From assembly GCA_963737635.1 (NCBI GenBank), contig CAVTTL010000001.1, forward strand, positions 1,376,001 through 1,440,000: DNA of 64,000 nt, in the 5' to 3' direction. Source of the DNA: an uncultured Methanoregulaceae archaeon. Its GTDB lineage: Archaea > Halobacteriota > Methanomicrobia > Methanomicrobiales > Methanospirillaceae. The notes under the pieces were generated by a model. The model saw nothing but the letters and a program-made list of their open reading frames with translations, was not told the DNA's origin and did no database searches. Positions within the stretch are counted from its first letter, which is position 1, and each line of letters begins with the position of its first letter. Positions 1 through 64,000 of this stretch are shown piece after piece. Position numbers and translations under genes: made by a program.

Positions 1-230
1 GTACCCATTGCGTAGAGGCACCGGTGCCGCTGCCGTTCGTCGCGGATCTCTGCCTGGAGCGTTTTATGCAGGGATGAAAAAGCTCCTGAAATTGAGAGGG
101 GACCCTTTCTGTCCATGGCGATCTTTTCCGGAAACTGCCGGATCAGGTGATGCTTTTTAGATCGTTTCTTTAAGTACTTATCTGAGAGGCAAGGGTATAT
201 TGTTTCCCGGCGAATTGTAGTACGAGGATT

Positions 231-827
231 ATGAAAAAATCTGAGAAAGTGAAAGGCAAGGAGAATGTGGCTGCACAAAAACAGCAGTATAAAACGGTGG
301 GAATCATTGCGGTTGTGGTAATCGTCGTCATTTGTGCCGCAGTGTATATCTTCGTCTCCACCCAGTCAGCTGGAGCGGCAGTCGGGGATACCGTTAGTGT
401 TACGTACACCGGGATGTTTGATAACAAGACGGTTTTCGACTCGAATGTAAATTCAACCCCGCTGACCTTCACGATTGGAGGTGGCCAGATGATTGCCGGT
501 TTTGATGCCGCTGTCCGGGGAATGAAAGTGAACGGGGAAAGGATTGTTACCATACCGGATGCCTATACCTATAACCCGCAGCTTGTTGCGATAGTCCCCC
601 TGAGCCAGTTTCCGGCAAATCAGACACTCACACCTGGAGAAAAAATGTACGAACGGTCACAGGACGGTAGTGCAAGGATTGTTACCATCGTCAATGTCAC
701 CTCCGCAGGAGTGGCCATAGATGCAAATAACCCGCTCGTGGGTCAGAACCTCACCTTTGATATTAAGCTCCTGAGTATTACGAAGGGAAGTACCCAAAGC
801 GCTGTGGCCGCGCTACCTACTTCCTGA
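231..827 (+). CDS. FKBP-type peptidyl-prolyl cis-trans isomerase (SlyD-like) with N-terminal membrane anchor
   Basis: GDTVSVTYTG..VFDS, PLTFTIGGGQMIAGFD, DANNPLVGQNLTFDIKL motifs; N-terminal hydrophobic segment. Confidence 0.9.
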   Translation: MKKSEKVKGKENVAAQKQQYKTVGIIAVVVIVVICAAVYIFVSTQSAGAAVGDTVSVTYTGMFDNKTVFDSNVNSTPLTFTIGGGQMIAGFDAAVRGMKVNGERIVTIPDAYTYNPQLVAIVPLSQFPANQTLTPGEKMYERSQDGSARIVTIVNVTSAGVAIDANNPLVGQNLTFDIKLLSITKGSTQSAVAALPTS

Positions 828-892
828 ACCTTTTTTAGAGCTTTTTCACACAGTACCGGAGATTGTTACTTCCGCGAATTTGCAAAAAACGA

Positions 893-964
893 TGGGCCCG
901 GCCGGATTCGAACCGGCGACCTCCGCCGTGTAAGGGCGACGTCATACCGCTAGACCACGAGCCC
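893..964 (-). tRNA. tRNA-Val(TAC), no intron, CCA not encoded
   Basis: Minus strand GGGCTCGTGGTCTAGCGGTATGACGTCGCCCTTACACGGCGGAGGTCGCCGGTTCGAATCCGGCCGGGCCCA folds as a cloverleaf with anticodon TAC and GTTCGAATC T-loop; TTTAAA box ~21-26 nt upstream. Confidence 0.97.
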
Positions 965-1074
965 GATAACCTACTTATGTCAGATTTAAACCTATTAAAA
1001 CCGTCTGTATATGTTCATGAAAATTGGCTTTGGCACATCCGATAATGTAACCGAACCGAAAAATTGTGGTGAAT

Positions 1075-1971
1075 TTATTCTTTCTTGAGTTTGATATCGA
1101 TGCCGTACTTTTCGGCATTTTTGTCAGCCATTGTCTGGATCGCAGCGATTTCGACGTCCTGTCGTTTTGGCTTGAACAGGTGGCGGAACCTCTTCTGGGT
1201 CTTGAGGTACTCCTCAACCGGTTTCCTGATTACTTTTTTGACCTTGGTCACTTTTCCCTCTACCATCTCATAGTTTACCCAGAGCCCGGTCTCGATAGCA
1301 AGCTTGGCGATCGCGAGCGTCTGTTCGCCTTCAAATCCCCAGCCGGTGCAGCAGGGTACGTGGATTTGCACATACGTCGGCCCGGTCGTATTGATCGCTT
1401 TCTCTATCTTCTGGACCAGATCGTTTGGATATGCAATTGATGCTGTCGCTACATAGGGTGAGCCGTGGGCTGCAAGGATCGCCGGCATGTCTTTTTTAGG
1501 CCGCTTGTTCCCAAACGACTGTGATCCGGCCGGGCTTGTGGTCGTGCTGGCATCGTAGGGAGTAGCCCCGGACCGCTGGATACCGGTGTTCATGTAGGCC
1601 TCATTATCGTAGCAGATGTAGGTGATATCGTGGCCGCGTTCAAACGCCCCGCTGATGCAGATCATCCCGATATCGAAGGTCGCCCCGTCGCCCGCCATTA
1701 CAATAACGTTCTCTTTTCTTCCCTGCTTTTTGAGTGCCGATTCAATACCGGAAGCGACCGCTGAAGCATTCTCGAAGAGCGAGTGGATCCACGGCACTTT
1801 CCATGCCGTTTCGGGATACGGAGTGGAGAATACTTCCATACAACCGGTCGAAGAGACCACGATCGTATCGGTGCCCGCAGCCTTGAGCATCAGCCGGGCC
1901 GCAAGAGCCGCCCCGCATCCCCCGCAGGCACGGTGCCCGCAGTCGAAGAGTTCACAGGATTTATCTGCCAT
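1075..1971 (-). CDS. porB: pyruvate:ferredoxin oxidoreductase beta subunit
   Basis: [12 protein letters not shown] motif GDG...DNEAYMNTG; last gene of por operon. Confidence 0.92.
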
Positions 1972-1973
1972 GA

Positions 1974-3128
1974 TCAGAGCACCTCTTTACGCAGGCCCAC
2001 AAAAATACCGCCCTGTCCCTTCCCGGCAAGGGTGACGACTTCCCGGATATCGTTCTTCCTCACATCCCTTCCGCCAAGACCGATGACGTAATCGTAGATA
2101 AGAACCCCGGACCCGTAGAGGGCGTCCTTGACTTCTAATGCGACCGCGCCTTTCGCGCCAAGGGAGATGTTTTTATCAAGCACCGCAACCCGTTGTGCGC
2201 CTGTCAGTGCCTTTGCCACTTCTTCTGAGGGGAACGGGCGGAACACCCGGATCTTTAACAGACCTACCTTCACCCCTTCGGCCCGCAGATCGTCAATCGT
2301 GTCTTTGATGGTGCCGCAGATCGACCCCATCGCGACGATCACGGTCTCTGCATCCTCGATCCGGTAACCCTCGACCATTGCGCTGTAGTCCCGGCCAAAC
2401 AGCTTCTTAAACTCTGCGCCGGCGGTCTGGATCACGGACTTTGCATCCTTGAGGGCCTTATCGGTCTCGTACCGGAATTCGAGGTAATAATCGGGAGTTG
2501 CATACATCCCGAAACTTATCGGATCGGCAGCGTCAAGCCGTTCCTTGGGGGCAAACTTCGGGAGATACGTGTCGGCATCTTCCTGCGAGATCATGTCCAC
2601 CGGCTCATAGGTATGGGAGAGGATGAACCCGTCAAAACAGACCATAGCCGGGAGCAGGACTGTCGGGTCCTCCGCCACCCGGTAGGCAATATAATGGAGA
2701 TCGGTTGCCTCCTGGTTATCTTCCGCATAAAACTGGAGCCAGCCGGAGTCGCGCAGAGCAATGGAGTCCTGCTGGTCGTTCCAGATGGAGAGCGGTGCCC
2801 CCAGTGCACGGTTGGCAATGGTCATGACAATGGGCAGGCGCATCCCGGCAACGTTGAAACAGACCTCGAACATCAGCGCAAGCCCCTGGGAGGTGGTCGC
2901 AGAGTAGGTCCTCGACCCCGCGGCACTAGCCCCAAGGCAGGCGGAGAGTGCGGAGAATTCGCTGTCGACTGTGAGGTAGTCGGCATCCAGTTTCCCGTTA
3001 GCCACCATATCAGCAAGCGCTTCGACGATATGTGTCTGGGGAGTGATCGGGTACGCGGAAACGACCTGCGGACGGCAGAGCCGCACGGCCTCGGCGACTG
3101 CGTGCGAGCCTTCGGTGATTTCAAGCAT
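1974..3128 (-). CDS. porA: pyruvate:ferredoxin oxidoreductase alpha subunit
   Basis: [21 protein letters not shown] motifs. Confidence 0.92.
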
Positions 3129-3389
3129 CTACTTCTCCTCCTGTATCATGGTGATCGCTTTTTTCGGGCACTCCTCTGCGCACATGCCACAGCCCTTACA
3201 ATAGGCATAATCGGGGTCGAAGAAACCCTCGGCGTCTTCCGCGATGCATCCCTCGGGGCAGATGATCTGGCATGTACCGCACTTGGAGCACTTTTCATGA
3301 TCGAAGACCGGTTTGAAGACCCGCCATGACCCGGTCTTGTTGTCCCGCCCTTTTCCGGGACGGGCACGACACCCTACCGCGAGCGCCAT
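3129..3389 (-). CDS. porD: pyruvate:ferredoxin oxidoreductase delta subunit (2x[4Fe-4S])
   Basis: TGSWRVFKP plus two CxxCxxCxxxCP motifs. Confidence 0.92.
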   Translation of the reverse strand: MALAVGCRARPGKGRDNKTGSWRVFKPVFDHEKCSKCGTCQIICPEGCIAEDAEGFFDPDYAYCKGCGMCAEECPKKAITMIQEEK

Positions 3390-3934
3390 TATGCAGCCGC
3401 CCCCTTAACACTCTCGAACGCCTGGCGGGCGGCCTCGATATTCTTCTCTGCCAGTTCTTTTGGGAACCGGTGGAAGAGCGCATTTTTGAGCGCGTCAAAC
3501 TTGATCTCCCCGGTTGCGGCAGCAAATGCTCCCATGAGAGTGGTGTTTGTGATGGGAAGGCCGATCACCTTGAGGGCGACGGAGGTCGCATCGATGGTGA
3601 TCAGTTTAACGCCCTCGGGGATCTTGTAATCCGGTGCCTTCTCAGTATTGACAATAACGATCCCGCCCTTCTTTACCCCAGAAAAAACATTCACGTCTTT
3701 TATGAGCGTGCTATCCTGGACGATAATATAATCCGGCTCGTAGACCTGGCTCCGCAGCCGGATCTTCCGGTCATCGAACCGTACGAATGCCTGGACCGGA
3801 GCGCCGCGCCGTTCGACCCCGAACGCCGGAAACGCCTGTGAAAAAACGCCTCCTTCGAATGCAGCAACAGCAATGAGTTCCGCAGCGGTGACCGATCCCT
3901 GGCCCCCTCTGCCGTGGATACGTAGTTCTCTCAA
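3389..3934 (-). CDS. porC: pyruvate:ferredoxin oxidoreductase gamma subunit (TTG start)
   Basis: RIHGRGGQG, FGVERRGAP motifs. Confidence 0.92.
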   Translation of the reverse strand: MRELRIHGRGGQGSVTAAELIAVAAFEGGVFSQAFPAFGVERRGAPVQAFVRFDDRKIRLRSQVYEPDYIIVQDSTLIKDVNVFSGVKKGGIVIVNTEKAPDYKIPEGVKLITIDATSVALKVIGLPITNTTLMGAFAAATGEIKFDALKNALFHRFPKELAEKNIEAARQAFESVKGAAA

Positions 3935-4177
3935 AGGAAAAATCCCCCAGCAATGTTACTTGATAAATAACGAACCAGTTATGTAAAGTATCGTGACTTT
4001 ACACACGGTAGTTCATCCCACTCTACCTCAAGATTTTGCAGAGTACTATGGCCATTTATCATTATTAATTATGTTGATCTCTCTCTAAAACTGAAAGGGG
4101 GCTTTCATGCACAGCATCCTGCCCAAAACAGAGCGAGGAGCCCCCGTTACTCATCTTCAACTACCAGCACCCCCCAT

Positions 4178-4321
4178 TCATGTGTTATCCCCGGTATTTT
4201 TCAAACGGAAGATAAACTCAGTGCCTTTATCTGCCCGGACTTGGAGCTCCGCCAGGAGCTGGTGGCGGGTGAGGAAGTTCACCAGCTTGAGGCGGAACGA
4301 TTTTGTTTTTTCATTAACCAC
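4178..4321 (-). pseudogene. 47-codon remnant resembling the C-terminal end of a sensor histidine kinase ATPase domain
   Basis: Own translation VVNEKTKSFRLKLVNFLTRHQLLAELQVRADKGTEFIFRLKNTGDNT*; resembles the SLGLKLV...QL...GTEF.F.F tail of HisKA_2-type kinases. Confidence 0.5.
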
Positions 4322-4328
4322 TATACGT

Positions 4329-5207
4329 CTAAAGATCTACACCGAGACCAAGAATAGTCTCTGCCCCGGAAAAGACGTCGCGGGCAAGTCGTGCCAGACC
4401 CTGGGACGCACACCATTCATCGTACACGGCCACATCGGTGCCAAGGAGCGATTCCACTTCGGGGGCGATAAGAGGGGCAAGCGTACCGGCAAGCGCAACC
4501 CGCGCGCGTGGGTTGAGCAGCAGGAGGGCGGCGCACTCCATGGCCGAAAACATGGCGACGGTCCTTACGCGGAGAGTATCTTCGTCGGGAAGAGTATAGT
4601 CCACCCCGGCCCGCTGGAACGCCTCGTTTGCGGTGCATTTCCCCTCGTCGATCCGGCGGATGGCATCGACGTCGAGCGCACCATGCCGGGTGCCGGGGGC
4701 AAAGATGCAGGCGTCAAAAGCACCGATCAGTCGTCCTGCCGATACCAGAAGGGTCACGGTGTTGGAACTTGCATCGGAGACCACGACATCGTCACCCAGA
4801 TCGTTGCAGACCTCAAATGCGATCCCTATCTTCTCCGGGCTGGACTGGTGGGAGTAGACTTTGAACCGGGGATCGGTCGGGGAACCCCGGTGCAGGCCGG
4901 GAATGACAACGGCGGGAATACCGCTTTTTTTGATCTCGTCAAAGACCTTTGTTCCCCCGCCGATATGTTTGCCTGCCCCCTCGCGGCTGACAACTCCCCG
5001 GTTTGTTACCTTCTCAATCCGTGTGATCTTTGAGAAGTTGTCGCCCATCGAATACGACAGGGCGATGCCTTCGATCTCGTCAGGCGGGCAGAGACGGTCG
5101 AGGTCAGCACAGGTAAACCCGGTAGCCTCTTCACGCGACAGTTTGAACCGGTCTTTTTCTGATGCAAAACGTATGGCTGTCGTGCCGTGGTCAATCCCGA
5201 TGAACAT
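4329..5207 (-). CDS. methanogenesis marker protein 12 (UPF0285)
   Basis: True start at MFIGIDHGTT; YSMGD, GAGKHIGGGT, YSHQSSPEK motifs; the longer ORF-track start overlaps the divergent epimerase. Confidence 0.85.
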   Translation of the reverse strand: MFIGIDHGTTAIRFASEKDRFKLSREEATGFTCADLDRLCPPDEIEGIALSYSMGDNFSKITRIEKVTNRGVVSREGAGKHIGGGTKVFDEIKKSGIPAVVIPGLHRGSPTDPRFKVYSHQSSPEKIGIAFEVCNDLGDDVVVSDASSNTVTLLVSAGRLIGAFDACIFAPGTRHGALDVDAIRRIDEGKCTANEAFQRAGVDYTLPDEDTLRVRTVAMFSAMECAALLLLNPRARVALAGTLAPLIAPEVESLLGTDVAVYDEWCASQGLARLARDVFSGAETILGLGVDL

Positions 5208-5246
5208 AGCAGTAATCCTATAGCATGGGTTACATAATAGGTATTG

Positions 5247-6179
5247 ATGTTTGTCGTAGTGACCGGCGGCGCCGGTTTCATAGGCTCCCATCTGGTTGAC
5301 ACGCTCGTTGCAGAGGGCAACGAAGTGCTCGTCATCGATTCTCTCTGCGCCGGGCGCCGCGAGACGATCGCCCGGCATATCGACGATTACAAGGTCAGGT
5401 TTGTCCAGTTCGACCTGCTTGATGATGGCTGGCAGGAACACCTCGAAGGGGCAGACCGGCTTTTCCATCTTGCAGCGGATCCGGATGTCCGGCAGAGCGC
5501 GATCAGCCCAGACCCTACCATGCAGAATAATATCATGGCCACCTATCGGGTGCTCGAAGCGATGCGCCTGCACGCCGTCCCGGAACTGGTGTTCACCTCA
5601 ACCTCTACAGTCTATGGCGATGCAAAAGTCATCCCTACTCCGGAGGATTACGCTCCGATGCTTCCCATTTCAGTCTATGGGGCGAGCAAGCTTGCCTGCG
5701 AGGCGCTGATCTCTTCGTACTGCCACTCCTTTGGCATGAAATCATGGATATACCGGTTTGCAAATATCGTTGGCGAGCGCAGTGGTCATGGCGTAATCAC
5801 GGATTTTGTACGAAAACTCAAAGAAAACCCGGCAGAGCTTGAGATTCTCGGGGATGGGAAACAGGTCAAGTCCTACCTCGAAGTTCATGAATGTGTTGCC
5901 GCCATGCTCTTTGCGTTACGGTCGCGGGACACGGTCAACATCTTCAATATCGGCTCTGAGGACTGGATTGACGTACGGAGTATAGCGGAGATCGTGGCCG
6001 AGGAAATGCAGCTCCCTGATGTAAAATTCCGGTTTACGGGAGGCGAACGCGGCTGGGTGGGCGATGTGCCCCGGATGCAGTTATCCATTGATCGGATCAA
6101 AAGCCGGCGCTGGAAGCCTGAGCTCGGATCGCGGGAGAGTGTCAGGCTTGCGACACGCGATCTCCTCAAAGCGTTGTGA
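5247..6179 (+). CDS. NAD-dependent epimerase/dehydratase (UDP-glucose 4-epimerase-like)
   Basis: TGGAGFIGSH Rossmann motif, YGASK catalytic motif. Confidence 0.9.
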   Translation: MFVVVTGGAGFIGSHLVDTLVAEGNEVLVIDSLCAGRRETIARHIDDYKVRFVQFDLLDDGWQEHLEGADRLFHLAADPDVRQSAISPDPTMQNNIMATYRVLEAMRLHAVPELVFTSTSTVYGDAKVIPTPEDYAPMLPISVYGASKLACEALISSYCHSFGMKSWIYRFANIVGERSGHGVITDFVRKLKENPAELEILGDGKQVKSYLEVHECVAAMLFALRSRDTVNIFNIGSEDWIDVRSIAEIVAEEMQLPDVKFRFTGGERGWVGDVPRMQLSIDRIKSRRWKPELGSRESVRLATRDLLKAL

Positions 6180-6189
6180 AGGGGTTTTT

Positions 6190-7341
6190 ATGAAATGCAT
6201 CCTGATTCTCGGGGATGGCATGGCTGACGAGCCGATCCCGCATCTTGAAGGAAAAACCCCTCTTGAATATGCACAGACGCCGCACCTGGACCAGATGGTC
6301 CAGGAGGGCGCGTGTGGCATGCTCCGCACGATTCCTGAAGGTTTCGAGCCGGGAAGCGATATTGCGAATATGTCTATTCTCGGCTACGCCCCGGAGAAGT
6401 ATTATACCGGCAGGGGGCCGCTTGAGGCGCTGAGTATGGGAATCGATCTCGCACCTTCCGATGTCGCCTACCGGTGCAACATCGTGACGGTTAAAGATGA
6501 GATAATGGCAGATTTTTCCGCGGGCCATATCTCCAGTGCCGAAGGTGCCGCACTCCTTGCGGCGCTTGCCCCCCATGTGCCTGACGTTGTCGTAAAAGCC
6601 GGGGTCAGCTACCGCAACCTTCTGCTCGTTCCTCACGGTTCAGTGGCGGATTCGACGGCGCCGCACGATATCGTGGGGCAGTCAATCGCCGGGTACCTGC
6701 CCCGGAACGGGGATGCAGAGCTTCTCATTTCCTGTATGGAAACGAGCCGCAACGTGTTCAGGGGGCATCCGGTGAACGTGGCTCGGGTAAAGGCGGGCAA
6801 ACCCCCGGCGACGCAGATCTGGCCGTGGAGCGGAGGACGGCGCCCGGCATTTCCCCCGTTCTCCCAAAAATACCACCGTACCGGAGGCATGATATCGGCA
6901 GTCGATCTCCTCAACGGCCTCGCCCGGTGTGCAGGGATGGAAGTCATCACGGTCCCCGGCGCCACGGGATATTTCGATACGGATTACCTGGCAAAGGCCC
7001 GGTATGCTCTTGAGGCGATCAAGCATCTCGATTTTGTGTATGTCCATATCGAGGCCCCGGATGAGGCCGGGCACCTTGGCAGTATCGAGGAAAAAGTCCG
7101 GGCCATTGAGAACGTGGATAACGTCGTGGGCGCAATCCGGGAGGCATTTGACGGTATCGTCGCCGTCCTTCCGGATCACCCGACGCCGATCCGGATCAAG
7201 ACGCATTCCCGAGAACCGGTGCCCTTTGCGGTGACCGGGAAGGGTACTGACGGGTGTATGCGTTTCACTGAGAAAGAAGCACGGTCCGGGCTGTTTGGGA
7301 CAAAAGAAGCGACAGACTTCCTGTCGTTTTTATTTTCCTGA
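6190..7341 (+). CDS. apgM: cofactor-independent phosphoglycerate mutase (archaeal type)
   Basis: ILGDGMAD, PGSDIAN, DEAGH, DHPTP motifs; start at MKCILI. Confidence 0.9.
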   Translation: MKCILILGDGMADEPIPHLEGKTPLEYAQTPHLDQMVQEGACGMLRTIPEGFEPGSDIANMSILGYAPEKYYTGRGPLEALSMGIDLAPSDVAYRCNIVTVKDEIMADFSAGHISSAEGAALLAALAPHVPDVVVKAGVSYRNLLLVPHGSVADSTAPHDIVGQSIAGYLPRNGDAELLISCMETSRNVFRGHPVNVARVKAGKPPATQIWPWSGGRRPAFPPFSQKYHRTGGMISAVDLLNGLARCAGMEVITVPGATGYFDTDYLAKARYALEAIKHLDFVYVHIEAPDEAGHLGSIEEKVRAIENVDNVVGAIREAFDGIVAVLPDHPTPIRIKTHSREPVPFAVTGKGTDGCMRFTEKEARSGLFGTKEATDFLSFLFS

Positions 7342-7354
7342 ATTTTTGATGGAG

Positions 7355-7380
7355 TGTGGCATTAGTCCCCTGCAGCATCA
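7355..7380 (-). repeat. degenerate copy of the 3' half (C'-guide-D-stem) of the box C/D sRNA at 34936-34994
   Basis: tgtggcattagtcccctgcagcatca matches 34935-34960 tgtggcatcagtcccctgcatcatca at 24/26; the two mismatches fall in the D and C' boxes. Confidence 0.75.
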
Positions 7381-7502
7381 CCGTTTTACCCAAAAAAATG
7401 TTCATCGGGACACAAATATCCCATCGGTTTGACTTCCAAAAAAACCGCAGTTATGACAAGGTTTATGCAAAAATCTGCTCCATATAGCCACTGTTGGATT
7501 TC

Positions 7503-8024
7503 ATGAAAGCATTTGTTCTCTGCCCCGGTATCTGTATTCTCCTCCTGATCGCTGCTATAACGGTGGCAGGATGCATCTCAAACGAAAAATTACCGGGAAC
7601 TCCCCCGGCTGTGACAGAGATTTCCTCGACAATAACCGGGGAACCCTCTGCAAACACGACCTCATGCCCGATTCCCTCGTTATCTTTCAATGATACCCAG
7701 GAAAAAACAATAATACGGTACGGTTTCAGCCTGACAAACGCCAGCCCTGACTACCAGATACCCTATGGATCCATCATCTACCATGCACCAGACGGGACCA
7801 CGAGGGTTTTTGATCAGGATGGGAGACAGCTGCTTATTGCCAATGATTCTGACAGCATGTCCCCCACACCCGGTGGCTATAAACCTGCCACCCGGGTTCT
7901 TGGCACCCCGAACGGGGCTCTCATTATGGGTGGGGGAAACATGACCCACATATATCTTAACGGAACGTGCATCGCGACCGTTATAGATGCAACCGCTGCT
8001 CCCACGTCAGCAGATCACTCCTGA
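7503..8024 (+). CDS. putative lipoprotein / secreted hypothetical protein
   Basis: Hydrophobic signal ending in lipobox-like VAGC; Thr/Pro-rich linker. Confidence 0.7.
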   Translation: MKAFVLCPGICILLLIAAITVAGCISNEKLPGTPPAVTEISSTITGEPSANTTSCPIPSLSFNDTQEKTIIRYGFSLTNASPDYQIPYGSIIYHAPDGTTRVFDQDGRQLLIANDSDSMSPTPGGYKPATRVLGTPNGALIMGGGNMTHIYLNGTCIATVIDATAAPTSADHS

Positions 8025-8105
8025 TTTTACCACGGAGAATCTTAAAGAGGCTGTGGGGACAATACTGGATATCTCAACGAGAATACTGCACGAGGACTGT
8101 ATATC

Positions 8106-8822
8106 ATGAGCACAATACCCCCATTTAAGATCAAGCTCTATGCGGATGGTGCCGATCTCGACGGCATGATCGAGGAGTACAAAAAAGGGATCGCAAGCGG
8201 TTTTACGACCAACCCGACCCTTATGAAAAAAGCCGGGGTCAAAAGTTACGAAGATTTCGCAAAGGCTGCCCTCAAAGCGATTCCGGACCTCCCCATCTCA
8301 TTCGAAGTTTTTTCTGATGACCTGCCCGGGATGGAACGCGAAGCCCGGAAGATCGCTGGCTGGGGAAAGAACGTCTATATCAAGATCCCGGTGACCAACA
8401 CCAAAGGCGAAAGCACAGCACCGCTCGTGAAAAAACTCTCCCACGACGGTTTGAAACTGAATGTTACCGCTATCCTGACCCTCGACCAGGTAAAGACCGT
8501 GGCAAAGGCCCTTTCCCCGGATACTCCGAGCATCGTTTCGGTGTTTGCCGGTCGTATCGCGGATACCGGAAGAGACCCGATGCCGATCATGAAAGATGCC
8601 GTGAAGATCCTCAAGCCCTTGCCGAAAACTGAACTGCTCTGGGCAAGCACCCGCGAGCTGCTGAACCTCATCCAGACTGAGTCCTGCGGCTGTCACATCA
8701 TCACGATCACGAATGATATCTTAAAGAAGGTCCCGCAGGTGGGTAAAGATCTCAGCCAGTTGTCACTCGAGACCGTGCAGATGTTTTACTCCGATGCGCA
8801 GAGTGCCGGATATAAAATTTAA
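8106..8822 (+). CDS. short transaldolase (Tal/FSA family)
   Basis: GFTTNPTLM, YIKIP, NVTA, SVFAGRIADTG, LLWASTRE motifs. Confidence 0.9.
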   Translation: MSTIPPFKIKLYADGADLDGMIEEYKKGIASGFTTNPTLMKKAGVKSYEDFAKAALKAIPDLPISFEVFSDDLPGMEREARKIAGWGKNVYIKIPVTNTKGESTAPLVKKLSHDGLKLNVTAILTLDQVKTVAKALSPDTPSIVSVFAGRIADTGRDPMPIMKDAVKILKPLPKTELLWASTRELLNLIQTESCGCHIITITNDILKKVPQVGKDLSQLSLETVQMFYSDAQSAGYKI

Positions 8823-8933
8823 TTGAAAACTTGAAACTTTTTTAAGGAATACATTGGATGACGTTGATCTTGTAGATGGTTTATGTGCTGATTTAATTCG
8901 CATGGTCTTTGACACATAAACCCAAGTAAGAAT

Positions 8934-9826
8934 TTAGGACAAATGGATTTCACTATTTTTAAAACTCGCCAATCTCTGTCTAGCTAGATTCAAGTACTGG
9001 TGCAATCTTACATCAACAAACATCATTACCATTGACAATGCTACCACATACATCAAATAAATGGGGATGCCTGCCGTTCTTCCGATTGGTAATAGAGGGA
9101 ATTGTACTAAAAAAACATAAAAACTGAGTTCCCCGAAATACGAGATAATTCCTGTTTTATCTATGTATTTTGGATACCACGATTGTTTAACGATAAAGAT
9201 GCCCAAGCCGAAATAAAAAAGATCATCTAATGGAAACCAAAATACACCCATAGCATCCAGAATTCCAGTAAGAATGTGTGTATTTATATAATATGTTGAA
9301 CATGCACTAATAACAAAAAGGCATGCCAATGTCACGTATGGGTTACTATTAATTGCACGGCTAAGGAACGGGTAAATGAGATAATATAAAACGAAGATCC
9401 CTATGCACCACCCGGCATTATTTAATGGCCCTCCCAGTTTCCGTTTCCCGTGAAAGCATTAAACCCGGAAAACTGCCAGAATAAATTCCCAAGGTTAGTG
9501 TTGTTAGAATATAGAAGTAACATTGCTCCCAATAAAAGACTCATCCAATATGCAGGAAAAATTCGCAACAACCTACGGATTTCAAAACGGATGTACGATA
9601 TACTTGAATCTATATGTGATTTATTTAGTTCCAATACCGCTCCACTGACGAATAAAAATATCTGAACCCCGATAATTCCCATCCCAAGATAAACTAATTC
9701 GCCAAGCCAAATGTCGGGCCCATCGCGAACGCCGAAGATATTAATATAGATATGACACGCAACTACGAGGCATATTGCCAAAATACGCAGAAAATCAAAA
9801 AAAATTAATCTTGGTTTAGATGACAT
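8934..9826 (-). CDS. acyltransferase 3 (OafA-like) membrane protein, split by a 1-nt frameshift near 9433
   Basis: FFDFLR..., FLFVSG, RRLLRIFPAYW; adding one G gives continuous WGGPLNNAGWCIGIFVLYYLIYPF, matching the paralog at 25561 (WGGPINPILWFIGLIVALYLLYPF). Confidence 0.8.
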
Positions 9827-10320
9827 GATATCTTCAAAATTTTCACAAGCACAAGAAAATGCTGCGCAATCGCAAACTGGTAGAATTTAATCTATATGTT
9901 GTCCAGAACATAATACTAATTGGTTGATATTTCTCCAGACCTCTCTCACACTTCAAAATAACTCGAAATAATGTTTTACGGCACTATAGAAAAAGGTAGC
10001 GTACTCGAAGTGCCATAAATGTGAATTGGAAGTAATGATGAATACAGGGTATCCTCACTTTTTACAGCACATCGTATGCGCCACTCTTATACTAAGGCGG
10101 ACTTCCTTTAAGGGCTATTTACCATCTGCGTTCGTTGATTCATATGTACTTCGAAAAAGTTCTGGTTGGTTCTGCGTGTGATATCCCGAAAACATTTCTA
10201 CCTTCACTCTACCAAAGAATACTCGAAAAGTGCCACCGCATTTTCTTTCTATAATGCTTGATTCCTCGAATGGTATGCATCTACAAAACCATATAATTAC
10301 TAATTTCCATAAACACGATC

Positions 10321-12570
10321 TTAGTTATCACTGTTAATGGTCATACGAGAAATGCTAATGAAAAAGTTTCGTTTTTCCAAAGGATCTGTTATGTCCCCTT
10401 TTTCAAGATCTAAATTACCAAATTTTATTATGTTCATACCTGGTTTTATTTCAAATGTTGCCACAACTGTTTGTTGATTATTCAAATGAATTATTATAGG
10501 TGTCTGTGGGTCTCCTTCGATCATTGATAATTGGATTGTATTTATTTTATCCCGTACGGTATTTTGTTCACTTGGAATTGCAACAAATGATATGTTGACA
10601 TTAATATCCGATTGAAATTTTGAAAAAATAATTAAATTGAAGTCTTCTCCCAACCAATTCCAATAACCTGTCTGTTCCGACCCATCCAATCCTTCTGGGT
10701 TATTAATATACACAATTAAATTCTGATATAAATTTGGTGAAGTAATTTTGGGATAGTCATCCCCAATTGAAATTTTCACAGCCGATTGTGGGAATTTTGC
10801 AGGATCATTAAAGGAATAATTACTATTATCCAATGTGACATCACCTATTTGATTATTAATAAAAAAGATATTGTCCTGCCGGCCATGATATGCCAACCAT
10901 GCTAACGTATCTGGATTGGGTTCAGAGAGAATAAAATCTAGATTCTTAGTATTTTCTAAATAATTATATGTATTTTGCATTTTTTCTGAATTTGACCACG
11001 TCACTGCACTCCTCCCTCCGCCAGATATTGAAAATGAGGCTAAATAGAAGGTAATTGAAACAAATGCTATTAATGTACCAATTAAAAGTATTTTTGGCAA
11101 TGCTAACAATATTTTCTTCAGTAAAGTATTCTGAATTGAAATATGGAAGATACTTTTAAAATTATATGAAGGAGAATCCGACAATAAAATCCACAATCCT
11201 AGTACAAGAATCGGGGAAATTGACGTTAACATTTTAAAAAATGGATAGGGATAGGGATTCGGCATAGAAATAAAAACTATTGGAAAAAGAGAAAGGAAAA
11301 GAAGTTGTAATGATACAATATCCTTTTGTTTTCTAAAGAGGTTTATAAGACCTAAATAAGATAATATCATGAAAAAAATTGAAACCAATAAAATTATCGC
11401 TATTATTAAATCATCGTTAAGGGTAAATGCTTTATATCCGAACCATAAAAAACCCAAGCCGTCAATTTTCAAAGCAAATGGGTAAATAGAATCAAGGATC
11501 CCCGGGGGTGCATGCACAATTGCATTAATAAAAATAATACTCCTTTCAACATAACCAAAGTTTATTAAAAATCCCAAAATCAAAACAACAGATATTTTTT
11601 TGATCGAAGATTTAAAGGATCCGGTTTGAATGACATAACCGATCAGACCTATAATTGATACTAGGATAAATATCAATGTAAATTCTGTATAAATGGAATG
11701 TATTCCAGCAAAAATTACAATTCCAATTAATACATATTTTATGTCATTTTGTTTTAGAAGATTCTCTATCACTATTGGCCATAATAGAAGAAATGGAATA
11801 ATCATCGATTGAGCTAAAAAATTTTGAAGTTGAACCAGCGCGAACCCAGGAAGACAAGATGCTGCAATTGCCGAACCGTATTGCGCCCATTCATTTTTAA
11901 TAAATCTTTTTGAAAGCAAATAAGCCGATAGAGAGGTCAAAAATGGACTTAATAATGAAATTGTACCATAAAGAGATTTTGCATTAGATTGTCCTAAAAC
12001 TGAGAAATAGCCTTGTAATATCGACACACCTATCCGAACATCTTTCAATCCAATTGCTCGAACGAGATATGGGATATTTTGAACATCCATAAAAGTTGTG
12101 CTAAATGGTTTATCGATTAAAAATTGAGCAATGGCAACGTAATTATATTGATCTATCCAACCGTACCCAATATAATTTTCAGCCCCAAGCAACCAATATC
12201 CAAAGCCTTGGACTATAATTACAATAAATCCCAGCAAGAATATATTTTTGGGGAAGTCAGGTATATCTTTCCGAGATCTCTGGTAAATATAACAAAAAAT
12301 AACAAAAAAAAGAATAAAAAAAGGAAATGCTGATAAAGATAATGGAATATCGAGATATACCAAACTTTGTAAAATTATAATCGTAATCGATATACCGAGA
12401 AACGGAGCAAATATCCAAAAATAGGTCTCCTTACTTTTCTGTGGTATAATAAAATGAGCCAAAACGATTCCTGGTATCAAAATCCCAATTAAACTGATTA
12501 TTAATAACAAAGATGAAATAAGTATGTTATATATTATTGACAAGAAATTCCCCGTCGTTACAGTGTACAT
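10321..12570 (-). CDS. large polytopic membrane protein, putative GT-C-fold glycosyltransferase
   Basis: About 13 hydrophobic segments, Asp in first external loop (WIDQYNY), soluble C-terminal domain; AT-rich; next to gtrA/gtrB-like genes. Confidence 0.6.
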   Translation of the reverse strand: MYTVTTGNFLSIIYNILISSLLLIISLIGILIPGIVLAHFIIPQKSKETYFWIFAPFLGISITIIILQSLVYLDIPLSLSAFPFFILFFVIFCYIYQRSRKDIPDFPKNIFLLGFIVIIVQGFGYWLLGAENYIGYGWIDQYNYVAIAQFLIDKPFSTTFMDVQNIPYLVRAIGLKDVRIGVSILQGYFSVLGQSNAKSLYGTISLLSPFLTSLSAYLLSKRFIKNEWAQYGSAIAASCLPGFALVQLQNFLAQSMIIPFLLLWPIVIENLLKQNDIKYVLIGIVIFAGIHSIYTEFTLIFILVSIIGLIGYVIQTGSFKSSIKKISVVLILGFLINFGYVERSIIFINAIVHAPPGILDSIYPFALKIDGLGFLWFGYKAFTLNDDLIIAIILLVSIFFMILSYLGLINLFRKQKDIVSLQLLFLSLFPIVFISMPNPYPYPFFKMLTSISPILVLGLWILLSDSPSYNFKSIFHISIQNTLLKKILLALPKILLIGTLIAFVSITFYLASFSISGGGRSAVTWSNSEKMQNTYNYLENTKNLDFILSEPNPDTLAWLAYHGRQDNIFFINNQIGDVTLDNSNYSFNDPAKFPQSAVKISIGDDYPKITSPNLYQNLIVYINNPEGLDGSEQTGYWNWLGEDFNLIIFSKFQSDINVNISFVAIPSEQNTVRDKINTIQLSMIEGDPQTPIIIHLNNQQTVVATFEIKPGMNIIKFGNLDLEKGDITDPLEKRNFFISISRMTINSDN

Positions 12571-12823
12571 ATTAGGGCAGGTATTGTTAAAAAGTTTGGG
12601 TATTGTATAACCGTGAATTTTAAGGGATAAAGTTATATAGTGTGATTTAACCAAGACGGTTTTCAAATTGTAAATCGTTGGTATAATGTAAATTCAAGGT
12701 TTGTTCCCAATCTCAAGTCATCATGATTCGGGAACATATTAACTGTAGTGGCATGTCAATTGCGAAGTTCCCTAAGCGTCTTACTGGAAAGATTCATTTT
12801 TGATCGCTAGACCGGATTATACA

Positions 12824-13213
12824 TTATTTGAAAACGAATTTTTTATTGATAGTATATCCCCAGATAAAACTGATAACAATCTGAACCACTTTTGCTATGA
12901 TGGGATTCATGTGAAGGAATTCCACGCAAATGATGAGAATTAGATTGTTAAAAATATAGGTCACAATTACAACGGATACAAATTTCGTAAAGAGAATGGC
13001 ATTTTTTTCGCATTGATAGCGAAAAGTCCAATTTTTCTGGAGATAATAAACCGCAAGAGTGCCTATGGAAAAGGAAATCGCATTCGAGACAAGAAAATTG
13101 AGAGATGTAAAACTAATGAGGAGAGAATACAACCCAAAATCAATGCATGCGCCGATACCCCCGGCAATCCCATATTTGCAAAACTGACGGAAGGTGTTTT
13201 TGAATACATCCAT
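12824..13213 (-). CDS. GtrA-family flippase-like protein
   Basis: QFCKYGIAG..ID, QKNWTF, AKVVQI...YTINKKFVF; 4 TM segments. Confidence 0.88.
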   Translation of the reverse strand: MDVFKNTFRQFCKYGIAGGIGACIDFGLYSLLISFTSLNFLVSNAISFSIGTLAVYYLQKNWTFRYQCEKNAILFTKFVSVVIVTYIFNNLILIICVEFLHMNPIIAKVVQIVISFIWGYTINKKFVFK

Positions 13214-13269
13214 CTTCTTATTCTCCAGATTATTCTGCTGTGAGAGAAACAATAACTAATCCCAAATGT

Positions 13270-14157
13270 CTAGGTTTTCTTTTTTAATGTAATTAAACAC
13301 CGGATTCCCCGGGGATACCGAATCATTCTTCCCAAGTTCAGTTCGAGTCTCATAAGAAAATAAAGAGCTTCGTTCATGACCGGTCCGCCTAACTGGATTA
13401 AATTTTTCACGGAATTCTGCGTTTCTAATTCAGTTTGTTTTGTCTTTTGCCTGTTCCGCAATTTCACGAAACGAAATGCCGGGTAAACAAAGAATCCCAG
13501 ATGCGAGGCACTCTGCACGGCAAATCCGGCATTTTCAGCTTTTTGGGACAACTTATCCAGTGCATATCTCCGGAAATGTTTGAGTTGTTTATCATAAAAA
13601 TCATACAAGTTGGGGCTGGCAGGTACTTCTATAATTGCATACCCGCCGGGTTTCAGGATCCGGTAAATCTGCCGTAACGCAGCGGAATCATCTTCAATGT
13701 GTTCGAGAACATTCAGCGCAACGACAACGTCCATGCAATTATCCGGCAGAGGACAATTGACCAGATCAAACTGTATCAATGGGATGTCGGGATGGTGTTC
13801 AGCAATTTTTCCCAATGGTTCCAGGATACAATCGGACCCTAGAATAAATGTCCCGGGAAAGGCATTTTTAATGTCCCGAAGCAGGTAACCGGATGATGAC
13901 CCGATTTCCAGCACTGCACTGTCTGCTGTCAGGTGTTTTCCCACTTCCCGGCAGGCGTGAAGACGTGAGGCACGATCGATGTAATGATTTCCTTGATCTG
14001 CCTCTTTCTCGTGGAAATCCGTGAGATCCGGAGTCCATCCGGCATTGCATGTGGTATATTGTAAGACGGATTTGTTTTCAGAGCCGATCTGGAATCCATT
14101 TCCCGTCCAGACCGGATCATCATGGTATCCGGGGGGGACGGGAAATTTGAATCCCAT
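13270..14157 (-). CDS. class I SAM-dependent methyltransferase
   Basis: VLEIGSSSG, LNVLEHIEDD, LKPGG, HFRRY motifs. Confidence 0.88.
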   Translation of the reverse strand: MGFKFPVPPGYHDDPVWTGNGFQIGSENKSVLQYTTCNAGWTPDLTDFHEKEADQGNHYIDRASRLHACREVGKHLTADSAVLEIGSSSGYLLRDIKNAFPGTFILGSDCILEPLGKIAEHHPDIPLIQFDLVNCPLPDNCMDVVVALNVLEHIEDDSAALRQIYRILKPGGYAIIEVPASPNLYDFYDKQLKHFRRYALDKLSQKAENAGFAVQSASHLGFFVYPAFRFVKLRNRQKTKQTELETQNSVKNLIQLGGPVMNEALYFLMRLELNLGRMIRYPRGIRCLITLKKKT

Positions 14158-15107
14158 CAGAGATTCTCCGTTTTTTCAACGATGTAGAGAGGGCGCTGTT
14201 TCACTTCTTCGTAAATACGCCCGACATACTCTCCCATGATCCCCAGCGAAAGGAGCTGGACACCCGAAAGGAACGTAATAAGAACAATTGTCCACGTCAG
14301 ACCCGGGGTCATTTCAGCCTGCAGTATCACTTTTTCAAAGAGAATCCAGAATCCCAGCAGAAACGCACCTACTGCAATGATTCCGCCTAATATTGTAGCG
14401 ACTTGCAAGGGACGAATCGAAAATCCTACAATACCGTTGAACGCGATCTTGAGTGAGCCCAGGTACCGGTTATAATTGGATATTCCAGATGCCCGTTCGT
14501 CTCGGTCATATTCAATAAATGTCTGTTTGAACCCGACAAATGAAACCATGCCTCGCAGGAAACCGTGAGACTCATGCAGTTTTTTCAGTTCATCGATGAC
14601 GCAGCGATCCATCAACCGGAAATCCCCGGTATCTGCCGGGATCGAGACATCCGAAATTTTATTGATCACGAGATAACCGATATGCGAAATCCATGTTTTG
14701 AAAAATGTTTCACCTTGTCGGGATCGTCTCTTTGCATAAACAACCTTGTAACCCTCGCGCCATTTTTCCAGCATCGGCTCAATCAATTCAGGAGGGTCTT
14801 GCAGATCCACATCAATAACTACGCAGACATCTCCTTTACAGAAATGGATGCCGGCGAGCGTTGCGGCGGGCTGGCCAAACCTCCGGCTGAATCGGATGAG
14901 ACGGATATTTTCGTTCCGTTTGATCTCGTCCAAAATGATTTTTTCGGTGTTGTCCGGGGAAGGATCGAGACAGAAGAGGATTTCATAGGGACAGCGGAGT
15001 TTTGTTAATATAGATTCCATTCTTTGCAAAAATGGTTTGATATTTGTTTCTTCACGATAAACCGGGACAACCACGGATATGATTGGATTGGCCAATATTT
15101 TGTTCAT
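14157..15107 (-). CDS. GT2 polyprenol-phosphate glycosyltransferase (GtrB/ArnC-like)
   Basis: SVVVPVY, SRRFGQ, IDVDLQDPPE, DTGDFRLMDR, two C-terminal TMs, GEYVGRIYEEVKQRPLY. Confidence 0.9.
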   Translation of the reverse strand: MNKILANPIISVVVPVYREETNIKPFLQRMESILTKLRCPYEILFCLDPSPDNTEKIILDEIKRNENIRLIRFSRRFGQPAATLAGIHFCKGDVCVVIDVDLQDPPELIEPMLEKWREGYKVVYAKRRSRQGETFFKTWISHIGYLVINKISDVSIPADTGDFRLMDRCVIDELKKLHESHGFLRGMVSFVGFKQTFIEYDRDERASGISNYNRYLGSLKIAFNGIVGFSIRPLQVATILGGIIAVGAFLLGFWILFEKVILQAEMTPGLTWTIVLITFLSGVQLLSLGIMGEYVGRIYEEVKQRPLYIVEKTENL

Positions 15108-17327
15108 TTACATCTCCTGCCCAATACTTTTACTGATTGTGATATTCTCAAAATTATAATCTAAAAACCGTTGATCATTCGTTCCAGGTAATTGCGGGGG
15201 CAATTTTGGCTCAAACGCTAAAATATGTTTTCCTTTTGAAAGATATATATTATTAATCTCACAATGAACACTAGGACAATCCATAATTTTGTTATCATCA
15301 AGTAAAACGGATAAACTATTTTCTGGATTTAATGGAGCATAAATCAATTTCACATCAATGTATTGATCCTCATCATTATTTAGGATTAGTGACGGTGTCT
15401 CATTATTCGAACCTGTCCATCTCCACACGGAATTTTGGTTTGATTCAAGACCATACCATCCTTTATTTAACGAGACATCGAGCGAAACATTTTTTTTCAT
15501 AAGATAATAGCCATTGTTAATTAAAATTTTATCGCTGTCATTAGTAAAATTTAATATTGAAATAATATCTGAAGTGGATGTTTCCATTAAGGTCCATTGA
15601 CCAATTTGAGGGGAAGCTGCAAAGTAAGTAGGAGTTTTCAGAAATAATGTTTTTTTATCAAAAAGGAAGTAATATATCCACATTTGATTGCTGAAAGATG
15701 TATCCTGAACATTTATCGAGGTCACATTCTCTAAATTAGTATTATTCTGGAGATCGATTGTATCCTGTTTGATGGAACCAGAATTACTTGTACTGACAAA
15801 AATCATTGCTGATGCAGAAAGAACATTTCCTAATATTAATAAACATAGCAACGCATAAACCGCGATTTTTTTCCTGAAACTAGTTTTCGAATTATCTGAA
15901 AAATAACAATTAAAAAAATATAGCCCCGTAAGTAAAATTATTGGAATAAAATACGTTATCAATTTATAGGCTTTATACCCATCCCCAGAGAATGTGGGGG
16001 AGAGGAGAAAGTTTTCAATAATAAGATACCAATAGAAAACAAAAACCAAGATAAGGTATGAACCGAAAATAAAGAATAATTTGCGCTCTTTTTTAAAAAG
16101 ATAATAAATTGAACCAATAAATAAGACGATTATGGGCATTGATAATAAAATTCTAATAAGGATTGGGGAGGATTGCATCCAGATATTACTTCCAACCAAT
16201 CCAAAAATCCAGTCCGGAGATAATACTGGCATATTCCAACCTGCTACGGCATTATTAAAATCGATTAGAAATCGAATTCTTTCGATAAATGAAACTGGTG
16301 CGATTAAGAATGTGAAAAAAAGTGTAATTGAGCTATAAATTATTGATTGAATGACAAAAGATTTCGATCGAGAATAGATATAAAAGGAAATAATGAATAA
16401 TACCCAAGGGATGAAAAATAATGGTAAAAGGACACTATAACTCATAAGTAGTCCAAAACAAAATAAAATATTTAAAGGCAAAAAGGGGATATAATCTGAA
16501 AATTTATTGAATTTAGCAATGGGATAATATGATGTAAAAAATAAACCTAAGGCGAATCCCATTCCAACAATCTGACCTAAAAATCCATTATAAATTATAT
16601 ATAATAACTGAATGTTGATTCCAATCAATAAAGTGATGAGAAGTGCGATTTTTTTGGAATACCCAAAAATTTCTATACCTATTAAAAATATTATCGGGAG
16701 ACTAAAAATAAAGAATAGGTAAATTACAAGATTTTGGATTTGATATGTTTGAATTGAAAAAAGTGAGCTTGGTAACGCAGTTGATAAAAATGCTGAAAAA
16801 AATTGAGTGCTAAGCATTGAAGCAAATCGTGGTGTTACTTCCTGAACAAAAGGTACTGGGGATTGTAAATTTGAAGAAAGCGTAAGATATTTCGCTGTCG
16901 TCGCATAGTCTATAATATCATTATTGCCAAGTGTAATTGTATTTGTAATTCCATCAATTTTTGAATAATATGGAAAGGAAATTGCCAAAAATATAATTAT
17001 GCAGAGGAAGATTAAATGTAGATTTTCTTTTTTAAATGGAAATAACGTTGTAAGAACACGGTCTTTTTTTATAATAATGGCTAACATTAGGAAAAATAAG
17101 GGTGGAATTAACAAGATTCCAGAATATGCATTTGTTCCCCAAGGGCTGTATTCAAAAAAATACCAACTGCAACAACTTAAATATGCAAGACCGACAAAAG
17201 GAGAAAAATAGAAAGAATATTTTTCAAAATTTTTTGGGCAGATTAGTACTGTGAAACCAATGCCAGAATAAATATAAAATAATAAAATAAGTATGGTATA
17301 CAAAAAAAACTCAAACATAAAGGTCAT
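15108..17327 (-). CDS. large polytopic membrane protein, putative GT-C-fold glycosyltransferase
   Basis: Many TMs, GNNDIIDY first-loop motif, C-terminal GWYGLE...WRWT domain; the ORF-track 5' extension to 17450 is IS-remnant sequence. Confidence 0.6.
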   Translation of the reverse strand: MTFMFEFFLYTILILLFYIYSGIGFTVLICPKNFEKYSFYFSPFVGLAYLSCCSWYFFEYSPWGTNAYSGILLIPPLFFLMLAIIIKKDRVLTTLFPFKKENLHLIFLCIIIFLAISFPYYSKIDGITNTITLGNNDIIDYATTAKYLTLSSNLQSPVPFVQEVTPRFASMLSTQFFSAFLSTALPSSLFSIQTYQIQNLVIYLFFIFSLPIIFLIGIEIFGYSKKIALLITLLIGINIQLLYIIYNGFLGQIVGMGFALGLFFTSYYPIAKFNKFSDYIPFLPLNILFCFGLLMSYSVLLPLFFIPWVLFIISFYIYSRSKSFVIQSIIYSSITLFFTFLIAPVSFIERIRFLIDFNNAVAGWNMPVLSPDWIFGLVGSNIWMQSSPILIRILLSMPIIVLFIGSIYYLFKKERKLFFIFGSYLILVFVFYWYLIIENFLLSPTFSGDGYKAYKLITYFIPIILLTGLYFFNCYFSDNSKTSFRKKIAVYALLCLLILGNVLSASAMIFVSTSNSGSIKQDTIDLQNNTNLENVTSINVQDTSFSNQMWIYYFLFDKKTLFLKTPTYFAASPQIGQWTLMETSTSDIISILNFTNDSDKILINNGYYLMKKNVSLDVSLNKGWYGLESNQNSVWRWTGSNNETPSLILNNDEDQYIDVKLIYAPLNPENSLSVLLDDNKIMDCPSVHCEINNIYLSKGKHILAFEPKLPPQLPGTNDQRFLDYNFENITISKSIGQEM

Positions 17328-17384
17328 GATCAGGTTATCGTTTGACAATATAAAATATGAGGATTTTAATTCTGAATAATCACG

Positions 17385-17812
17385 TTTCTGAAGAAAGGTC
17401 CGCGCTAGGGTTTCCGCTTCGAGATCATCCACGATCTCGACAAAGATCATACCATTGCGACAGACCCGAATACCGGTTGCTTCTTAGTTCTCCTCACGTG
17501 AAGTGCCCAATTCTCGAATTGTTTTTTCACCTGTGTCCTATTGACCACAGAGATATGTTTCATCCATTTAAACAATATGAGAGACGATCACTGGAACATC
17601 TTTGGTAGGACAGTTTTACCATTGTCAGAGCTCTCATAATCCTCTGGTGGCCAACGGATATTCGGGTAGTGTGTTCTGACTGCTTCGTTCCAAGAGAGAC
17701 CCCTGGAGAATCTCTTTCCGTTGAGCCCGGATCAAATGAAGAGGAGTGAGTTCAAACTGGCTTTTGAACAGCAACTATTCCTGTTATCGAGCATGTAGAC
17801 CTATTTTGACAT
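17385..17812 (-). mobile_element. degraded IS1595-family (ISXO2-like) transposase remnant
   Basis: Across stops and frameshifts: V*MDETYLCGQ ... RTKKQPVFG ... CRNGMIFVEIVDDLEAETL, typical of the DETY.GG...K.PVFG...R.G.V DDE core. Confidence 0.7.
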
Positions 17813-17998
17813 GCATTTTGGGCATTAGATTTTGACCGGTTTTCCTCTTGTAGTCCGCCAAGTCGGTGTAAAATAGTACTATATTCAATATAATTCGGGG
17901 AATCCCATAAGGCCAGCAAATACCGACTTTACGTAAAGAAGATTAAATGGCAATCATTCTCCATGAGGATTGGGGTCAAGGTGTTCTGCAGACCAAAA

Positions 17999-18736
17999 TT
18001 ATTTTTCCAAATAAAAGCAAACTCGACCATTATAGTTTAAATCCTTTAATTGAGCGAAATAAAATTCAATAAGTTCATGATTTCCACTTCTAAATTGTGC
18101 CCATTCTTCAAAAGAGTAATTTACCATACTTGGAAAAAGAAATGGCTTTATTTTCATTTCATGAAAACCACATTCCTGGGAAATTTGAAAGATTTCTTCC
18201 AAAATTACATCACGTTCAATCCAATCCGGACCCAATTGTTCTCTGAATTTAGCAAGAAATTCGAGAGTTTCTTTACTAGTTGAGTGTTTTGCTCCGGGCT
18301 CGACAAAAATTGCCCGACCCCCGGGTATTAGTACTCTGAACATTTCATTCAGAGTTTTTGAGTAATCCCTCATGTGATGTAATGAATCAAAACAGATTAT
18401 GTTAGAAAAACTCTGTTTCAAAAATGACAAATGACTTCCATCGCAGAGTACAAAATTAATAAAATTCAGATTTAACCGTTTATCTATAGAAAATCTTTGT
18501 TTGCCAACCGATGCAAAATTTTTGAATATGTCACACGCTACGACATCAAATCCCATTCTGTTGAGCCATTCTGATATCCAGCCAGTTCCAGATGCAAAAT
18601 CAAGAATTTTATTGTTTGCTGGATTCTTTTTGATACAGGAAAAAGTGAGGCCCAGATCAAATAAAAGTCGCGATTCATCACGCCCCACCATAAAGGGTTC
18701 GTTTAATGCGGGATTATTCTCATATTTTTCGCCCAT
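17999..18736 (-). CDS. class I SAM-dependent methyltransferase
   Basis: ILDFASGTGW, FDSLHH, VLIPGGRAIFVEP. Confidence 0.85.
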   Translation of the reverse strand: MGEKYENNPALNEPFMVGRDESRLLFDLGLTFSCIKKNPANNKILDFASGTGWISEWLNRMGFDVVACDIFKNFASVGKQRFSIDKRLNLNFINFVLCDGSHLSFLKQSFSNIICFDSLHHMRDYSKTLNEMFRVLIPGGRAIFVEPGAKHSTSKETLEFLAKFREQLGPDWIERDVILEEIFQISQECGFHEMKIKPFLFPSMVNYSFEEWAQFRSGNHELIEFYFAQLKDLNYNGRVCFYLEK

Positions 18737-18749
18737 GGTGACCTCAACT

Positions 18750-18884
18750 AACGCAATTATACTCCCTGCTTCGGGGGGATAAATATTGTCGTGCAACCCC
18801 GGTTCTTAAGTTTTTGGACGACCTGCGACCCAAGAAACCCGGCGCTTCCGCGACAAGAACAGATTTCTCACTCCAGAATGACAT
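18750..18884 (-). pseudogene. 5' fragment of a GDP-L-fucose synthase (Fcl/WcaG)-like gene
   Basis: AAGGTG RBS then MSFWSEKSVLVA/GSAGFLGSQVVQKLKNRGCTTIFIPRSREYN with one frameshift, then truncated. Confidence 0.7.
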
Positions 18885-18966
18885 GTAGTACACCTTGAGA
18901 GATCGTATTTAAGCACACTGAAGATGGAAATCTCATAATCATTTCACTATAAACCCGAACTTTTAA

Positions 18967-20100
18967 TTATTTGGAATAGAGATCCTCATAAATTTTGAGT
19001 GTTGCCCGGGCTGTTTTCTCCCAGCGAAACTCTCTGGCCCGGTCGATTCCTTTCCGGGATAACTCTTTCCGGAGGCTGTCATTTCCTATAACTTCAAGGA
19101 GAAGCGTCGTGAGTTGCCCGACATCGGTGGGATTGAAGAGGAGTGCAGCATCCCCACTAATCTCCGGCATCGACGACGTGTTTGAAGTGATTACGGGTGC
19201 CCCGCAGGACATCGCCTCCAGAATAGGAAGCCCGAAGCCTTCGTATAATGAGGGATATACAAACGCCGCCGCCGCAGAATACAATGCCGGAAGATCCTGC
19301 TCATCAACATAGCCGATACGCCGGATCTGATCGGAAGCCTGGGATTCGATCAATGCATCGATGTCAGAATTCAACCAGCCTTTTCCTCCAGCTACCACAA
19401 GAGGGCACCGCTTTTTGACATTTTCGGGCAAATTTACATAAGCCCGGATAAGAGTTCCGATATTTTTTCTCGGCTCATATGAACCTACGGTGAAGATAAA
19501 ATTCCGTGGAATCCCGTACTTCTCAAGTACCCGGTTCTGTTCCGCAGTTCCACGGGGTGCAAAAATATCTTTTGCGGCCAGATGAGTCACGATGATCTTA
19601 TCCGGCTCTACCTCAAAATATTTTACCAGTTCCTGTTTTCCATGATTCGAAATGGCGATGATGCAATCTGCAGATTTGACTGCTCCAAGAGTACCCTCAA
19701 GGCAGTGCTTCCGATTAGCCTCAGTATGGCACTCGGGCAGGGTCAAGAAGCTGATATCGTAAATAGTGATGACGAGTTTGCCATAATGATCCTTCGGAGC
19801 GCAGAATGTCGTTGAATGAAGGATATCAACATTGCCAAGGATCCATTTTCTAGGAATCGGGGAATGCCAGAGCCCATCAATTATTCTTTTGGGAATTTTT
19901 TCATAGCGCAGATGAAAATTTTTCTGGTGTGGTGCGACGGCATCTTTAAAGTTTGGGTGATATATGTGGTAAAAAAAAGGATAAAGCAGATACTGGTTGG
20001 TTTTATCGATTTTTGCAAGAGCGTCAACCAGATTGGCAGTGTAATACCCGACCCCAACTTTTTCTCCAACGGTCAGGCTGATGTCGATGCCGATTTTCAT
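18967..20100 (-). CDS. glycosyltransferase family 4 (WbpY/WbdB-like)
   Basis: VGSYEPRKN, YPSLYEGFGLPILEAM. Confidence 0.92.
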   Translation of the reverse strand: MKIGIDISLTVGEKVGVGYYTANLVDALAKIDKTNQYLLYPFFYHIYHPNFKDAVAPHQKNFHLRYEKIPKRIIDGLWHSPIPRKWILGNVDILHSTTFCAPKDHYGKLVITIYDISFLTLPECHTEANRKHCLEGTLGAVKSADCIIAISNHGKQELVKYFEVEPDKIIVTHLAAKDIFAPRGTAEQNRVLEKYGIPRNFIFTVGSYEPRKNIGTLIRAYVNLPENVKKRCPLVVAGGKGWLNSDIDALIESQASDQIRRIGYVDEQDLPALYSAAAAFVYPSLYEGFGLPILEAMSCGAPVITSNTSSMPEISGDAALLFNPTDVGQLTTLLLEVIGNDSLRKELSRKGIDRAREFRWEKTARATLKIYEDLYSK

Positions 20101-20106
20101 AGGTAC

Positions 20107-22620
20107 TCACGAGCTTCGGTAATGAAAAAGAGAATCAACATACCATTTTTTCCATCTTCTGAACTCTGAAAACGGGATTGCATGATTATACTCTAAAAAT
20201 TTCAATGCGGTCATCAGTGTCAGTCCCGCTATAAAGAGAGCGTTCTTCGGCTTGGTATTCCGGGAAATCTGACGATCCATATACATATGCGCATATGCAT
20301 AAATCCATGTCGAAGGAATGTTTCCCGTACCGTAGTGTTTCCTGATCACATTGAGGATCTCTTCATGGGCTTCAAGCCGCTTCGACATAGTCTTTGTTTC
20401 CTGGTACAAACGTGAATTTGCGAGGTAGTCACTGATATACCCAAGAGTTCCATAGTGTTTTGCTATGCGGATCCAATAATCGTAATCCATAGCATAATGG
20501 AGGTTATCATCAAATAAACCGATCTTTTCAATGACATCCCGTTTCCAGAATGTCGTCGGCTGGCAGATATAACAGGTCTCAGCGAGGTGCCGGAAATCAA
20601 AGGGTTCTGTGGGATACCGTTCGATTATTTTCCCCTCTGCGGTTATATGATATCCTTCCCCGTACACACATGAATCCTGGTTTTCAGAAGTAAGATAACG
20701 AACTGCACGTGTCACCGCACCGGGGAGATAGGTGTCGTCAGAATTGAGATATGCTAAGATCTCACCTTTTGCGAGCCTGAGACCTTTATTGATGGCGTCG
20801 GTCTGACCCTTGTCTTTCTCTGAAAACCAAGTAACACGTTCTTCATATTTCCTGAGTATTTCGAGCGTCTGATCAGTAGAGCCACCGTCCATGACAATAT
20901 ACTCAATGTTGGGGTAATCTTGGTTTAAAACGCTCAATATGGTCTCTTCAATAAACCGGCCTTGATTATAGGAAGGAGTTACTATCGTGACGAGCGGCAA
21001 TTCCTGAGTAATCATCAGATTGTTTTTTTGATAAACTGCTTTGCTTTTGATGAACTGCGTTGCTGTTGCAGTATTATCTATTAACATGAGTGAATCTAGT
21101 ATAACCGATATCTCCCGTTCATCGTTATTGATTGCCAGTTTTCTGGGGACATACAATCTATTGGGAATGATTTCAACGCTATATTCCGAATCCTTTTCTC
21201 CAAGAGCCGGAAATTCAAACTCAAAGGAATATTTCCCCAATGCCGGGATCAGGATTTTGGTTTTTTTCTTTTTATTGAGTACAACCGTCATTTTCATCGG
21301 GTACCGTACTGGGAGCCCGCCTATAAGATCCATCTGTACGGAACGGAATATCTTTTTTGGGCCCCGATACCTGAAAGCTACCCGGGAGATCCAGCCGTCA
21401 GGATAGAGCCCGTCAAAGACCCCTTCCTCCCTTTTGGGATATGCGATCTCAACTTTTTTTGCTTTAGCATATGCAGAAACAAAAAGATCAAGATGCATGC
21501 GTGCAACTTTGTCGTAGGTATAGTTGGTTGCCCGGGTTTTTCCAATCAGAATAAGTTTTTCGCGTAATGCATCGTCATCGATGATCCTGTACATCGCATC
21601 GCATATGCTCTGGGGATCACTTGGATCGAATAGATACGCAGCGTCTCCTGTCACTTCGGGAATACTCGTGGAATTTGACGCGATAATGGGACACCCTGTT
21701 GCCATTGCTTCTAAAAGAGGGATCCCGAAACCTTCGAAAAGGGAAGGGAAGACAAGGGCTTTTGCATTTTTATAAAGATTCGGCATATCGTCCCTATCGA
21801 TGTAGTCTAAGATGTGGATGACATCATTTAACCGATACCGGGAGATCAGGTCATGAATCTCCTTGTTCCCCCGGAGATCACTCCCGGTAAGAACGAGATG
21901 AACCGAATCGCCATAGGTTTTCCGGTACAAATTAAATGCCATAATCAATGTCTGATGATTTTTGTGAGGCCATGCATTCGCAGGGTACAACAAATAGTTA
22001 CCGGGAAGATCGTATTTCTCTCTAGTGTCATATTTTGGCTCTGATGCTTGTGCGAAATTATCACCAGCTGCCAAGTGGATTACTGCAATTTTCTCCGGAA
22101 TAATTCCCAGTTTCTCAATAAAACTTTGTTTCGAGAATTCAGAGATGGTAATAATATCCATTGCCTGTTCACAGGATGGCCGGATATACCCTCTTCTAAG
22201 CGCTAATTCCTCATGAGAAAAATAGTCCGGATAATATTCATGCTGAAGATCCGGAATGGTTACGATTCCCGGTATTTCAAGGGGCCGGGGATCAAGACTT
22301 AAAAAGGGACAAAACCACAAATCAAACTGGTATTTTTTAATAAGTTCCTGTAAAGAATCTCCTGAAAAATGTTTACCGGAAATACGGCGATGGAATGATG
22401 AAGAAATCCGGGTGAATATCCCACAATCATCGTGAATAGCAATTTTTGTACAATTCGGGGCTGAATACTTCAGCGAATAATCATTGTATGGTGCAGTGAT
22501 CAGGTAATAGCGATTAATAGTATCGATACGAAAAAGATGCTCCAGTAAATTTCGCAGGTATACCTCCATCCCCCCGTTTTTCCCAGGACGCAATGGTAAT
22601 AGGTTAATGCCGATTTTCAT
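20107..22620 (-). CDS. multidomain glycosyltransferase: GT4 + linker domain + GT2
   Basis: N-terminal YPANAWPHKNH and FPSLFEGFGIPLLEAM; C-terminal IVTPSYNQG, DGGSTD, YLNSDD. Confidence 0.9.
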   Translation of the reverse strand: MKIGINLLPLRPGKNGGMEVYLRNLLEHLFRIDTINRYYLITAPYNDYSLKYSAPNCTKIAIHDDCGIFTRISSSFHRRISGKHFSGDSLQELIKKYQFDLWFCPFLSLDPRPLEIPGIVTIPDLQHEYYPDYFSHEELALRRGYIRPSCEQAMDIITISEFSKQSFIEKLGIIPEKIAVIHLAAGDNFAQASEPKYDTREKYDLPGNYLLYPANAWPHKNHQTLIMAFNLYRKTYGDSVHLVLTGSDLRGNKEIHDLISRYRLNDVIHILDYIDRDDMPNLYKNAKALVFPSLFEGFGIPLLEAMATGCPIIASNSTSIPEVTGDAAYLFDPSDPQSICDAMYRIIDDDALREKLILIGKTRATNYTYDKVARMHLDLFVSAYAKAKKVEIAYPKREEGVFDGLYPDGWISRVAFRYRGPKKIFRSVQMDLIGGLPVRYPMKMTVVLNKKKKTKILIPALGKYSFEFEFPALGEKDSEYSVEIIPNRLYVPRKLAINNDEREISVILDSLMLIDNTATATQFIKSKAVYQKNNLMITQELPLVTIVTPSYNQGRFIEETILSVLNQDYPNIEYIVMDGGSTDQTLEILRKYEERVTWFSEKDKGQTDAINKGLRLAKGEILAYLNSDDTYLPGAVTRAVRYLTSENQDSCVYGEGYHITAEGKIIERYPTEPFDFRHLAETCYICQPTTFWKRDVIEKIGLFDDNLHYAMDYDYWIRIAKHYGTLGYISDYLANSRLYQETKTMSKRLEAHEEILNVIRKHYGTGNIPSTWIYAYAHMYMDRQISRNTKPKNALFIAGLTLMTALKFLEYNHAIPFSEFRRWKKWYVDSLFHYRSS

Positions 22621-22640
22621 AAGTATCCACAAGGATTAGT

Positions 22641-23804
22641 TTACTCAGGACCGTTATTGGCGAGTAATTGATCCAAGGTCCGTATTTTATTATCTGATAT
22701 ATCTAATACAGGCAGATCTTTGATCAAATTAAGTCTTCTATCACCGGAAACATAGGACAATTGGCCCTCGACATCACGCGATTCCCGGTATTTACTGGTG
22801 AAATAACCCTCTTTTGCAGTTAATTCTTTAAAACCCGAAGCCAGATCTTTTCGAATAAAAAAGGCGTTATTTCCTGCAGTATTTGAACTGATAAAAACAT
22901 ACCCTTTCTGTTGGGCCAACATGCACAAGGCAGGTAAGGAAGCTCCCCAGTACAGATTTGAAAAATGTGCTCTGGTTCGATCGAAATCCGAAGTATAGGG
23001 TATAGTTATTGCATGGGTGCATCCAAAAACGCTATTATATTCACAAATTACGATTCTTGGGGATATTGCTGTAATCGCTTGCCAGACCCAATAATCATTT
23101 CCATCAATATCTATGCTCAATAAGCCAATATCTCCGGATATCCCGGCCTCTTTAAATATCTCATTAATATTCTCTGTGGTTATAAAATTACACAGAGCTG
23201 TTAAATCATATTTCCAGAATATCGAGTCTTGTTTAATTTCATCGATCGCACTCTTAGAGGAATCAACAATCAGCCCACTCCAATTATTATTCATCAATAA
23301 AAAACGCGTGTTTGATTCTTTATAATTTTCAACGCCAAATTCAACGAAATATTTGTTTTCCAAGGTAATTTTATTAATAATCCATTGAATGATTCCGTCT
23401 TCTCCCCATTGAGAAAAAACAGACAGTTCTGCATCAATTGGGGAAATTATCTGAGTATTGTCTCTTGTTTTAAGGATATATTGACTAAGTAGAAATTTTG
23501 AGGATTGGTCAAATTGATCTAGTTGTATCCTTATATTAGACTCAAGTTGAGTTGATGAGGAGATGATATCATTTTGGATCTTCCTTTCAGATGCACTGAT
23601 TATTTCGTTAATGTGCTTTTTTGTGGCGGTTTCAGATGCACTGATTATTTCGTTAATATGTTTTTTTATGGCAGTTTCAGATCCACCGATTATTTCATTA
23701 ATATGCTTTTCTGAGGCTATTTGCTCTTGTTTAAGTCTATCCACTAATTGGTTAAAGAAAGCATGAGAGACCGGAAGTATCTTGGCTAGCCAGCTGCGTG
23801 TCAA
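22641..23804 (-). CDS. methyltransferase-like (FkbM-related) protein with N-terminal repeat/coiled-coil region
   Basis: FSQWGEDGII, FVEFGV, LLSIDIDGNDYWVW motifs; N-terminal 15-aa repeats; TTG start. Confidence 0.7.
   Translation of the reverse strand: MTRSWLAKILPVSHAFFNQLVDRLKQEQIASEKHINEIIGGSETAIKKHINEIISASETATKKHINEIISASERKIQNDIISSSTQLESNIRIQLDQFDQSSKFLLSQYILKTRDNTQIISPIDAELSVFSQWGEDGIIQWIINKITLENKYFVEFGVENYKESNTRFLLMNNNWSGLIVDSSKSAIDEIKQDSIFWKYDLTALCNFITTENINEIFKEAGISGDIGLLSIDIDGNDYWVWQAITAISPRIVICEYNSVFGCTHAITIPYTSDFDRTRAHFSNLYWGASLPALCMLAQQKGYVFISSNTAGNNAFFIRKDLASGFKELTAKEGYFTSKYRESRDVEGQLSYVSGDRRLNLIKDLPVLDISDNKIRTLDQLLANNGPE
23585..23710. repeat. 45-bp in-frame tandem repeat, ~2.8 copies
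   Basis: Units start tttcagat at 23585, 23630, 23675; encode KHINEII(S/G)(A/G)SE(TAxK). Confidence 0.93.
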
Positions 23805-23958
23805 TATGAGTATAATTTATGGAGTCTTTGATATATACTTTAAGTTAAAAAAGAAGCCAATGTTGATCAATGATAAATGAAATTTTCGTTCAATGTCAAG
23901 TCAATATATATATTGTATGTATTCTCAAGTTCATTAAAATCATGCGGAATTAAGTTAA

Positions 23959-25200
23959 TCAGGGGGAATATTGAATTATTACCTTCGGGTTCATATTAAA
24001 AATTCCAGAATAAAGAATAGCTTGGGAATTGGGTATCACTTTGAGTAATTGAATATCTTGAATAAACAATAAATACTCTTCAAATGTTCCAATCCCATTT
24101 CCTATATTTGTTACACCCACGGAAAGAGGATACTCACCTGATGCCAGAGGCACATTAAAATCAAAAATAATTGTTGCGATCTGATTTGCCAAGAGCTTTG
24201 AAGGTTTTAACTGCATTGAATCCGTTTCAACTTGGAAAATTCTTTGACCCAGATAATTGCGGACGATAAATCCAAAATGTGGTTCGATCAGATCTTTCTT
24301 AGAGATCACTTCAAAAAATATCCTGATGTTTTGTTCACTTTCAACAAATGAGATTTCCTCGTCATTTTCATTCAGGATTTTAAATGAGCGTAATTCGACT
24401 TCACCGGTGTTTAATCCCGATTTTCCTTTATTTTTTTCCGAATTCTCTTTTATGATTGATAACTCAGATTCTCCTTTGTGGATTTGTTTGACTATCGTAT
24501 TTTCATAGAAGTCGACAACTGATTTGGTTTCACCGTACTCTATTGCATGACCATGGTTCAGCAGGAGAGTACGATCACAGAGCATTCGTACCGCATTCAT
24601 ATCGTGCGACACGAACACGATCGATCCCCCACTTGCCCGGAACTCTTGGATCTTCCGCATGCATTTCTGCTGGAAATAGGCATCCCCGACCGCCAGTGCT
24701 TCATCGACAAGGAAGCACGTCGGATTTGCGTGAATGGCAATCGAGAATGCGAGTCGCATAACCATCCCGGAAGAGTAGGTCTTGATTGGCTCGTTGATGA
24801 AGTCCCCTAACTCGGAAAAATCGATGATCGTCTGCTTCTTTTTGTTGATCTCGTCTTTGGTCATCCCTATGAGGGTGCCGTTCATGTAAATATTTTCAAG
24901 GCCGGTCATCTCGTAGTTGAACCCGGTGCCAAGTTCGAGAAGGCCGGTCACTTTACCGTCGACATGGATCGTTCCCTTGTCCGGGATCACAATGCCGGAG
25001 AGGATCTTCAGGAGCGTGGACTTGCCGGCACCGTTCTGTCCGATGATACCGAGAGTTTCGCCGTTCTTTACTTCAAAGGAGATGTTGTCGAGCGCCACAA
25101 AGTCCTTGTGGTACTTTCTCCGGTAGACAATTTCCCGAAGTCTGTCGGCTGGCGAATGGTAGAGCTTGAACTGCTTTGAGATCCCTTCGACTCGTATCAT
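23959..25200 (-). CDS. wzt: polysaccharide ABC exporter ATP-binding subunit with C-terminal Wzt_C domain
   Basis: GQNGAGKST, YSSGMVMRLAF, DEALAVGDAYFQQKC; C-terminal beta-rich extension. Confidence 0.92.
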   Translation of the reverse strand: MIRVEGISKQFKLYHSPADRLREIVYRRKYHKDFVALDNISFEVKNGETLGIIGQNGAGKSTLLKILSGIVIPDKGTIHVDGKVTGLLELGTGFNYEMTGLENIYMNGTLIGMTKDEINKKKQTIIDFSELGDFINEPIKTYSSGMVMRLAFSIAIHANPTCFLVDEALAVGDAYFQQKCMRKIQEFRASGGSIVFVSHDMNAVRMLCDRTLLLNHGHAIEYGETKSVVDFYENTIVKQIHKGESELSIIKENSEKNKGKSGLNTGEVELRSFKILNENDEEISFVESEQNIRIFFEVISKKDLIEPHFGFIVRNYLGQRIFQVETDSMQLKPSKLLANQIATIIFDFNVPLASGEYPLSVGVTNIGNGIGTFEEYLLFIQDIQLLKVIPNSQAILYSGIFNMNPKVIIQYSP

Positions 25201-25339
25201 GGACGCGTGTACCGTAGTTGATTCGCAGATGCATTAAAAATATCGAACACGGGGGACGAGACCTGCAATATCGAACAAGGATGCAGCCATGATCAAAAGA
25301 AATACAGACAAATTCCAAAACTTAAAAAGAGGAATTTCT

Positions 25340-25505
25340 GGACTACGCGCTTTCCGGGTACTCGATTTCGCATACCGGGTAATTCCGGTCTTTTGAGTCA
25401 CTTCTCCGTTCATTACATAATTCAGAAACCATGTGATGAGTTGTGGCATCCCTTTCTCCTTATCAGTAAGGTAATCCAGTACAGTGTCTCTTAAAGTCGT
25501 GCCCC
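25340..25505 (-). mobile_element. IS256-family transposase N-terminal remnant
   Basis: LDYLTDKEKGMPQLITWFLNYVM..EVTQKTGITRYAKSSTRKAR resembles the FLN.VM..E.....GA.RYER...R start of IS256 transposases; no catalytic core. Confidence 0.6.
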
Positions 25506-25560
25506 GTATGCTACCTCTAATCAATGGATGTAAATTCAATGATCATTTAATTAGATTAAG

Positions 25561-26442
25561 ATGATCAAGATAAAATCGCGTTTGTTATTTTTTGATTTGC
25601 TTCGGATAGGGTGTATCGCAGCGATAGTTTGTGATCATCTTATCCATCTCGGTTGTATAACCTTGCCGGGGTATCTTGAATTTCTCGGCGTTGTTCGACC
25701 CTACTTTGGGGGGGCATTTTGGTTATCACTTGGAAACTTAGGTGTATATGGTCTTATTTTTGTGAGCGGGGCTGTTCTTGCATTCACACATCCAAAGGTG
25801 GATAATTTATTTGAATTTTTCAAGAGACGATTAATACGGCTGTATCCAGTGGTTTGGATGAGTCTTGTCGTTGCATTATTAATAACGCCCACTTTGATCA
25901 CTTCAGTCACTGTACGTAACTGGATCCTTAGCATAATTGGAATGACAATTTACGCCGGGGAGTGGGGCGGACCGATTAATCCCATCTTGTGGTTCATCGG
26001 CCTTATCGTCGCTCTTTATCTGCTCTACCCATTTATAGCAAGATTCATCGATAAGTCACCACATGTCGCGATGGGGGCCATGATTCTAATCTCTGTGCTC
26101 TCGACGTTTGTTATTGTTTATTTCAACTTAGATCCATCGATTAATGGGCCTCAATGCATGCCGAGATGGTTGTTCCTTTGCAACCTCATGGAATTCGGTT
26201 TCGGAGTTTATATCGTGAAAATGGGGATATATCCAAAAATAACGTATACAAACCCCGCTATAAGCTATCTTGCAGAATTATCTTTTTGTATATTTTTATT
26301 CGAATACATTTTAATTGGAATCGGGCTCGTCAATTTAGGTTTATATTTTTTCATGCTTTTTGTTATCAGTGCAGCTGCATTGAATATCGACAAGCAGATT
26401 CAGCAAAAATTCAAACACTATTTTAAGGTCTCTGAGGGATGA
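25561..26442 (+). CDS. acyltransferase 3 (OafA-like) membrane protein
   Basis: FFDLLR, IFVSG, KRRLIRLYP, LWFIG...YLLYP; ~9-10 TMs. Confidence 0.88.
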   Translation: MIKIKSRLLFFDLLRIGCIAAIVCDHLIHLGCITLPGYLEFLGVVRPYFGGAFWLSLGNLGVYGLIFVSGAVLAFTHPKVDNLFEFFKRRLIRLYPVVWMSLVVALLITPTLITSVTVRNWILSIIGMTIYAGEWGGPINPILWFIGLIVALYLLYPFIARFIDKSPHVAMGAMILISVLSTFVIVYFNLDPSINGPQCMPRWLFLCNLMEFGFGVYIVKMGIYPKITYTNPAISYLAELSFCIFLFEYILIGIGLVNLGLYFFMLFVISAAALNIDKQIQQKFKHYFKVSEG

Positions 26443-26601
26443 ATGATCGAAAGACCTCTACTTCCTCATGAGCTGAGGATGCTACGCATTTCTGTTGGCG
26501 TTTCTTCTGCACGATGGAAAATATCGATCACTTGTATCGGTAAGGAACCGATCTAACTCATGGGCCTAACGTACGGTCCAGCGATTTTTCCGGGTCTATG
26601 A

Positions 26602-27369
26602 TCAGATGAAATCCCGGATATCCTTTTCGAGTTTTTTGAAGATCGCGTAATCCAGAACGATCAGCACCATACTTGCGCCGAGAACAATCGAGAGATAAAA
26701 GAACGAGGGCATCTGCTGGTAGACGAAAATATCATGGTATGCCGACACAACGGCAGTCATAGGGTTCCAGATCAAAATTCGCTGTACAACTGCAGGAAGA
26801 ATATTAAAAACGTACACGATGGGCGTAAACCAGAACCAGATCAGGAGCGCGATCGTAACAACCTCCTTGAGGTCCCGGAGAAAGACCACAAACATCGCCA
26901 GAAAAAATCCCAGCGCATAGGCAAACACCTGCTGTATCAGATAGATGACCGGGATCAGCAGCAGGTACCAGGAAAGAGGAACCCGGAAAAAAAGAATGAT
27001 CAAAAAGAATATCACAAAGGTTACGACGAACGTGATCGTTTCCGATATCACAATAAAGAGGGGGAGCGTGGGAAGGTCCATGTGGATCTTTGCGATGATA
27101 TTTTTCTTGTCCAGAAAGACCGTTGAGGACCGGGTGACCGTGTTGGTAAATGCAGTCCAGGGAATAAGACCAGAAACGAGGTAGACCCCGTAGCCCCAGA
27201 TCGAGGTATTACCTGCCAGCCTCGCCCCCATCAGGCTCCCGAAGACGACCATGTAGATGAAGATGTTGACCAAGGGGTAGATGAACGACCAGACAAACCC
27301 GAGCACTGAGCCTGAGTACCGCTCGATAAAATCCCGTTTTGCAAGTTCAAGAATCAGGCTGAAATTCAT
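26602..27369 (-). CDS. wzm: polysaccharide ABC exporter permease
   Basis: RYSGSVLGFVWSFIYP, FLRDL, WFWFTPIVY, WNPM. Confidence 0.92.
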   Translation of the reverse strand: MNFSLILELAKRDFIERYSGSVLGFVWSFIYPLVNIFIYMVVFGSLMGARLAGNTSIWGYGVYLVSGLIPWTAFTNTVTRSSTVFLDKKNIIAKIHMDLPTLPLFIVISETITFVVTFVIFFLIILFFRVPLSWYLLLIPVIYLIQQVFAYALGFFLAMFVVFLRDLKEVVTIALLIWFWFTPIVYVFNILPAVVQRILIWNPMTAVVSAYHDIFVYQQMPSFFYLSIVLGASMVLIVLDYAIFKKLEKDIRDFI

Positions 27370-27437
27370 GGGGGTGTCCCTCTCTTTTGCAGGGATTGTA
27401 TCCGGATGGATCGGATGTACGGGATGTTCAATCTTTC

Positions 27438-28532
27438 TTAATTTTGCCGGTCTTGAGTATCCCTGATCGCTTCCCGGATTCTCCCGGCAAACACCGGAAT
27501 ATCGAACTGCTCCGCACGTTCGCGGCAGGCATCCCGGAAATACTCTCCATCCCTCTCGGAGATTTCTCGTATGCCTTCGATGATTCCCTCAGGAGTTGCC
27601 TCAACCAGCCTCCCGGTCATCGTGTCTACTACGGACTCGAGGAAACCGCCTTCCCGTGGCGCAACCACCGGTTTTCCCGCAGCCATCGCTTCGAGAGGGG
27701 TCATCCCGAAATCCTCATCCATTGCAGTACAAATGAGGCCTTTGCACCGTGAATACAGGTCGATCAGCTCCTCATCGGAGACCGATCCAAGCAGCTCGAC
27801 GTTCACCGGGAGATGGGCAAGATATCCAAGGTTCTTTGCAGCGTGATCCCCCGGACTGTATCCTCCGACAATTTTAAGATGTTCATCAGGGAGCCTCCGG
27901 AATACTTCTATCTGGAGGGGAATTCTCTTCTCGGGGTACAGCCGGTTGACCGAGAGCCAGTATGCGGTTTCATTACTGTAACGGAACTTTTTTGCATCGA
28001 CCGGGGGGTAAATAACCATCGCATCGCGGTGATAAAATATGGCGATTCGCTTTTTTGTATTTTCGCTGTTGGTTACAATTCTATCAATCCGACGTACAGA
28101 TCTTCCATCAAACCATGAATGCAGGGAGATCCAGATCTTTGCAACGATACGGTGCACCGGCGTTTTCTGATTTTTAAGGAAATACGCTTTCAGATCATAA
28201 AAAACCCGGACAGGTGTGTGACAGTACCACATGTTCGGATGGTGATTGCGGGAGGCATAATGTGCCCAGTTCCCGCTGAAGATGAAAAAATCGTACTCCG
28301 GAAAACGGGATAACGCGAACTTGAACGATGCATGAATCTGTTTGAAGGGGGGTGTCTGGATAACATTTCCTAAACTGATCACCCTGACATCGTCGAATCC
28401 CATACAGTGAATGGATTCCCGGTTTACATCTGAAGTAATAATATCTGCACCCAGTTCACGCGCAAGGATCAATACGAGACGTTCCCCCCCGCCAATCGCA
28501 CCAAAATAATCGTGGAAGATCGCAACTCTCAT
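27438..28532 (-). CDS. glycosyltransferase family 4
   Basis: HDYFGAIGGGER, EDFGMTPLEAMAAGKPV. Confidence 0.9.
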   Translation of the reverse strand: MRVAIFHDYFGAIGGGERLVLILARELGADIITSDVNRESIHCMGFDDVRVISLGNVIQTPPFKQIHASFKFALSRFPEYDFFIFSGNWAHYASRNHHPNMWYCHTPVRVFYDLKAYFLKNQKTPVHRIVAKIWISLHSWFDGRSVRRIDRIVTNSENTKKRIAIFYHRDAMVIYPPVDAKKFRYSNETAYWLSVNRLYPEKRIPLQIEVFRRLPDEHLKIVGGYSPGDHAAKNLGYLAHLPVNVELLGSVSDEELIDLYSRCKGLICTAMDEDFGMTPLEAMAAGKPVVAPREGGFLESVVDTMTGRLVEATPEGIIEGIREISERDGEYFRDACRERAEQFDIPVFAGRIREAIRDTQDRQN

Positions 28533-28538
28533 GGCCGT

Positions 28539-29537
28539 TCAGCTGGTTTTTACCTTAGTTTCTTCCGTGAGCACGCGCTGATCCCAGTAATCGTAGAGAG
28601 ACAACAGACTCTGCTCGAAGGGTATCGCCGGTCCCCAGCCCAGATCCCGCCGTATCTTATCGTTACTGCCGATAATACGGGGATTGTCGATCGGACGGAT
28701 CTGCGCCTGCTCCTCGTGCACGCTGACGTTCAACCCTTTAAGATCCGCAAGCAGGGCCACGATCTCCCCTATGGTCCGGCCCGTACCGCTGCATATGTTA
28801 TAGACCTCCCCGCGTTTTCCTTTCGAAAGAAGGAGAACATAGGCGGCGACGACATCGTGCACATCGACGAAATCGCGCACAATAGACCCATTGCCAATAT
28901 GGATCACGGGATCCTGGAGGCCGTGGGCAATTCTCGCAAACTGCCGGGCGATAGCGCTTACTACAAACCGGTCGCTCTGGCCCGGGCCGCAGTGGTTGAA
29001 CGATCGCGTGCAGCAGATGTCAAGGCCGTACCCTTCAGCATAAATTTTCGCGAGCTGCTCCTGGGCCACCCGCGCAACCGCATAGGGATTTGCCGGATGC
29101 TGGGGGGTAGTTTCGGTTAATGGCAGGTCAGCGGCAGCGACAATCCCGTACTGTTCGGACGACCCGATCGAGAGCACCCGCGCACCGTTGTCGTTCTGCC
29201 GGACAGTATCAATGATATTTAAAAAAATATTGGTGTTGTTCATGAACGAAAAGACCGGCGTCTTCCAGCTCTCGGCAACGGAGCTTTGGGCCGCCAGGTG
29301 GAGAATATACTCCGGTTGAATCTCTTCAAGAAGCGATTTGATGGTAGGAATATCGAGCAGGTCTGCCTGGTGGAAATGGGAGCCGTTGCGCAGGCTCAGG
29401 CCACGGGGTACAAAATCCCATGCCGGTTTTGAGCGGCTGATGCCGTGGATCTCAAACCCGTTCGTATGATCTTCCAGGTAGGAGACAAGATGCCCCCCGA
29501 CAAAACCGCTGATACCGGTAATCAAGAGTCTTTTCAT
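28539..29537 (-). CDS. GDP-mannose dehydratase-family SDR, most like GDP-4-dehydro-6-deoxy-D-mannose reductase (Rmd)
   Basis: ITGISGFVG, HLAAQSSVAESW, GSSEQYG, RSFNHCGPGQ, VRDFVDV; the YxxxK motif reads YAVAR. Confidence 0.75.
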   Translation of the reverse strand: MKRLLITGISGFVGGHLVSYLEDHTNGFEIHGISRSKPAWDFVPRGLSLRNGSHFHQADLLDIPTIKSLLEEIQPEYILHLAAQSSVAESWKTPVFSFMNNTNIFLNIIDTVRQNDNGARVLSIGSSEQYGIVAAADLPLTETTPQHPANPYAVARVAQEQLAKIYAEGYGLDICCTRSFNHCGPGQSDRFVVSAIARQFARIAHGLQDPVIHIGNGSIVRDFVDVHDVVAAYVLLLSKGKRGEVYNICSGTGRTIGEIVALLADLKGLNVSVHEEQAQIRPIDNPRIIGSNDKIRRDLGWGPAIPFEQSLLSLYDYWDQRVLTEETKVKTS

Positions 29538-29754
29538 ATTGGTCTCCTTTTCGCGCCGCATGAGAAAACGGATGTAACGCCGAAATAACCCCGGTATTTT
29601 CCCGTATCTTATCTATTCGTCATTTCACTCACATGAACATTCGCGTCACTTTTTCCAGTCTCCCCGATCCTTTGTTCCCCTCTTTTCCTATGGATTTATT
29701 GAACAAAACAGCCATTATTTTCATACCTCTTTCAATCGTATACAGGACACACAC

Positions 29755-30906
29755 ATGGACACCTCAAGCGGATTCCCGGTCGACGTCTCAGTCATTATGC
29801 CCGCTCTGGATGAAGAGCAGACGATCGGCGAGTGTATCCGCAAGATTCAGTCAGTGTTCCAATCAAACGCTATAAGCGGCGAGATCATCGTTGCCGATGC
29901 CTCAACGGACAGGACAACGGCGATCGCGGAGTCGCTTGGCGCGCGTGTCGTTAAACCGGGGAAACTCGGGTATGGCAACGCGTACCTCGCCGCGTTCAAA
30001 GAAGCGCGCGGCCGGTATATCGTTATGGGCGATGCCGATAACACCTACGATTTTTCGGAGATGCCACAACTCCTCGCGCCACTGAGGGACGGTGCCGATT
30101 TCGTTATCGGTTCCCGGTTCACCGGGAGTATCCATGCAGGTGCGATGACCTCACTCCACCGGTACATCGGTAACCCGCTGCTCACCTGGATGATCAATAC
30201 GATCTTCCGTACCCGTTTCACTGACACGCACAGTGGGTTTCGCGCGATCACCCGCGATGCGCTGGACCGGCTCAACCTGGCAACCGGGGGCATGGAGTTT
30301 GCGTCAGAAATGCTCGTTATGGCCTCAAAAGAAGGCCTGAAGATCGTAGAAGTTCCGGTCAGTTATTATCCCCGGAAAACGCCCTCAAAACTGCACAGTT
30401 TTGCCGATGGCTGGCGCCACATCAGGTTCGTGCTGCTCATGAAACCCCTCCCGTTTCTTGCCATACCGGGCCTGTTGTTCTCGCTGGTCGGGCTGCTTTT
30501 GATGACCTTTTTTGCTCTCGAGGGCAATGTTGAGTCTTCCCACCTCCACATCTTCATCGTCGGCGCCATTATGATCATGGGTGGTTTACAGGTCATCATT
30601 ACCGCATTTTTGATGAAGACGTATTCGGTCATCCATGGATACGAGACCAAAGCGGGTATCATCACGCTTGTTATGCAGTATAGCACCCTGGAAAAATTTC
30701 TCGTGCTTGGCATCATCCTTATCCTGGGGGGTGTCATCCTTGGCCTCAATATCCTGATCCAGTGGATTTCGGTCAGTTTTGGCGTGCTCTCCGAGATATC
30801 CACCGCTATTATTGCCCTTGTCCTGATCGTCACCGGGATGCAGGTCTTTCTCTTTGCCATCTTCCAGAGCATGATGCTCTTAAACGAGAACACCAGCCAT
30901 GCCTGA
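29755..30906 (+). CDS. GT2 dolichol-phosphate glycosyltransferase with C-terminal TMs
   Basis: VIMPALDEE, GYGNA, MGDADNTYD, DTHSGFRA, MEFASEM. Confidence 0.88.
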   Translation: MDTSSGFPVDVSVIMPALDEEQTIGECIRKIQSVFQSNAISGEIIVADASTDRTTAIAESLGARVVKPGKLGYGNAYLAAFKEARGRYIVMGDADNTYDFSEMPQLLAPLRDGADFVIGSRFTGSIHAGAMTSLHRYIGNPLLTWMINTIFRTRFTDTHSGFRAITRDALDRLNLATGGMEFASEMLVMASKEGLKIVEVPVSYYPRKTPSKLHSFADGWRHIRFVLLMKPLPFLAIPGLLFSLVGLLLMTFFALEGNVESSHLHIFIVGAIMIMGGLQVIITAFLMKTYSVIHGYETKAGIITLVMQYSTLEKFLVLGIILILGGVILGLNILIQWISVSFGVLSEISTAIIALVLIVTGMQVFLFAIFQSMMLLNENTSHA

Positions 30907-30916
30907 AGGGGACCGG

Positions 30917-32051
30917 ATGAAGATCGCGTTTGTGTACGATGTCATCTACCCGTACGTGAAAGGCGGCGTGGAAAAACGGGTGTGGGAGCTTGCGGTGCGG
31001 CTTACCCGGCGGGGCCACGAAGTACACCTTTTCGGGATGAAATTCTGGGACGGGGATGATATCCTTATTCACGAGGGTGTGATCCTGCACGGAGTCTGCC
31101 CGGCACGTCCCCTCTATGCCGGGGGCAGAAGGACCGTAGGGGAAGCGATCCATTTCAGCCTCCGGCTCATCCCGCACCTGGGAAGGTACCGGTTCGACAT
31201 AATCGACTGCCAGCAGTTTCCCTTTTTCTCATGCCTCACGGCAAAAGCACTCACCGTTTTCAAAAAAACGCCGCTCGTTATTACCTGGCACGAGGTCTGG
31301 GGCGATTACTGGTACGTGTATCTGGGCCGGTGCGGGGCGTTTGGCAAGTACATCGAACGTCTCGTGTCCCGGATCACGCCACATGTGATCGCGGTTTCAA
31401 CGACCACCAAAGAACAGCTCGGTACTCCTAGGTGGCCCGGAAACTATCAGGATCCTACCCAATGGGGTGGATAGGAACCGCATCGCCGCAATTTCCCCCG
31501 CAGCCGACCGATCGGATCTCATCTTTGCCGGACGCTTGATCCGGGAAAAGCATGCAGACCTGCTGGTCCGGGCGTTTGCACTCCTGTCAAAAGAGCAACC
31601 GGCGCTCACGCTTCAGATCATTGGTGACGGGCCGGAACGGGAGCCGCTTCTGCAGCTCGTCCAGGAATGCGGTATCGGGGACCGGGTCATTGTCCGGGGT
31701 TTTGAAGCGCGGCACGACGACCTGATCGCGCGGATGAAGGCATCAAACGTCTGTGTCCTGCCCTCCACCCGGGAGGGATTCGGGATCACTGCTCTCGAAG
31801 CGCTTGCCTGCGGGCTCCCGGTTGTCACCATCGATCACCCGGCAAACGCGATACGGGATCTCATCACGGATAAAAATGGTTTTCTCTCTGCCCTTTCCGC
31901 AGAAGATCTTGCCGACAAGATGCGCAAAGCGCTCGCTCACCACGAGGAGATGCGAGAGGCATGTGCCGCAACTGCGGCAGCATATGACTGGGATCGTGTC
32001 GCAGCAGAGTGTGTGGAGTATTACCAATCGGTGAATGCAAAAAAAGAGTGA
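30917..32051 (+). CDS. glycosyltransferase family 4, split by a +1 frameshift near 31420
   Basis: YPYVKGGVEKR (5' part); removing one base restores IRILPNGVD and joins AGRLIREK...STREGFGITALEA. Confidence 0.85.
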
Positions 32052-32053
32052 TT

Positions 32054-34729
32054 TCAGGAAACCTGGTTGCCCTGGATCACATCGTCCTCGGTCACGTTGA
32101 TATACCGGGTGGTCCCGTCAATATGGTACGGCCCGGTTGCCCTGACGTCGTACGGTGAGCCTGACGTGGGATAGGGTACGTCAAACATCCCGTTCTCGCT
32201 TGCCTGCCGGTAGACAAACATCCGTCCCGTGTTGGTAACGACCGGAACCTCGATGATTCCGTCACCGGTAATGGGTGCCCCTTTGACGTACTCAAAAACC
32301 TTAACCGTTTTTATATTGGGGAGGGTGACGGTTTTCGATTCCGGAAATGCCGTAATGGTTGCATTACCCGGCGATTCGTGAACAAGCCGGTAATGTTCCA
32401 GGGCTGGAACGGTTGCGACCGGCGCGTTCGGCAGACTGGAGTAAAGGCCGGCATAGTTCGATGCGGAGAGTGACTGACCCTCCGGTACGAGCGTGAGATT
32501 GCCCGTACCATTGGAAATGTCGACCGGTACATCACCGGAAATCACCCTCGCGTACCCGTTTACATCGCCGGCAGACTCTCCGGGGGCCGGCACCTGTCGG
32601 ATCTGGTACTGGACGTATTCCACGTTCGTGGGCGTGGTCATAGACCCGTCAAAGTTGTAAAGCCGGGAGATCGTGGTCTGGAAATACCCGTTGTTAAACC
32701 GGTGGACTGTGTCCAGGACGTTGGTGTTACCGGGCTCCGGGAGCACAAACCACGTGATATAAGGCGAAATATCGGTTGAGCCGTCCGCCCAGGGCACAAG
32801 GTTGGTGAACGTATCCACCGCGAGGTTTGAATCGACGACGACATACCGACCCCCTAGTCCGGCAAGGATGGCATCTGCCTGCGACTCGTTCTGCCGAAGG
32901 AAATACGCGGCAGCCCCGTTGTTTCCGGCAAGGTTGTCCTGGAACGGGTTTGTGATCGGGATCCGGTGCGCGAAGAACGTGATCCAGTTGCCTGCATCCC
33001 ACGATGCCATGACCCCGTAGGAGGCGTTGGGGTACACGTATCCGGAAGACGGGTATTCACCGAAATAATCGACGCCGGTGGCAGGTGTCGAATTGCCAAG
33101 CCAGGTGACCGATTCGATCCAGTCCGGTGACAGTTCATGATCCGGGGTAGAACGTCCCAATTCAAGATCCTTGTAGACGGAAACGCCGATAAGACCAACC
33201 GTAAGGAGAAGAACCAGTGCCAGGCAGAGGATCTTAATCTTTCCAGGGATTTTCCTGGTCTCCTCCCGGGATTGGGGTGATTTCTTTTTTCTGCCTTTGC
33301 GGTCGGGAGAACCTGCAGGTTTTTCCGGGGCGTTTCTCTCACTATCAGGTTCTGCGGTTGGAACCGGGACAAACCGGGTCACTATTGATGAGATTTGTGC
33401 ACGCACTCCGGCATCCTGCCAATGGAAGGTCTCTGTGATACAGATGGCACTCAAAAGAACGATGTTGACCGTACTGTAGTAGTCGAACCGCTGGTACTGG
33501 ATGGTAAGGAGGAGCACTACGACCGACCAGATCAAAAGAAAGATCCATTCGGCCTTTGGTTTTTTTATGATGGAATACCCAAGCACCAGGAATCCGCCTG
33601 CTGTGAGGAAGAGGGCAAGCCCGAAGAAGTCCCATGCCACCGGCAGGGTAAGGGGGAGTGTCTCTACAACCCCCACCGAAAACTGCATGGAGCCAAAAAT
33701 GAGATCGTAGGCCTGCTGCCCTATCGCGGTAAACGGTGGGTACAGGAAAAGTGCTATAATCCCGGCCCCTGCGAGAATCACGAGGCTGAGCAGGTACGGG
33801 AGTTTCTTTTTGCAAAATATATGGGAAAGTGCAAAAAGCGCGATGGTTTCAGCGAGCAGTGCGAGGTGGATGTATACCAGTCCGGGCGAATACTGCGTGA
33901 TCGAGAGCCCGGTCGCATGAAACCCAAAAAGGACGAGAAGTGCGGCCGAAAGTAAAAGGAAGATCCCGTTCGCAATCAGCAGGTCGCCGGACGAACGGCC
34001 GGTGCAGTGATCAAGGATGCACTGTACCAGCGTGTAGATGCCGATCACCACGAGCATCAGGATTACGGTCGGGGATGCGAGAAGCGCGCAAAAAAAGCAG
34101 ACCCCGGCAAGGGCGGCAAGCAGGATCGGCATATACAACGTACGGAGGTTTTTCCTGTCAATGTCCTGTTTTCGTGCATATACGATCGAGGAGAGGTAGA
34201 GCAGCACAAAAATCGTGCTGATGAACGTTTCAGCGATGTGGTGGCTGATCAGGCCGTACGATGAGAGAAAGAAATAGTGATAGGATACGACAGCGACAAG
34301 CCCGGCAGCAACAAGCCCGGTCTGCCAGTCCCGGATCGTTTTTCCCGTGTAGTACATAACCGGGACCATGAGGGCAGCCATGATCGGTGAGACAAAACCG
34401 GCCACAGAAACGATGGAAGCATGCGAAGTGGCCCCGGTGATCAGGCAGAGGACTGCAACGGTAAAGGGATATAGCGGCCCCCAGTCGATAAATTTCCCAG
34501 TCGGATAGGCAGTCATCGGGTCATACCAGTTGTACTGAGGGAAATGGTGCACCATTACTTCGATTTGGCGCAGGGTATACCAACCGTCCGTGTCAAAGGT
34601 ATACAAAAAACCGGTATCCTTGATAAACAATGCAGGAATGAGCCGGAGAAAAAGGGCAACTGCCATAAAAATGAGCAGAATGAGTACAAGACCGGTTCGT
34701 GATTTCCAGTTCGGTATAGTGAGACGCAT
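32054..34729 (-). CDS. aglB: STT3/AglB oligosaccharyltransferase family protein with atypical motifs
   Basis: DGWYTLR, YDPMTAYPTG, HHIAE, QRFDYY, RIPITNPFQ, LEHYRLVHES; the WWDYG position reads SWDAG. Confidence 0.88.
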   Translation of the reverse strand: MRLTIPNWKSRTGLVLILLIFMAVALFLRLIPALFIKDTGFLYTFDTDGWYTLRQIEVMVHHFPQYNWYDPMTAYPTGKFIDWGPLYPFTVAVLCLITGATSHASIVSVAGFVSPIMAALMVPVMYYTGKTIRDWQTGLVAAGLVAVVSYHYFFLSSYGLISHHIAETFISTIFVLLYLSSIVYARKQDIDRKNLRTLYMPILLAALAGVCFFCALLASPTVILMLVVIGIYTLVQCILDHCTGRSSGDLLIANGIFLLLSAALLVLFGFHATGLSITQYSPGLVYIHLALLAETIALFALSHIFCKKKLPYLLSLVILAGAGIIALFLYPPFTAIGQQAYDLIFGSMQFSVGVVETLPLTLPVAWDFFGLALFLTAGGFLVLGYSIIKKPKAEWIFLLIWSVVVLLLTIQYQRFDYYSTVNIVLLSAICITETFHWQDAGVRAQISSIVTRFVPVPTAEPDSERNAPEKPAGSPDRKGRKKKSPQSREETRKIPGKIKILCLALVLLLTVGLIGVSVYKDLELGRSTPDHELSPDWIESVTWLGNSTPATGVDYFGEYPSSGYVYPNASYGVMASWDAGNWITFFAHRIPITNPFQDNLAGNNGAAAYFLRQNESQADAILAGLGGRYVVVDSNLAVDTFTNLVPWADGSTDISPYITWFVLPEPGNTNVLDTVHRFNNGYFQTTISRLYNFDGSMTTPTNVEYVQYQIRQVPAPGESAGDVNGYARVISGDVPVDISNGTGNLTLVPEGQSLSASNYAGLYSSLPNAPVATVPALEHYRLVHESPGNATITAFPESKTVTLPNIKTVKVFEYVKGAPITGDGIIEVPVVTNTGRMFVYRQASENGMFDVPYPTSGSPYDVRATGPYHIDGTTRYINVTEDDVIQGNQVS

Positions 34730-34935
34730 GGGATTCCTTTAGGCGCATTCTTTCTGTGCGGGTTCACATCGGTTTAATTGTCCGGATCGTTCTCTCATTG
34801 TAACACCATATATATTGTGAAACGATAGTGCCTGGCTTGGAATGAGATCTCTTAAAACCGGAAACCAGATTTGTCTAAACTATCCGAAGAACAACGGGGC
34901 AGGAATTCCAATTCGATTGATTCTTTAAAGCAAAT

Positions 34936-34994
34936 GTGGCATCAGTCCCCTGCATCATCATGAATCAGTGGGGGTAACTTTCATCACTTGCCAC
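34936..34994 (-). ncRNA. box C/D guide sRNA; D' guide antisense to 23S rRNA helix 69
   Basis: Minus strand GTGGCA-A-GTGATGA(C)-AAGTTACCCCCA-CTGA(D')-TTC-ATGATGA(C')-TGCAGGGGA-CTGA(D)-TGCCAC: four consensus boxes, 6-bp terminal stem, upstream TATA-like TTTTATATA. Confidence 0.92.
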
Positions 34995-35153
34995 GGAATG
35001 TTTAAATATTTTTAATCTTTATACTATATAAAACTTATCGTAAAATGGGGCTTTGAGTTCTGTCAAGTCTTCGGATTGTTAAATTCGGAACTGCCGGCAA
35101 CTTGACAAAACCCGAGTAAAGGATAGGACAAAAAGAGATACCGGCTGAAAAAA

Positions 35154-35808
35154 TTATGCTTCCTTTTGCACCAACCGGCTCCCGAGCTCGGTACGCTTTT
35201 TTGCACTCTTTCGGGAATATCTTCCTACGCCGTTCCTTCCGCACTTCAGGATCGGCATAGTCGAAGACGACCTTCGTATAGTCCTTGAACTGGAGTGTCT
35301 CGAAGGAGAAGAGAGATTCGGAGTGCCCGAACGTGCGAGTGAGGTGGGCTTCGTTCTCATTGGTGTGGACAGTGTACTGATAATCCTTCATATGCTGTTC
35401 CGAGAGATTCATCGTGTAAATGAACGCGGTTCGGATCTTCCTCCCGAAGAGAGATGACGGGATTTTTGTGTAGGCAAGGTATGGGAAGAGGAGCCGTTCC
35501 ATGAAACAACGCATCTCCCCTGTCACGGTCCCGAAATATATCGGCGATCCGAGGATGAGGGCGTCCGCATCGTGTATCCTGTCGAGGAGGGGGGTCAGCC
35601 CATCCTGTCTTGCACATTTCCCGTAACTCTTCCCGCCCCTGAGCTTGCAGGCAAAGCAGCTTGCGCATCCCTTGAAGTCAATATCGTAGAGATGGATCAA
35701 TTCAGTTTCCGCACCTGCGGACCGTGCTCCGGAAAGGGCATGTTCAAGCAGAGTTGCCGTATTCCACGTCTTCCGTGGACTCCCATTAATAGCAATTACT
35801 TTTGTCAT
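35154..35808 (-). CDS. flavodoxin-fold iron-sulfur flavoprotein / NAD(P)H-FMN reductase; +1 frameshift near 35190 in the last codons
   Basis: INGSPRKTWNT, CASCFAC...C, GSPIYFG; corrected end YELGSRLVQKEA* at 35154. Confidence 0.85.
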
Positions 35809-35823
35809 AGTTCCCTTACCAGG

Positions 35824-36486
35824 TTAACGGCACCGTGATTTCCTCACACGATTTCCAATTTCGGTGCCCATGGCTACTAAAGCTGCGATCACATCTTTCT
35901 GGTCCTCAACCTGCTGGATTTTTATTGAGGCACGTACGGCATCCGGCCCGTACTTCCTTATGACCCCGCTCAGGGGGCAATCTAATCCGGGACCGCACAC
36001 GACACAGGGCACATTTCCCAAAACCCCGACAGCACCGACAACATCCATGCCTTCTGTCATCATAAAATGTTTTACCGAAGAGATTGCATGTTCCATCGAC
36101 GGGGACAGCACGGCATTTTCCGGAGGATGAGCACTTGTAACGATGATTCCCCCGGGCTTACCTCTCAAGAACCCATGTTTATGCCTCAGGCACCATAACC
36201 TTTCGAGGAAGGATTTCGTCCGTCCATCAAGATATCCGTAAGGCGGATATGCGGCAACAATAAGGGCATCGGCATACCGGATTTTTTGTGCCAGGGCTGT
36301 AGCATCATCTTTAAGGATGCAGACGTTTGTCTCTTCACATCCAAGACATGCCCTGCACGCTTGGTAGGTGTAATCGGATAATTTGATGAACTCTGTTTCC
36401 TCCCCGGCTGCGTCAAGAGCAATGCGTAGTGCCCGATCAGTATTGCTGTTCGGGACAGGAGATCCCGAAATACCAATTATGGTCAT
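35824..36486 (-). CDS. iron-sulfur flavoprotein (ISF-like, flavodoxin family)
   Basis: GISGSP..SNT, CRACLGCEETNVC motif, extra CVVCG...C. Confidence 0.85.
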   Translation of the reverse strand: MTIIGISGSPVPNSNTDRALRIALDAAGEETEFIKLSDYTYQACRACLGCEETNVCILKDDATALAQKIRYADALIVAAYPPYGYLDGRTKSFLERLWCLRHKHGFLRGKPGGIIVTSAHPPENAVLSPSMEHAISSVKHFMMTEGMDVVGAVGVLGNVPCVVCGPGLDCPLSGVIRKYGPDAVRASIKIQQVEDQKDVIAALVAMGTEIGNRVRKSRCR

Positions 36487-36507
36487 GTTCGTTTTTCCTC
36501 ATATGCT

Positions 36508-36912
36508 TTAAAGAAGCTTCTTTCCGGCATTCGGACCCGGCTGGCATTCGAAGACATCGGTGATCTTTACGATAATGAGAGAACGTGCAGGCGCGGCCGG
36601 ATTCTTTTTGTTCATTTTTACCTTCATTTCGTCGAAATCCTTGCCGCTGGTCTTGACCGTCGCATGACCCTTGATCTGGAAGCAGCCCTTGATCTCAGGA
36701 CCCCAGATATAGAGCGCAATCTTCGGGTTTACCTTAAGATTTTCAAGCGACTTGTTCATGAAATTGTCCGTGATCCAGATGGTATCGTCGCTCACGAGTT
36801 CGACCATTTTGATGGGAATAACGTTTGGTTCACCGTCTTTTGATGCGGTCGCAACCGGGAAGATATTCATCTTGCCAAACGCTTCTTTCATTTCTGCAGT
36901 TAGTTGTGCCAT
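36508..36912 (-). CDS. pyridoxamine 5'-phosphate oxidase-family FMN-binding protein
   Basis: VATASKDGEPNV, DNFMNKSLENLKVNP, FQIKG. Confidence 0.85.
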   Translation of the reverse strand: MAQLTAEMKEAFGKMNIFPVATASKDGEPNVIPIKMVELVSDDTIWITDNFMNKSLENLKVNPKIALYIWGPEIKGCFQIKGHATVKTSGKDFDEMKVKMNKKNPAAPARSLIIVKITDVFECQPGPNAGKKLL

Positions 36913-36947
36913 AATAAAATCTCCGCTCATTGATTATGTCCGAGAGA

Positions 36948-37310
36948 TTACAACCCGGCCCGCTCGACAATAACGTCAGCCACAGCCTTTGCGCTCTTGA
37001 ACGGGAAATCTGATGCCTTCAGGAGTTTTCCTGCCTCACCTGCGGTCATCTTCAGGTCTCCAACTTGGCAAGTTGTGTTTGCACCGTCTGGGAACGCCGA
37101 GATTAGGTCTTTTGGAGTTTTGACTGGGAACTTCGCGCCTTTGAGTGCGCCGGTAATCTGTGCGTGGATCTGATTCTTTACCGACGGCTCATTATTTATC
37201 ATGCTGGAGATCTCGCCGGCTGCTTTGCCGATCGAGCAATCTGCATTGTGGGTTCCGCACCCGAAACATGCGCCCTTGATCGCTTTGAGAGATTCTTCAG
37301 CCTTTGCCAT
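36948..37310 (-). CDS. MTH865-family protein with N-terminal Cys-containing extension
   Basis: ALKGAKFPVKTPKDLISAFPDG..TTC...DFPF; N-terminal CFGCGTHNADC. Confidence 0.8.
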   Translation of the reverse strand: MAKAEESLKAIKGACFGCGTHNADCSIGKAAGEISSMINNEPSVKNQIHAQITGALKGAKFPVKTPKDLISAFPDGANTTCQVGDLKMTAGEAGKLLKASDFPFKSAKAVADVIVERAGL

Positions 37311-37477
37311 CGATACTTCGGTTCCTGTACAATTCCATGTAGGCATTTTTTTCACCATCCACAGATGCTCATGTTACAAATATATACTTGAGCGTCATGA
37401 AAATATACAAATCATTTTTGGTACAGAAAAATGACCCTCACGGTCATAAGCATTCCAATCAAATACGAGAGGAGAGT

Positions 37478-38227
37478 ATGGGAACAGTACCGGGGGCAAT
37501 GACGGAGATTCGCGAGCTAAAGACGGAGATCACAGGTCTGCGCACGGATCTGAAGCGGTTCATCGAGCAGGCGAACCAGCAGCATCTGGAGGTAATACTT
37601 GGAGACGTTAAGAAAGAGTACGCCGGGGTGTTTGCAGATCACCAGATTGGTACTGCGAAGGCCGATCTGTCTGCCCGCATGGTAGAGGATTGTGCTAAGC
37701 GGAAGACCTGTTACGGGGTATTCATGGAGTTCCTGGAGAATTCTGCCCAGCATATCACAGACGGAAATATCTCTGACGAGTTGATCCAGTCGTACCGGGA
37801 GCGGATGAAAACACTCCGGAATAAGGGGCCGTACGATCAGTGTGATACCTGTTTTTCTGAGGTTGGCAGACTTTTCGAAAAACAGGTTGCATTAATGAAG
37901 ACACTCGGCATCTACCAGAAGAGTCCCGATACCTCGGATTTGGTGGCGGAAATACCTGATCAGATAGTGGTAAATGACCTCCTTGAACCGGTGGCGAACA
38001 TCCAGCGGTTCCAGATAGTTAAGTCGCTTACATCCGGGACCCGAACATTCTCGGATATCTCCCAGTTGACCGGCCTGAAAGGCGGGAACCTCCTCTTCCA
38101 CATCAAGAAGCTAACGGAATCCGGCATGATTCTCCAACGTCACGAGCGGGGAGATTACATCATTACGGATAAGGGATTTAAGACGCTAACGGCGATTGCA
38201 CAGCGGTACCAGCTGGTGAATCAATAA
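37478..38227 (+). CDS. winged-helix (ArsR-like) transcriptional regulator with Cys-containing N-terminal domain
   Basis: C-terminal RFQIVKSL...TFSDISQLTGLKGGNLLFHIKKL; Cys pairs CAKRKTC and CDTC. Confidence 0.82.
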   Translation: MGTVPGAMTEIRELKTEITGLRTDLKRFIEQANQQHLEVILGDVKKEYAGVFADHQIGTAKADLSARMVEDCAKRKTCYGVFMEFLENSAQHITDGNISDELIQSYRERMKTLRNKGPYDQCDTCFSEVGRLFEKQVALMKTLGIYQKSPDTSDLVAEIPDQIVVNDLLEPVANIQRFQIVKSLTSGTRTFSDISQLTGLKGGNLLFHIKKLTESGMILQRHERGDYIITDKGFKTLTAIAQRYQLVNQ

Positions 38228-38402
38228 ACTGGTGACGTGGACCGGGCTGATACACCTACGATAAATCATTGCACAGATCGCGGGGCGGCATTTATCGGAA
38301 TCACTTTTATTAGATTGCATATTACCTGCGAAAGTAGGTCTATAGATCTCCTCTAAAAAGACGAATGCGCTTGCTAAAAAGGCTAAATTTTGGTCGGAAA
38401 TA

Positions 38403-38465
38403 CATAGTTACCCCCACTAAAAGCATATGGGGTAACTTTCATCATCTGCCAAGAAATGGTTAAAT
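38403..38465. repeat. partial duplicate of the 5' half of the C/D sRNA plus an inverted guide copy (hairpin)
   Basis: 38429-38465 matches 34971-35007 at 32/37; agttacccc (38406) and ggggtaact (38429) form an inverted repeat. Confidence 0.8.
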
Positions 38466-38568
38466 CTTGTTCATTAATGTCTTTTTGCTGGAACAGTGTA
38501 CACGGGAGCCTGTAATTATACTTACATTAATAAGACGGGAGCCGTATCTACCAGATTGTGAACAGACC

Positions 38569-40018
38569 ATGGCCAAGAAAATCCTCACCACGGATCAGGG
38601 TGTCCCGGTAGCCGACAACCAGAGCTCGCTCACTGCCGGGCAGCGTGGGCCGGTCCTTCTGCAGGACGTCCACTTTATTGAAAAACTGGCGCACTTTGAT
38701 CGGGAACGGATCCCCGAACGCGTCGTGCATGCCAAGGGTGCCGGCGCCCACGGGTATTTCCAGGTATACAAGAGCATGGCAGAGTATACCAAAGCGAAGT
38801 TTCTGCAGGATCCGCAGAAGAAGACACCGGTCTTTGTGCGGTTCTCGACCGTTGTCGGGGCACGGGGTTCCGCAGACACGGCACGGGATCCCCGGGGATT
38901 TGCCACAAAGTTCTACACAGAGGATGGCAATTACGATCTCGTAGGAAACAACCTGCCGGTCTTTTTCATCCGTGACGCGATCAAATTCCCCGATATGGTA
39001 CATGCATTCAAGCCAGCCCCGGATACCGGTTATCCCACGAGTTCATCAGCCAACAGCAGGTTCTGGGACTTCATATCCCTGCACCCGGAGTCCACTCATA
39101 TGATGACTTGGCTCTTCTCTGACCGGGGTACGGTCAAGAGCTACCGGAAGATGGAGGGATTTGGCGTCAACACCTATATCTGGGTGAATATGAAGGGAAC
39201 GGGCCGGTTCGTGAAATTCCACTGGAAACCGGTCTGCCGGTATCGAGACCATCGACCGGCACGAGGCAACAAAACTTGCCGGAGAGGATCCGGACATTGC
39301 CACCCGGGACTTGCACGAATGGATCGCATCGGGAAAGACCGCTGAGTTCGAGCTGAACGTCCAGCTCATGGAATTCGAGGATGAGTCCAGGCTCGACTTC
39401 GATCCTCTCGATGCAACCAAGACATGGCCCGAGGACAGGTATCCCCTCATGAAGGTGGGAAAGATGGTGCTTGACAGGAACCCGGAAAACTTCTTTTCCG
39501 AGACCGAGCAGGCCGCGTTCTGCCCTGCTTCCCTTGTTCCGGGCGTTGAACCGTCAGCTGATAAGCTCCTCCAGGGCCGGCTTTTTTCCTATGCTGATAC
39601 CCAGCGGCATCGTCTCGGCCCCAATTATCTCCAGATCCCCATCAACAGCCCAAAGGTCGAAGTGAACAGTAACCAGCGCGACGGGTTCATGCAGTCCGGC
39701 GCCGGCCATACCGGCACCGTCAACTTCGAGCCAAACAGCCTTGGGGGCGGGGAACCCCAGCAGTCCGGTGAGCCGATTTATGGGGGACGCCCATTTGCCG
39801 GGAGTTTTGTCAGGGAAAAGATTGCAAAGGCAAATGACTTCCAGCAGCCCGGGGAGCGGTATCGTTCATTGTCAAAGACCGAACAGGATCATCTAGTAGA
39901 CAATATTGTCGATTCATTGGGACATGCAAACAAGGAGATCCAAAAACGGATGGTGGATAACCTCACTAAGGCTGATAAGGAACTCGGGCAGAGGGTGGGA
40001 AAGGGGCTGAATCTTTGA
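38569..40018 (+). CDS. katE: monofunctional heme catalase, split by a +1 frameshift near 39234
   Basis: [48 protein letters not shown]. Confidence 0.93.
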
Positions 40019-41085
40019 ACGGTGCCGCAGGTGCGCCGCGGATCATCTCGTGGAACATTACACTGCAATGCCCCCTGAAGTGTCCACACTGCTACGTAGA
40101 TGCCGGTCAAGAAGCAGCCGATGTGCTTTCCACGCAGGAAGCATACGCTGTCATTGACCAGATCCGGCTGACCGGGACGCCGGTGGTTGTGCTGAGTGGA
40201 GGTGAGCCCCTGATGCGTGATGATCTCTGTACTATAGCACGGTATGGAACGGATAGAGGGCTCCGGATGGTGATGGGCACCAGCGGGTATTTCCTTGACC
40301 GGAAGATGGCAGCGCAACTCCGGGAAGCAGGGGTCCGTGCAGCGGCTGTCAGCATCGACTCTGCAAATCCGGCGGTCCACGATTCATTTCGGGGTGTCAG
40401 CGGTGCGTGGGAGAAAGCCATTGCCGCGATACGAAACTGCCGTGATGAAGGAATGGGTGTCCAGATCAACATGACGGTCATGCAGCCTTCTTCCGGGGAA
40501 ATAGAATCCGTCGTAGAACTCGGGAAGGATTTAGGTGTTCGGGATTACCAGATCTTTTTTCCCATTCCGACCGGGCGGGCGTACGGGGCAGGGTCGGTGA
40601 ATGCGGGGGAGTATGAGGAGGTAATCCGGGAGGTGCTTGTGAAGTACGGGAATAGTGATGTGAACCTCCGTCCGACCTGCGCCCCCCAGTTTCGCAGGAT
40701 CGCCGAGGATCTTGGGATCAGCAACCCGGCATGGGGGAGGGGGTGTATTGCCGGGATCAGGTACTGCCGCATCTATGCAAACGGCGATGTTACGCCATGT
40801 CCTTACCTGCCAGTGAGTGCAGGTAATGTGCGGACGAAGTCGTTTGCCGCGATCTGGCATGACGCTCCGCTTTTCCATGCGCTCCGGGACCCGGACCTGC
40901 TGACGGGAAAATGCGGACGGTGTTCCTACAAGCTCTCCTGTGGCGGCTGCAGGGCCCGGGCTTACCGGGGAGCGGAGGCTTTCTCTCCTCGCTGGTGCGA
41001 TGGCCTCGAACGACCTGCGACTGCCACGGGAGAGCTCTGTGCCGAGGACCCGTGGTGCCGGTATGAACGAAGAGGTACTTCATGA
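40015..41085 (+). CDS. ahbD: radical SAM/SPASM protein, AhbD-like heme synthase
   Basis: CPLKCPHC, SGGEP, PTCAPQF, GCIAG...PCPY, CGGCRARA; ahb gene context. Confidence 0.75.
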   Translation: MNGAAGAPRIISWNITLQCPLKCPHCYVDAGQEAADVLSTQEAYAVIDQIRLTGTPVVVLSGGEPLMRDDLCTIARYGTDRGLRMVMGTSGYFLDRKMAAQLREAGVRAAAVSIDSANPAVHDSFRGVSGAWEKAIAAIRNCRDEGMGVQINMTVMQPSSGEIESVVELGKDLGVRDYQIFFPIPTGRAYGAGSVNAGEYEEVIREVLVKYGNSDVNLRPTCAPQFRRIAEDLGISNPAWGRGCIAGIRYCRIYANGDVTPCPYLPVSAGNVRTKSFAAIWHDAPLFHALRDPDLLTGKCGRCSYKLSCGGCRARAYRGAEAFSPRWCDGLERPATATGELCAEDPWCRYERRGTS

Positions 41086-41591
41086 ACGATGCAACGCATG
41101 CCGATACCCTCGATCTCGATATTCTCAATGCTGTCCAGCAGGATATTCCGTGTGTTCCCCGCCCGTGGGCAGCGATCGCGTCCCGGCTTGGCATTCCGGA
41201 ATCGGAACTGCTCGAACGGCTGGGCCAGCTTTGCCGCGCCGGGATCGTCCGGGGTATCTCGCCCATCATCGAGTCCGGGCCGCTTGGCCTTACCGCCGCG
41301 ACGCTGGTGGCACTTCCTATCCCCGAAGAGAGGATCCGGGAAGTGGCAGACTTCATCAGCCGGTATCCGGAAGTGTCACATAATTTCCGGCGGAACCACC
41401 GGTATTCTCTCTGGTTCACGCTATCAGCAAAAGATGAAGAGGCACTTCGTAAGATCCTTGATGAAATGCTCCTCCAGACAGGGTTTGCCGAGGATGATAT
41501 CCTCAATCTGCCAACCATTCGGAAGATCAAAATCGATGTCCGGTTCCCGCTTGCCACAAATCACCGGGGAGGATCAGATGGACCAGCGTGA
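41082..41591 (+). CDS. ahbA: siroheme decarboxylase alpha subunit (Lrp/AsnC-like)
   Basis: RPWAAIA, VSHNFRRNHRYSLWFT. Confidence 0.85.
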   Translation: MNDATHADTLDLDILNAVQQDIPCVPRPWAAIASRLGIPESELLERLGQLCRAGIVRGISPIIESGPLGLTAATLVALPIPEERIREVADFISRYPEVSHNFRRNHRYSLWFTLSAKDEEALRKILDEMLLQTGFAEDDILNLPTIRKIKIDVRFPLATNHRGGSDGPA

Positions 41592-42064
41592 CCTGCAGAT
41601 CCTTGCCGAACTCGAAAACGGGCTACCGCTCGTTCCCGAACCTTTTGAGGAGATAGGTAAACGGCTTGGGATGACTGGAGAAGAAGTTCTGGGAAGGCTA
41701 GAGGGTCTGCGGGGTGCCGGTATCATCCGGCGGTTCCGTGCACGCATCAACCAGCGACAGCTCTGGCATCACCGCAAATGCCCTTGTTGCATGGGACTGC
41801 AATGGAAAGTCTGCCGGTGAAACCGGCAGACTACTGGCATCTTTTTCCGCCGTCACCCACTGCTACGAGCGAAAGCCTGTACCCGGCCGCTGGGAGTATT
41901 CCCTCTATACGGTGCACCACGGTTTCTCGCGTAAGGAAGTTCGGGATGAGGTCCGAAAGATAGCGAAGGAAACAGGTCTGTCTGATTATCTCATCCTTTT
42001 CAGTACCGTTGAGTTCAAACGCGTCCCGAATGTCCGCATCCGGGAGAATAGGGGTGGCAAGTGA
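41578..42064 (+). CDS. ahbB: siroheme decarboxylase beta subunit, split by a +1 frameshift near 41763
   Basis: GLPLVPEPF..IG, IIRRF | GITANALVAW, VTHCYER, YSLYTVHHG. Confidence 0.85.
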
Positions 42065-43260
42065 ACCGTATAACCCAGTGTCTCCATGGAAAGGGGACTG
42101 TAAGTGCTGTGATGAAACACCGTCACGGAAAAGAGGAAGTCCCCGGCAGGTACCTCGCATTCTCCGGAATGCGCAGGCCGGTCGTTTTCTGGAATCTCAC
42201 CGATCGTTGCAATCTTTCCTGCACCCACTGTTACAGCCGGTCGGAACCGGGGAGCCCGACCGGGGAAGAACTGACGACCGCCGAAGCATTGGCATTCATT
42301 GACGATCTGGCGGTGTCCGGCGTCCCACTAGTCATTTTCACCGGCGGTGAACCCCTCCTTCGCGCCGACCTGTGGGAACTGGCGGATTATTGCAGGAGCA
42401 AACGGATCAAGACTGCGCTAAGCACCAACGGTTCTCTCATTACTGCTGATGTTGCACAAAAAATTAAAGCATGCGGGATCGAGTATGCGGGAATCTCGCT
42501 TGACGGGGCAACGGCATTAATTCACGACCGTTTCCGAAATTCCCCGGGGGCCTTTGACCGGGCTATTGCAGCATTCGCGTGCTGCCAAGAGGCCGGGGTG
42601 CGGTGCGGGGTCCGGGTAACCCTGACAAAAGAGAATCAGGACGATCTTGGCTCCTTAATCGATCTTGCAAGGAAGATAGGGGCCTCACGGTTCTGCCTGT
42701 ACTGGCTTGTTCCCTGCGGAAGGGCGAGCGATGCCTATGACCGACTCCAACTTACGGCGCTTAACGTGATGCGAGCCCTTACCCTTCTCTACCGGAAGGC
42801 ACAGGCGATCCCGGCTGAGGAGATGGAGTTTTTAACGGTCGATGCACCGCAGGATTGTATCCATCTTCTGCATTCCATGGAACACGATGAATCGCCGGAT
42901 CTTTCTGATGCCTGGGATCTCCTTGAATCGCTTAATGGGGGGTGCAGTGCCGGAGATCGGGTGGCAAACGTCGATCCCCGGGGGAATGTGTATCCCTGCC
43001 AGTTTGCCCGCTCTCCCGCGTTCCTTATCGGTAACGTCCGCAGCCGGCGTTTTTCAGAACTCTGGAACGATAATACCAGTCTGGTACTTGCCCGGTTCCG
43101 TACAAGACCCCCCGCGGTAACTGGCAAATGCGAGGATTGCAGGTATCTTCGGCTCTGCGGTGGAGGGTGCCGGGTGCGGGCGTACGCACGGAGCGGGAAC
43201 TTTTTCGGGGAAGATCCATTTTGTTATGTGAGCGGGCATGACACAAGTCCACCCGTGTAA
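42061..43260 (+). CDS. ahbC: radical SAM/SPASM protein, AhbC-like Fe-coproporphyrin synthase
   Basis: N-terminal extension then RPVVFWNLTDRCNLSCTHCY, FLTVD, PCQF, CGGGCRVRA...EDPFCY. Confidence 0.78.
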   Translation: MNRITQCLHGKGTVSAVMKHRHGKEEVPGRYLAFSGMRRPVVFWNLTDRCNLSCTHCYSRSEPGSPTGEELTTAEALAFIDDLAVSGVPLVIFTGGEPLLRADLWELADYCRSKRIKTALSTNGSLITADVAQKIKACGIEYAGISLDGATALIHDRFRNSPGAFDRAIAAFACCQEAGVRCGVRVTLTKENQDDLGSLIDLARKIGASRFCLYWLVPCGRASDAYDRLQLTALNVMRALTLLYRKAQAIPAEEMEFLTVDAPQDCIHLLHSMEHDESPDLSDAWDLLESLNGGCSAGDRVANVDPRGNVYPCQFARSPAFLIGNVRSRRFSELWNDNTSLVLARFRTRPPAVTGKCEDCRYLRLCGGGCRVRAYARSGNFFGEDPFCYVSGHDTSPPV

Positions 43261-43482
43261 GCATCGCCGCATATTCTTTTTTGAGGTAGTTTTGAAAGTT
43301 TGAGCATGGGTATTTGAGATTAGCTGGTCTTTTCAGCTGCAACTGTGACCGAAAAGGATCATTATAATGGGTTCAGAAGGGCAGAAGATGTGACTCATGT
43401 TGAGAGGGAGGTGCTTACATTGTTTACCCTATACCGATCACCAGAGCTGTTATCATTTGCCACGTAGATGGAGTACTACACG

Positions 43483-44607
43483 ATGAAAAAGAACCTGCTG
43501 ATGTGGGACGAGTCGTTGTTCCGGGATCCTGATGTATTTGAGATCGATTACCTCCCTGAACAGTTTGAGTTCCGTGACACCCAGATGCGCGAACTCGCTT
43601 TCCAGATCCGCCCCGGTCTCCGGGGGGGAAGACCCCTTAACACCATCTGCAAGGGTTTGCCCGGTTCCGGCAAAACGACAAGTATTAAAAAACTCTTCCA
43701 GGAGATAGAAGAGACGACGAAAAAACTAGTGCCGGTACTTGTTAATTGCCAGATCGATAACACCAAGTTTGCTATTCTCTCCCAGATCTACCGGAAACTC
43801 TCCGGCCATCTTCCGCCTTCTTCGGGGACTTCGTTTAAACAGGTTTTTGACGCGGTTGCCCGTATCCTTCAGAAAGAGGAGTATGTTCTGCTTGTGGCAC
43901 TTGACGACGCCAATTATCTCCTCTACGAAAATGAACTCAACAAAGTACTTTACACACTTCTGCGGGCTCACGAGTCATATGAGGGTGTCCGCATCGGTGT
44001 TGTTGTAATTGTCAGCGACCCGGATGTTGATCTTTCTCGTGCGGTAGATGCTAGGGTCGCATCGGTTTTCAGGCCTACAGAGATCTATTTCCCTCCGTAC
44101 GGGAATGCAGAAGTGCAGGATATAATGAAAGCCCGGGCGATGCAGGGTTTCTTTAATGGGGTCTTAAGTGATGAGATGCTGGATCTCGTAGTCGAACAGA
44201 CCCAGAAAAGCGGCGACCTGAGGGTGGGTATCGATCTCCTCAAACGGGCAGCACTCAATGCGGAACGAGCCGCACGGAGAAGTATCGAACGCGAGGATAT
44301 CTGTGGCGCGTATGCAGTTTCAAAGTACCTTCACCTCGAATATACGGTGAGAACCCTCAAGGAAGAGGAGCGTAAGATCCTCGGGGCACTTGCAACGGCA
44401 AGTGCTACGGGAGCCGAAATGAACGCCGGGGATGTCTATAAATCCATAAAGGAGCAGGTGCCCATCGGGTACACTCGCTTTTACGAGATCGTCAAAAAGA
44501 TGGATGCGATGAGGCTGGTTAATCTCCAGTACCGCGACGGTAAAGGCAGGACCCGGGTGATCACGCTCCGGTACGAACCGGCCAAGGTGCTTGAATATCT
44601 TTTATAA
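43483..44607 (+). CDS. cdc6: Orc1/Cdc6 replication initiation protein
   Basis: DYLPEQFEFRD, Walker A GLPGSGKT, LDD, FPPY, GDLRVGIDLL, C-terminal wHTH. Confidence 0.92.
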   Translation: MKKNLLMWDESLFRDPDVFEIDYLPEQFEFRDTQMRELAFQIRPGLRGGRPLNTICKGLPGSGKTTSIKKLFQEIEETTKKLVPVLVNCQIDNTKFAILSQIYRKLSGHLPPSSGTSFKQVFDAVARILQKEEYVLLVALDDANYLLYENELNKVLYTLLRAHESYEGVRIGVVVIVSDPDVDLSRAVDARVASVFRPTEIYFPPYGNAEVQDIMKARAMQGFFNGVLSDEMLDLVVEQTQKSGDLRVGIDLLKRAALNAERAARRSIEREDICGAYAVSKYLHLEYTVRTLKEEERKILGALATASATGAEMNAGDVYKSIKEQVPIGYTRFYEIVKKMDAMRLVNLQYRDGKGRTRVITLRYEPAKVLEYLL

Positions 44608-44676
44608 GGTCGACAGAATATTTTCAAAAATCTTATCTATTTGCGTACCCTCTTCTTATGATACAGGGGTTTTTCT

Positions 44677-45621
44677 ATGTTAAGTGTTAACGAACTGGCA
44701 CTTGAAATATTCGACAACCTCGCCGATCTGGCTGAGGAGTTCAATGCAGCATACCATGAGCTCGATAATGGCGCACGTATCGTCGATTGTGGTGTAAGTA
44801 CCCGGGGTGGGTACGCAGCGGGACGCGCATTTACCGAGATCTGCATGGGCGGTCTGGGAGAGGTTAACTTCAGGATGGGACAAATAAAAGAATTCCCCCA
44901 GCCTTTCATCGATGTGAATACCGATTTTCCCTCGATTGCCTGTCTTGGGGCCCAGAAGGCTGGTTGGACCGTTAAGGTGGGAAATTACTTTGCGATGGGC
45001 AGCGGCCCGGCCCGGGCGCTCTCCCTCAAGCCGAAACACACGTTTGAAGTGATCGACTATGAGGACGACTATGACTGCGCAGTGATCTGTCTTGAGTCCG
45101 ATCACCTGCCAAACGGTGAGGTTATGGAAAAGATTGCCGAGGAATGCCATGTCGATGTGGCAAATACCTGTGCAGTGGTCGCACCTACTTCGTCGATTGT
45201 CGGATCGATCCAGGTGTCGGGGCGCTGCGTGGAGACTGCGATCTACAAGTTAAACGAACTCGGGTTTGACACAAGGAAGATAACCTCTGCGATCGGAACG
45301 GCGCCGATTCCGCCGGTCAGGGGAGCAAAACGCGCGATGGGAGTTACCAACGATGCGACTATCTATCACGGCCAGATCCAGCTCACGATGAATGCCCCGG
45401 AGATCAAAGATTATCTCGAAAAGATCCCGAGCAGCAAGTCCAAAGGCTACGGCAAGCCGTTCAACGATATATTCAAGGAAGCAGGGAATGACTTCTACAA
45501 GATCGATACCTCCCTCTTCTCGCCGGCAGAAGTTGTCATCAATGAGCTCTCCGATGGGAGCGTCTATCATGTCGGCGCAGTGAATAATGATGTGACCTTG
45601 AAGTCATTCGGGCTGCAGTAA
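44677..45621 (+). CDS. mch: methenyltetrahydromethanopterin cyclohydrolase
   Basis: MLSVNELA, SIACLGAQKAGW, MGSGPARAL, FYKID..LFSPA. Confidence 0.96.
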   Translation: MLSVNELALEIFDNLADLAEEFNAAYHELDNGARIVDCGVSTRGGYAAGRAFTEICMGGLGEVNFRMGQIKEFPQPFIDVNTDFPSIACLGAQKAGWTVKVGNYFAMGSGPARALSLKPKHTFEVIDYEDDYDCAVICLESDHLPNGEVMEKIAEECHVDVANTCAVVAPTSSIVGSIQVSGRCVETAIYKLNELGFDTRKITSAIGTAPIPPVRGAKRAMGVTNDATIYHGQIQLTMNAPEIKDYLEKIPSSKSKGYGKPFNDIFKEAGNDFYKIDTSLFSPAEVVINELSDGSVYHVGAVNNDVTLKSFGLQ

Positions 45622-45694
45622 TTTCCCTTTTTTTGTCGGACCTTGTTCTCCACGACATTGAAAATTCAAGACTACTTAAGGGGCTCAGCTGCTT

Positions 45695-45973
45695 TTACCA
45701 CTTCACCCAGAATCCTTTGAACTCTCCGGTAGCTTCACCCTCTGCTATCTGCAGCTCTTCGACACGGATTACCTTATCAGCCCGGGCCCACACAGTCCTG
45801 ATGAAATCATCAAGTGCCGTAGGAGACCCTTCGGCTATTATGTAAACAGAACCATCGCGCATGTTCTGTACCGAACCGTGCAGGCCAAGCCGGTGAGCGC
45901 AGTCCGATACATATTGCCGGTACCCCACACCCTGAACTGTACCGGTTGCTACCGCGGTAACCCGTCTCATCAT
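45695..45973 (-). CDS. acylphosphatase
   Basis: GTVQGVGYR, GSVQNMRDGSV.IIAEG. Confidence 0.9.
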   Translation of the reverse strand: MMRRVTAVATGTVQGVGYRQYVSDCAHRLGLHGSVQNMRDGSVYIIAEGSPTALDDFIRTVWARADKVIRVEELQIAEGEATGEFKGFWVKW

Positions 45974-46102
45974 TCCTGAGCTGGAAGACCATTGTTTTAA
46001 GTCTTCCCGTTTTTGTTCAGGTAAATTGTCAGACTCCGCGAAAAAATCGCCGAACCGTGTTACCAAAGAAAAACTGAACGTATATTGGTTATGATTCCGT
46101 TC

Positions 46103-46741
46103 TTATTCCGGAGGTTTTTTTATCAACAAGAATGGCATCAGCAGGATTATAGCGAGGATGATCATGAACTCCGCAAAAAGGTAAAGGAGATCTTCCCGGG
46201 CCTGATCGTAGAACCGGAGGTTGAACGACATTGCATCATTCCACGTTACCTGCGTGGAATTATCCGGAAACCGGGTAACGTTGGCTCCGGGACTTAATCC
46301 GGCAAGAAGTGGGTTACGCACATCGTACTCGCCGGGCAGGGTCACGGTCACGTTGTAAGGGGAAAAGAATGAACCTTGGATCTGATTGTCTTGGAGAGGA
46401 GCAATGTAAGAGATGGTATAGTTGCCCTTAGCGAACGTTATTACTGAGGGGGCATTCCACTGGGTACTCCAGTTAAAATCCACCGCCGTGCCGTTCTCTG
46501 CAATCAGAGTAACATTGGTGACGGTGACGGGGATATTCTCACCCACCAGATCGGTATTGGCAAATTGGTAGTTTGATGAATCCGCGACGTCAACCTGAGC
46601 GGCATATGAGGTAGCGTTGGGCAGCACCAAGTAGGTGGCATTAAGTGCCAAGGCTGAAGGAGCCACTACGAACGCAATTATAAATGCAGCGCAGAGAGCA
46701 GCGATGGCAGGTCTGCGTCGATTTCCACAGGGGGTTCGCAT
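46103..46741 (-). CDS. conserved secreted, membrane-anchored protein (DUF5803-like)
   Basis: Signal peptide, YDVRNPLLAGLSPGA, C-terminal TM; start uncertain because it overlaps the thrC 3' end. Confidence 0.65.
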   Translation of the reverse strand: MRTPCGNRRRPAIAALCAAFIIAFVVAPSALALNATYLVLPNATSYAAQVDVADSSNYQFANTDLVGENIPVTVTNVTLIAENGTAVDFNWSTQWNAPSVITFAKGNYTISYIAPLQDNQIQGSFFSPYNVTVTLPGEYDVRNPLLAGLSPGANVTRFPDNSTQVTWNDAMSFNLRFYDQAREDLLYLFAEFMIILAIILLMPFLLIKKPPE

Positions 46742-47889
46742 TGTTTGATCACCGTATCCGGGTCCTTTAAAAGGTGGCCGGTCACTACACATACGATCTT
46801 CTCATCGCGATCGATTGCTCCGATCTCGCAGAGCTTGCGGATACCGGCTACTGAAGCCGCAGATGCCGGCTCTACACCAATGCCTTCCTTGCGGGCAAGA
46901 TCGCGCTGCATCGCAAGGATCTCCTCATCGGTTACTGATTCTGCGGTTCCGCCGGTCTTTCGGATCGCTACCAGCGCTTTCTCGGCGTTCACTGGGGCAC
47001 CGATCCGGATCGCCGATGCGATAGTCTCAGGATGCTCTTCGGTCAAGACGGATGGTAGGTTTTCTTTTACTGCTCTGACTATAGGGCTTGCGCCGGCAGC
47101 CTGAATGCCGGTCATTTTTGGCAGCCGGTCGATGAAACCAAGCGCTTCGAGTTCCAGCAGCCCTTTATAGACTGCGGAGATGTTGCCCGCATTTCCTACC
47201 GGGAGAACAAAACGGTCGGGGACACTTCCCATCTGGTCGATAGCCTCAAACCCGATCGTTTTCTGGCCTTCCAGCCGGTAGGGGTTAATAGAGTTCAAGA
47301 GATATAACCCGTGTGTAAGGCAGAGATCGTGAACCATCTCAAGCGCACGATCGAAATTCCCCCGGATTGAAATGACTTTTGCACCGTGCATCAGGGCTTG
47401 TGCCACCTTGCCAAGCGCCACGTGACCCGCCGGAAGGAGTACTACCGCAGGTATTCCGGCCTTTGCTGCATATACCGCGAGGCTTGCTGAAGTATTCCCC
47501 GTGCTTGCGCAGGCAACGCTTTTCTTATTGAGCTGGAGTGCCATCGAGACACCCACCGTCATCCCGCGGTCCTTAAAAGAACCCGAGGGATTCATGCCTT
47601 CATGCTTGGCATAGAGATACTTAAGGCCCATCTCGTCCCCGAGGCGTTTTAAGTGATAGAGTGGAGTACCCCCTTCGCACAGGGATACCGGCTCGATATG
47701 AACCGGCAGAATCTCCTTATAGCGCCAGACTGAGAGCGGTCGGGCATCCCAGGTTGCACGCTTTACGTTAATTGTATCGAGGGGATATTTCACCGCGAGC
47801 AGGTGGCCGCATTTTTTACAGTTATAGAGGATCTCGTCAGCGGGATACGTCGTACCGCAGTGAACGCACACGAGATGGTACATGTTCAT
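46678..47889 (-). CDS. thrC: threonine synthase
   Basis: EGMNPSGSFKDRG, CASTGNTSAS, PVGNAGN, TGHLLKDP. Confidence 0.95.
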   Translation of the reverse strand: MNMYHLVCVHCGTTYPADEILYNCKKCGHLLAVKYPLDTINVKRATWDARPLSVWRYKEILPVHIEPVSLCEGGTPLYHLKRLGDEMGLKYLYAKHEGMNPSGSFKDRGMTVGVSMALQLNKKSVACASTGNTSASLAVYAAKAGIPAVVLLPAGHVALGKVAQALMHGAKVISIRGNFDRALEMVHDLCLTHGLYLLNSINPYRLEGQKTIGFEAIDQMGSVPDRFVLPVGNAGNISAVYKGLLELEALGFIDRLPKMTGIQAAGASPIVRAVKENLPSVLTEEHPETIASAIRIGAPVNAEKALVAIRKTGGTAESVTDEEILAMQRDLARKEGIGVEPASAASVAGIRKLCEIGAIDRDEKIVCVVTGHLLKDPDTVIKQCEPPVEIDADLPSLLSALHL

Positions 47890-47946
47890 CTATTGGTTTT
47901 CCGGGTACATATAGGCAAGCGTTAAAAGTGAAATGTCATTCCTGAC

Positions 47947-48732
47947 CTATTCCAGGAGGGAGATGTACAGAGAGTCCTTTCGGTCATTTTCAACAGGAAA
48001 GTCCCGACGGAGAAGTTCTACCATATCGGGATCGATCTCGTAATATAAAAGTTCGGTATCTTTACCTGCTCTGGCAATAATCATTCCGAGGGGGTCAGCG
48101 GTCATAGACGCTCCGGAGTACTGGTCGACCGGATTTGTGCCGGTGGCGTTTACACCAGCGACATACATCTGGTTCTCCGCCGCCCGGGACTGGATAAAGA
48201 GTTCCCAGAAGCGAAGCCGGCTCTCCGGCCAAGCCGCAGGGATAATAACTGCGTGTACGCCTTTCTTCCGGTACAACCGGAAAATCTCCGGGAAACGGAG
48301 ATCGTAACAGATTGCAAGGCCAAAGCGCACACCTTCGACAGTAAAAGTCGCAAGCCCGGTGCCCGGGGTAAATGCCAAGTCTTCATGTTCAGGTCTGAAA
48401 AGGTGGATCTTCGCGTACGCGGCAAGAATCTCACCGTTGCGACCGATGGCAATGGCGGTGTTCCGCGGTTTGGGAACGAACGCTTCGCGAAAGGATCCTA
48501 CTACTGCAATCGAGTTCTTTTTTGCCATTCTTTGAAGCGAGGTTACTATCGTTCCAGTAATGTCTTCAATATTTTTTATCGAAACCGGATCCCAGCAGGT
48601 TGAAAATTGTTCGGGAAAAGAGATAAGTGCGGCCCCGGATTGGGCGGCATCATACACAATTTCTTCAGTTTTTTCAAGGGTCTGTTCCGGTGATTCCCAT
48701 ACGCCACTGATCTGGGCGCTGCAGCATCGCAT
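47947..48732 (-). CDS. carbon-nitrogen hydrolase (nitrilase family)
   Basis: FPE, YAKIHLF, ICYDLRFPE catalytic triad motifs. Confidence 0.92.
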   Translation of the reverse strand: MRCCSAQISGVWESPEQTLEKTEEIVYDAAQSGAALISFPEQFSTCWDPVSIKNIEDITGTIVTSLQRMAKKNSIAVVGSFREAFVPKPRNTAIAIGRNGEILAAYAKIHLFRPEHEDLAFTPGTGLATFTVEGVRFGLAICYDLRFPEIFRLYRKKGVHAVIIPAAWPESRLRFWELFIQSRAAENQMYVAGVNATGTNPVDQYSGASMTADPLGMIIARAGKDTELLYYEIDPDMVELLRRDFPVENDRKDSLYISLLE

Positions 48733-48745
48733 CGGTCACCCAAAA

Positions 48746-48952
48746 CTAAATTTTGGCGTCCTGCCCGCTTTTCCTGTCGACATACAGGATTATCACAGCA
48801 CCCATAACGACGAGTACGATTGCCGTGAGCAGGAGAAACCGAACCATGGAATGGAGAACACCGAGTAGCGCAGCGGCCAAGATAAGTCCCGCCGCGACTA
48901 TACTGCAACCGACGAGTATCACACCAACTGTCGCTATGTCCCAATCAGCCAT
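48746..48952 (-). CDS. small two-TM membrane protein
   Basis: Fills the gap between MarC and nitrilase genes, overlaps MarC stop, hydrophobic. Confidence 0.6.
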   Translation of the reverse strand: MADWDIATVGVILVGCSIVAAGLILAAALLGVLHSMVRFLLLTAIVLVVMGAVIILYVDRKSGQDAKI

Positions 48953-49602
48953 TATGACCCTCCCATCAGCGGAAACGCAATTTTTATCCCCGTAATTACA
49001 AACTGAACAGCAATGGCAATAAGCAATATCCCCATCAACCGGTTGATAACCCGGTACTGCCGCTGGCCGATTTTGCGTATGATATAATCAGCGTACATCA
49101 TCATAAAATAGGTGATCACGATCGCTATGCAAATCGATACAAAAATTACAAGCCATGCAATTGTGGACATTCCTGAGGCCTCATTGGTAAGCACGATTGT
49201 AGTGGTAATCGCCCCGGGGCCAGCAATCATGGGGATGGCGAGCGGCATAACCGCAACATCTTCGTTGTCCCGCGATTCATATTTCTCGGTGGCTGTAAGC
49301 TTGGTTCGTGAAGTCTTTGCGTAGACCATCTCCATACCGATCCCAAAAAGGAGGATGCCCCCGGCGATCCGAAATGCTTCAAGAGTGATCCCTAGGATCT
49401 GAAGGATCACTGTCCCGGCAATCCCCGCAACAATGAGGATGACAAGCGCGAAGGTGCAGGCATCCCTGACAATCTGCTCTTTTAACGGCTTTTCAAGTTT
49501 CTCCGTAAGGGCAATATAGGTTAGAGTTGCTCCCAGAGGATTTACAATGATAATAATGGAAGAAAGGCTTAGCAAGGAGAAACTGAGCAAGTCGCTGGCC
49601 AT
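48952..49602 (-). CDS. MarC-family membrane protein
   Basis: NPLG, FRIAGGILLF, PLAIPMIAGPGAI, RLMGILL. Confidence 0.92.
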   Translation of the reverse strand: MASDLLSFSLLSLSSIIIIVNPLGATLTYIALTEKLEKPLKEQIVRDACTFALVILIVAGIAGTVILQILGITLEAFRIAGGILLFGIGMEMVYAKTSRTKLTATEKYESRDNEDVAVMPLAIPMIAGPGAITTTIVLTNEASGMSTIAWLVIFVSICIAIVITYFMMMYADYIIRKIGQRQYRVINRLMGILLIAIAVQFVITGIKIAFPLMGGS

Positions 49603-49650
49603 GAAGAAAAAACAGTTCTTATCGATAATAGAGATTACGGTAAAAAGAGA

Positions 49651-50103
49651 CTAGTATTCATATAACATGGATTCATCAATCCGGGTATATGCGAATTGTT
49701 CAGTAGGTTTGAAATGAATACCAATCTCCCTAGTGGCACTCTCCGGGGAATCGGAGGCGTGGATCACGTTCCTGCCGATATCGATTCCGAAATCACCCCT
49801 GATCGTTCCGGGTGCTGCTTCCTGCGGGTTTGTTGCGCCGATTAACTTACGGACGATCGCGACAGCATTCCTGCCTTCCCAGATCATCAGAAAGCAGGGG
49901 CCTCCCATAATATAAGTTTTCAGGGATGGGAAGAATGCCTTCGAAAGATGTTCCCGGTACTGTTCGGTGACCCTTGTCTCGGGCAGCACCTCGATACGGG
50001 CTGCCACCAGTTTGAGGCCCTTTCTCTCGAGCCGGGAAACGATCTCGCCAACAAGACCGCGCTGGACACCGTCAGGCTTGATCATCACGAAGGTACGGTC
50101 CAT
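49651..50103 (-). CDS. ndk: nucleoside diphosphate kinase
   Basis: [29 protein letters not shown]. Confidence 0.97.
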
Positions 50104-50111
50104 ACGGGAGA

Positions 50112-50303
50112 TCACTCCTTGTTCGAACTCTTCTGCCCTGCAGCCGTCCACTCAACCCGGCGGGGAACCCTGCCCAGTTTGTGGTTATTCTGGCACTTGG
50201 TGCTGCAGAAATAAAAGATCGTGCCATCTTTTTTGATAAACATCTTGCCGGTGCCCGGCTCGAGTTGTGTACCGCAAAAACTGCAGATATGCTGTTCAAC
50301 CAT
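50112..50303 (-). CDS. rpl24e: ribosomal protein eL24
   Basis: CSFCG...PGTG...FCSTKC...PRRVEWT. Confidence 0.96.
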
Positions 50304-50308
50304 CTGGT

Positions 50309-50518
50309 TCACCGCCTCGATAGTTTCTTTGCCTCGCGTTCGGTCTCAAGGAGCATGATAATATCTCCTTCCCGGATTGGTCCGACCGTATTGCGGGTGA
50401 TAATGCGTCCTTTGTTATTGCCATCAAGGATCCGGCACTTGACTTGCATCGCTTCCCCGTGCATACCGGTGGAACCGACAACCTCAATGACTTCTGCGGG
50501 CGTTGCGTCGTCAGCCAT
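50309..50518 (-). CDS. rps28e: ribosomal protein eS28
   Basis: [27 protein letters not shown]. Confidence 0.97.
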
Positions 50519-50527
50519 GATCGCCCC

Positions 50528-50896
50528 TTATGCCTTTAATGCAACCAGCTGCTTTGCGAGATCCTCGATCACTTCTTTTGCCTTGCCGGGCTTGACAATT
50601 GCTGCAGCAGCAGAACCGACGTCAAGGCCGCTGGCGGCACCGATATCGTTTTGTTTGTTTATGAAGATGTAGGGGATCTTTTTCTCATCGCATAAGGGAG
50701 CCAGATGCATAACGATCTCTGCGGGTTCAACGTCAGATCCAATTAAAACAAGCAGTGCGGCGCTGCGCTCTATGGCTTTTGTTGCCTCGTTTGAACCTTT
50801 TTTGATCTTCCCGGTGTCTCTTGCAACTTCAAGGGCTTCAAGCGCCTTGTTCTGGAGCTCCTCAGGAGCCTCGGTTTTTACGTATCCTTTTGCCAT
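50528..50896 (-). CDS. rpl7ae: ribosomal protein L7Ae (eL8), K-turn binding
   Basis: [30 protein letters not shown]. Confidence 0.97.
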
Positions 50897-50899
50897 AAC

Positions 50900-50979
50900 T
50901 CACCTCATTCAGGAGCCAGTTTGCCCCTTCATTACTCATCAGTCAGCAGTGATGCAGCCATATCATTTCATCAAGAGGA
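50900..50979 (-). promoter_or_regulatory. double box C/D (K-turn) structure in the rpl7ae leader, overlapping the SD
   Basis: Minus strand CCTC-T-TGATGA-21nt-CTGA-C-TGATGA-23nt-CTGA-AT-GAGGTGA-GTT-ATG; CCTC can pair with GAGG of the SD. Confidence 0.75.
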
Positions 50980-51054
50980 GAAATAAAGGTTTGTGAGCAG
51001 TAAAGATATCAACAAGGCTGGGTATCTCACAGATCCATGGACAGTTTGCGCGCA

Positions 51055-53055
51055 TCACTCTGCAATGCGGTAGATGGTGGTGCCCTGCCCGGAGTACACC
51101 TGTTCAAGCCCGGTTGCAGGGAGGCTTACATTATATGTCTCCCTCTCTAAATCACCTACGTAGAGAAGAGTGGCATTGTATTTTTTCATAAGGGAAACTG
51201 TCTGATCTGGATTTTCATAGATTGACTTGACATCTGCAGGCCGGGCGCCGTACCAGCCTGTGGTATCCCCCCGCCACATATACTCGTGGAATGGCTCACC
51301 AAGGATTGTGGGGATCCCGGTGAACGACGAGATCCGGGAATAATAGGTATAGTCTCCTCCCACAGCTTCGACAATGTGTTCATCCCCAGTCAGGTTCCTG
51401 AGGTATGCGACTCCACCGGCATCACCCGGATGTGTTGTATCCAGATATGCAAGCCCATCAAGCGTCCGGCCCCCATAGTTAAGATCAAGAGGAACGATAA
51501 AAGGTACGATAAAGAGAAAACCCACAATAAGGACGGCAAGTACAGCACTTTTTTTGGCAGGAATGACGGGAATACGATTTGGTTTAGTAAACCGTATCCC
51601 CACCATTGTAAAAGAGCTGATACCGAGGATGATCCATGCGGGCAGGTAACACTTGAAGACGGTGTTCATCCGGAAATACGTATCTCCCATATTGTCCTTA
51701 AGATAAAACAGTTCCACAGAAATAAGGATCAAAAGCCCGAATATAGCGAGAAGATCGGGAATGCTGTGCTTCTTTTTTGCGATGAAATAGATAAGAGGGA
51801 CGGTAGCAATTGCAGCCGCAAAATACCCGGTAATGATAAAGGGGACCGCAACAAGCAAAAGGTACGGTCGCTCCCGGATATCTTTTATGAGAAGCAACAG
51901 GAAAATAGCGATAAACCAGCCGTTAGCAAGCAGGAACTGGAAGGGATCGGATGGCGTTTTTACAATCCCAATACCACCGGTACTCGTTTTGAGCATCACG
52001 TAAAAGGGAAGGTAAATCAGAATGGAAAGAGGAGGAATCGCGATAAGGTGGCCCCATGATGAAATTCCTTGACCGTTTTTCCAGCTTCGCAGGATGATTA
52101 ACACGGCAACGACGACCGTAATCGGGGCGTAGATAAGAACGTCCCATGTGTTGATCAAAGGCATGGAACCAAGGCTGAGTGCAGCAAGACCACAGACCAG
52201 CCATTTACTTCGGGCCTCGAGAGACTCCCAGTATTTGTACAGGTAGATGAGCAGGAAGATCAACAATGTCTGGTTAAAAATCGAGATAACGTGGGCGTGG
52301 AGATCTCCCCAGGTAAATGAGAAGAGTGGATATTCGTTTATGGTATTGGTGATTGTGCGGGTACTATTCCAGAGCGCGGAATTGAGCCCGTTTCCGAGTA
52401 TGAGCTGGTAAAAAAACGAAGGGTTGGGTATAAAGAAGAGAAGCAGCGGCAGCCAGCGGAACCGGTCGAGCAGCAGGGTACCGATTGCATAGACCGTTAC
52501 AGCCGCAACACCAAGGACTGTCGGCAGGGATAGATTAAACGCAATGTTTGAGGAAACCCCGCTTACGATGCCAAGACCGCCAAAAATCCAGTACCCCAGA
52601 TAATAATACACATCCATGGTGCCCCCGGCAAACCAAGGGTCAAGCGGCGGCACGACCGGGCTTCGCATTATGGATGCAAGAAACGCGTGGTCCATGAACT
52701 TCTCTGCATAGGAGATCGTCGGGTTGACAAATCTGACCGTGAGCATTAAGAAGAAAAAGATCAGGAAAATGAGTTCCCAACGCCACTCTTTCTTCAATTC
52801 GTTCCATGTGTAATCACGCCGGTACGCGTGATATCCAAAAAGCAGGATAAAAGGTACAAGCCCGAGCTGTACAGGAAGAGCAACGAGACCACAATACCAG
52901 GTAAGGATTGTAAAGATAAGGAGTGATGCAGCAAAAGAGGTTGGGAACGCATATTGTTTCAGACATTTTTTCAGGGAGGGATAGAGCGCAAGCTGTAAAA
53001 AGGTTATAACCAGCAGCCAGCTTGCGACTGATATAATCTGGAAATCAGGTGTCAG
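51055..53055 (-). CDS. DUF2298 / Chlor_Arch_YYY (TIGR03662-like) membrane protein, probable CTG start
   Basis: EKFMD, PPLDPWFAG..VYYYLG, NEYP.FSF..GDLHAH, RMNTVFK; frame open 86 codons upstream of the ORF-track start, to CTG preceded by GGAGG. Confidence 0.85.
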   Translation of the reverse strand: MTPDFQIISVASWLLVITFLQLALYPSLKKCLKQYAFPTSFAASLLIFTILTWYCGLVALPVQLGLVPFILLFGYHAYRRDYTWNELKKEWRWELIFLIFFFLMLTVRFVNPTISYAEKFMDHAFLASIMRSPVVPPLDPWFAGGTMDVYYYLGYWIFGGLGIVSGVSSNIAFNLSLPTVLGVAAVTVYAIGTLLLDRFRWLPLLLFFIPNPSFFYQLILGNGLNSALWNSTRTITNTINEYPLFSFTWGDLHAHVISIFNQTLLIFLLIYLYKYWESLEARSKWLVCGLAALSLGSMPLINTWDVLIYAPITVVVAVLIILRSWKNGQGISSWGHLIAIPPLSILIYLPFYVMLKTSTGGIGIVKTPSDPFQFLLANGWFIAIFLLLLIKDIRERPYLLLVAVPFIITGYFAAAIATVPLIYFIAKKKHSIPDLLAIFGLLILISVELFYLKDNMGDTYFRMNTVFKCYLPAWIILGISSFTMVGIRFTKPNRIPVIPAKKSAVLAVLIVGFLFIVPFIVPLDLNYGGRTLDGLAYLDTTHPGDAGGVAYLRNLTGDEHIVEAVGGDYTYYSRISSFTGIPTILGEPFHEYMWRGDTTGWYGARPADVKSIYENPDQTVSLMKKYNATLLYVGDLERETYNVSLPATGLEQVYSGQGTTIYRIAE

Positions 53056-54028
53056 ATTTTTTTCCTCCCACCAATTTCGAGGAAATTGCCGCTTTAATAG
53101 TCGGGATCACCCAGTCACCAAGATAGTAGATTGAAACTACTCCCCCGGCAAGTGTGACCAAATTCTTGATCAGATCATCTATTGTGGCAATCAGGAGCGC
53201 TTCAACCCAGGCGATTCCGGCGATCTCGTAAAAGGTAGTCGCCATGATAAATTCATAAGGTCCGATTCCACCTGGTGTTATTGGAACCGCTTTTACTAGA
53301 TTACCCAAAACGACCGCAAGAACAATAACTACGAACGGGATCTGTTGCTCAAACATCATCGCTACCGAGCAAGTGACAAGGATATCGATGATCCAGATAA
53401 CGATGGATGAGATGCCGATAGTAAAAAGTGAGCGCAGGGAAAGTGATGCTCTCCTGATCTCATCGAGTACGGTCAGGATCCACTTCACATACTTATTCGT
53501 CGTGGTGAGTCTTCCGACAAATATCAGGAAGGCAAAGAAAGCAAATCCGGTAGCAAGGATGCAAATGAGGATAATGACGTATATCTTGAGATCCTTTGGG
53601 AGATTGGGGAGGAATAAAAGGGAGGCCGCTCCAAGCAGGGCAATGGCAATGATATCAAAGACCCGTTCAACTATGATCGAGGATAATCCCTCCGAGATTG
53701 TTATCTTGTATTCGTGATTCAGGATGGGGATCCTGACAAAATCTCCCAGTCGTGCTGGGACAACGAAATTGTATGTTTGGCTTACAAAGACGCATGCCAT
53801 CGAGAAGGTGACACCGGCCCGGTAATTAAGGCCGATAAGGATCCGGTTGTACCGCCATCCGCGCAACCACCATGCGCTAAGGCAGACTATTACGGCTATT
53901 CCCAGATAGATCGGAATGAGGTGCTGGAGCGCGGTGAGCAGGTCACTCCGGACCCGGTAAAGCATATATGCCATAATCCCGACAGCGATCAGACTGGGGA
54001 TCAGGAACGCACTAATTTTTCGGTACAT
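53045..54028 (-). CDS. lysylphosphatidylglycerol-synthase TM domain / flippase-like protein (UPF0104)
   Basis: PARLGDFVR, ERVFD, PITPGGIGPYE. Confidence 0.88.
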   Translation of the reverse strand: MYRKISAFLIPSLIAVGIMAYMLYRVRSDLLTALQHLIPIYLGIAVIVCLSAWWLRGWRYNRILIGLNYRAGVTFSMACVFVSQTYNFVVPARLGDFVRIPILNHEYKITISEGLSSIIVERVFDIIAIALLGAASLLFLPNLPKDLKIYVIILICILATGFAFFAFLIFVGRLTTTNKYVKWILTVLDEIRRASLSLRSLFTIGISSIVIWIIDILVTCSVAMMFEQQIPFVVIVLAVVLGNLVKAVPITPGGIGPYEFIMATTFYEIAGIAWVEALLIATIDDLIKNLVTLAGGVVSIYYLGDWVIPTIKAAISSKLVGGKKSDT

Positions 54029-54731
54029 GAATCTGCCACCAAAGACGCAGGATGGATAATCCCATCTCGAATATATCCTTTATCCTAACGGTTGTTCCTC
54101 TACCAGCCCGCCACCTGACGGGAAACTCCGTGATTGTATACCCTTTCCGCTGTGCTCGAACAAGGAGTTCGGTATCCCAGAACCAGTGGTTCGACCGTAT
54201 CGTAGGAAGAACAAGGAGGATTTTTGTCCTGTTAAACGCCTTGAATCCGCACTGGTGATCGTAGAGCTTGCTGCCAAGGACAAACCGGACAAGGAAATTG
54301 TACGATCGGCTTGCAATTTCACGGCCCTCGGTTCTTCGTATATCGCTTTCCGGGAGGAGACGGGACCCCGTGGAAATATCAGCACCTTTACGTATTCCAT
54401 CAATGAGCTCCGGGAGGTGCTGCATATCGGTCGCAAGATCAACATCATAGTAACAGACGATAGAGCCTTGTGCTTGTCTTATTGCCCGGTTGAGTGCTTT
54501 TCCTCGCCCCTGACGTTTATTGCAATGGAGGAGTTTCACGTGAGTTGATTTTGTTTCGTACTCCCGGACCAGATCCGCACTTCCATCGGTACTTCCATCT
54601 TCAGCTACTATCACCTCGAAATTTTCCGTAATGTTGGAGAGTACTTTAAGGGATTCCGGAATTGCACGTTCGAGTGCAGACCGGTCATTAAATACCGGAA
54701 TAATCGCAGTTACTTCGGGTACTACCGTCAA
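54012..54731 (-). CDS. GT2 dolichol-phosphate glycosyltransferase (AglD-like catalytic domain)
   Basis: EDGSTDG, GRGKAL, DVDLATD, DHQCGFKAF, WFWDTE. Confidence 0.88.
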   Translation of the reverse strand: MTVVPEVTAIIPVFNDRSALERAIPESLKVLSNITENFEVIVAEDGSTDGSADLVREYETKSTHVKLLHCNKRQGRGKALNRAIRQAQGSIVCYYDVDLATDMQHLPELIDGIRKGADISTGSRLLPESDIRRTEGREIASRSYNFLVRFVLGSKLYDHQCGFKAFNRTKILLVLPTIRSNHWFWDTELLVRAQRKGYTITEFPVRWRAGRGTTVRIKDIFEMGLSILRLWWQIHVPKN

Positions 54732-55955
54732 TCTACTTTCTCCCTAATATACTTGGCAATCCGATTGCCCGCCCTAACTGAACCCTCCATGCTTCTTTCA
54801 GGATAGTTATCCTCGGAAAACATCCCGGCGAGATAGATGCCATGTTTTTCGTAAGCGGGAATCTGCGAGCGATAACCGGTTGTGTAGATTGGTCCGGCCC
54901 AAGGGTCAACGGTTATCCGGCTCCAGTGGATCTCCTGTTCCTGAAGACCAAACCGTGAACAGAAATCTTCTCTCATTTTCTGGTCAAGCCGTGCTGGAAC
55001 AGGACCGCTGAAATATGAAGCTGAAATAGACGATATGCTCCCCGTATTGTTCCCTCGGAATGAAATTAGTATGTGCCACAACAGCCCCGTATGGCCCTTC
55101 GGCTTTCATATTGATCCAATATACTCCTTTGCAGACGTCACGTTCGATTCCCATGGTCATGCAGGCGGCACCCTGATAGGGGATATCCGGCATCGTAAGC
55201 CCGGATATTCTCCCTACTTCTGCCGGTGGGATGGTGGACAGGATCACGTCCACGCTCTCACCGTTAATCTCCCATTGGCTGCCATTTTTTGAAAGTGAGG
55301 TAACTGGTGTCTGCAGGTTAATTATGCCCTCCTTGGTCAATATAGATTTTTCAAGCCTGTCGATGATCTGGTGAAAGCCTCCGTTCAGGTATCCAAGATG
55401 CTCGCCGGAAACGCCCCTGTTTGATCTGATGGCAATACGACTGATAAGCCAAGCTGCGGATACTTTGCTCCGGTTCTTCCCGAATTTACTCCTCAACAGG
55501 GGTTCAAAGAATGAGGCATATATGCGGGGGCCGAGATGTTGGAGGATATACGTCTCGGCCGGGATGTCGTCCAGAGACAGCGGATCTGTTTTTTTAGCTT
55601 GCAGAGTCAGCAGGGCAAGTCTCGCTTTATCTATGAGCGAAAGTTCCGGCCAGCGCAGGATTTGCAACGGGGTTGTAAGCGGATAGAGGGTTTCCCCGGA
55701 AAAGTAACCGGTGCTTCCTTCCCGCCATTCAAGTTTATCCCACAATCCGAGTTCCTGTATGAGGGCAAAAAGTTGCGAATCCCCGGCGAAACAATGATGG
55801 TAGTACCGTTCAATCCAATAATTATCGATGTGATAGGATGCGAGGCATCCGCCCAGATAAGGCATCTTCTCGAAGAGTACTACTTCATGATCTCCGGCTA
55901 ATGCATGGGCGGCGACAAGCCCACACATACCCCCGCCGAGTATGCCAATTTTCAT
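54728..55955 (-). CDS. FAD-dependent oxidoreductase (protoporphyrinogen/amine oxidase family), +1 frameshift near 55023
   Basis: ILGGGMCGL, ERYYHH, SAAW...RI; correcting one base gives HIVYLASYF joined to YPERSMEGSV. Confidence 0.85.
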
Positions 55956-56146
55956 GGTATGCTAGATATTATTTGTCCGGCATCAAATGAAAAAGGCTCC
56001 GTATCGGCCAAGGAAAGACGCGACGAAACGCGACGGAAGTTTGTAAGAAAGTTTTTGTATTGTCGAAATTAAAGTTCTTAAAACAAAGGACTTAAAAGAA
56101 TTAAAAGAGAATATCTATCCGTCAGCCCATTGGATGGTGTAACCAG

Positions 56147-57337
56147 ATGAGGGTATTTTTCATTGGTTTTGGTCAAGCGGGGGGCAAAATTGTCGACATG
56201 TTCATTGAACAGGACAAGAAGCTCGGAACCAATAGTTTCCGGGGTATTGCCGTTAATACCGCAAGGACCGATCTGATGGGGCTTAAGCACATTGAATTGA
56301 AAGATCGAATCCTCATTGGGCAGACACTGGTAAAAGGTCACGGTGTGGGTACCGATAACGTGACCGGGGCAAGAGTTACCGCCGACGAAATCGACAGTGT
56401 TATTAATGCGGTTGATTCGCGGGGAACCCACGATATTGATGCGTTTGTAATTGTAGCCGGGCTTGGCGGGGGAACCGGTTCAGGCGGCTCTCCGGTGCTT
56501 GCACGCCATCTTAAGCGAATTTATCGGGAGCCGGTCTACGCACTGGGTATAATTCCGGCACCGGAAGAGGGTCGGCTCTATTCCTATAATGCTGCACGCA
56601 GTTTGACAACGCTGGTAAACGAGGCGGATAATACTTTTATTTTTGATAACAGCGCATGGAAGAATGAAGGAGAGAGTGTCAAAAGCGCATTCCAACGGCT
56701 CAATAACGAAGTTGTTCGGAGATTTGCAATCCTCTTCCGTGCAGGTGAGGTGGGCCGGATGGGTGTTGGTGAGATGGTTGTGGACTCAAGCGAGATTATC
56801 AACACCCTCAGAGGAGGTGGCATTACTTCCGTGGGTTATGCCGTCAGTGAAGTGATCAGCGCACGCACCAAACAGCAGCGGGGAATATTTGGGGGTATCA
56901 GGGAAAACATCAAGGATACCTTCGGGGGTAAAAAGGAGGCAAATGAGGAAGTGCTTTTAGGGGAGGACCGATCAGCAAAGATAGTCGGTCTTGTCCGGCG
57001 AGCTATGCTTGGCCGCCTTACTTTGCCTTGTGATTATTCCACCGCCGAACGAGCGCTGGTTCTTATCGCAGGACCTCCGGATGAAATGGATCGAAAGGGT
57101 GTCGAAAAAGCCAAGAGCTGGGTTGAGGAGAACATAGCAGGCGTTGAAGTGAGAGGAGGGGATTATCCGGTAAATAGTGAATACGTTGCGGCAGTTGTAA
57201 TGCTGGCCACTGTTGGCAATGCTCCCCGTATCAAAGAACTTCTTGATATTGCAAAGGAAACAAAAGAAGAGGTTATTAAATCCAAGGAGAAGAAATCGAA
57301 TATGTTTGAGGAAGGTATCGAACCGTTGTTCGAATGA
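56147..57337 (+). CDS. cetZ: CetZ (archaeal tubulin/FtsZ superfamily)
   Basis: IGFGQAGGKIVD, GHGVG, AGLGGGTGSGG, FDN.AW, VVDSSEIINTL, EVRGGDYP. Confidence 0.9.
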   Translation: MRVFFIGFGQAGGKIVDMFIEQDKKLGTNSFRGIAVNTARTDLMGLKHIELKDRILIGQTLVKGHGVGTDNVTGARVTADEIDSVINAVDSRGTHDIDAFVIVAGLGGGTGSGGSPVLARHLKRIYREPVYALGIIPAPEEGRLYSYNAARSLTTLVNEADNTFIFDNSAWKNEGESVKSAFQRLNNEVVRRFAILFRAGEVGRMGVGEMVVDSSEIINTLRGGGITSVGYAVSEVISARTKQQRGIFGGIRENIKDTFGGKKEANEEVLLGEDRSAKIVGLVRRAMLGRLTLPCDYSTAERALVLIAGPPDEMDRKGVEKAKSWVEENIAGVEVRGGDYPVNSEYVAAVVMLATVGNAPRIKELLDIAKETKEEVIKSKEKKSNMFEEGIEPLFE

Positions 57338-58476
57338 GGTTGATGATGAAGGGATTGAAACGGTTAATTTTAATTATATCTCTGTTGGTACTCATCGTGC
57401 CAGCAGTCTCAGTAGCATTTACAGTGAATTCGATGGTGATAAACCCAAATAGCGGGGCACTGTCTCCAGGAACCTCCGTAGATCTTTCTTACACTGTTCA
57501 GGAACCCAGCGGGGAATCGACAATGAACAATCTGGTGATGACGACCGCCCTGACAAAACCCCAATGGTCGTATATTATTTATGTGAACGGAAACCCGACT
57601 GCGCCCACCCAGTCTCAGTCTGAAACTGTCGACATCAGTAGTTTTTTACTGGAATACAAATCCAGTGACGATGTTTCAGTTGGAGTGACATTGTCAGGTG
57701 CTACACCTGCAGCAACACAGACTGCGAACCAGACCTTAGTCCAGATTTGGGAGGAAGATTCTAACGGTAATCAGCTTGCAACACCTTACGTAGTATCGGC
57801 CTTAGTGGTCAATCCTGGCGATATTACGACTGCGGTCGCCAACGCGAATGCCCAGCTCAGCCAGCTGAAAACCGACATCGACGAAAAATCGGCGTTGGGT
57901 GTCGATACATCCGCAGCAGAAGCGCAATATAACACTGCCACGAGTCAGATCTCTCAGGCCCAAGCTCTTCCCACAGCTCAATACAGTCAGGCATTAAGCG
58001 ATATCTCTACGGCGACATCTACCATCTCTAATGGAGAGACTCTCCTTGATAAATCTTGGGCAGAAGCGGAGATCACTACTGCTCAAGGACCGGTAAATAA
58101 TGTCGATGGGTTGATCGCCTTTTTCCAAGGCAACTCAAGTACTGCGAATGACGCCAGATTGTCAACGATTATCAATGAACGGGAAATAGCAGTGAGTTAC
58201 ATATCATCGGCAAATGATTTCATCAGCAGTGGTAACTATGCATCAGCACGATCAAAAGCTGAACAGGCATACACCGAGGGAAATCAATCCTATAATGATG
58301 CACTTTCTTTCCAAGCCTCAATATCCCAAAATCCTCTTGCCGGGATCATTTCAGCCATTAGCTCAATCTTCAGTTCCGGTATCCTGTTTATTGGTGCAGG
58401 CGTCGTAGTTGTTGTGTTAATTATCGTTGGTGTAATCATCTATCGCAAACGCTCCCGATGGGATGAGCTTGGCTAA
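57334..58476 (+). CDS. secreted cell-surface protein with C-terminal membrane anchor
   Basis: Signal peptide, Ser/Thr-rich beta region then helical region, TM, tail RKRSRWDELG; ATGA overlap with cetZ. Confidence 0.75.
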   Translation: MRLMMKGLKRLILIISLLVLIVPAVSVAFTVNSMVINPNSGALSPGTSVDLSYTVQEPSGESTMNNLVMTTALTKPQWSYIIYVNGNPTAPTQSQSETVDISSFLLEYKSSDDVSVGVTLSGATPAATQTANQTLVQIWEEDSNGNQLATPYVVSALVVNPGDITTAVANANAQLSQLKTDIDEKSALGVDTSAAEAQYNTATSQISQAQALPTAQYSQALSDISTATSTISNGETLLDKSWAEAEITTAQGPVNNVDGLIAFFQGNSSTANDARLSTIINEREIAVSYISSANDFISSGNYASARSKAEQAYTEGNQSYNDALSFQASISQNPLAGIISAISSIFSSGILFIGAGVVVVVLIIVGVIIYRKRSRWDELG

Positions 58477-58803
58477 ACTTATCTTTTTTTAATTCTGAAC
58501 TCTCTCTAAAACAAGAAAAGAGTAAACATCTGAATTTTAAATATTAGCACCAAATAAAAACATAAATGTGTTTTTTGTAATGCATTCTAATGCTGATTCC
58601 TTTCCTAAACTGTGAGGGTGAGAGAATCGATACAAATGCATACCCGGATCAGGTGCTTAATTTTATAATAAGAGCCCGAGAATCCTGATATCCGGCTTAA
58701 AATATAGTATTATGTTATTCCATAAATTCGTATATTCATGTTAAAACACACAAATATTAGTTGCCGAGACTCGAATCTGGAGTTCCTTAAGAAAAATTAT
58801 TCT

Positions 58804-60438
58804 CTAATGTTTCAGAGTGAACACATCGAGATTAATACTCCCCATAATCCCATCCCGGTGGAAATAATAATCTAACAGTCTGTTCTGGTTATCATAGAAT
58901 GAGAACCAGTAATCCAGTTTATATGTCGTTTTATTATATCCTGGTATTGAATCATAACTTTCTGTATCGTGAAGAATGATAGCGTCCGGATTATTCTTCG
59001 TGAGAATGCTTATATCCTCTTTTTGGCCATAGAATGTGATCTTATCCCATCGATCGCCCCGGTAATACCACGGCAATGGCCAATAATCCTGCGATGCAAG
59101 AACAACATGACTTGAATTATCTATGATACCCATAACATTTCTGAGATCTTCTGAATTCTGGACTTGGACAATAGGTTCATTTACATCTGCAGGAATGAAT
59201 GCGACGTGCCACGTCATCAGAATCAAAAACAGACATCCGATAAGAGCAAATGCGGCCTTTTGCCAGTTCAATTTGTAGACGGCGACAAAACACATCGGAA
59301 GCAGCTGATGAATGATAAGCCATGGCACTTTTTCACCAACATAAGCATAAAATGCCATGGTAAGGAGCATCCAGTAGATACAGAATTGGAAGAAGAGATC
59401 CGATTTTTCATTGTGGGCAATTTTCGATTTTCTGAGTTGGTTCAGACTTGTTTCAGCAAGATCTTTTGTTGACAGTGCGAAGCGACGGGTTGACAGCCAG
59501 TTTTTCAGACGTTTAGCAGTAAGGAAGAGATTACTATCTTCGAAAATAAATTGAAGTATCCCAAGGATAGCCAGAAGGAAGATCGGAACCTCATACAACA
59601 GATACAATGGGATATAGAAATAAAATGGACCTCCAAGACGCTGTTCATTCGACATTGCGACCCAGTGATCAACTGCCTGATACCATCCGGTTGTGTTTAC
59701 CTGGAAATTTTGCCCAACCAATGTCTCCGGGTGCACACCAAATGCTGAATAGAAAGCGATCAGGATTGCGAATACCACCAATAACCAGATAATAAGATCA
59801 TTTTTCCATTGTGGGGGCAAATTGATACGTTTTTTCCATACCGCATACCCAAAAAATGAGATAAAAATCAACAGTATAAATGGCATTTCTTCCTTGCAAC
59901 ACAGTGCCCCACCAGCTGCAATTGCCGCGATAATGACATACCGGAGTTGCCCCCGTTCAAAATAATAGAGAAGGGCAACGAGAAGGAGCAACGTGAAAAA
60001 AAGCATGAAAATATCATGACGAAGAAAACGGGAGAAATACACCATATCCGGGGAAACAGAAAGGAATAGTGCAACAATCAGGGTCTGCGCTCTCGTGATA
60101 TACCCAAGCCGGTAAATAAAGTAGACGGGAGGTACGAGCATCGTACCAAATAATGCCGGAAGCAATCGCGCTACGAGATCGGATGCACCAAAGAGCGAAA
60201 ACATTCCGGCGGTAACGTAGTAGAGGAATGGACCGTGGTAACTGGGATCGTAGACCCACGTTCCTTTTGTAAGGAGGTTATACGAAAACCATGAATGTAT
60301 GGCTTCATCGTGATGGAACAATTTAAGATCCGGATGCCAGAATCGCAGGATAATAGCAAGCAGAAAGATTAAAAGAAATACTCTTTCAAAAGTAAAAATT
60401 CGTTTTATTTTATCTGAAAAAAAAGCGGCCTTTTCCAC
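58804..60438 (-). CDS. TIGR03663 / Agl23-like GT-C (PMT_2-type) membrane protein
   Basis: HHDEAIH, YDPSYHGP, YFSRFLRHD, EKVPWL, WPLPWY. Confidence 0.85.
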   Translation of the reverse strand: MEKAAFFSDKIKRIFTFERVFLLIFLLAIILRFWHPDLKLFHHDEAIHSWFSYNLLTKGTWVYDPSYHGPFLYYVTAGMFSLFGASDLVARLLPALFGTMLVPPVYFIYRLGYITRAQTLIVALFLSVSPDMVYFSRFLRHDIFMLFFTLLLLVALLYYFERGQLRYVIIAAIAAGGALCCKEEMPFILLIFISFFGYAVWKKRINLPPQWKNDLIIWLLVVFAILIAFYSAFGVHPETLVGQNFQVNTTGWYQAVDHWVAMSNEQRLGGPFYFYIPLYLLYEVPIFLLAILGILQFIFEDSNLFLTAKRLKNWLSTRRFALSTKDLAETSLNQLRKSKIAHNEKSDLFFQFCIYWMLLTMAFYAYVGEKVPWLIIHQLLPMCFVAVYKLNWQKAAFALIGCLFLILMTWHVAFIPADVNEPIVQVQNSEDLRNVMGIIDNSSHVVLASQDYWPLPWYYRGDRWDKITFYGQKEDISILTKNNPDAIILHDTESYDSIPGYNKTTYKLDYWFSFYDNQNRLLDYYFHRDGIMGSINLDVFTLKH

Positions 60439-60450
60439 GTTGCCGCACCT

Positions 60451-60759
60451 TCAGCTTTCTAATACAATTTCAATTCCGATATCTTTTGGCACCTGAATCC
60501 GCATCAACTGGCGGAGTGCACGCTCATCTGCATCGATGTCAATGAGTCTTTTATGCACTCGCATCTGCCAGCGATCAAAGGTCGCGGTTCCTTCTCCGTC
60601 AGGACTTTTGCGGATTGGCACAACAAGCCGTTTTGTCGGAAGTGGGATGGGTCCAGCCAGATTTACTCCTGTGCGTTCGGCTATCTCACGGATTCTGTCA
60701 CAGACTGTCTCTACCTTGTTAAAATCTGTTCCTGTCAGGCGAATTCTGGCTTTTTGCAT
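60451..60759 (-). CDS. rps10: ribosomal protein uS10
   Basis: [26 protein letters not shown]. Confidence 0.97.
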
Positions 60760-60777
60760 AGCGATCACCAAAAAATA

Positions 60778-62056
60778 TTATCTCATCTGCTTCGGCTGAA
60801 TCGCAATGCACATACCGGCGGCGATCGTTGCTCCCATATCACGGACAGCAAACCTGCCCAGCTGCGGAAGTTCCTTAACGTTCTCAATGACCATGGGTTT
60901 TGTCGGCTTGATCTGGACGATCGCCGCATCACCGGTCTTTAAGAATGTGGGGTTCTCTTCCTTGGTCTGACCAGAGCGCGGGTCGAGTTTTTTCTTGAGC
61001 TCGATGAATGTGCACGCAGTTTGGGTAGTGTGGCAGTGGAAGACCGGCGTATAACCGACGGTGATCGCACTTGGGTGCTGGAGCACGACAACCTGCGCAG
61101 TAAATTCATCTGCAACTGTCGGTGGCTGCTCGGTAGGACCACACACATCTCCACGGCGGATGTCACCCTTTGCAATTCCACGGACGTTAAACCCGATGTT
61201 GTCACCGGGGACAGCCTGCGGAATTTCTTCATGGTGCATTTCGATGGACTTGATTTCGCCATCCTTGTTTGCCGGGCATAAACGAAACCTTCATGCCTTT
61301 CTTCATAATCCCGGTTTCGACACGGCCGACTGGTACCGTTCCGATACCGCTGATGCTGTAGACATCCTGAATAGGCAGGCGAAGCGGCTTGTCCGTCGGT
61401 TTCGACGGCTCTTTGAATGTGTCAAGAGCAGGAATCAGGGCGGGACCTTTATACCACGGGGTTTCCGGGCTGATTACCTTGATATTGATACCCTGAAGCG
61501 AACTGATCGGAATAAAAAGGGTTTCTTCAGGTTTGTATCCAACCATCTTGATAAGGTCAGAGAGATCTTTTTTGACTTCGTTATACCGCTTCTCATCGTA
61601 TTTTACTGCATCCATTTTGTTGATTGCAATGATGATCTGCGTAATACCGAGGGTGCGGGCAAGGAATACATGTTCCTTGGTCTGCTCCATGACACCATCG
61701 GGAGCTGCCACGACAAGAATTGCAGCGTCAGCCTGCGATGCACCGGTGATCATGTTCTTCACGAAGTCTCTGTGTCCCGGACAGTCGACAACGGTGAAGT
61801 AAAACTTGGGGGTGTCGAACCGCTTGTGTGCGATATCAATGGTAATACCTCTCTCACGCTCTTCCTTGAGGTTATCCATGACCCATGCAAATTCGAAAGT
61901 CGCCTTACCCTTCGATTCAGCCTCCTTACGGTAGGCTTCGATGATATGTGCAGGTACTGCACCTGTCTCGAACATCATCCGACCGACAGTAGTTGACTTT
62001 CCGTGATCGATGTGTCCGATGACAGCCAGATTCATATGGGGCTTATCAGATGCCAT
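60778..62056 (-). CDS. tuf: translation elongation factor EF-1 alpha; apparent +1 frameshift near 61275
   Basis: [31 protein letters not shown] | MHHEEI...[18 protein letters not shown]. Confidence 0.97.
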
Positions 62057-62124
62057 TAATTGTTCCTCCCAAATAGGGTTATCCGCATACCGTCTGTCTA
62101 TGCGAGTATTACATATATGAGACG

Positions 62125-62140
62125 CATCTATATAAAGTAT
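62125..62140 (-). promoter_or_regulatory. TATA box of the tuf-rps10 operon
   Basis: TTTATATA on the minus strand ~75 nt upstream of the tuf ATG; GGAGG SD before ATG. Confidence 0.55.
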
Positions 62141-62215
62141 TTCGATTCCCTCTAACCTTTTTCAGGTGAGAATTCATATCGATATTCTCTTATCTTTTGT
62201 TGATTATTTTCTTTT

Positions 62216-62512
62216 ATGAAGACACTACAGTTTCAGCGGGATACTTCAAAAAACCGGGTCGGTGTAGAATGTGCCACGGGTAACGTATCCGTATACAGTG
62301 CCTGCGCTTACTGCAGGCACTGTCAAGGCGTTCGTGTGGGTAACCGTCTGGCTCCATCCCCTCAGATAAAAGCGCTTAACGACTTGCGTCATCTCGGTGT
62401 CTCCGATGAAACACTTATGAATGCTGCAATGATGTTCAATGCTTTGGTTCGGGACGGTTCTGCTATAGAATGCGACGACGACAAAAACGAAGGTTTTCAG
62501 AAATTATATTGA
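62216..62512 (+). CDS. hypothetical protein with CxxCxxC motif
   Basis: ECATG...SACAYCRHCQG...IECDD. Confidence 0.7.
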   Translation: MKTLQFQRDTSKNRVGVECATGNVSVYSACAYCRHCQGVRVGNRLAPSPQIKALNDLRHLGVSDETLMNAAMMFNALVRDGSAIECDDDKNEGFQKLY

Positions 62513-62636
62513 ATGCCATTTGAAGGAACGATTCCAGAAATATCCTTTTTGTATTTTTATCTGCGGTTTTTCAAAGTTGCTGATCATTCGGATCCTTATA
62601 ACAGCCCTCTTTTCATGAGGAGGAAAATACGCGAAG

Positions 62637-63347
62637 TTATAGAAGTGCCAATGCAACAATAACGAGCGCCCGGGTAATTTCATTAGCAGCACCGACGACA
62701 TCCCCATTAATGCCACCAAATATTTTTTTGGATATGACAAGGAGAGTGAAAGGACACAGGATCATGATTATCCCTGAGATCGCCAGCTGGAAAGGGGATA
62801 CCGGGAGGAAAATAAGGGGAATGCACAGAAGGAGCGACAGAAAGGGGAAATATGGCTTTGCAAACTGATGGAGATAACTATGCATTCCCTCTTTGAAGGG
62901 TGTCCCATATACAGTTAGGAAAACCATCGAGAATTTCGCACAAACTTCTCCCATGATCAGCGCAGCAATAAGGGATGAGGCTGCCTGGAGGCCGGCAAAA
63001 AGCAGAAGAGTGATAATGAGTCCGGTTGCTATTCCTCCGGCACCCACGTAACGATCAGTAAGTGCACATATTCTTTTCTCCTGATTTCCCTGTGCCATCA
63101 AACCGTCGCCAAAATCGAGCAGGCCGTCGAAGTGATGAGCACCGGACAGGACGATGACTCCTGCAACAGCAATAGCGGCGGCCAGTATCTTATCGGTAAT
63201 AAAAAATATGGGAATTGCGACCAGAAATGCAATAATATACCCCGCGATCGGGTAAAGCCAAGAATATCGCGCAAAATGATCAAAATCCTGCGGCTTTCCC
63301 AATGGGAGTATGGTAGTGAACTGCAAGAGTGACAAAACGGATTTCAT
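62637..63347 (-). CDS. cobS: adenosylcobinamide-GDP ribazoletransferase (cobalamin synthase)
   Basis: HHFDGLLDFGDG, FGGINGDVVGAANE. Confidence 0.93.
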   Translation of the reverse strand: MKSVLSLLQFTTILPLGKPQDFDHFARYSWLYPIAGYIIAFLVAIPIFFITDKILAAAIAVAGVIVLSGAHHFDGLLDFGDGLMAQGNQEKRICALTDRYVGAGGIATGLIITLLLFAGLQAASSLIAALIMGEVCAKFSMVFLTVYGTPFKEGMHSYLHQFAKPYFPFLSLLLCIPLIFLPVSPFQLAISGIIMILCPFTLLVISKKIFGGINGDVVGAANEITRALVIVALALL

Positions 63348-63778
63348 ACGCATTCACTATACAGGCGAGATGTACACCCTGCAATCAAACCCGCGACGGC
63401 GTCGTCAAGAAAGGGGCCAAGGGTTCCAAGGATACCAGGTTTTTTCTGGTCGTACCGGGTAAACTCGAACCGCGCATATGTTCCGCCAATGCATTCAGCA
63501 ATCGCCATGCCAATAATCTCATCGCTTAATAAGAAAACCGGATCTTCGGCGATCTCGGAATTTTTGCGTTTTTCATAGAGCTCTTCTTCAAGCAGAACTG
63601 CGCTCAGGAGCAGAGAAGAGACATTGGGGTCCTGAAGACATTTCTGTATTTTTCTTCTGATATTTTCAGAAGCTGACTCTTCAGACATCCCGTGGGAAAC
63701 GTAAAGGCCCATCGCCGCGTCGACCATGGCATCGAGAGTAATTCCTTTTTTTTCCAATCGATCTTCGATCTCAAACAT
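63344..63778 (-). CDS. cobZ: alpha-ribazole phosphatase CobZ (PgpA-like)
   Basis: DPNV, DPVFLLSDE.IG, FTRYDQKKPG, GPFLDD; ATGA-coupled to cobS. Confidence 0.85.
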   Translation of the reverse strand: MFEIEDRLEKKGITLDAMVDAAMGLYVSHGMSEESASENIRRKIQKCLQDPNVSSLLLSAVLLEEELYEKRKNSEIAEDPVFLLSDEIIGMAIAECIGGTYARFEFTRYDQKKPGILGTLGPFLDDAVAGLIAGCTSRLYSECV

Positions 63779-63879
63779 TTCAAAAATTTAATGGGGGACT
63801 CTCCTATTATAGGGTTATGAAACAATGTGCCGATATATTCAAAGCCCATGGGCAAAAGATGATTATAACCTGAGTATAC

Positions 63880-64000
63880 ATGCCATTTCTTGTCGGAACG
63901 CCAGAACTCCGTTGTGAAAAACCCGTTTTCTGTATAATCCTTGGAAACACCCTGATCTCTACTATTCCCGGCATATCAGGTGCGGGCCCGACACCTGAAA
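63880..64000 (+). CDS. cobT: nicotinate-nucleotide phosphoribosyltransferase CobT (archaeal type), 5' end only
   Basis: Own translation MPFLVGTPELRCEKPVFCIILGNTLISTIPGISGAGPTPE; divergent from cobZS. Confidence 0.8.
   Translation, partial: MPFLVGTPELRCEKPVFCIILGNTLISTIPGISGAGPTPE

Follow-up and report, generated by a model that had tools for sequence, protein, structure and literature searches.

Mobile elements of archaea are described as integrating into tRNA genes, a few protein genes and intergenic sites. The available part of a 2021 review of archaeal tyrosine recombinases (PMC8371274), citing Williams 2002, gives islands and proviruses at the 3' ends of tRNA and tmRNA genes as the rule. 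The pTN3-like integrases of Thermococcales use the 5' half of a tRNA gene as attB, and the gene is re-expressed from the element (PMC8371274, available part). For sRNA genes, the available part of a study of Pyrobaculum describes composite and transposed sRNAs and a MITE-like sRNA element (PMC6009581). The word 'sRNA' is absent from the available part of the 2021 review. Our literature search found no paper that describes a C/D sRNA gene as an attachment site and none with both 'box sRNA' and 'attB', in agreement with the original prediction made on this DNA, which knew of no such role. A C/D guide RNA gene acting as attB would represent a new target class.

The Salmonella ryeA/ryeB small-RNA locus is reportedly an insertion hot spot. 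It shares with the locus described here a small non-tRNA RNA gene, part of which recurs at both edges of DNA gained by horizontal transfer; that gene is said to be a bacterial regulatory sRNA, whereas the present one encodes an archaeal RNP guide RNA. The stretch of DNA that we analyzed, a window of 64,000 nt, contains a box C/D sRNA gene at which mobile DNA regularly lands in Methanoregula, one of the major methanogens of wetland and peat soils. Like tRNA genes, C/D sRNA genes are short, conserved, internally repetitive and can be rebuilt by an element. In this genome a block of N-glycosylation genes, termed island A, is inserted in the 3' part of the gene, and further inserts lie on its 5' side (Table 1).

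Table 1. Features of the sRNA locus (coordinates of the window).
Feature	Position	Strand	Basis or remark
apgM (cofactor-independent phosphoglycerate mutase)	6064..7341	+	Conserved left flank
Predicted decayed 3' remnant of resident C/D sRNA	7355..7387	-	Loop, C' box TGATGC, D guide, D box CTAA, 3' stem
Island A, 27.5-kb N-glycosylation/surface-glycan block	7388..34934		Absent at site in 95/95 relatives
176-aa ORF, lipoprotein-like N-terminus	7494..8024	+	No family
Transaldolase (tal)	8106..8822	+	Pfam TAL_FSA; TIGR02134 above cut-off
Low-GC variable core	8934..27369	-	Pfam, NCBIfam
Conserved agl cluster: Wzt-Wzm-GT1-(4,6-dehydratase/epimerase)-GT2-GT4-aglB	23959..34729		Conserved at genus level
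aglB (archaeal oligosaccharyltransferase)	32054..34729	-	Pfam STT3, AglB_core-like, AglB_L1
Intact box C/D sRNA (predicted)	34936..34994	-	3' 26 nt form the right repeat copy (34935-34960)
Insert B1, cargo only, on sRNA 5' side	34995..38428		Pfam; absent at this place in relatives
Displaced sRNA 5' fragment with element-end module	38385..38458	-	
Insert B2	38467..43260	+	Pfam; not at site in closest relatives
orc1/cdc6 and mch	43468..45621	+	Conserved right flank; Pfam, synteny

The sRNA is a conserved predicted box C/D rRNA-methylation guide. Its boxes stand in the right order: the 5' strand of the stem (GTGGCA) is followed by the C box (GTGATGA), a D' guide of 12 nt, the D' box (CTGA), the C' box (TGATGA), the D guide, the D box (CTGA) and the 3' strand of the stem (TGCCAC). 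The gene is kept in 98 of 108 genus genomes and occurs in other families as well. The C/D/C'/D' layout is common to 150 distinct sRNA sequences of genomic and metagenomic origin; the pattern used to extract them itself demands this layout. Within this set the D' guide always measures 12 nt. Reading C' as TGATGA gives a D guide of 9 nt in 148 sequences, and moving C' by 3 nt gives one of 12 nt. The terminal stem that joins the C and D boxes has four near-invariant pairs and displays compensatory changes among the 150 sequences, its fifth pair being formed in 110 (as CG, TA, TG, GC, GT or AT; shuffle maximum 96) and its sixth in 92 (shuffle maximum 89). Comparison with the LSU and SSU rRNAs revealed a 10-nt exact complement of the D' guide in LSU rRNA (1952-1961), and no match to the D guide with fewer than two mismatches in 9. 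An Rfam search of the sRNA returned no family at gathering score.

The original prediction held that the 3' 26 nt of the sRNA recur in direct orientation just after apgM, about 27.6 kb away, with 24 of 26 positions matching and both mismatches in boxes, and direct reading of the letters bears this out. The right copy (34935-34960) is TGTGGCATCAGTCCCCTGCATCATCA and the left copy (7355-7380) is TGTGGCATTAGTCCCCTGCAGCATCA; their starts are 27,580 nt apart (repeat family D12), and the left copy begins 13 nt past the apgM stop codon (7339-7341). In the left copy, read on the sRNA strand, TGATGC stands in place of TGATGA as the C' box and CTAA in place of CTGA as the D box. The 26-mer is not a dispersed multi-copy element, an outcome that had been named as contrary to an integration site: with up to three mismatches it has exactly two sites in the window (0 of 100 shuffles had any), and the whole genome (2,460,051 bases, 4 contigs) contains the same two sites only, even at up to six mismatches. 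One further copy of the 3' half was found in the other 107 genus genomes, within an unrelated Kelch-repeat ORF.

The left copy resembles the sRNA alleles of the closest relatives over 33 nt (7355-7387), which is 7 nt past the repeat. In the alignment to these alleles (G003, G015, G118 and G054) the likeness runs through CACCGTTT and breaks at the D' box. The 150 distinct intact sRNAs, a set selected by a pattern that requires intact boxes, all lack the box mutations of the left copy. Judged by its letters, the stretch of 33 nt next to apgM is what is left, in decayed form, of the resident sRNA gene.

Examination of the other genus members with apgM and the sRNA on the same contig revealed an empty site in all 95, the distance from the apgM stop codon to the sRNA 3' end being 0–39 nt in each; only here is it 27,586 nt. 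The insertion and its exact place are shown, with part of an RNA gene in direct repeat at both borders and the intact gene at one end. The left flanking gene is assigned by its Pfam PhosphMutase/Metalloenzyme domains and by NCBIfam PRK04200 and apgM above cut-off. It also adjoins the sRNA in other families of the order (G026, G031, G032), with a spacing of ~350–420 nt in two of such families' genomes (G036 and G027). The synteny check proposed with the prediction, whether apgM directly adjoins the sRNA where the block is absent, therefore gave a uniform answer across the genus genomes, and the opposing arrangement, with no empty site and a conserved apgM-tal-aglB order, was looked for and found in no relative.

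As tRNA and tmRNA 3'-end islands are presented in the available part of PMC8371274, island A agrees with them in that the RNA gene stands intact at one end while a displaced 3' fragment lies by the original downstream flank at the other, in the empty sites of relatives and in its accessory surface-structure cargo. It differs in its C/D sRNA target, in having no integrase and no second case, and in the decay of the fragment. The prediction had cautioned that no intact integrase lies inside, and this was upheld. A six-frame PF00589 search of the genome gave three hits, all outside the window, which contains no tyrosine recombinase; the integrase of G067, used as a query, returned only noise in island A; and Pfam scans of called ORFs detected no serine recombinases or transposases there. 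No recombinase gene thus appeared in or beside the island, and because there is none inside, we infer the route of its entry. The island ends have no inverted or arm-type repeats, unlike those of the 5'-type elements described below. They also match nothing in 294 loci or in metagenome and genome collections, so that no attP, free form or sister island was found. A second insert at the sRNA 3' half was seen in none of the 107 other genus genomes and 80 metagenome loci.

Independent and stronger support for a C/D sRNA gene as an attachment site comes from integrase elements at its 5' half in relatives. In 11 of the 108 genus genomes, one tyrosine integrase clade (homologues of at least 62% identity) lies within 170 nt of the sRNA 5' end, and nowhere else in the 108 do such homologues occur. 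The same integrase adjoins the sRNA in 5 of 80 metagenome loci. It scores as a generic PF00589 tyrosine recombinase (E 2e-14) and falls below the XerA, XerC and XerD NCBIfam cut-offs. The four elements mapped (G067, G082, G102 and G107) are 5.8–11.5 kb in size and bounded by 20–22-nt repeats of the sRNA 5' part. The integrase gene of these elements is located ~50–100 nt from the restored sRNA 5' end and the old 5' half has been displaced, taking its promoter with it, so that transcription of the restored sRNA has to come from element DNA. G104 contains a tandem array in which the resident promoter is kept by the outer fragment. The sRNA gene is hence the attB of a dedicated integrase clade, which acts at its 5' half. 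Compared with the pTN3-like integrases, as outlined in the available part of PMC8371274, the placing of the integrase near the restored 5' end and the displacement of the old 5' half and promoter are the same. The target, a C/D sRNA gene, is different, and the likeness is one of behaviour.

Cargo-only and tandem inserts of like geometry are found in other genomes and at 35–38.4 kb of the window. B1 encodes two FMN reductases, PNPOx, an MTH865-like protein and an ArsR-type HTH protein, and is bounded by a 46-nt direct repeat (34971-35016 / 38429-38474, 83%; repeat D5). The 5' fragment at its far end (38429-38458) runs from the stem through the C box and 10 nt into the D' guide. It is joined to a conserved element-end module that has an inverted copy of the guide region inside, and the same junction recurs in at least 9 of 11 further fragments in the alignment. 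B2 encodes a catalase (two overlapping ORFs) and heme-synthesis-like proteins, namely two radical SAM/SPASM proteins and an NirDL-like protein. In empty-site relatives the right flank begins ~100–250 nt from the sRNA 5' end.

We consider it probable that the entry of island A into the 3' part of the sRNA gene took place by att-type recombination. In the ancestor the C/D sRNA gene would have lain upstream of orc1/cdc6, with its tail towards that of apgM. On the line of descent to this genome the island would have entered the gene, and the last 26–33 nt of the sRNA would have been either brought by the incoming DNA or copied by the event. A complete, predicted functional sRNA would result at the aglB end of the island, and the old sRNA 3' end would be stranded beside apgM, where its C' and D boxes would since have been lost. 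Such an event would most likely be conservative, as at tRNA gene 3' ends, with a recombinase that acted in trans or has since disappeared; we infer that the 3'-side event was recombinase-mediated, like those on the 5' side. The original suggestion that the C/D sRNA gene served as an attachment or recombination site for a glycan island thus gains support from the empty sites and the 5'-half elements. Given the reach of the remnant's likeness beyond the repeat, a simple 26-nt core would need a crossover at its inner edge or a similar incoming allele.

A real insertion might also have occurred with no site-specific recombinase, which we judge unlikely but deserving of serious attention. In this case homology-facilitated illegitimate recombination would have joined in a plasmid, or a piece of another Methanoregula chromosome, that brought an sRNA copy with it. 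The sRNA or the cdc6-side homology would have anchored one end, the other being attached through microhomology at the resident sRNA loop, and the 26-nt repeat would be the mere overlap of donor sRNA and recipient remainder. The lack of an integrase and of arm sites in island A, the host-like G+C of its ends, the uniqueness of the event among 108 genus genomes and 80 metagenome loci and the intragenomic copying active in the block (tal; B1 paralogues) are all in keeping with this. So are the loop and 5' flank of the intact sRNA, which are unlike those of the nearest relatives; with the remnant being the local allele for 33 nt, a wholly imported sRNA beside a wholly resident remnant fits. However, a donor with aglB directly downstream of the sRNA is still required, and since all 95 genus genomes have apgM in that position, the junction problem is only moved to the donor. 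The geometry is also exactly that of an att-type event, with the intact RNA gene at one end and the 3' fragment at the original downstream flank, and the same sRNA gene is already a proven att site. An alternative in which the left copy is a half-mer paralogue, generated by local duplication or rearrangement of an sRNA module, with the glycan genes having accumulated in between by unrelated events, is already disfavoured and in our view very improbable. Halves of sRNA genes have been duplicated as modules in Pyrobaculum (PMC6009581, available part) and island A is compositionally composite, but the left copy has the local allele and occupies the place orthologous to the resident 3' end, which marks it as the old gene end rather than a new copy. 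Moreover, its boxes are broken, and no relative shows an intermediate, none of the 95 relatives having anything between apgM and the sRNA.

As described in the available part of PMC6009581, Pyrobaculum resembles our case in its C/D sRNA half-copies and in sRNA genes at points of genome rearrangement. There the sRNA genes themselves are duplicated or reshuffled, whereas here foreign or relocated blocks of 3–28 kb lie within one sRNA gene and an integrase is present in 11 genomes; the word 'integration' occurs 0 times in that part of the paper. That the repeat is a chance match, or the whole arrangement an assembly artefact, is hardly credible. The assembly does have single-base indel errors: at 31421 and again at 35190 it differs by 1 nt from each of the four runs. 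Yet no shuffle reproduced the match and the genome has only the two copies, a misjoin at the repeat would yield identical copies instead of a truncated and mutated one, and the right junction (aglB-sRNA-FMN reductase) is bridged by contigs from runs of three studies (one of the runs may be the source sample). Loose contig ends at 34933 were considered as a sign of excision and rejected; in the contigs, which concern the right junction only, they derive from a co-occurring G090-type relative. Neither an excised form nor a contig or read that joins the two sides of the island was seen.

Building on att-type entry of island A, we tentatively propose a wider scheme, about which we are doubtful, in which the sRNA gene would be a two-sided platform. 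Its 5' half (stem, C box, D' guide) would serve the integrase clade and its 3' half (C' box, D guide, D box) a second, unseen recombinase, the aglB island being a stranded element of this second type. Each arriving element would supply a new 5' half and promoter and so build tandem arrays. Integrase-less cassettes with oxidative-stress, kdp, nitrogen-assimilation or hydrolase genes would be left behind and may still move in trans. If this scheme were true, the surface glycan type could be exchanged as a cassette at a guide-RNA gene. In practical terms the sRNA is a useful marker, as searching beside it reveals Methanoregula mobile elements and accessory islands. For island A the time order and the exact borders of a gain of surface-glycosylation genes are fixed, which makes the exchange of N-glycan types between strains testable.

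The gene content of island A is as first described (lipoprotein, transaldolase, glycan genes and aglB), the first ORF being a small one of secreted type. This ORF has a weak Pfam match in the lipobox region (E 7.7e-4, below cut-off), no NCBIfam match and three distant paralogues in the same genome (31–37% identity). The tal gene is a gene-sized duplicate of G000:C1:148301-149041 (94.3% nt identity over 741 nt), which sits in another glycan locus of the genome; among 40 sampled relatives, only one gave a close homologue (79%). The variable core encodes split acyltransferase-3 pieces, two ~780-aa no-family proteins, a GtrA-like protein, two methyltransferases, GT2, GT1, a GT1-GT2 fusion, Wzt, an acyltransferase-3 (+ strand) and Wzm. 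The G+C content is composite, at ~0.48–0.51 at 7–9 kb, 0.29–0.48 at 9–27 kb and 0.51–0.59 at 27–34 kb (whole genome, 0.516), and the early caveat that part of the block has host-like GC holds for both ends. Together with the 94% tal copy, this suggests that island A is at least partly home-made or reworked.

Archaea carry variable agl gene clusters beside aglB. Island A has the components of such a cluster, with AglB/STT3, GT1, GT2 and GT4 glycosyltransferases, a 4,6-dehydratase-type enzyme, Wzm/Wzt and a GtrA-like protein. Its aglB scores 682.9 bits against TIGR04154 (cut-off 450) and is the third paralogue in the genome, the two others being ~37% (tblastn) or 39% (genome search) identical. 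A search of G003, G004, G015 and G020, which are among the closest relatives, found no aglB of this class. The agl cluster occurs in the same order in G008 and G016 (50–76% aa identity) and in parts in G006, G019 and G001, and it adjoins different host genes in G008/G016, G019, G001 and G006, that is, at differing chromosomal places. Island A appears to have come from another Methanoregula lineage. As in variable agl clusters generally, aglB stands at the edge, next to glycosyltransferase genes, genes of sugar modification and a transporter, and the core is variable and low in GC; here, by comparison, the borders are set to the base by the RNA-gene repeat and the 95 empty sites. A like layout is found in G019, in which aglB is located at the cluster edge with a low-GC variable core.

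The 26 nt at the 3' end of the box C/D sRNA gene recur beside apgM at the place first noted, with 24 of 26 positions identical. Both mismatches do fall in the boxes: the C' box of the left copy ends in C, not A, and its D box reads CTAA. The pair are the sole matches in the window at up to 3 mismatches (shuffled sequences gave none) and, at up to 6, the only two sites in the 2.46-Mb, 4-contig genome, in which the window is C1:1376001-1440000. With two copies in the genome, a dispersed multi-copy repeat is ruled out. The sRNA gene itself has a textbook layout and is strongly conserved, with full-length matches in 98 of the 108 genomes of the genus and further ones in other families of the order. 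Among 150 distinct sequences, extracted from genomes and metagenomes by a pattern demanding intact boxes, the D' guide has a constant length of 12 nt, and covariation is seen in the outer stem pairs: the fifth is formed in 110 sequences, whereas shuffling gave 96 at most. LSU rRNA 1952-1961 is exactly complementary to 10 nt of the D' guide; comparison of the D guide with rRNA gave no good match. At the Rfam gathering score no family covers the sRNA, and a tRNA-Val gene is the sole Rfam or ARAGORN match in the window. The one further 3'-half copy in the genus, a sense-oriented 24-nt stretch (23/24 identical) within a 513-aa Kelch-repeat ORF of genome G081 (contig 142, locus L041, 4969-4992), has no link to the window locus; its contig is 6.6 kb long and comes from a bin with 7% contamination. 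The 3'-half pattern had no matches in viral contigs.

In the 108 genomes we searched for two features, the sRNA and apgM (by its C-terminal half), and compared their coordinates in the 96 that carry both on one contig. The two lie -1 to 39 nt apart in all 95 other genomes and 27,586 nt apart in the window genome, so the adjacency on which the proposed insertion depends is the rule in its relatives. The left flank (pyruvate-ferredoxin oxidoreductase subunits, two ORFs, an epimerase, then apgM) keeps its order throughout the genus and beyond, and in unoccupied relatives the 5' side of the sRNA runs directly to orc1/cdc6 and mch. These empty flanks indicate that the window genome has two additions: island A, the 27.5-kb N-glycosylation insert, on the 3' side of the sRNA, and about 8.5 kb (34995-43467) on its 5' side.

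Features of the window and of related loci (window positions unless a genome is named)
Feature	Location	Strand	Content or remark
tRNA-Val(TAC)	893-964	-	
Left copy of sRNA 3' end	7355-7387		26-mer at 7355-7380
Island A	7388-34934		
AglB	island A		TIGR04154, 682.9 bits
Wzm/Wzt ABC exporter	island A		family searches
GT1, GT2, GT4 glycosyltransferases	island A		
4,6-dehydratase-type enzyme	island A		
Methyltransferases and acyltransferases	island A		
GtrA-like protein	island A		
Two ~780-aa proteins	island A		no family
Transaldolase (tal) and small secreted-type ORF	island A		
387-aa ORF	22641-23804		tandem units at 23585-23719
GT4 gene	30899-32051		split as 30899-31474 / 31467-32051
Box C/D sRNA	34994-34936	-	5' to 3': stem GTGGCA, C box, 12-nt D' guide, D' box, short loop, C' box, D guide, D box, 3' stem TGCCAC; 26-mer at 34935-34960
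B1, cargo-only insert	34995-38428		FMN reductases, PNPOx, ArsR-type protein
PNPOx, MTH865-like, HTH genes of B1	36523-38198		
Element-end module sequence	38400-38428		
Displaced sRNA 5' fragment	38429-38458		
B2, oxygen-defence islet	38467-43260		
Catalase	38467-39345, 39311-40018		two overlapping ORFs; frameshift or assembly indel possible
Heme-synthesis-like genes	in 38467-43260		two radical SAM/SPASM proteins, NirDL-like protein
orc1/cdc6 and mch	43468-45621		
Cargo-only insert, same geometry	G021		metallo-beta-lactamase-fold proteins, sulfate permease
Cargo-only insert, same geometry	G009		glnA, amt, PII genes
Cargo-only insert, same geometry	G104		kdp genes
Cargo-only insert, same geometry	G095		esterase, phosphatases
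Integrase at sRNA 5' end	G001, G006, G023, G043, G044, G067, G082, G091, G102, G107, G111		

In another genus, g5, the sRNA and apgM lie about 2.2-2.4 kb apart in G028 and G033 and 22 kb apart, with glycosyltransferases, in G038. We did not count these as an independent 3'-side insertion, since no sRNA fragment lies beside apgM. The corresponding loci (L027-L030) and metagenome loci L114, L150 and L166, with spacings of 2.2-22 kb, have glycosyltransferase genes on both sides of the sRNA and likewise no fragment; this neighbourhood may be an older, separate association of the locus with glycan genes.

Alignment with relatives puts the left copy at the exact place of the resident sRNA 3' end. 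Its likeness to the alleles of the nearest relatives, G003, G015, G118 and G054, extends over 33 nt, across the C'-D' loop, and ends at the D' box. This position and allele indicate that the stranded copy is what is left of the original gene end. At the aglB end, the intact sRNA has a loop different from that of the left copy and an AT-rich 5' flank unlike that of empty-site relatives, so the working gene was imported at least in part. In runs of three studies, one run perhaps being that of the source sample, contigs span the stretch from aglB across the sRNA to the FMN reductase gene with 0-1 differences, so the right junction is not an assembly artefact. Relative to all four public runs, the window has one extra base at 31421 and at 35190. 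Such single-base differences mean that the assembly carries indel errors, and the split of the GT4 gene is probably an assembly error in an intact gene. No joint marking excision or skipping of B1 or of the right junction of island A was seen in the four runs, a result that comes from contigs and is therefore no evidence that such joints are absent.

Island A has a G+C content of 0.29-0.48 over 9-27 kb and is host-like at both ends, in line with the reservation first expressed about its composition. Its right third (Wzt-Wzm-GT1-dehydratase-GT2-GT4-aglB) occurs in the same order in G008 and G016, at 50-76% amino-acid identity, and in part in G006, G019 and G001, in each case with different host genes as neighbours. 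On contig 139 of G001 (L060, 11797-14832) the homologous aglB cluster starts about 290 nt past the 3' end of a tRNA-Thr(CGT) gene. A tRNA-type repeat around it was considered and set aside, the 48-kb contig, off which the island may run, having no tRNA repeat. The aglB class of island A is the third aglB paralogue of the window genome and was not found in four of its closest relatives (G003, G004, G015 and G020). The tal gene is a duplicate, with 94.3% nucleotide identity, of one that lies in another glycan locus on the same chromosome. The varied settings of the cluster and the tal copy together indicate that this agl island is mobile, or can at least be relocated, and was reworked locally as well. 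The 387-aa ORF of the island contains three tandem 45-nt units, one of which is missing in one contig from run X4 (joint 23584 to 23630), a length polymorphism in a glycan-island gene.

A single C/D sRNA gene is an integration site used throughout the genus, and the strongest new evidence for this role comes from the 5' end of the gene, not from the end of island A. Partial 5' copies (stem, C box and start of the D' guide) were found in 15 of 108 genomes, the window genome included. Where the contig permits, they lie 3-11.5 kb from the intact sRNA on the same strand, and G104 has two in tandem. At least 10 of 12 aligned fragments are joined to one conserved module, about 45-70 nt long, in which the guide region is repeated in inverted orientation. 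The resident promoter is retained by the outermost fragments and an AT-rich flank is found on the inner ones, as successive integrations at a single site would leave them. The G067 genome has an ORF with a Phage_integrase domain (E 2e-14) that begins about 50 nt from the sRNA. Homologues of this ORF at 62% identity or more were confined to 11 of the 108 genomes, where they lie within 170 nt of the 5' end of the sRNA and nowhere else, some with a stop or split and one a remnant; the remaining integrase matches, at 46% identity or less, are at other places. Repeats of 20-22 nt that match the opening bases of the sRNA flank the elements of G082 (10 kb), G102 (8.8 kb), G067 (5.8 kb) and G107 (11.5 kb); the last also encodes a D5-type primase and a PolB fragment. 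The G067-type integrase also adjoins the sRNA in 5 of 80 metagenome loci, which were found by the 3'-half pattern. In the 1.5 kb upstream of 80 Methanoregula-type cdc6 loci (L215-L294), 48 have a full sRNA, 12 a 5' fragment alone and 20 neither, a rough count because some loci have less than 1.5 kb upstream and 4 of the 12 fragments, at a locus edge, are perhaps cut full copies. The count implies that something lies between sRNA and cdc6 in roughly four in ten genomes.

Our literature searches, with about 1.7 million PMC articles outside their reach, turned up no paper on a box C/D sRNA gene as attB and listed only general works on archaeal integrases. A bacterial parallel is the ryeA/ryeB locus. 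According to a review of archaeal tyrosine recombinases, integration at tRNA genes with an intact gene and a 3' fragment is the rule, and targets comprise tRNA genes, protein genes and intergenic sites; the term 'sRNA' does not occur in it (PMC8371274). The same text describes pTN3-like integrases as unique in using the 5' half (PMC8371274), a use like that of the Methanoregula sRNA-targeting elements. Duplicated, composite and MITE-like sRNA genes are described in Pyrobaculum, in an article that does not contain the word 'integration' (PMC6009581).

For island A, recombinase-mediated integration appears to us rather probable. The evidence supports the original reading, that the sRNA gene served as attachment site for a glycan island, on where the insertion lies and that it took place; the mechanism on the 3' side we only infer. 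The island would have been inserted by att-type recombination within the 3' portion of the sRNA gene, and this accounts for all four features that a reading has to explain: the intact gene at one end, the 3' fragment at the original downstream flank, the 95 empty sites and the unique repeat. A second, 3'-directed specificity is plausible because the mobile elements of the genus evolved att sites copying the same sRNA. Several results weigh against the att-type reading. The earlier caveat about a missing integrase holds, no recombinase having been found in island A; between its ends, or with the sRNA, there are no arm repeats of 9 nt or longer beyond one 9-mer; no sister element appeared in the genus genomes, metagenome loci or contig collections searched, and no excision product in the contigs examined; and parts of the island, such as the tal copy, are home-made. 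A 30-nt string from its left end had no matches in metagenome and genome contigs, collections that may omit the records of this genome.

The main rival to recombinase-mediated integration is that donor DNA with an sRNA of its own was inserted in one illegitimate or homology-anchored event. We consider this unlikely, if worth serious attention; it would require a donor with aglB after the sRNA, and none of the 95 genomes is of that kind. Growth in place or an artefact has little probability.

On the 5' side, GGGGGTAACTATG, read on the sRNA strand, is part of the conserved element-end module, in the window as in the element ends of L024, L036 and L043-L050. GGGGGTAACTATG matches LSU rRNA 1952-1964 exactly over 13 nt, in the predicted target region of the D' guide. 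Judged from sequence, the displaced 5' fragment could fold as a guide:target-like hairpin; GGGGGTAACTATG could just as well be no more than a recurring motif for integrase binding. Between the displaced fragment and cdc6 lies the oxygen-defence islet. The closest relatives lack it at this site, and in G107 an ahb-like block related to it stands beside the 5' fragment in opposite orientation. A block paralogous to the PNPOx, MTH865-like and HTH genes of B1 lies at G000:C1:2033259-2034816 in the source genome (85% and 71% nucleotide identity), which relates the B1 cargo to resident genes.
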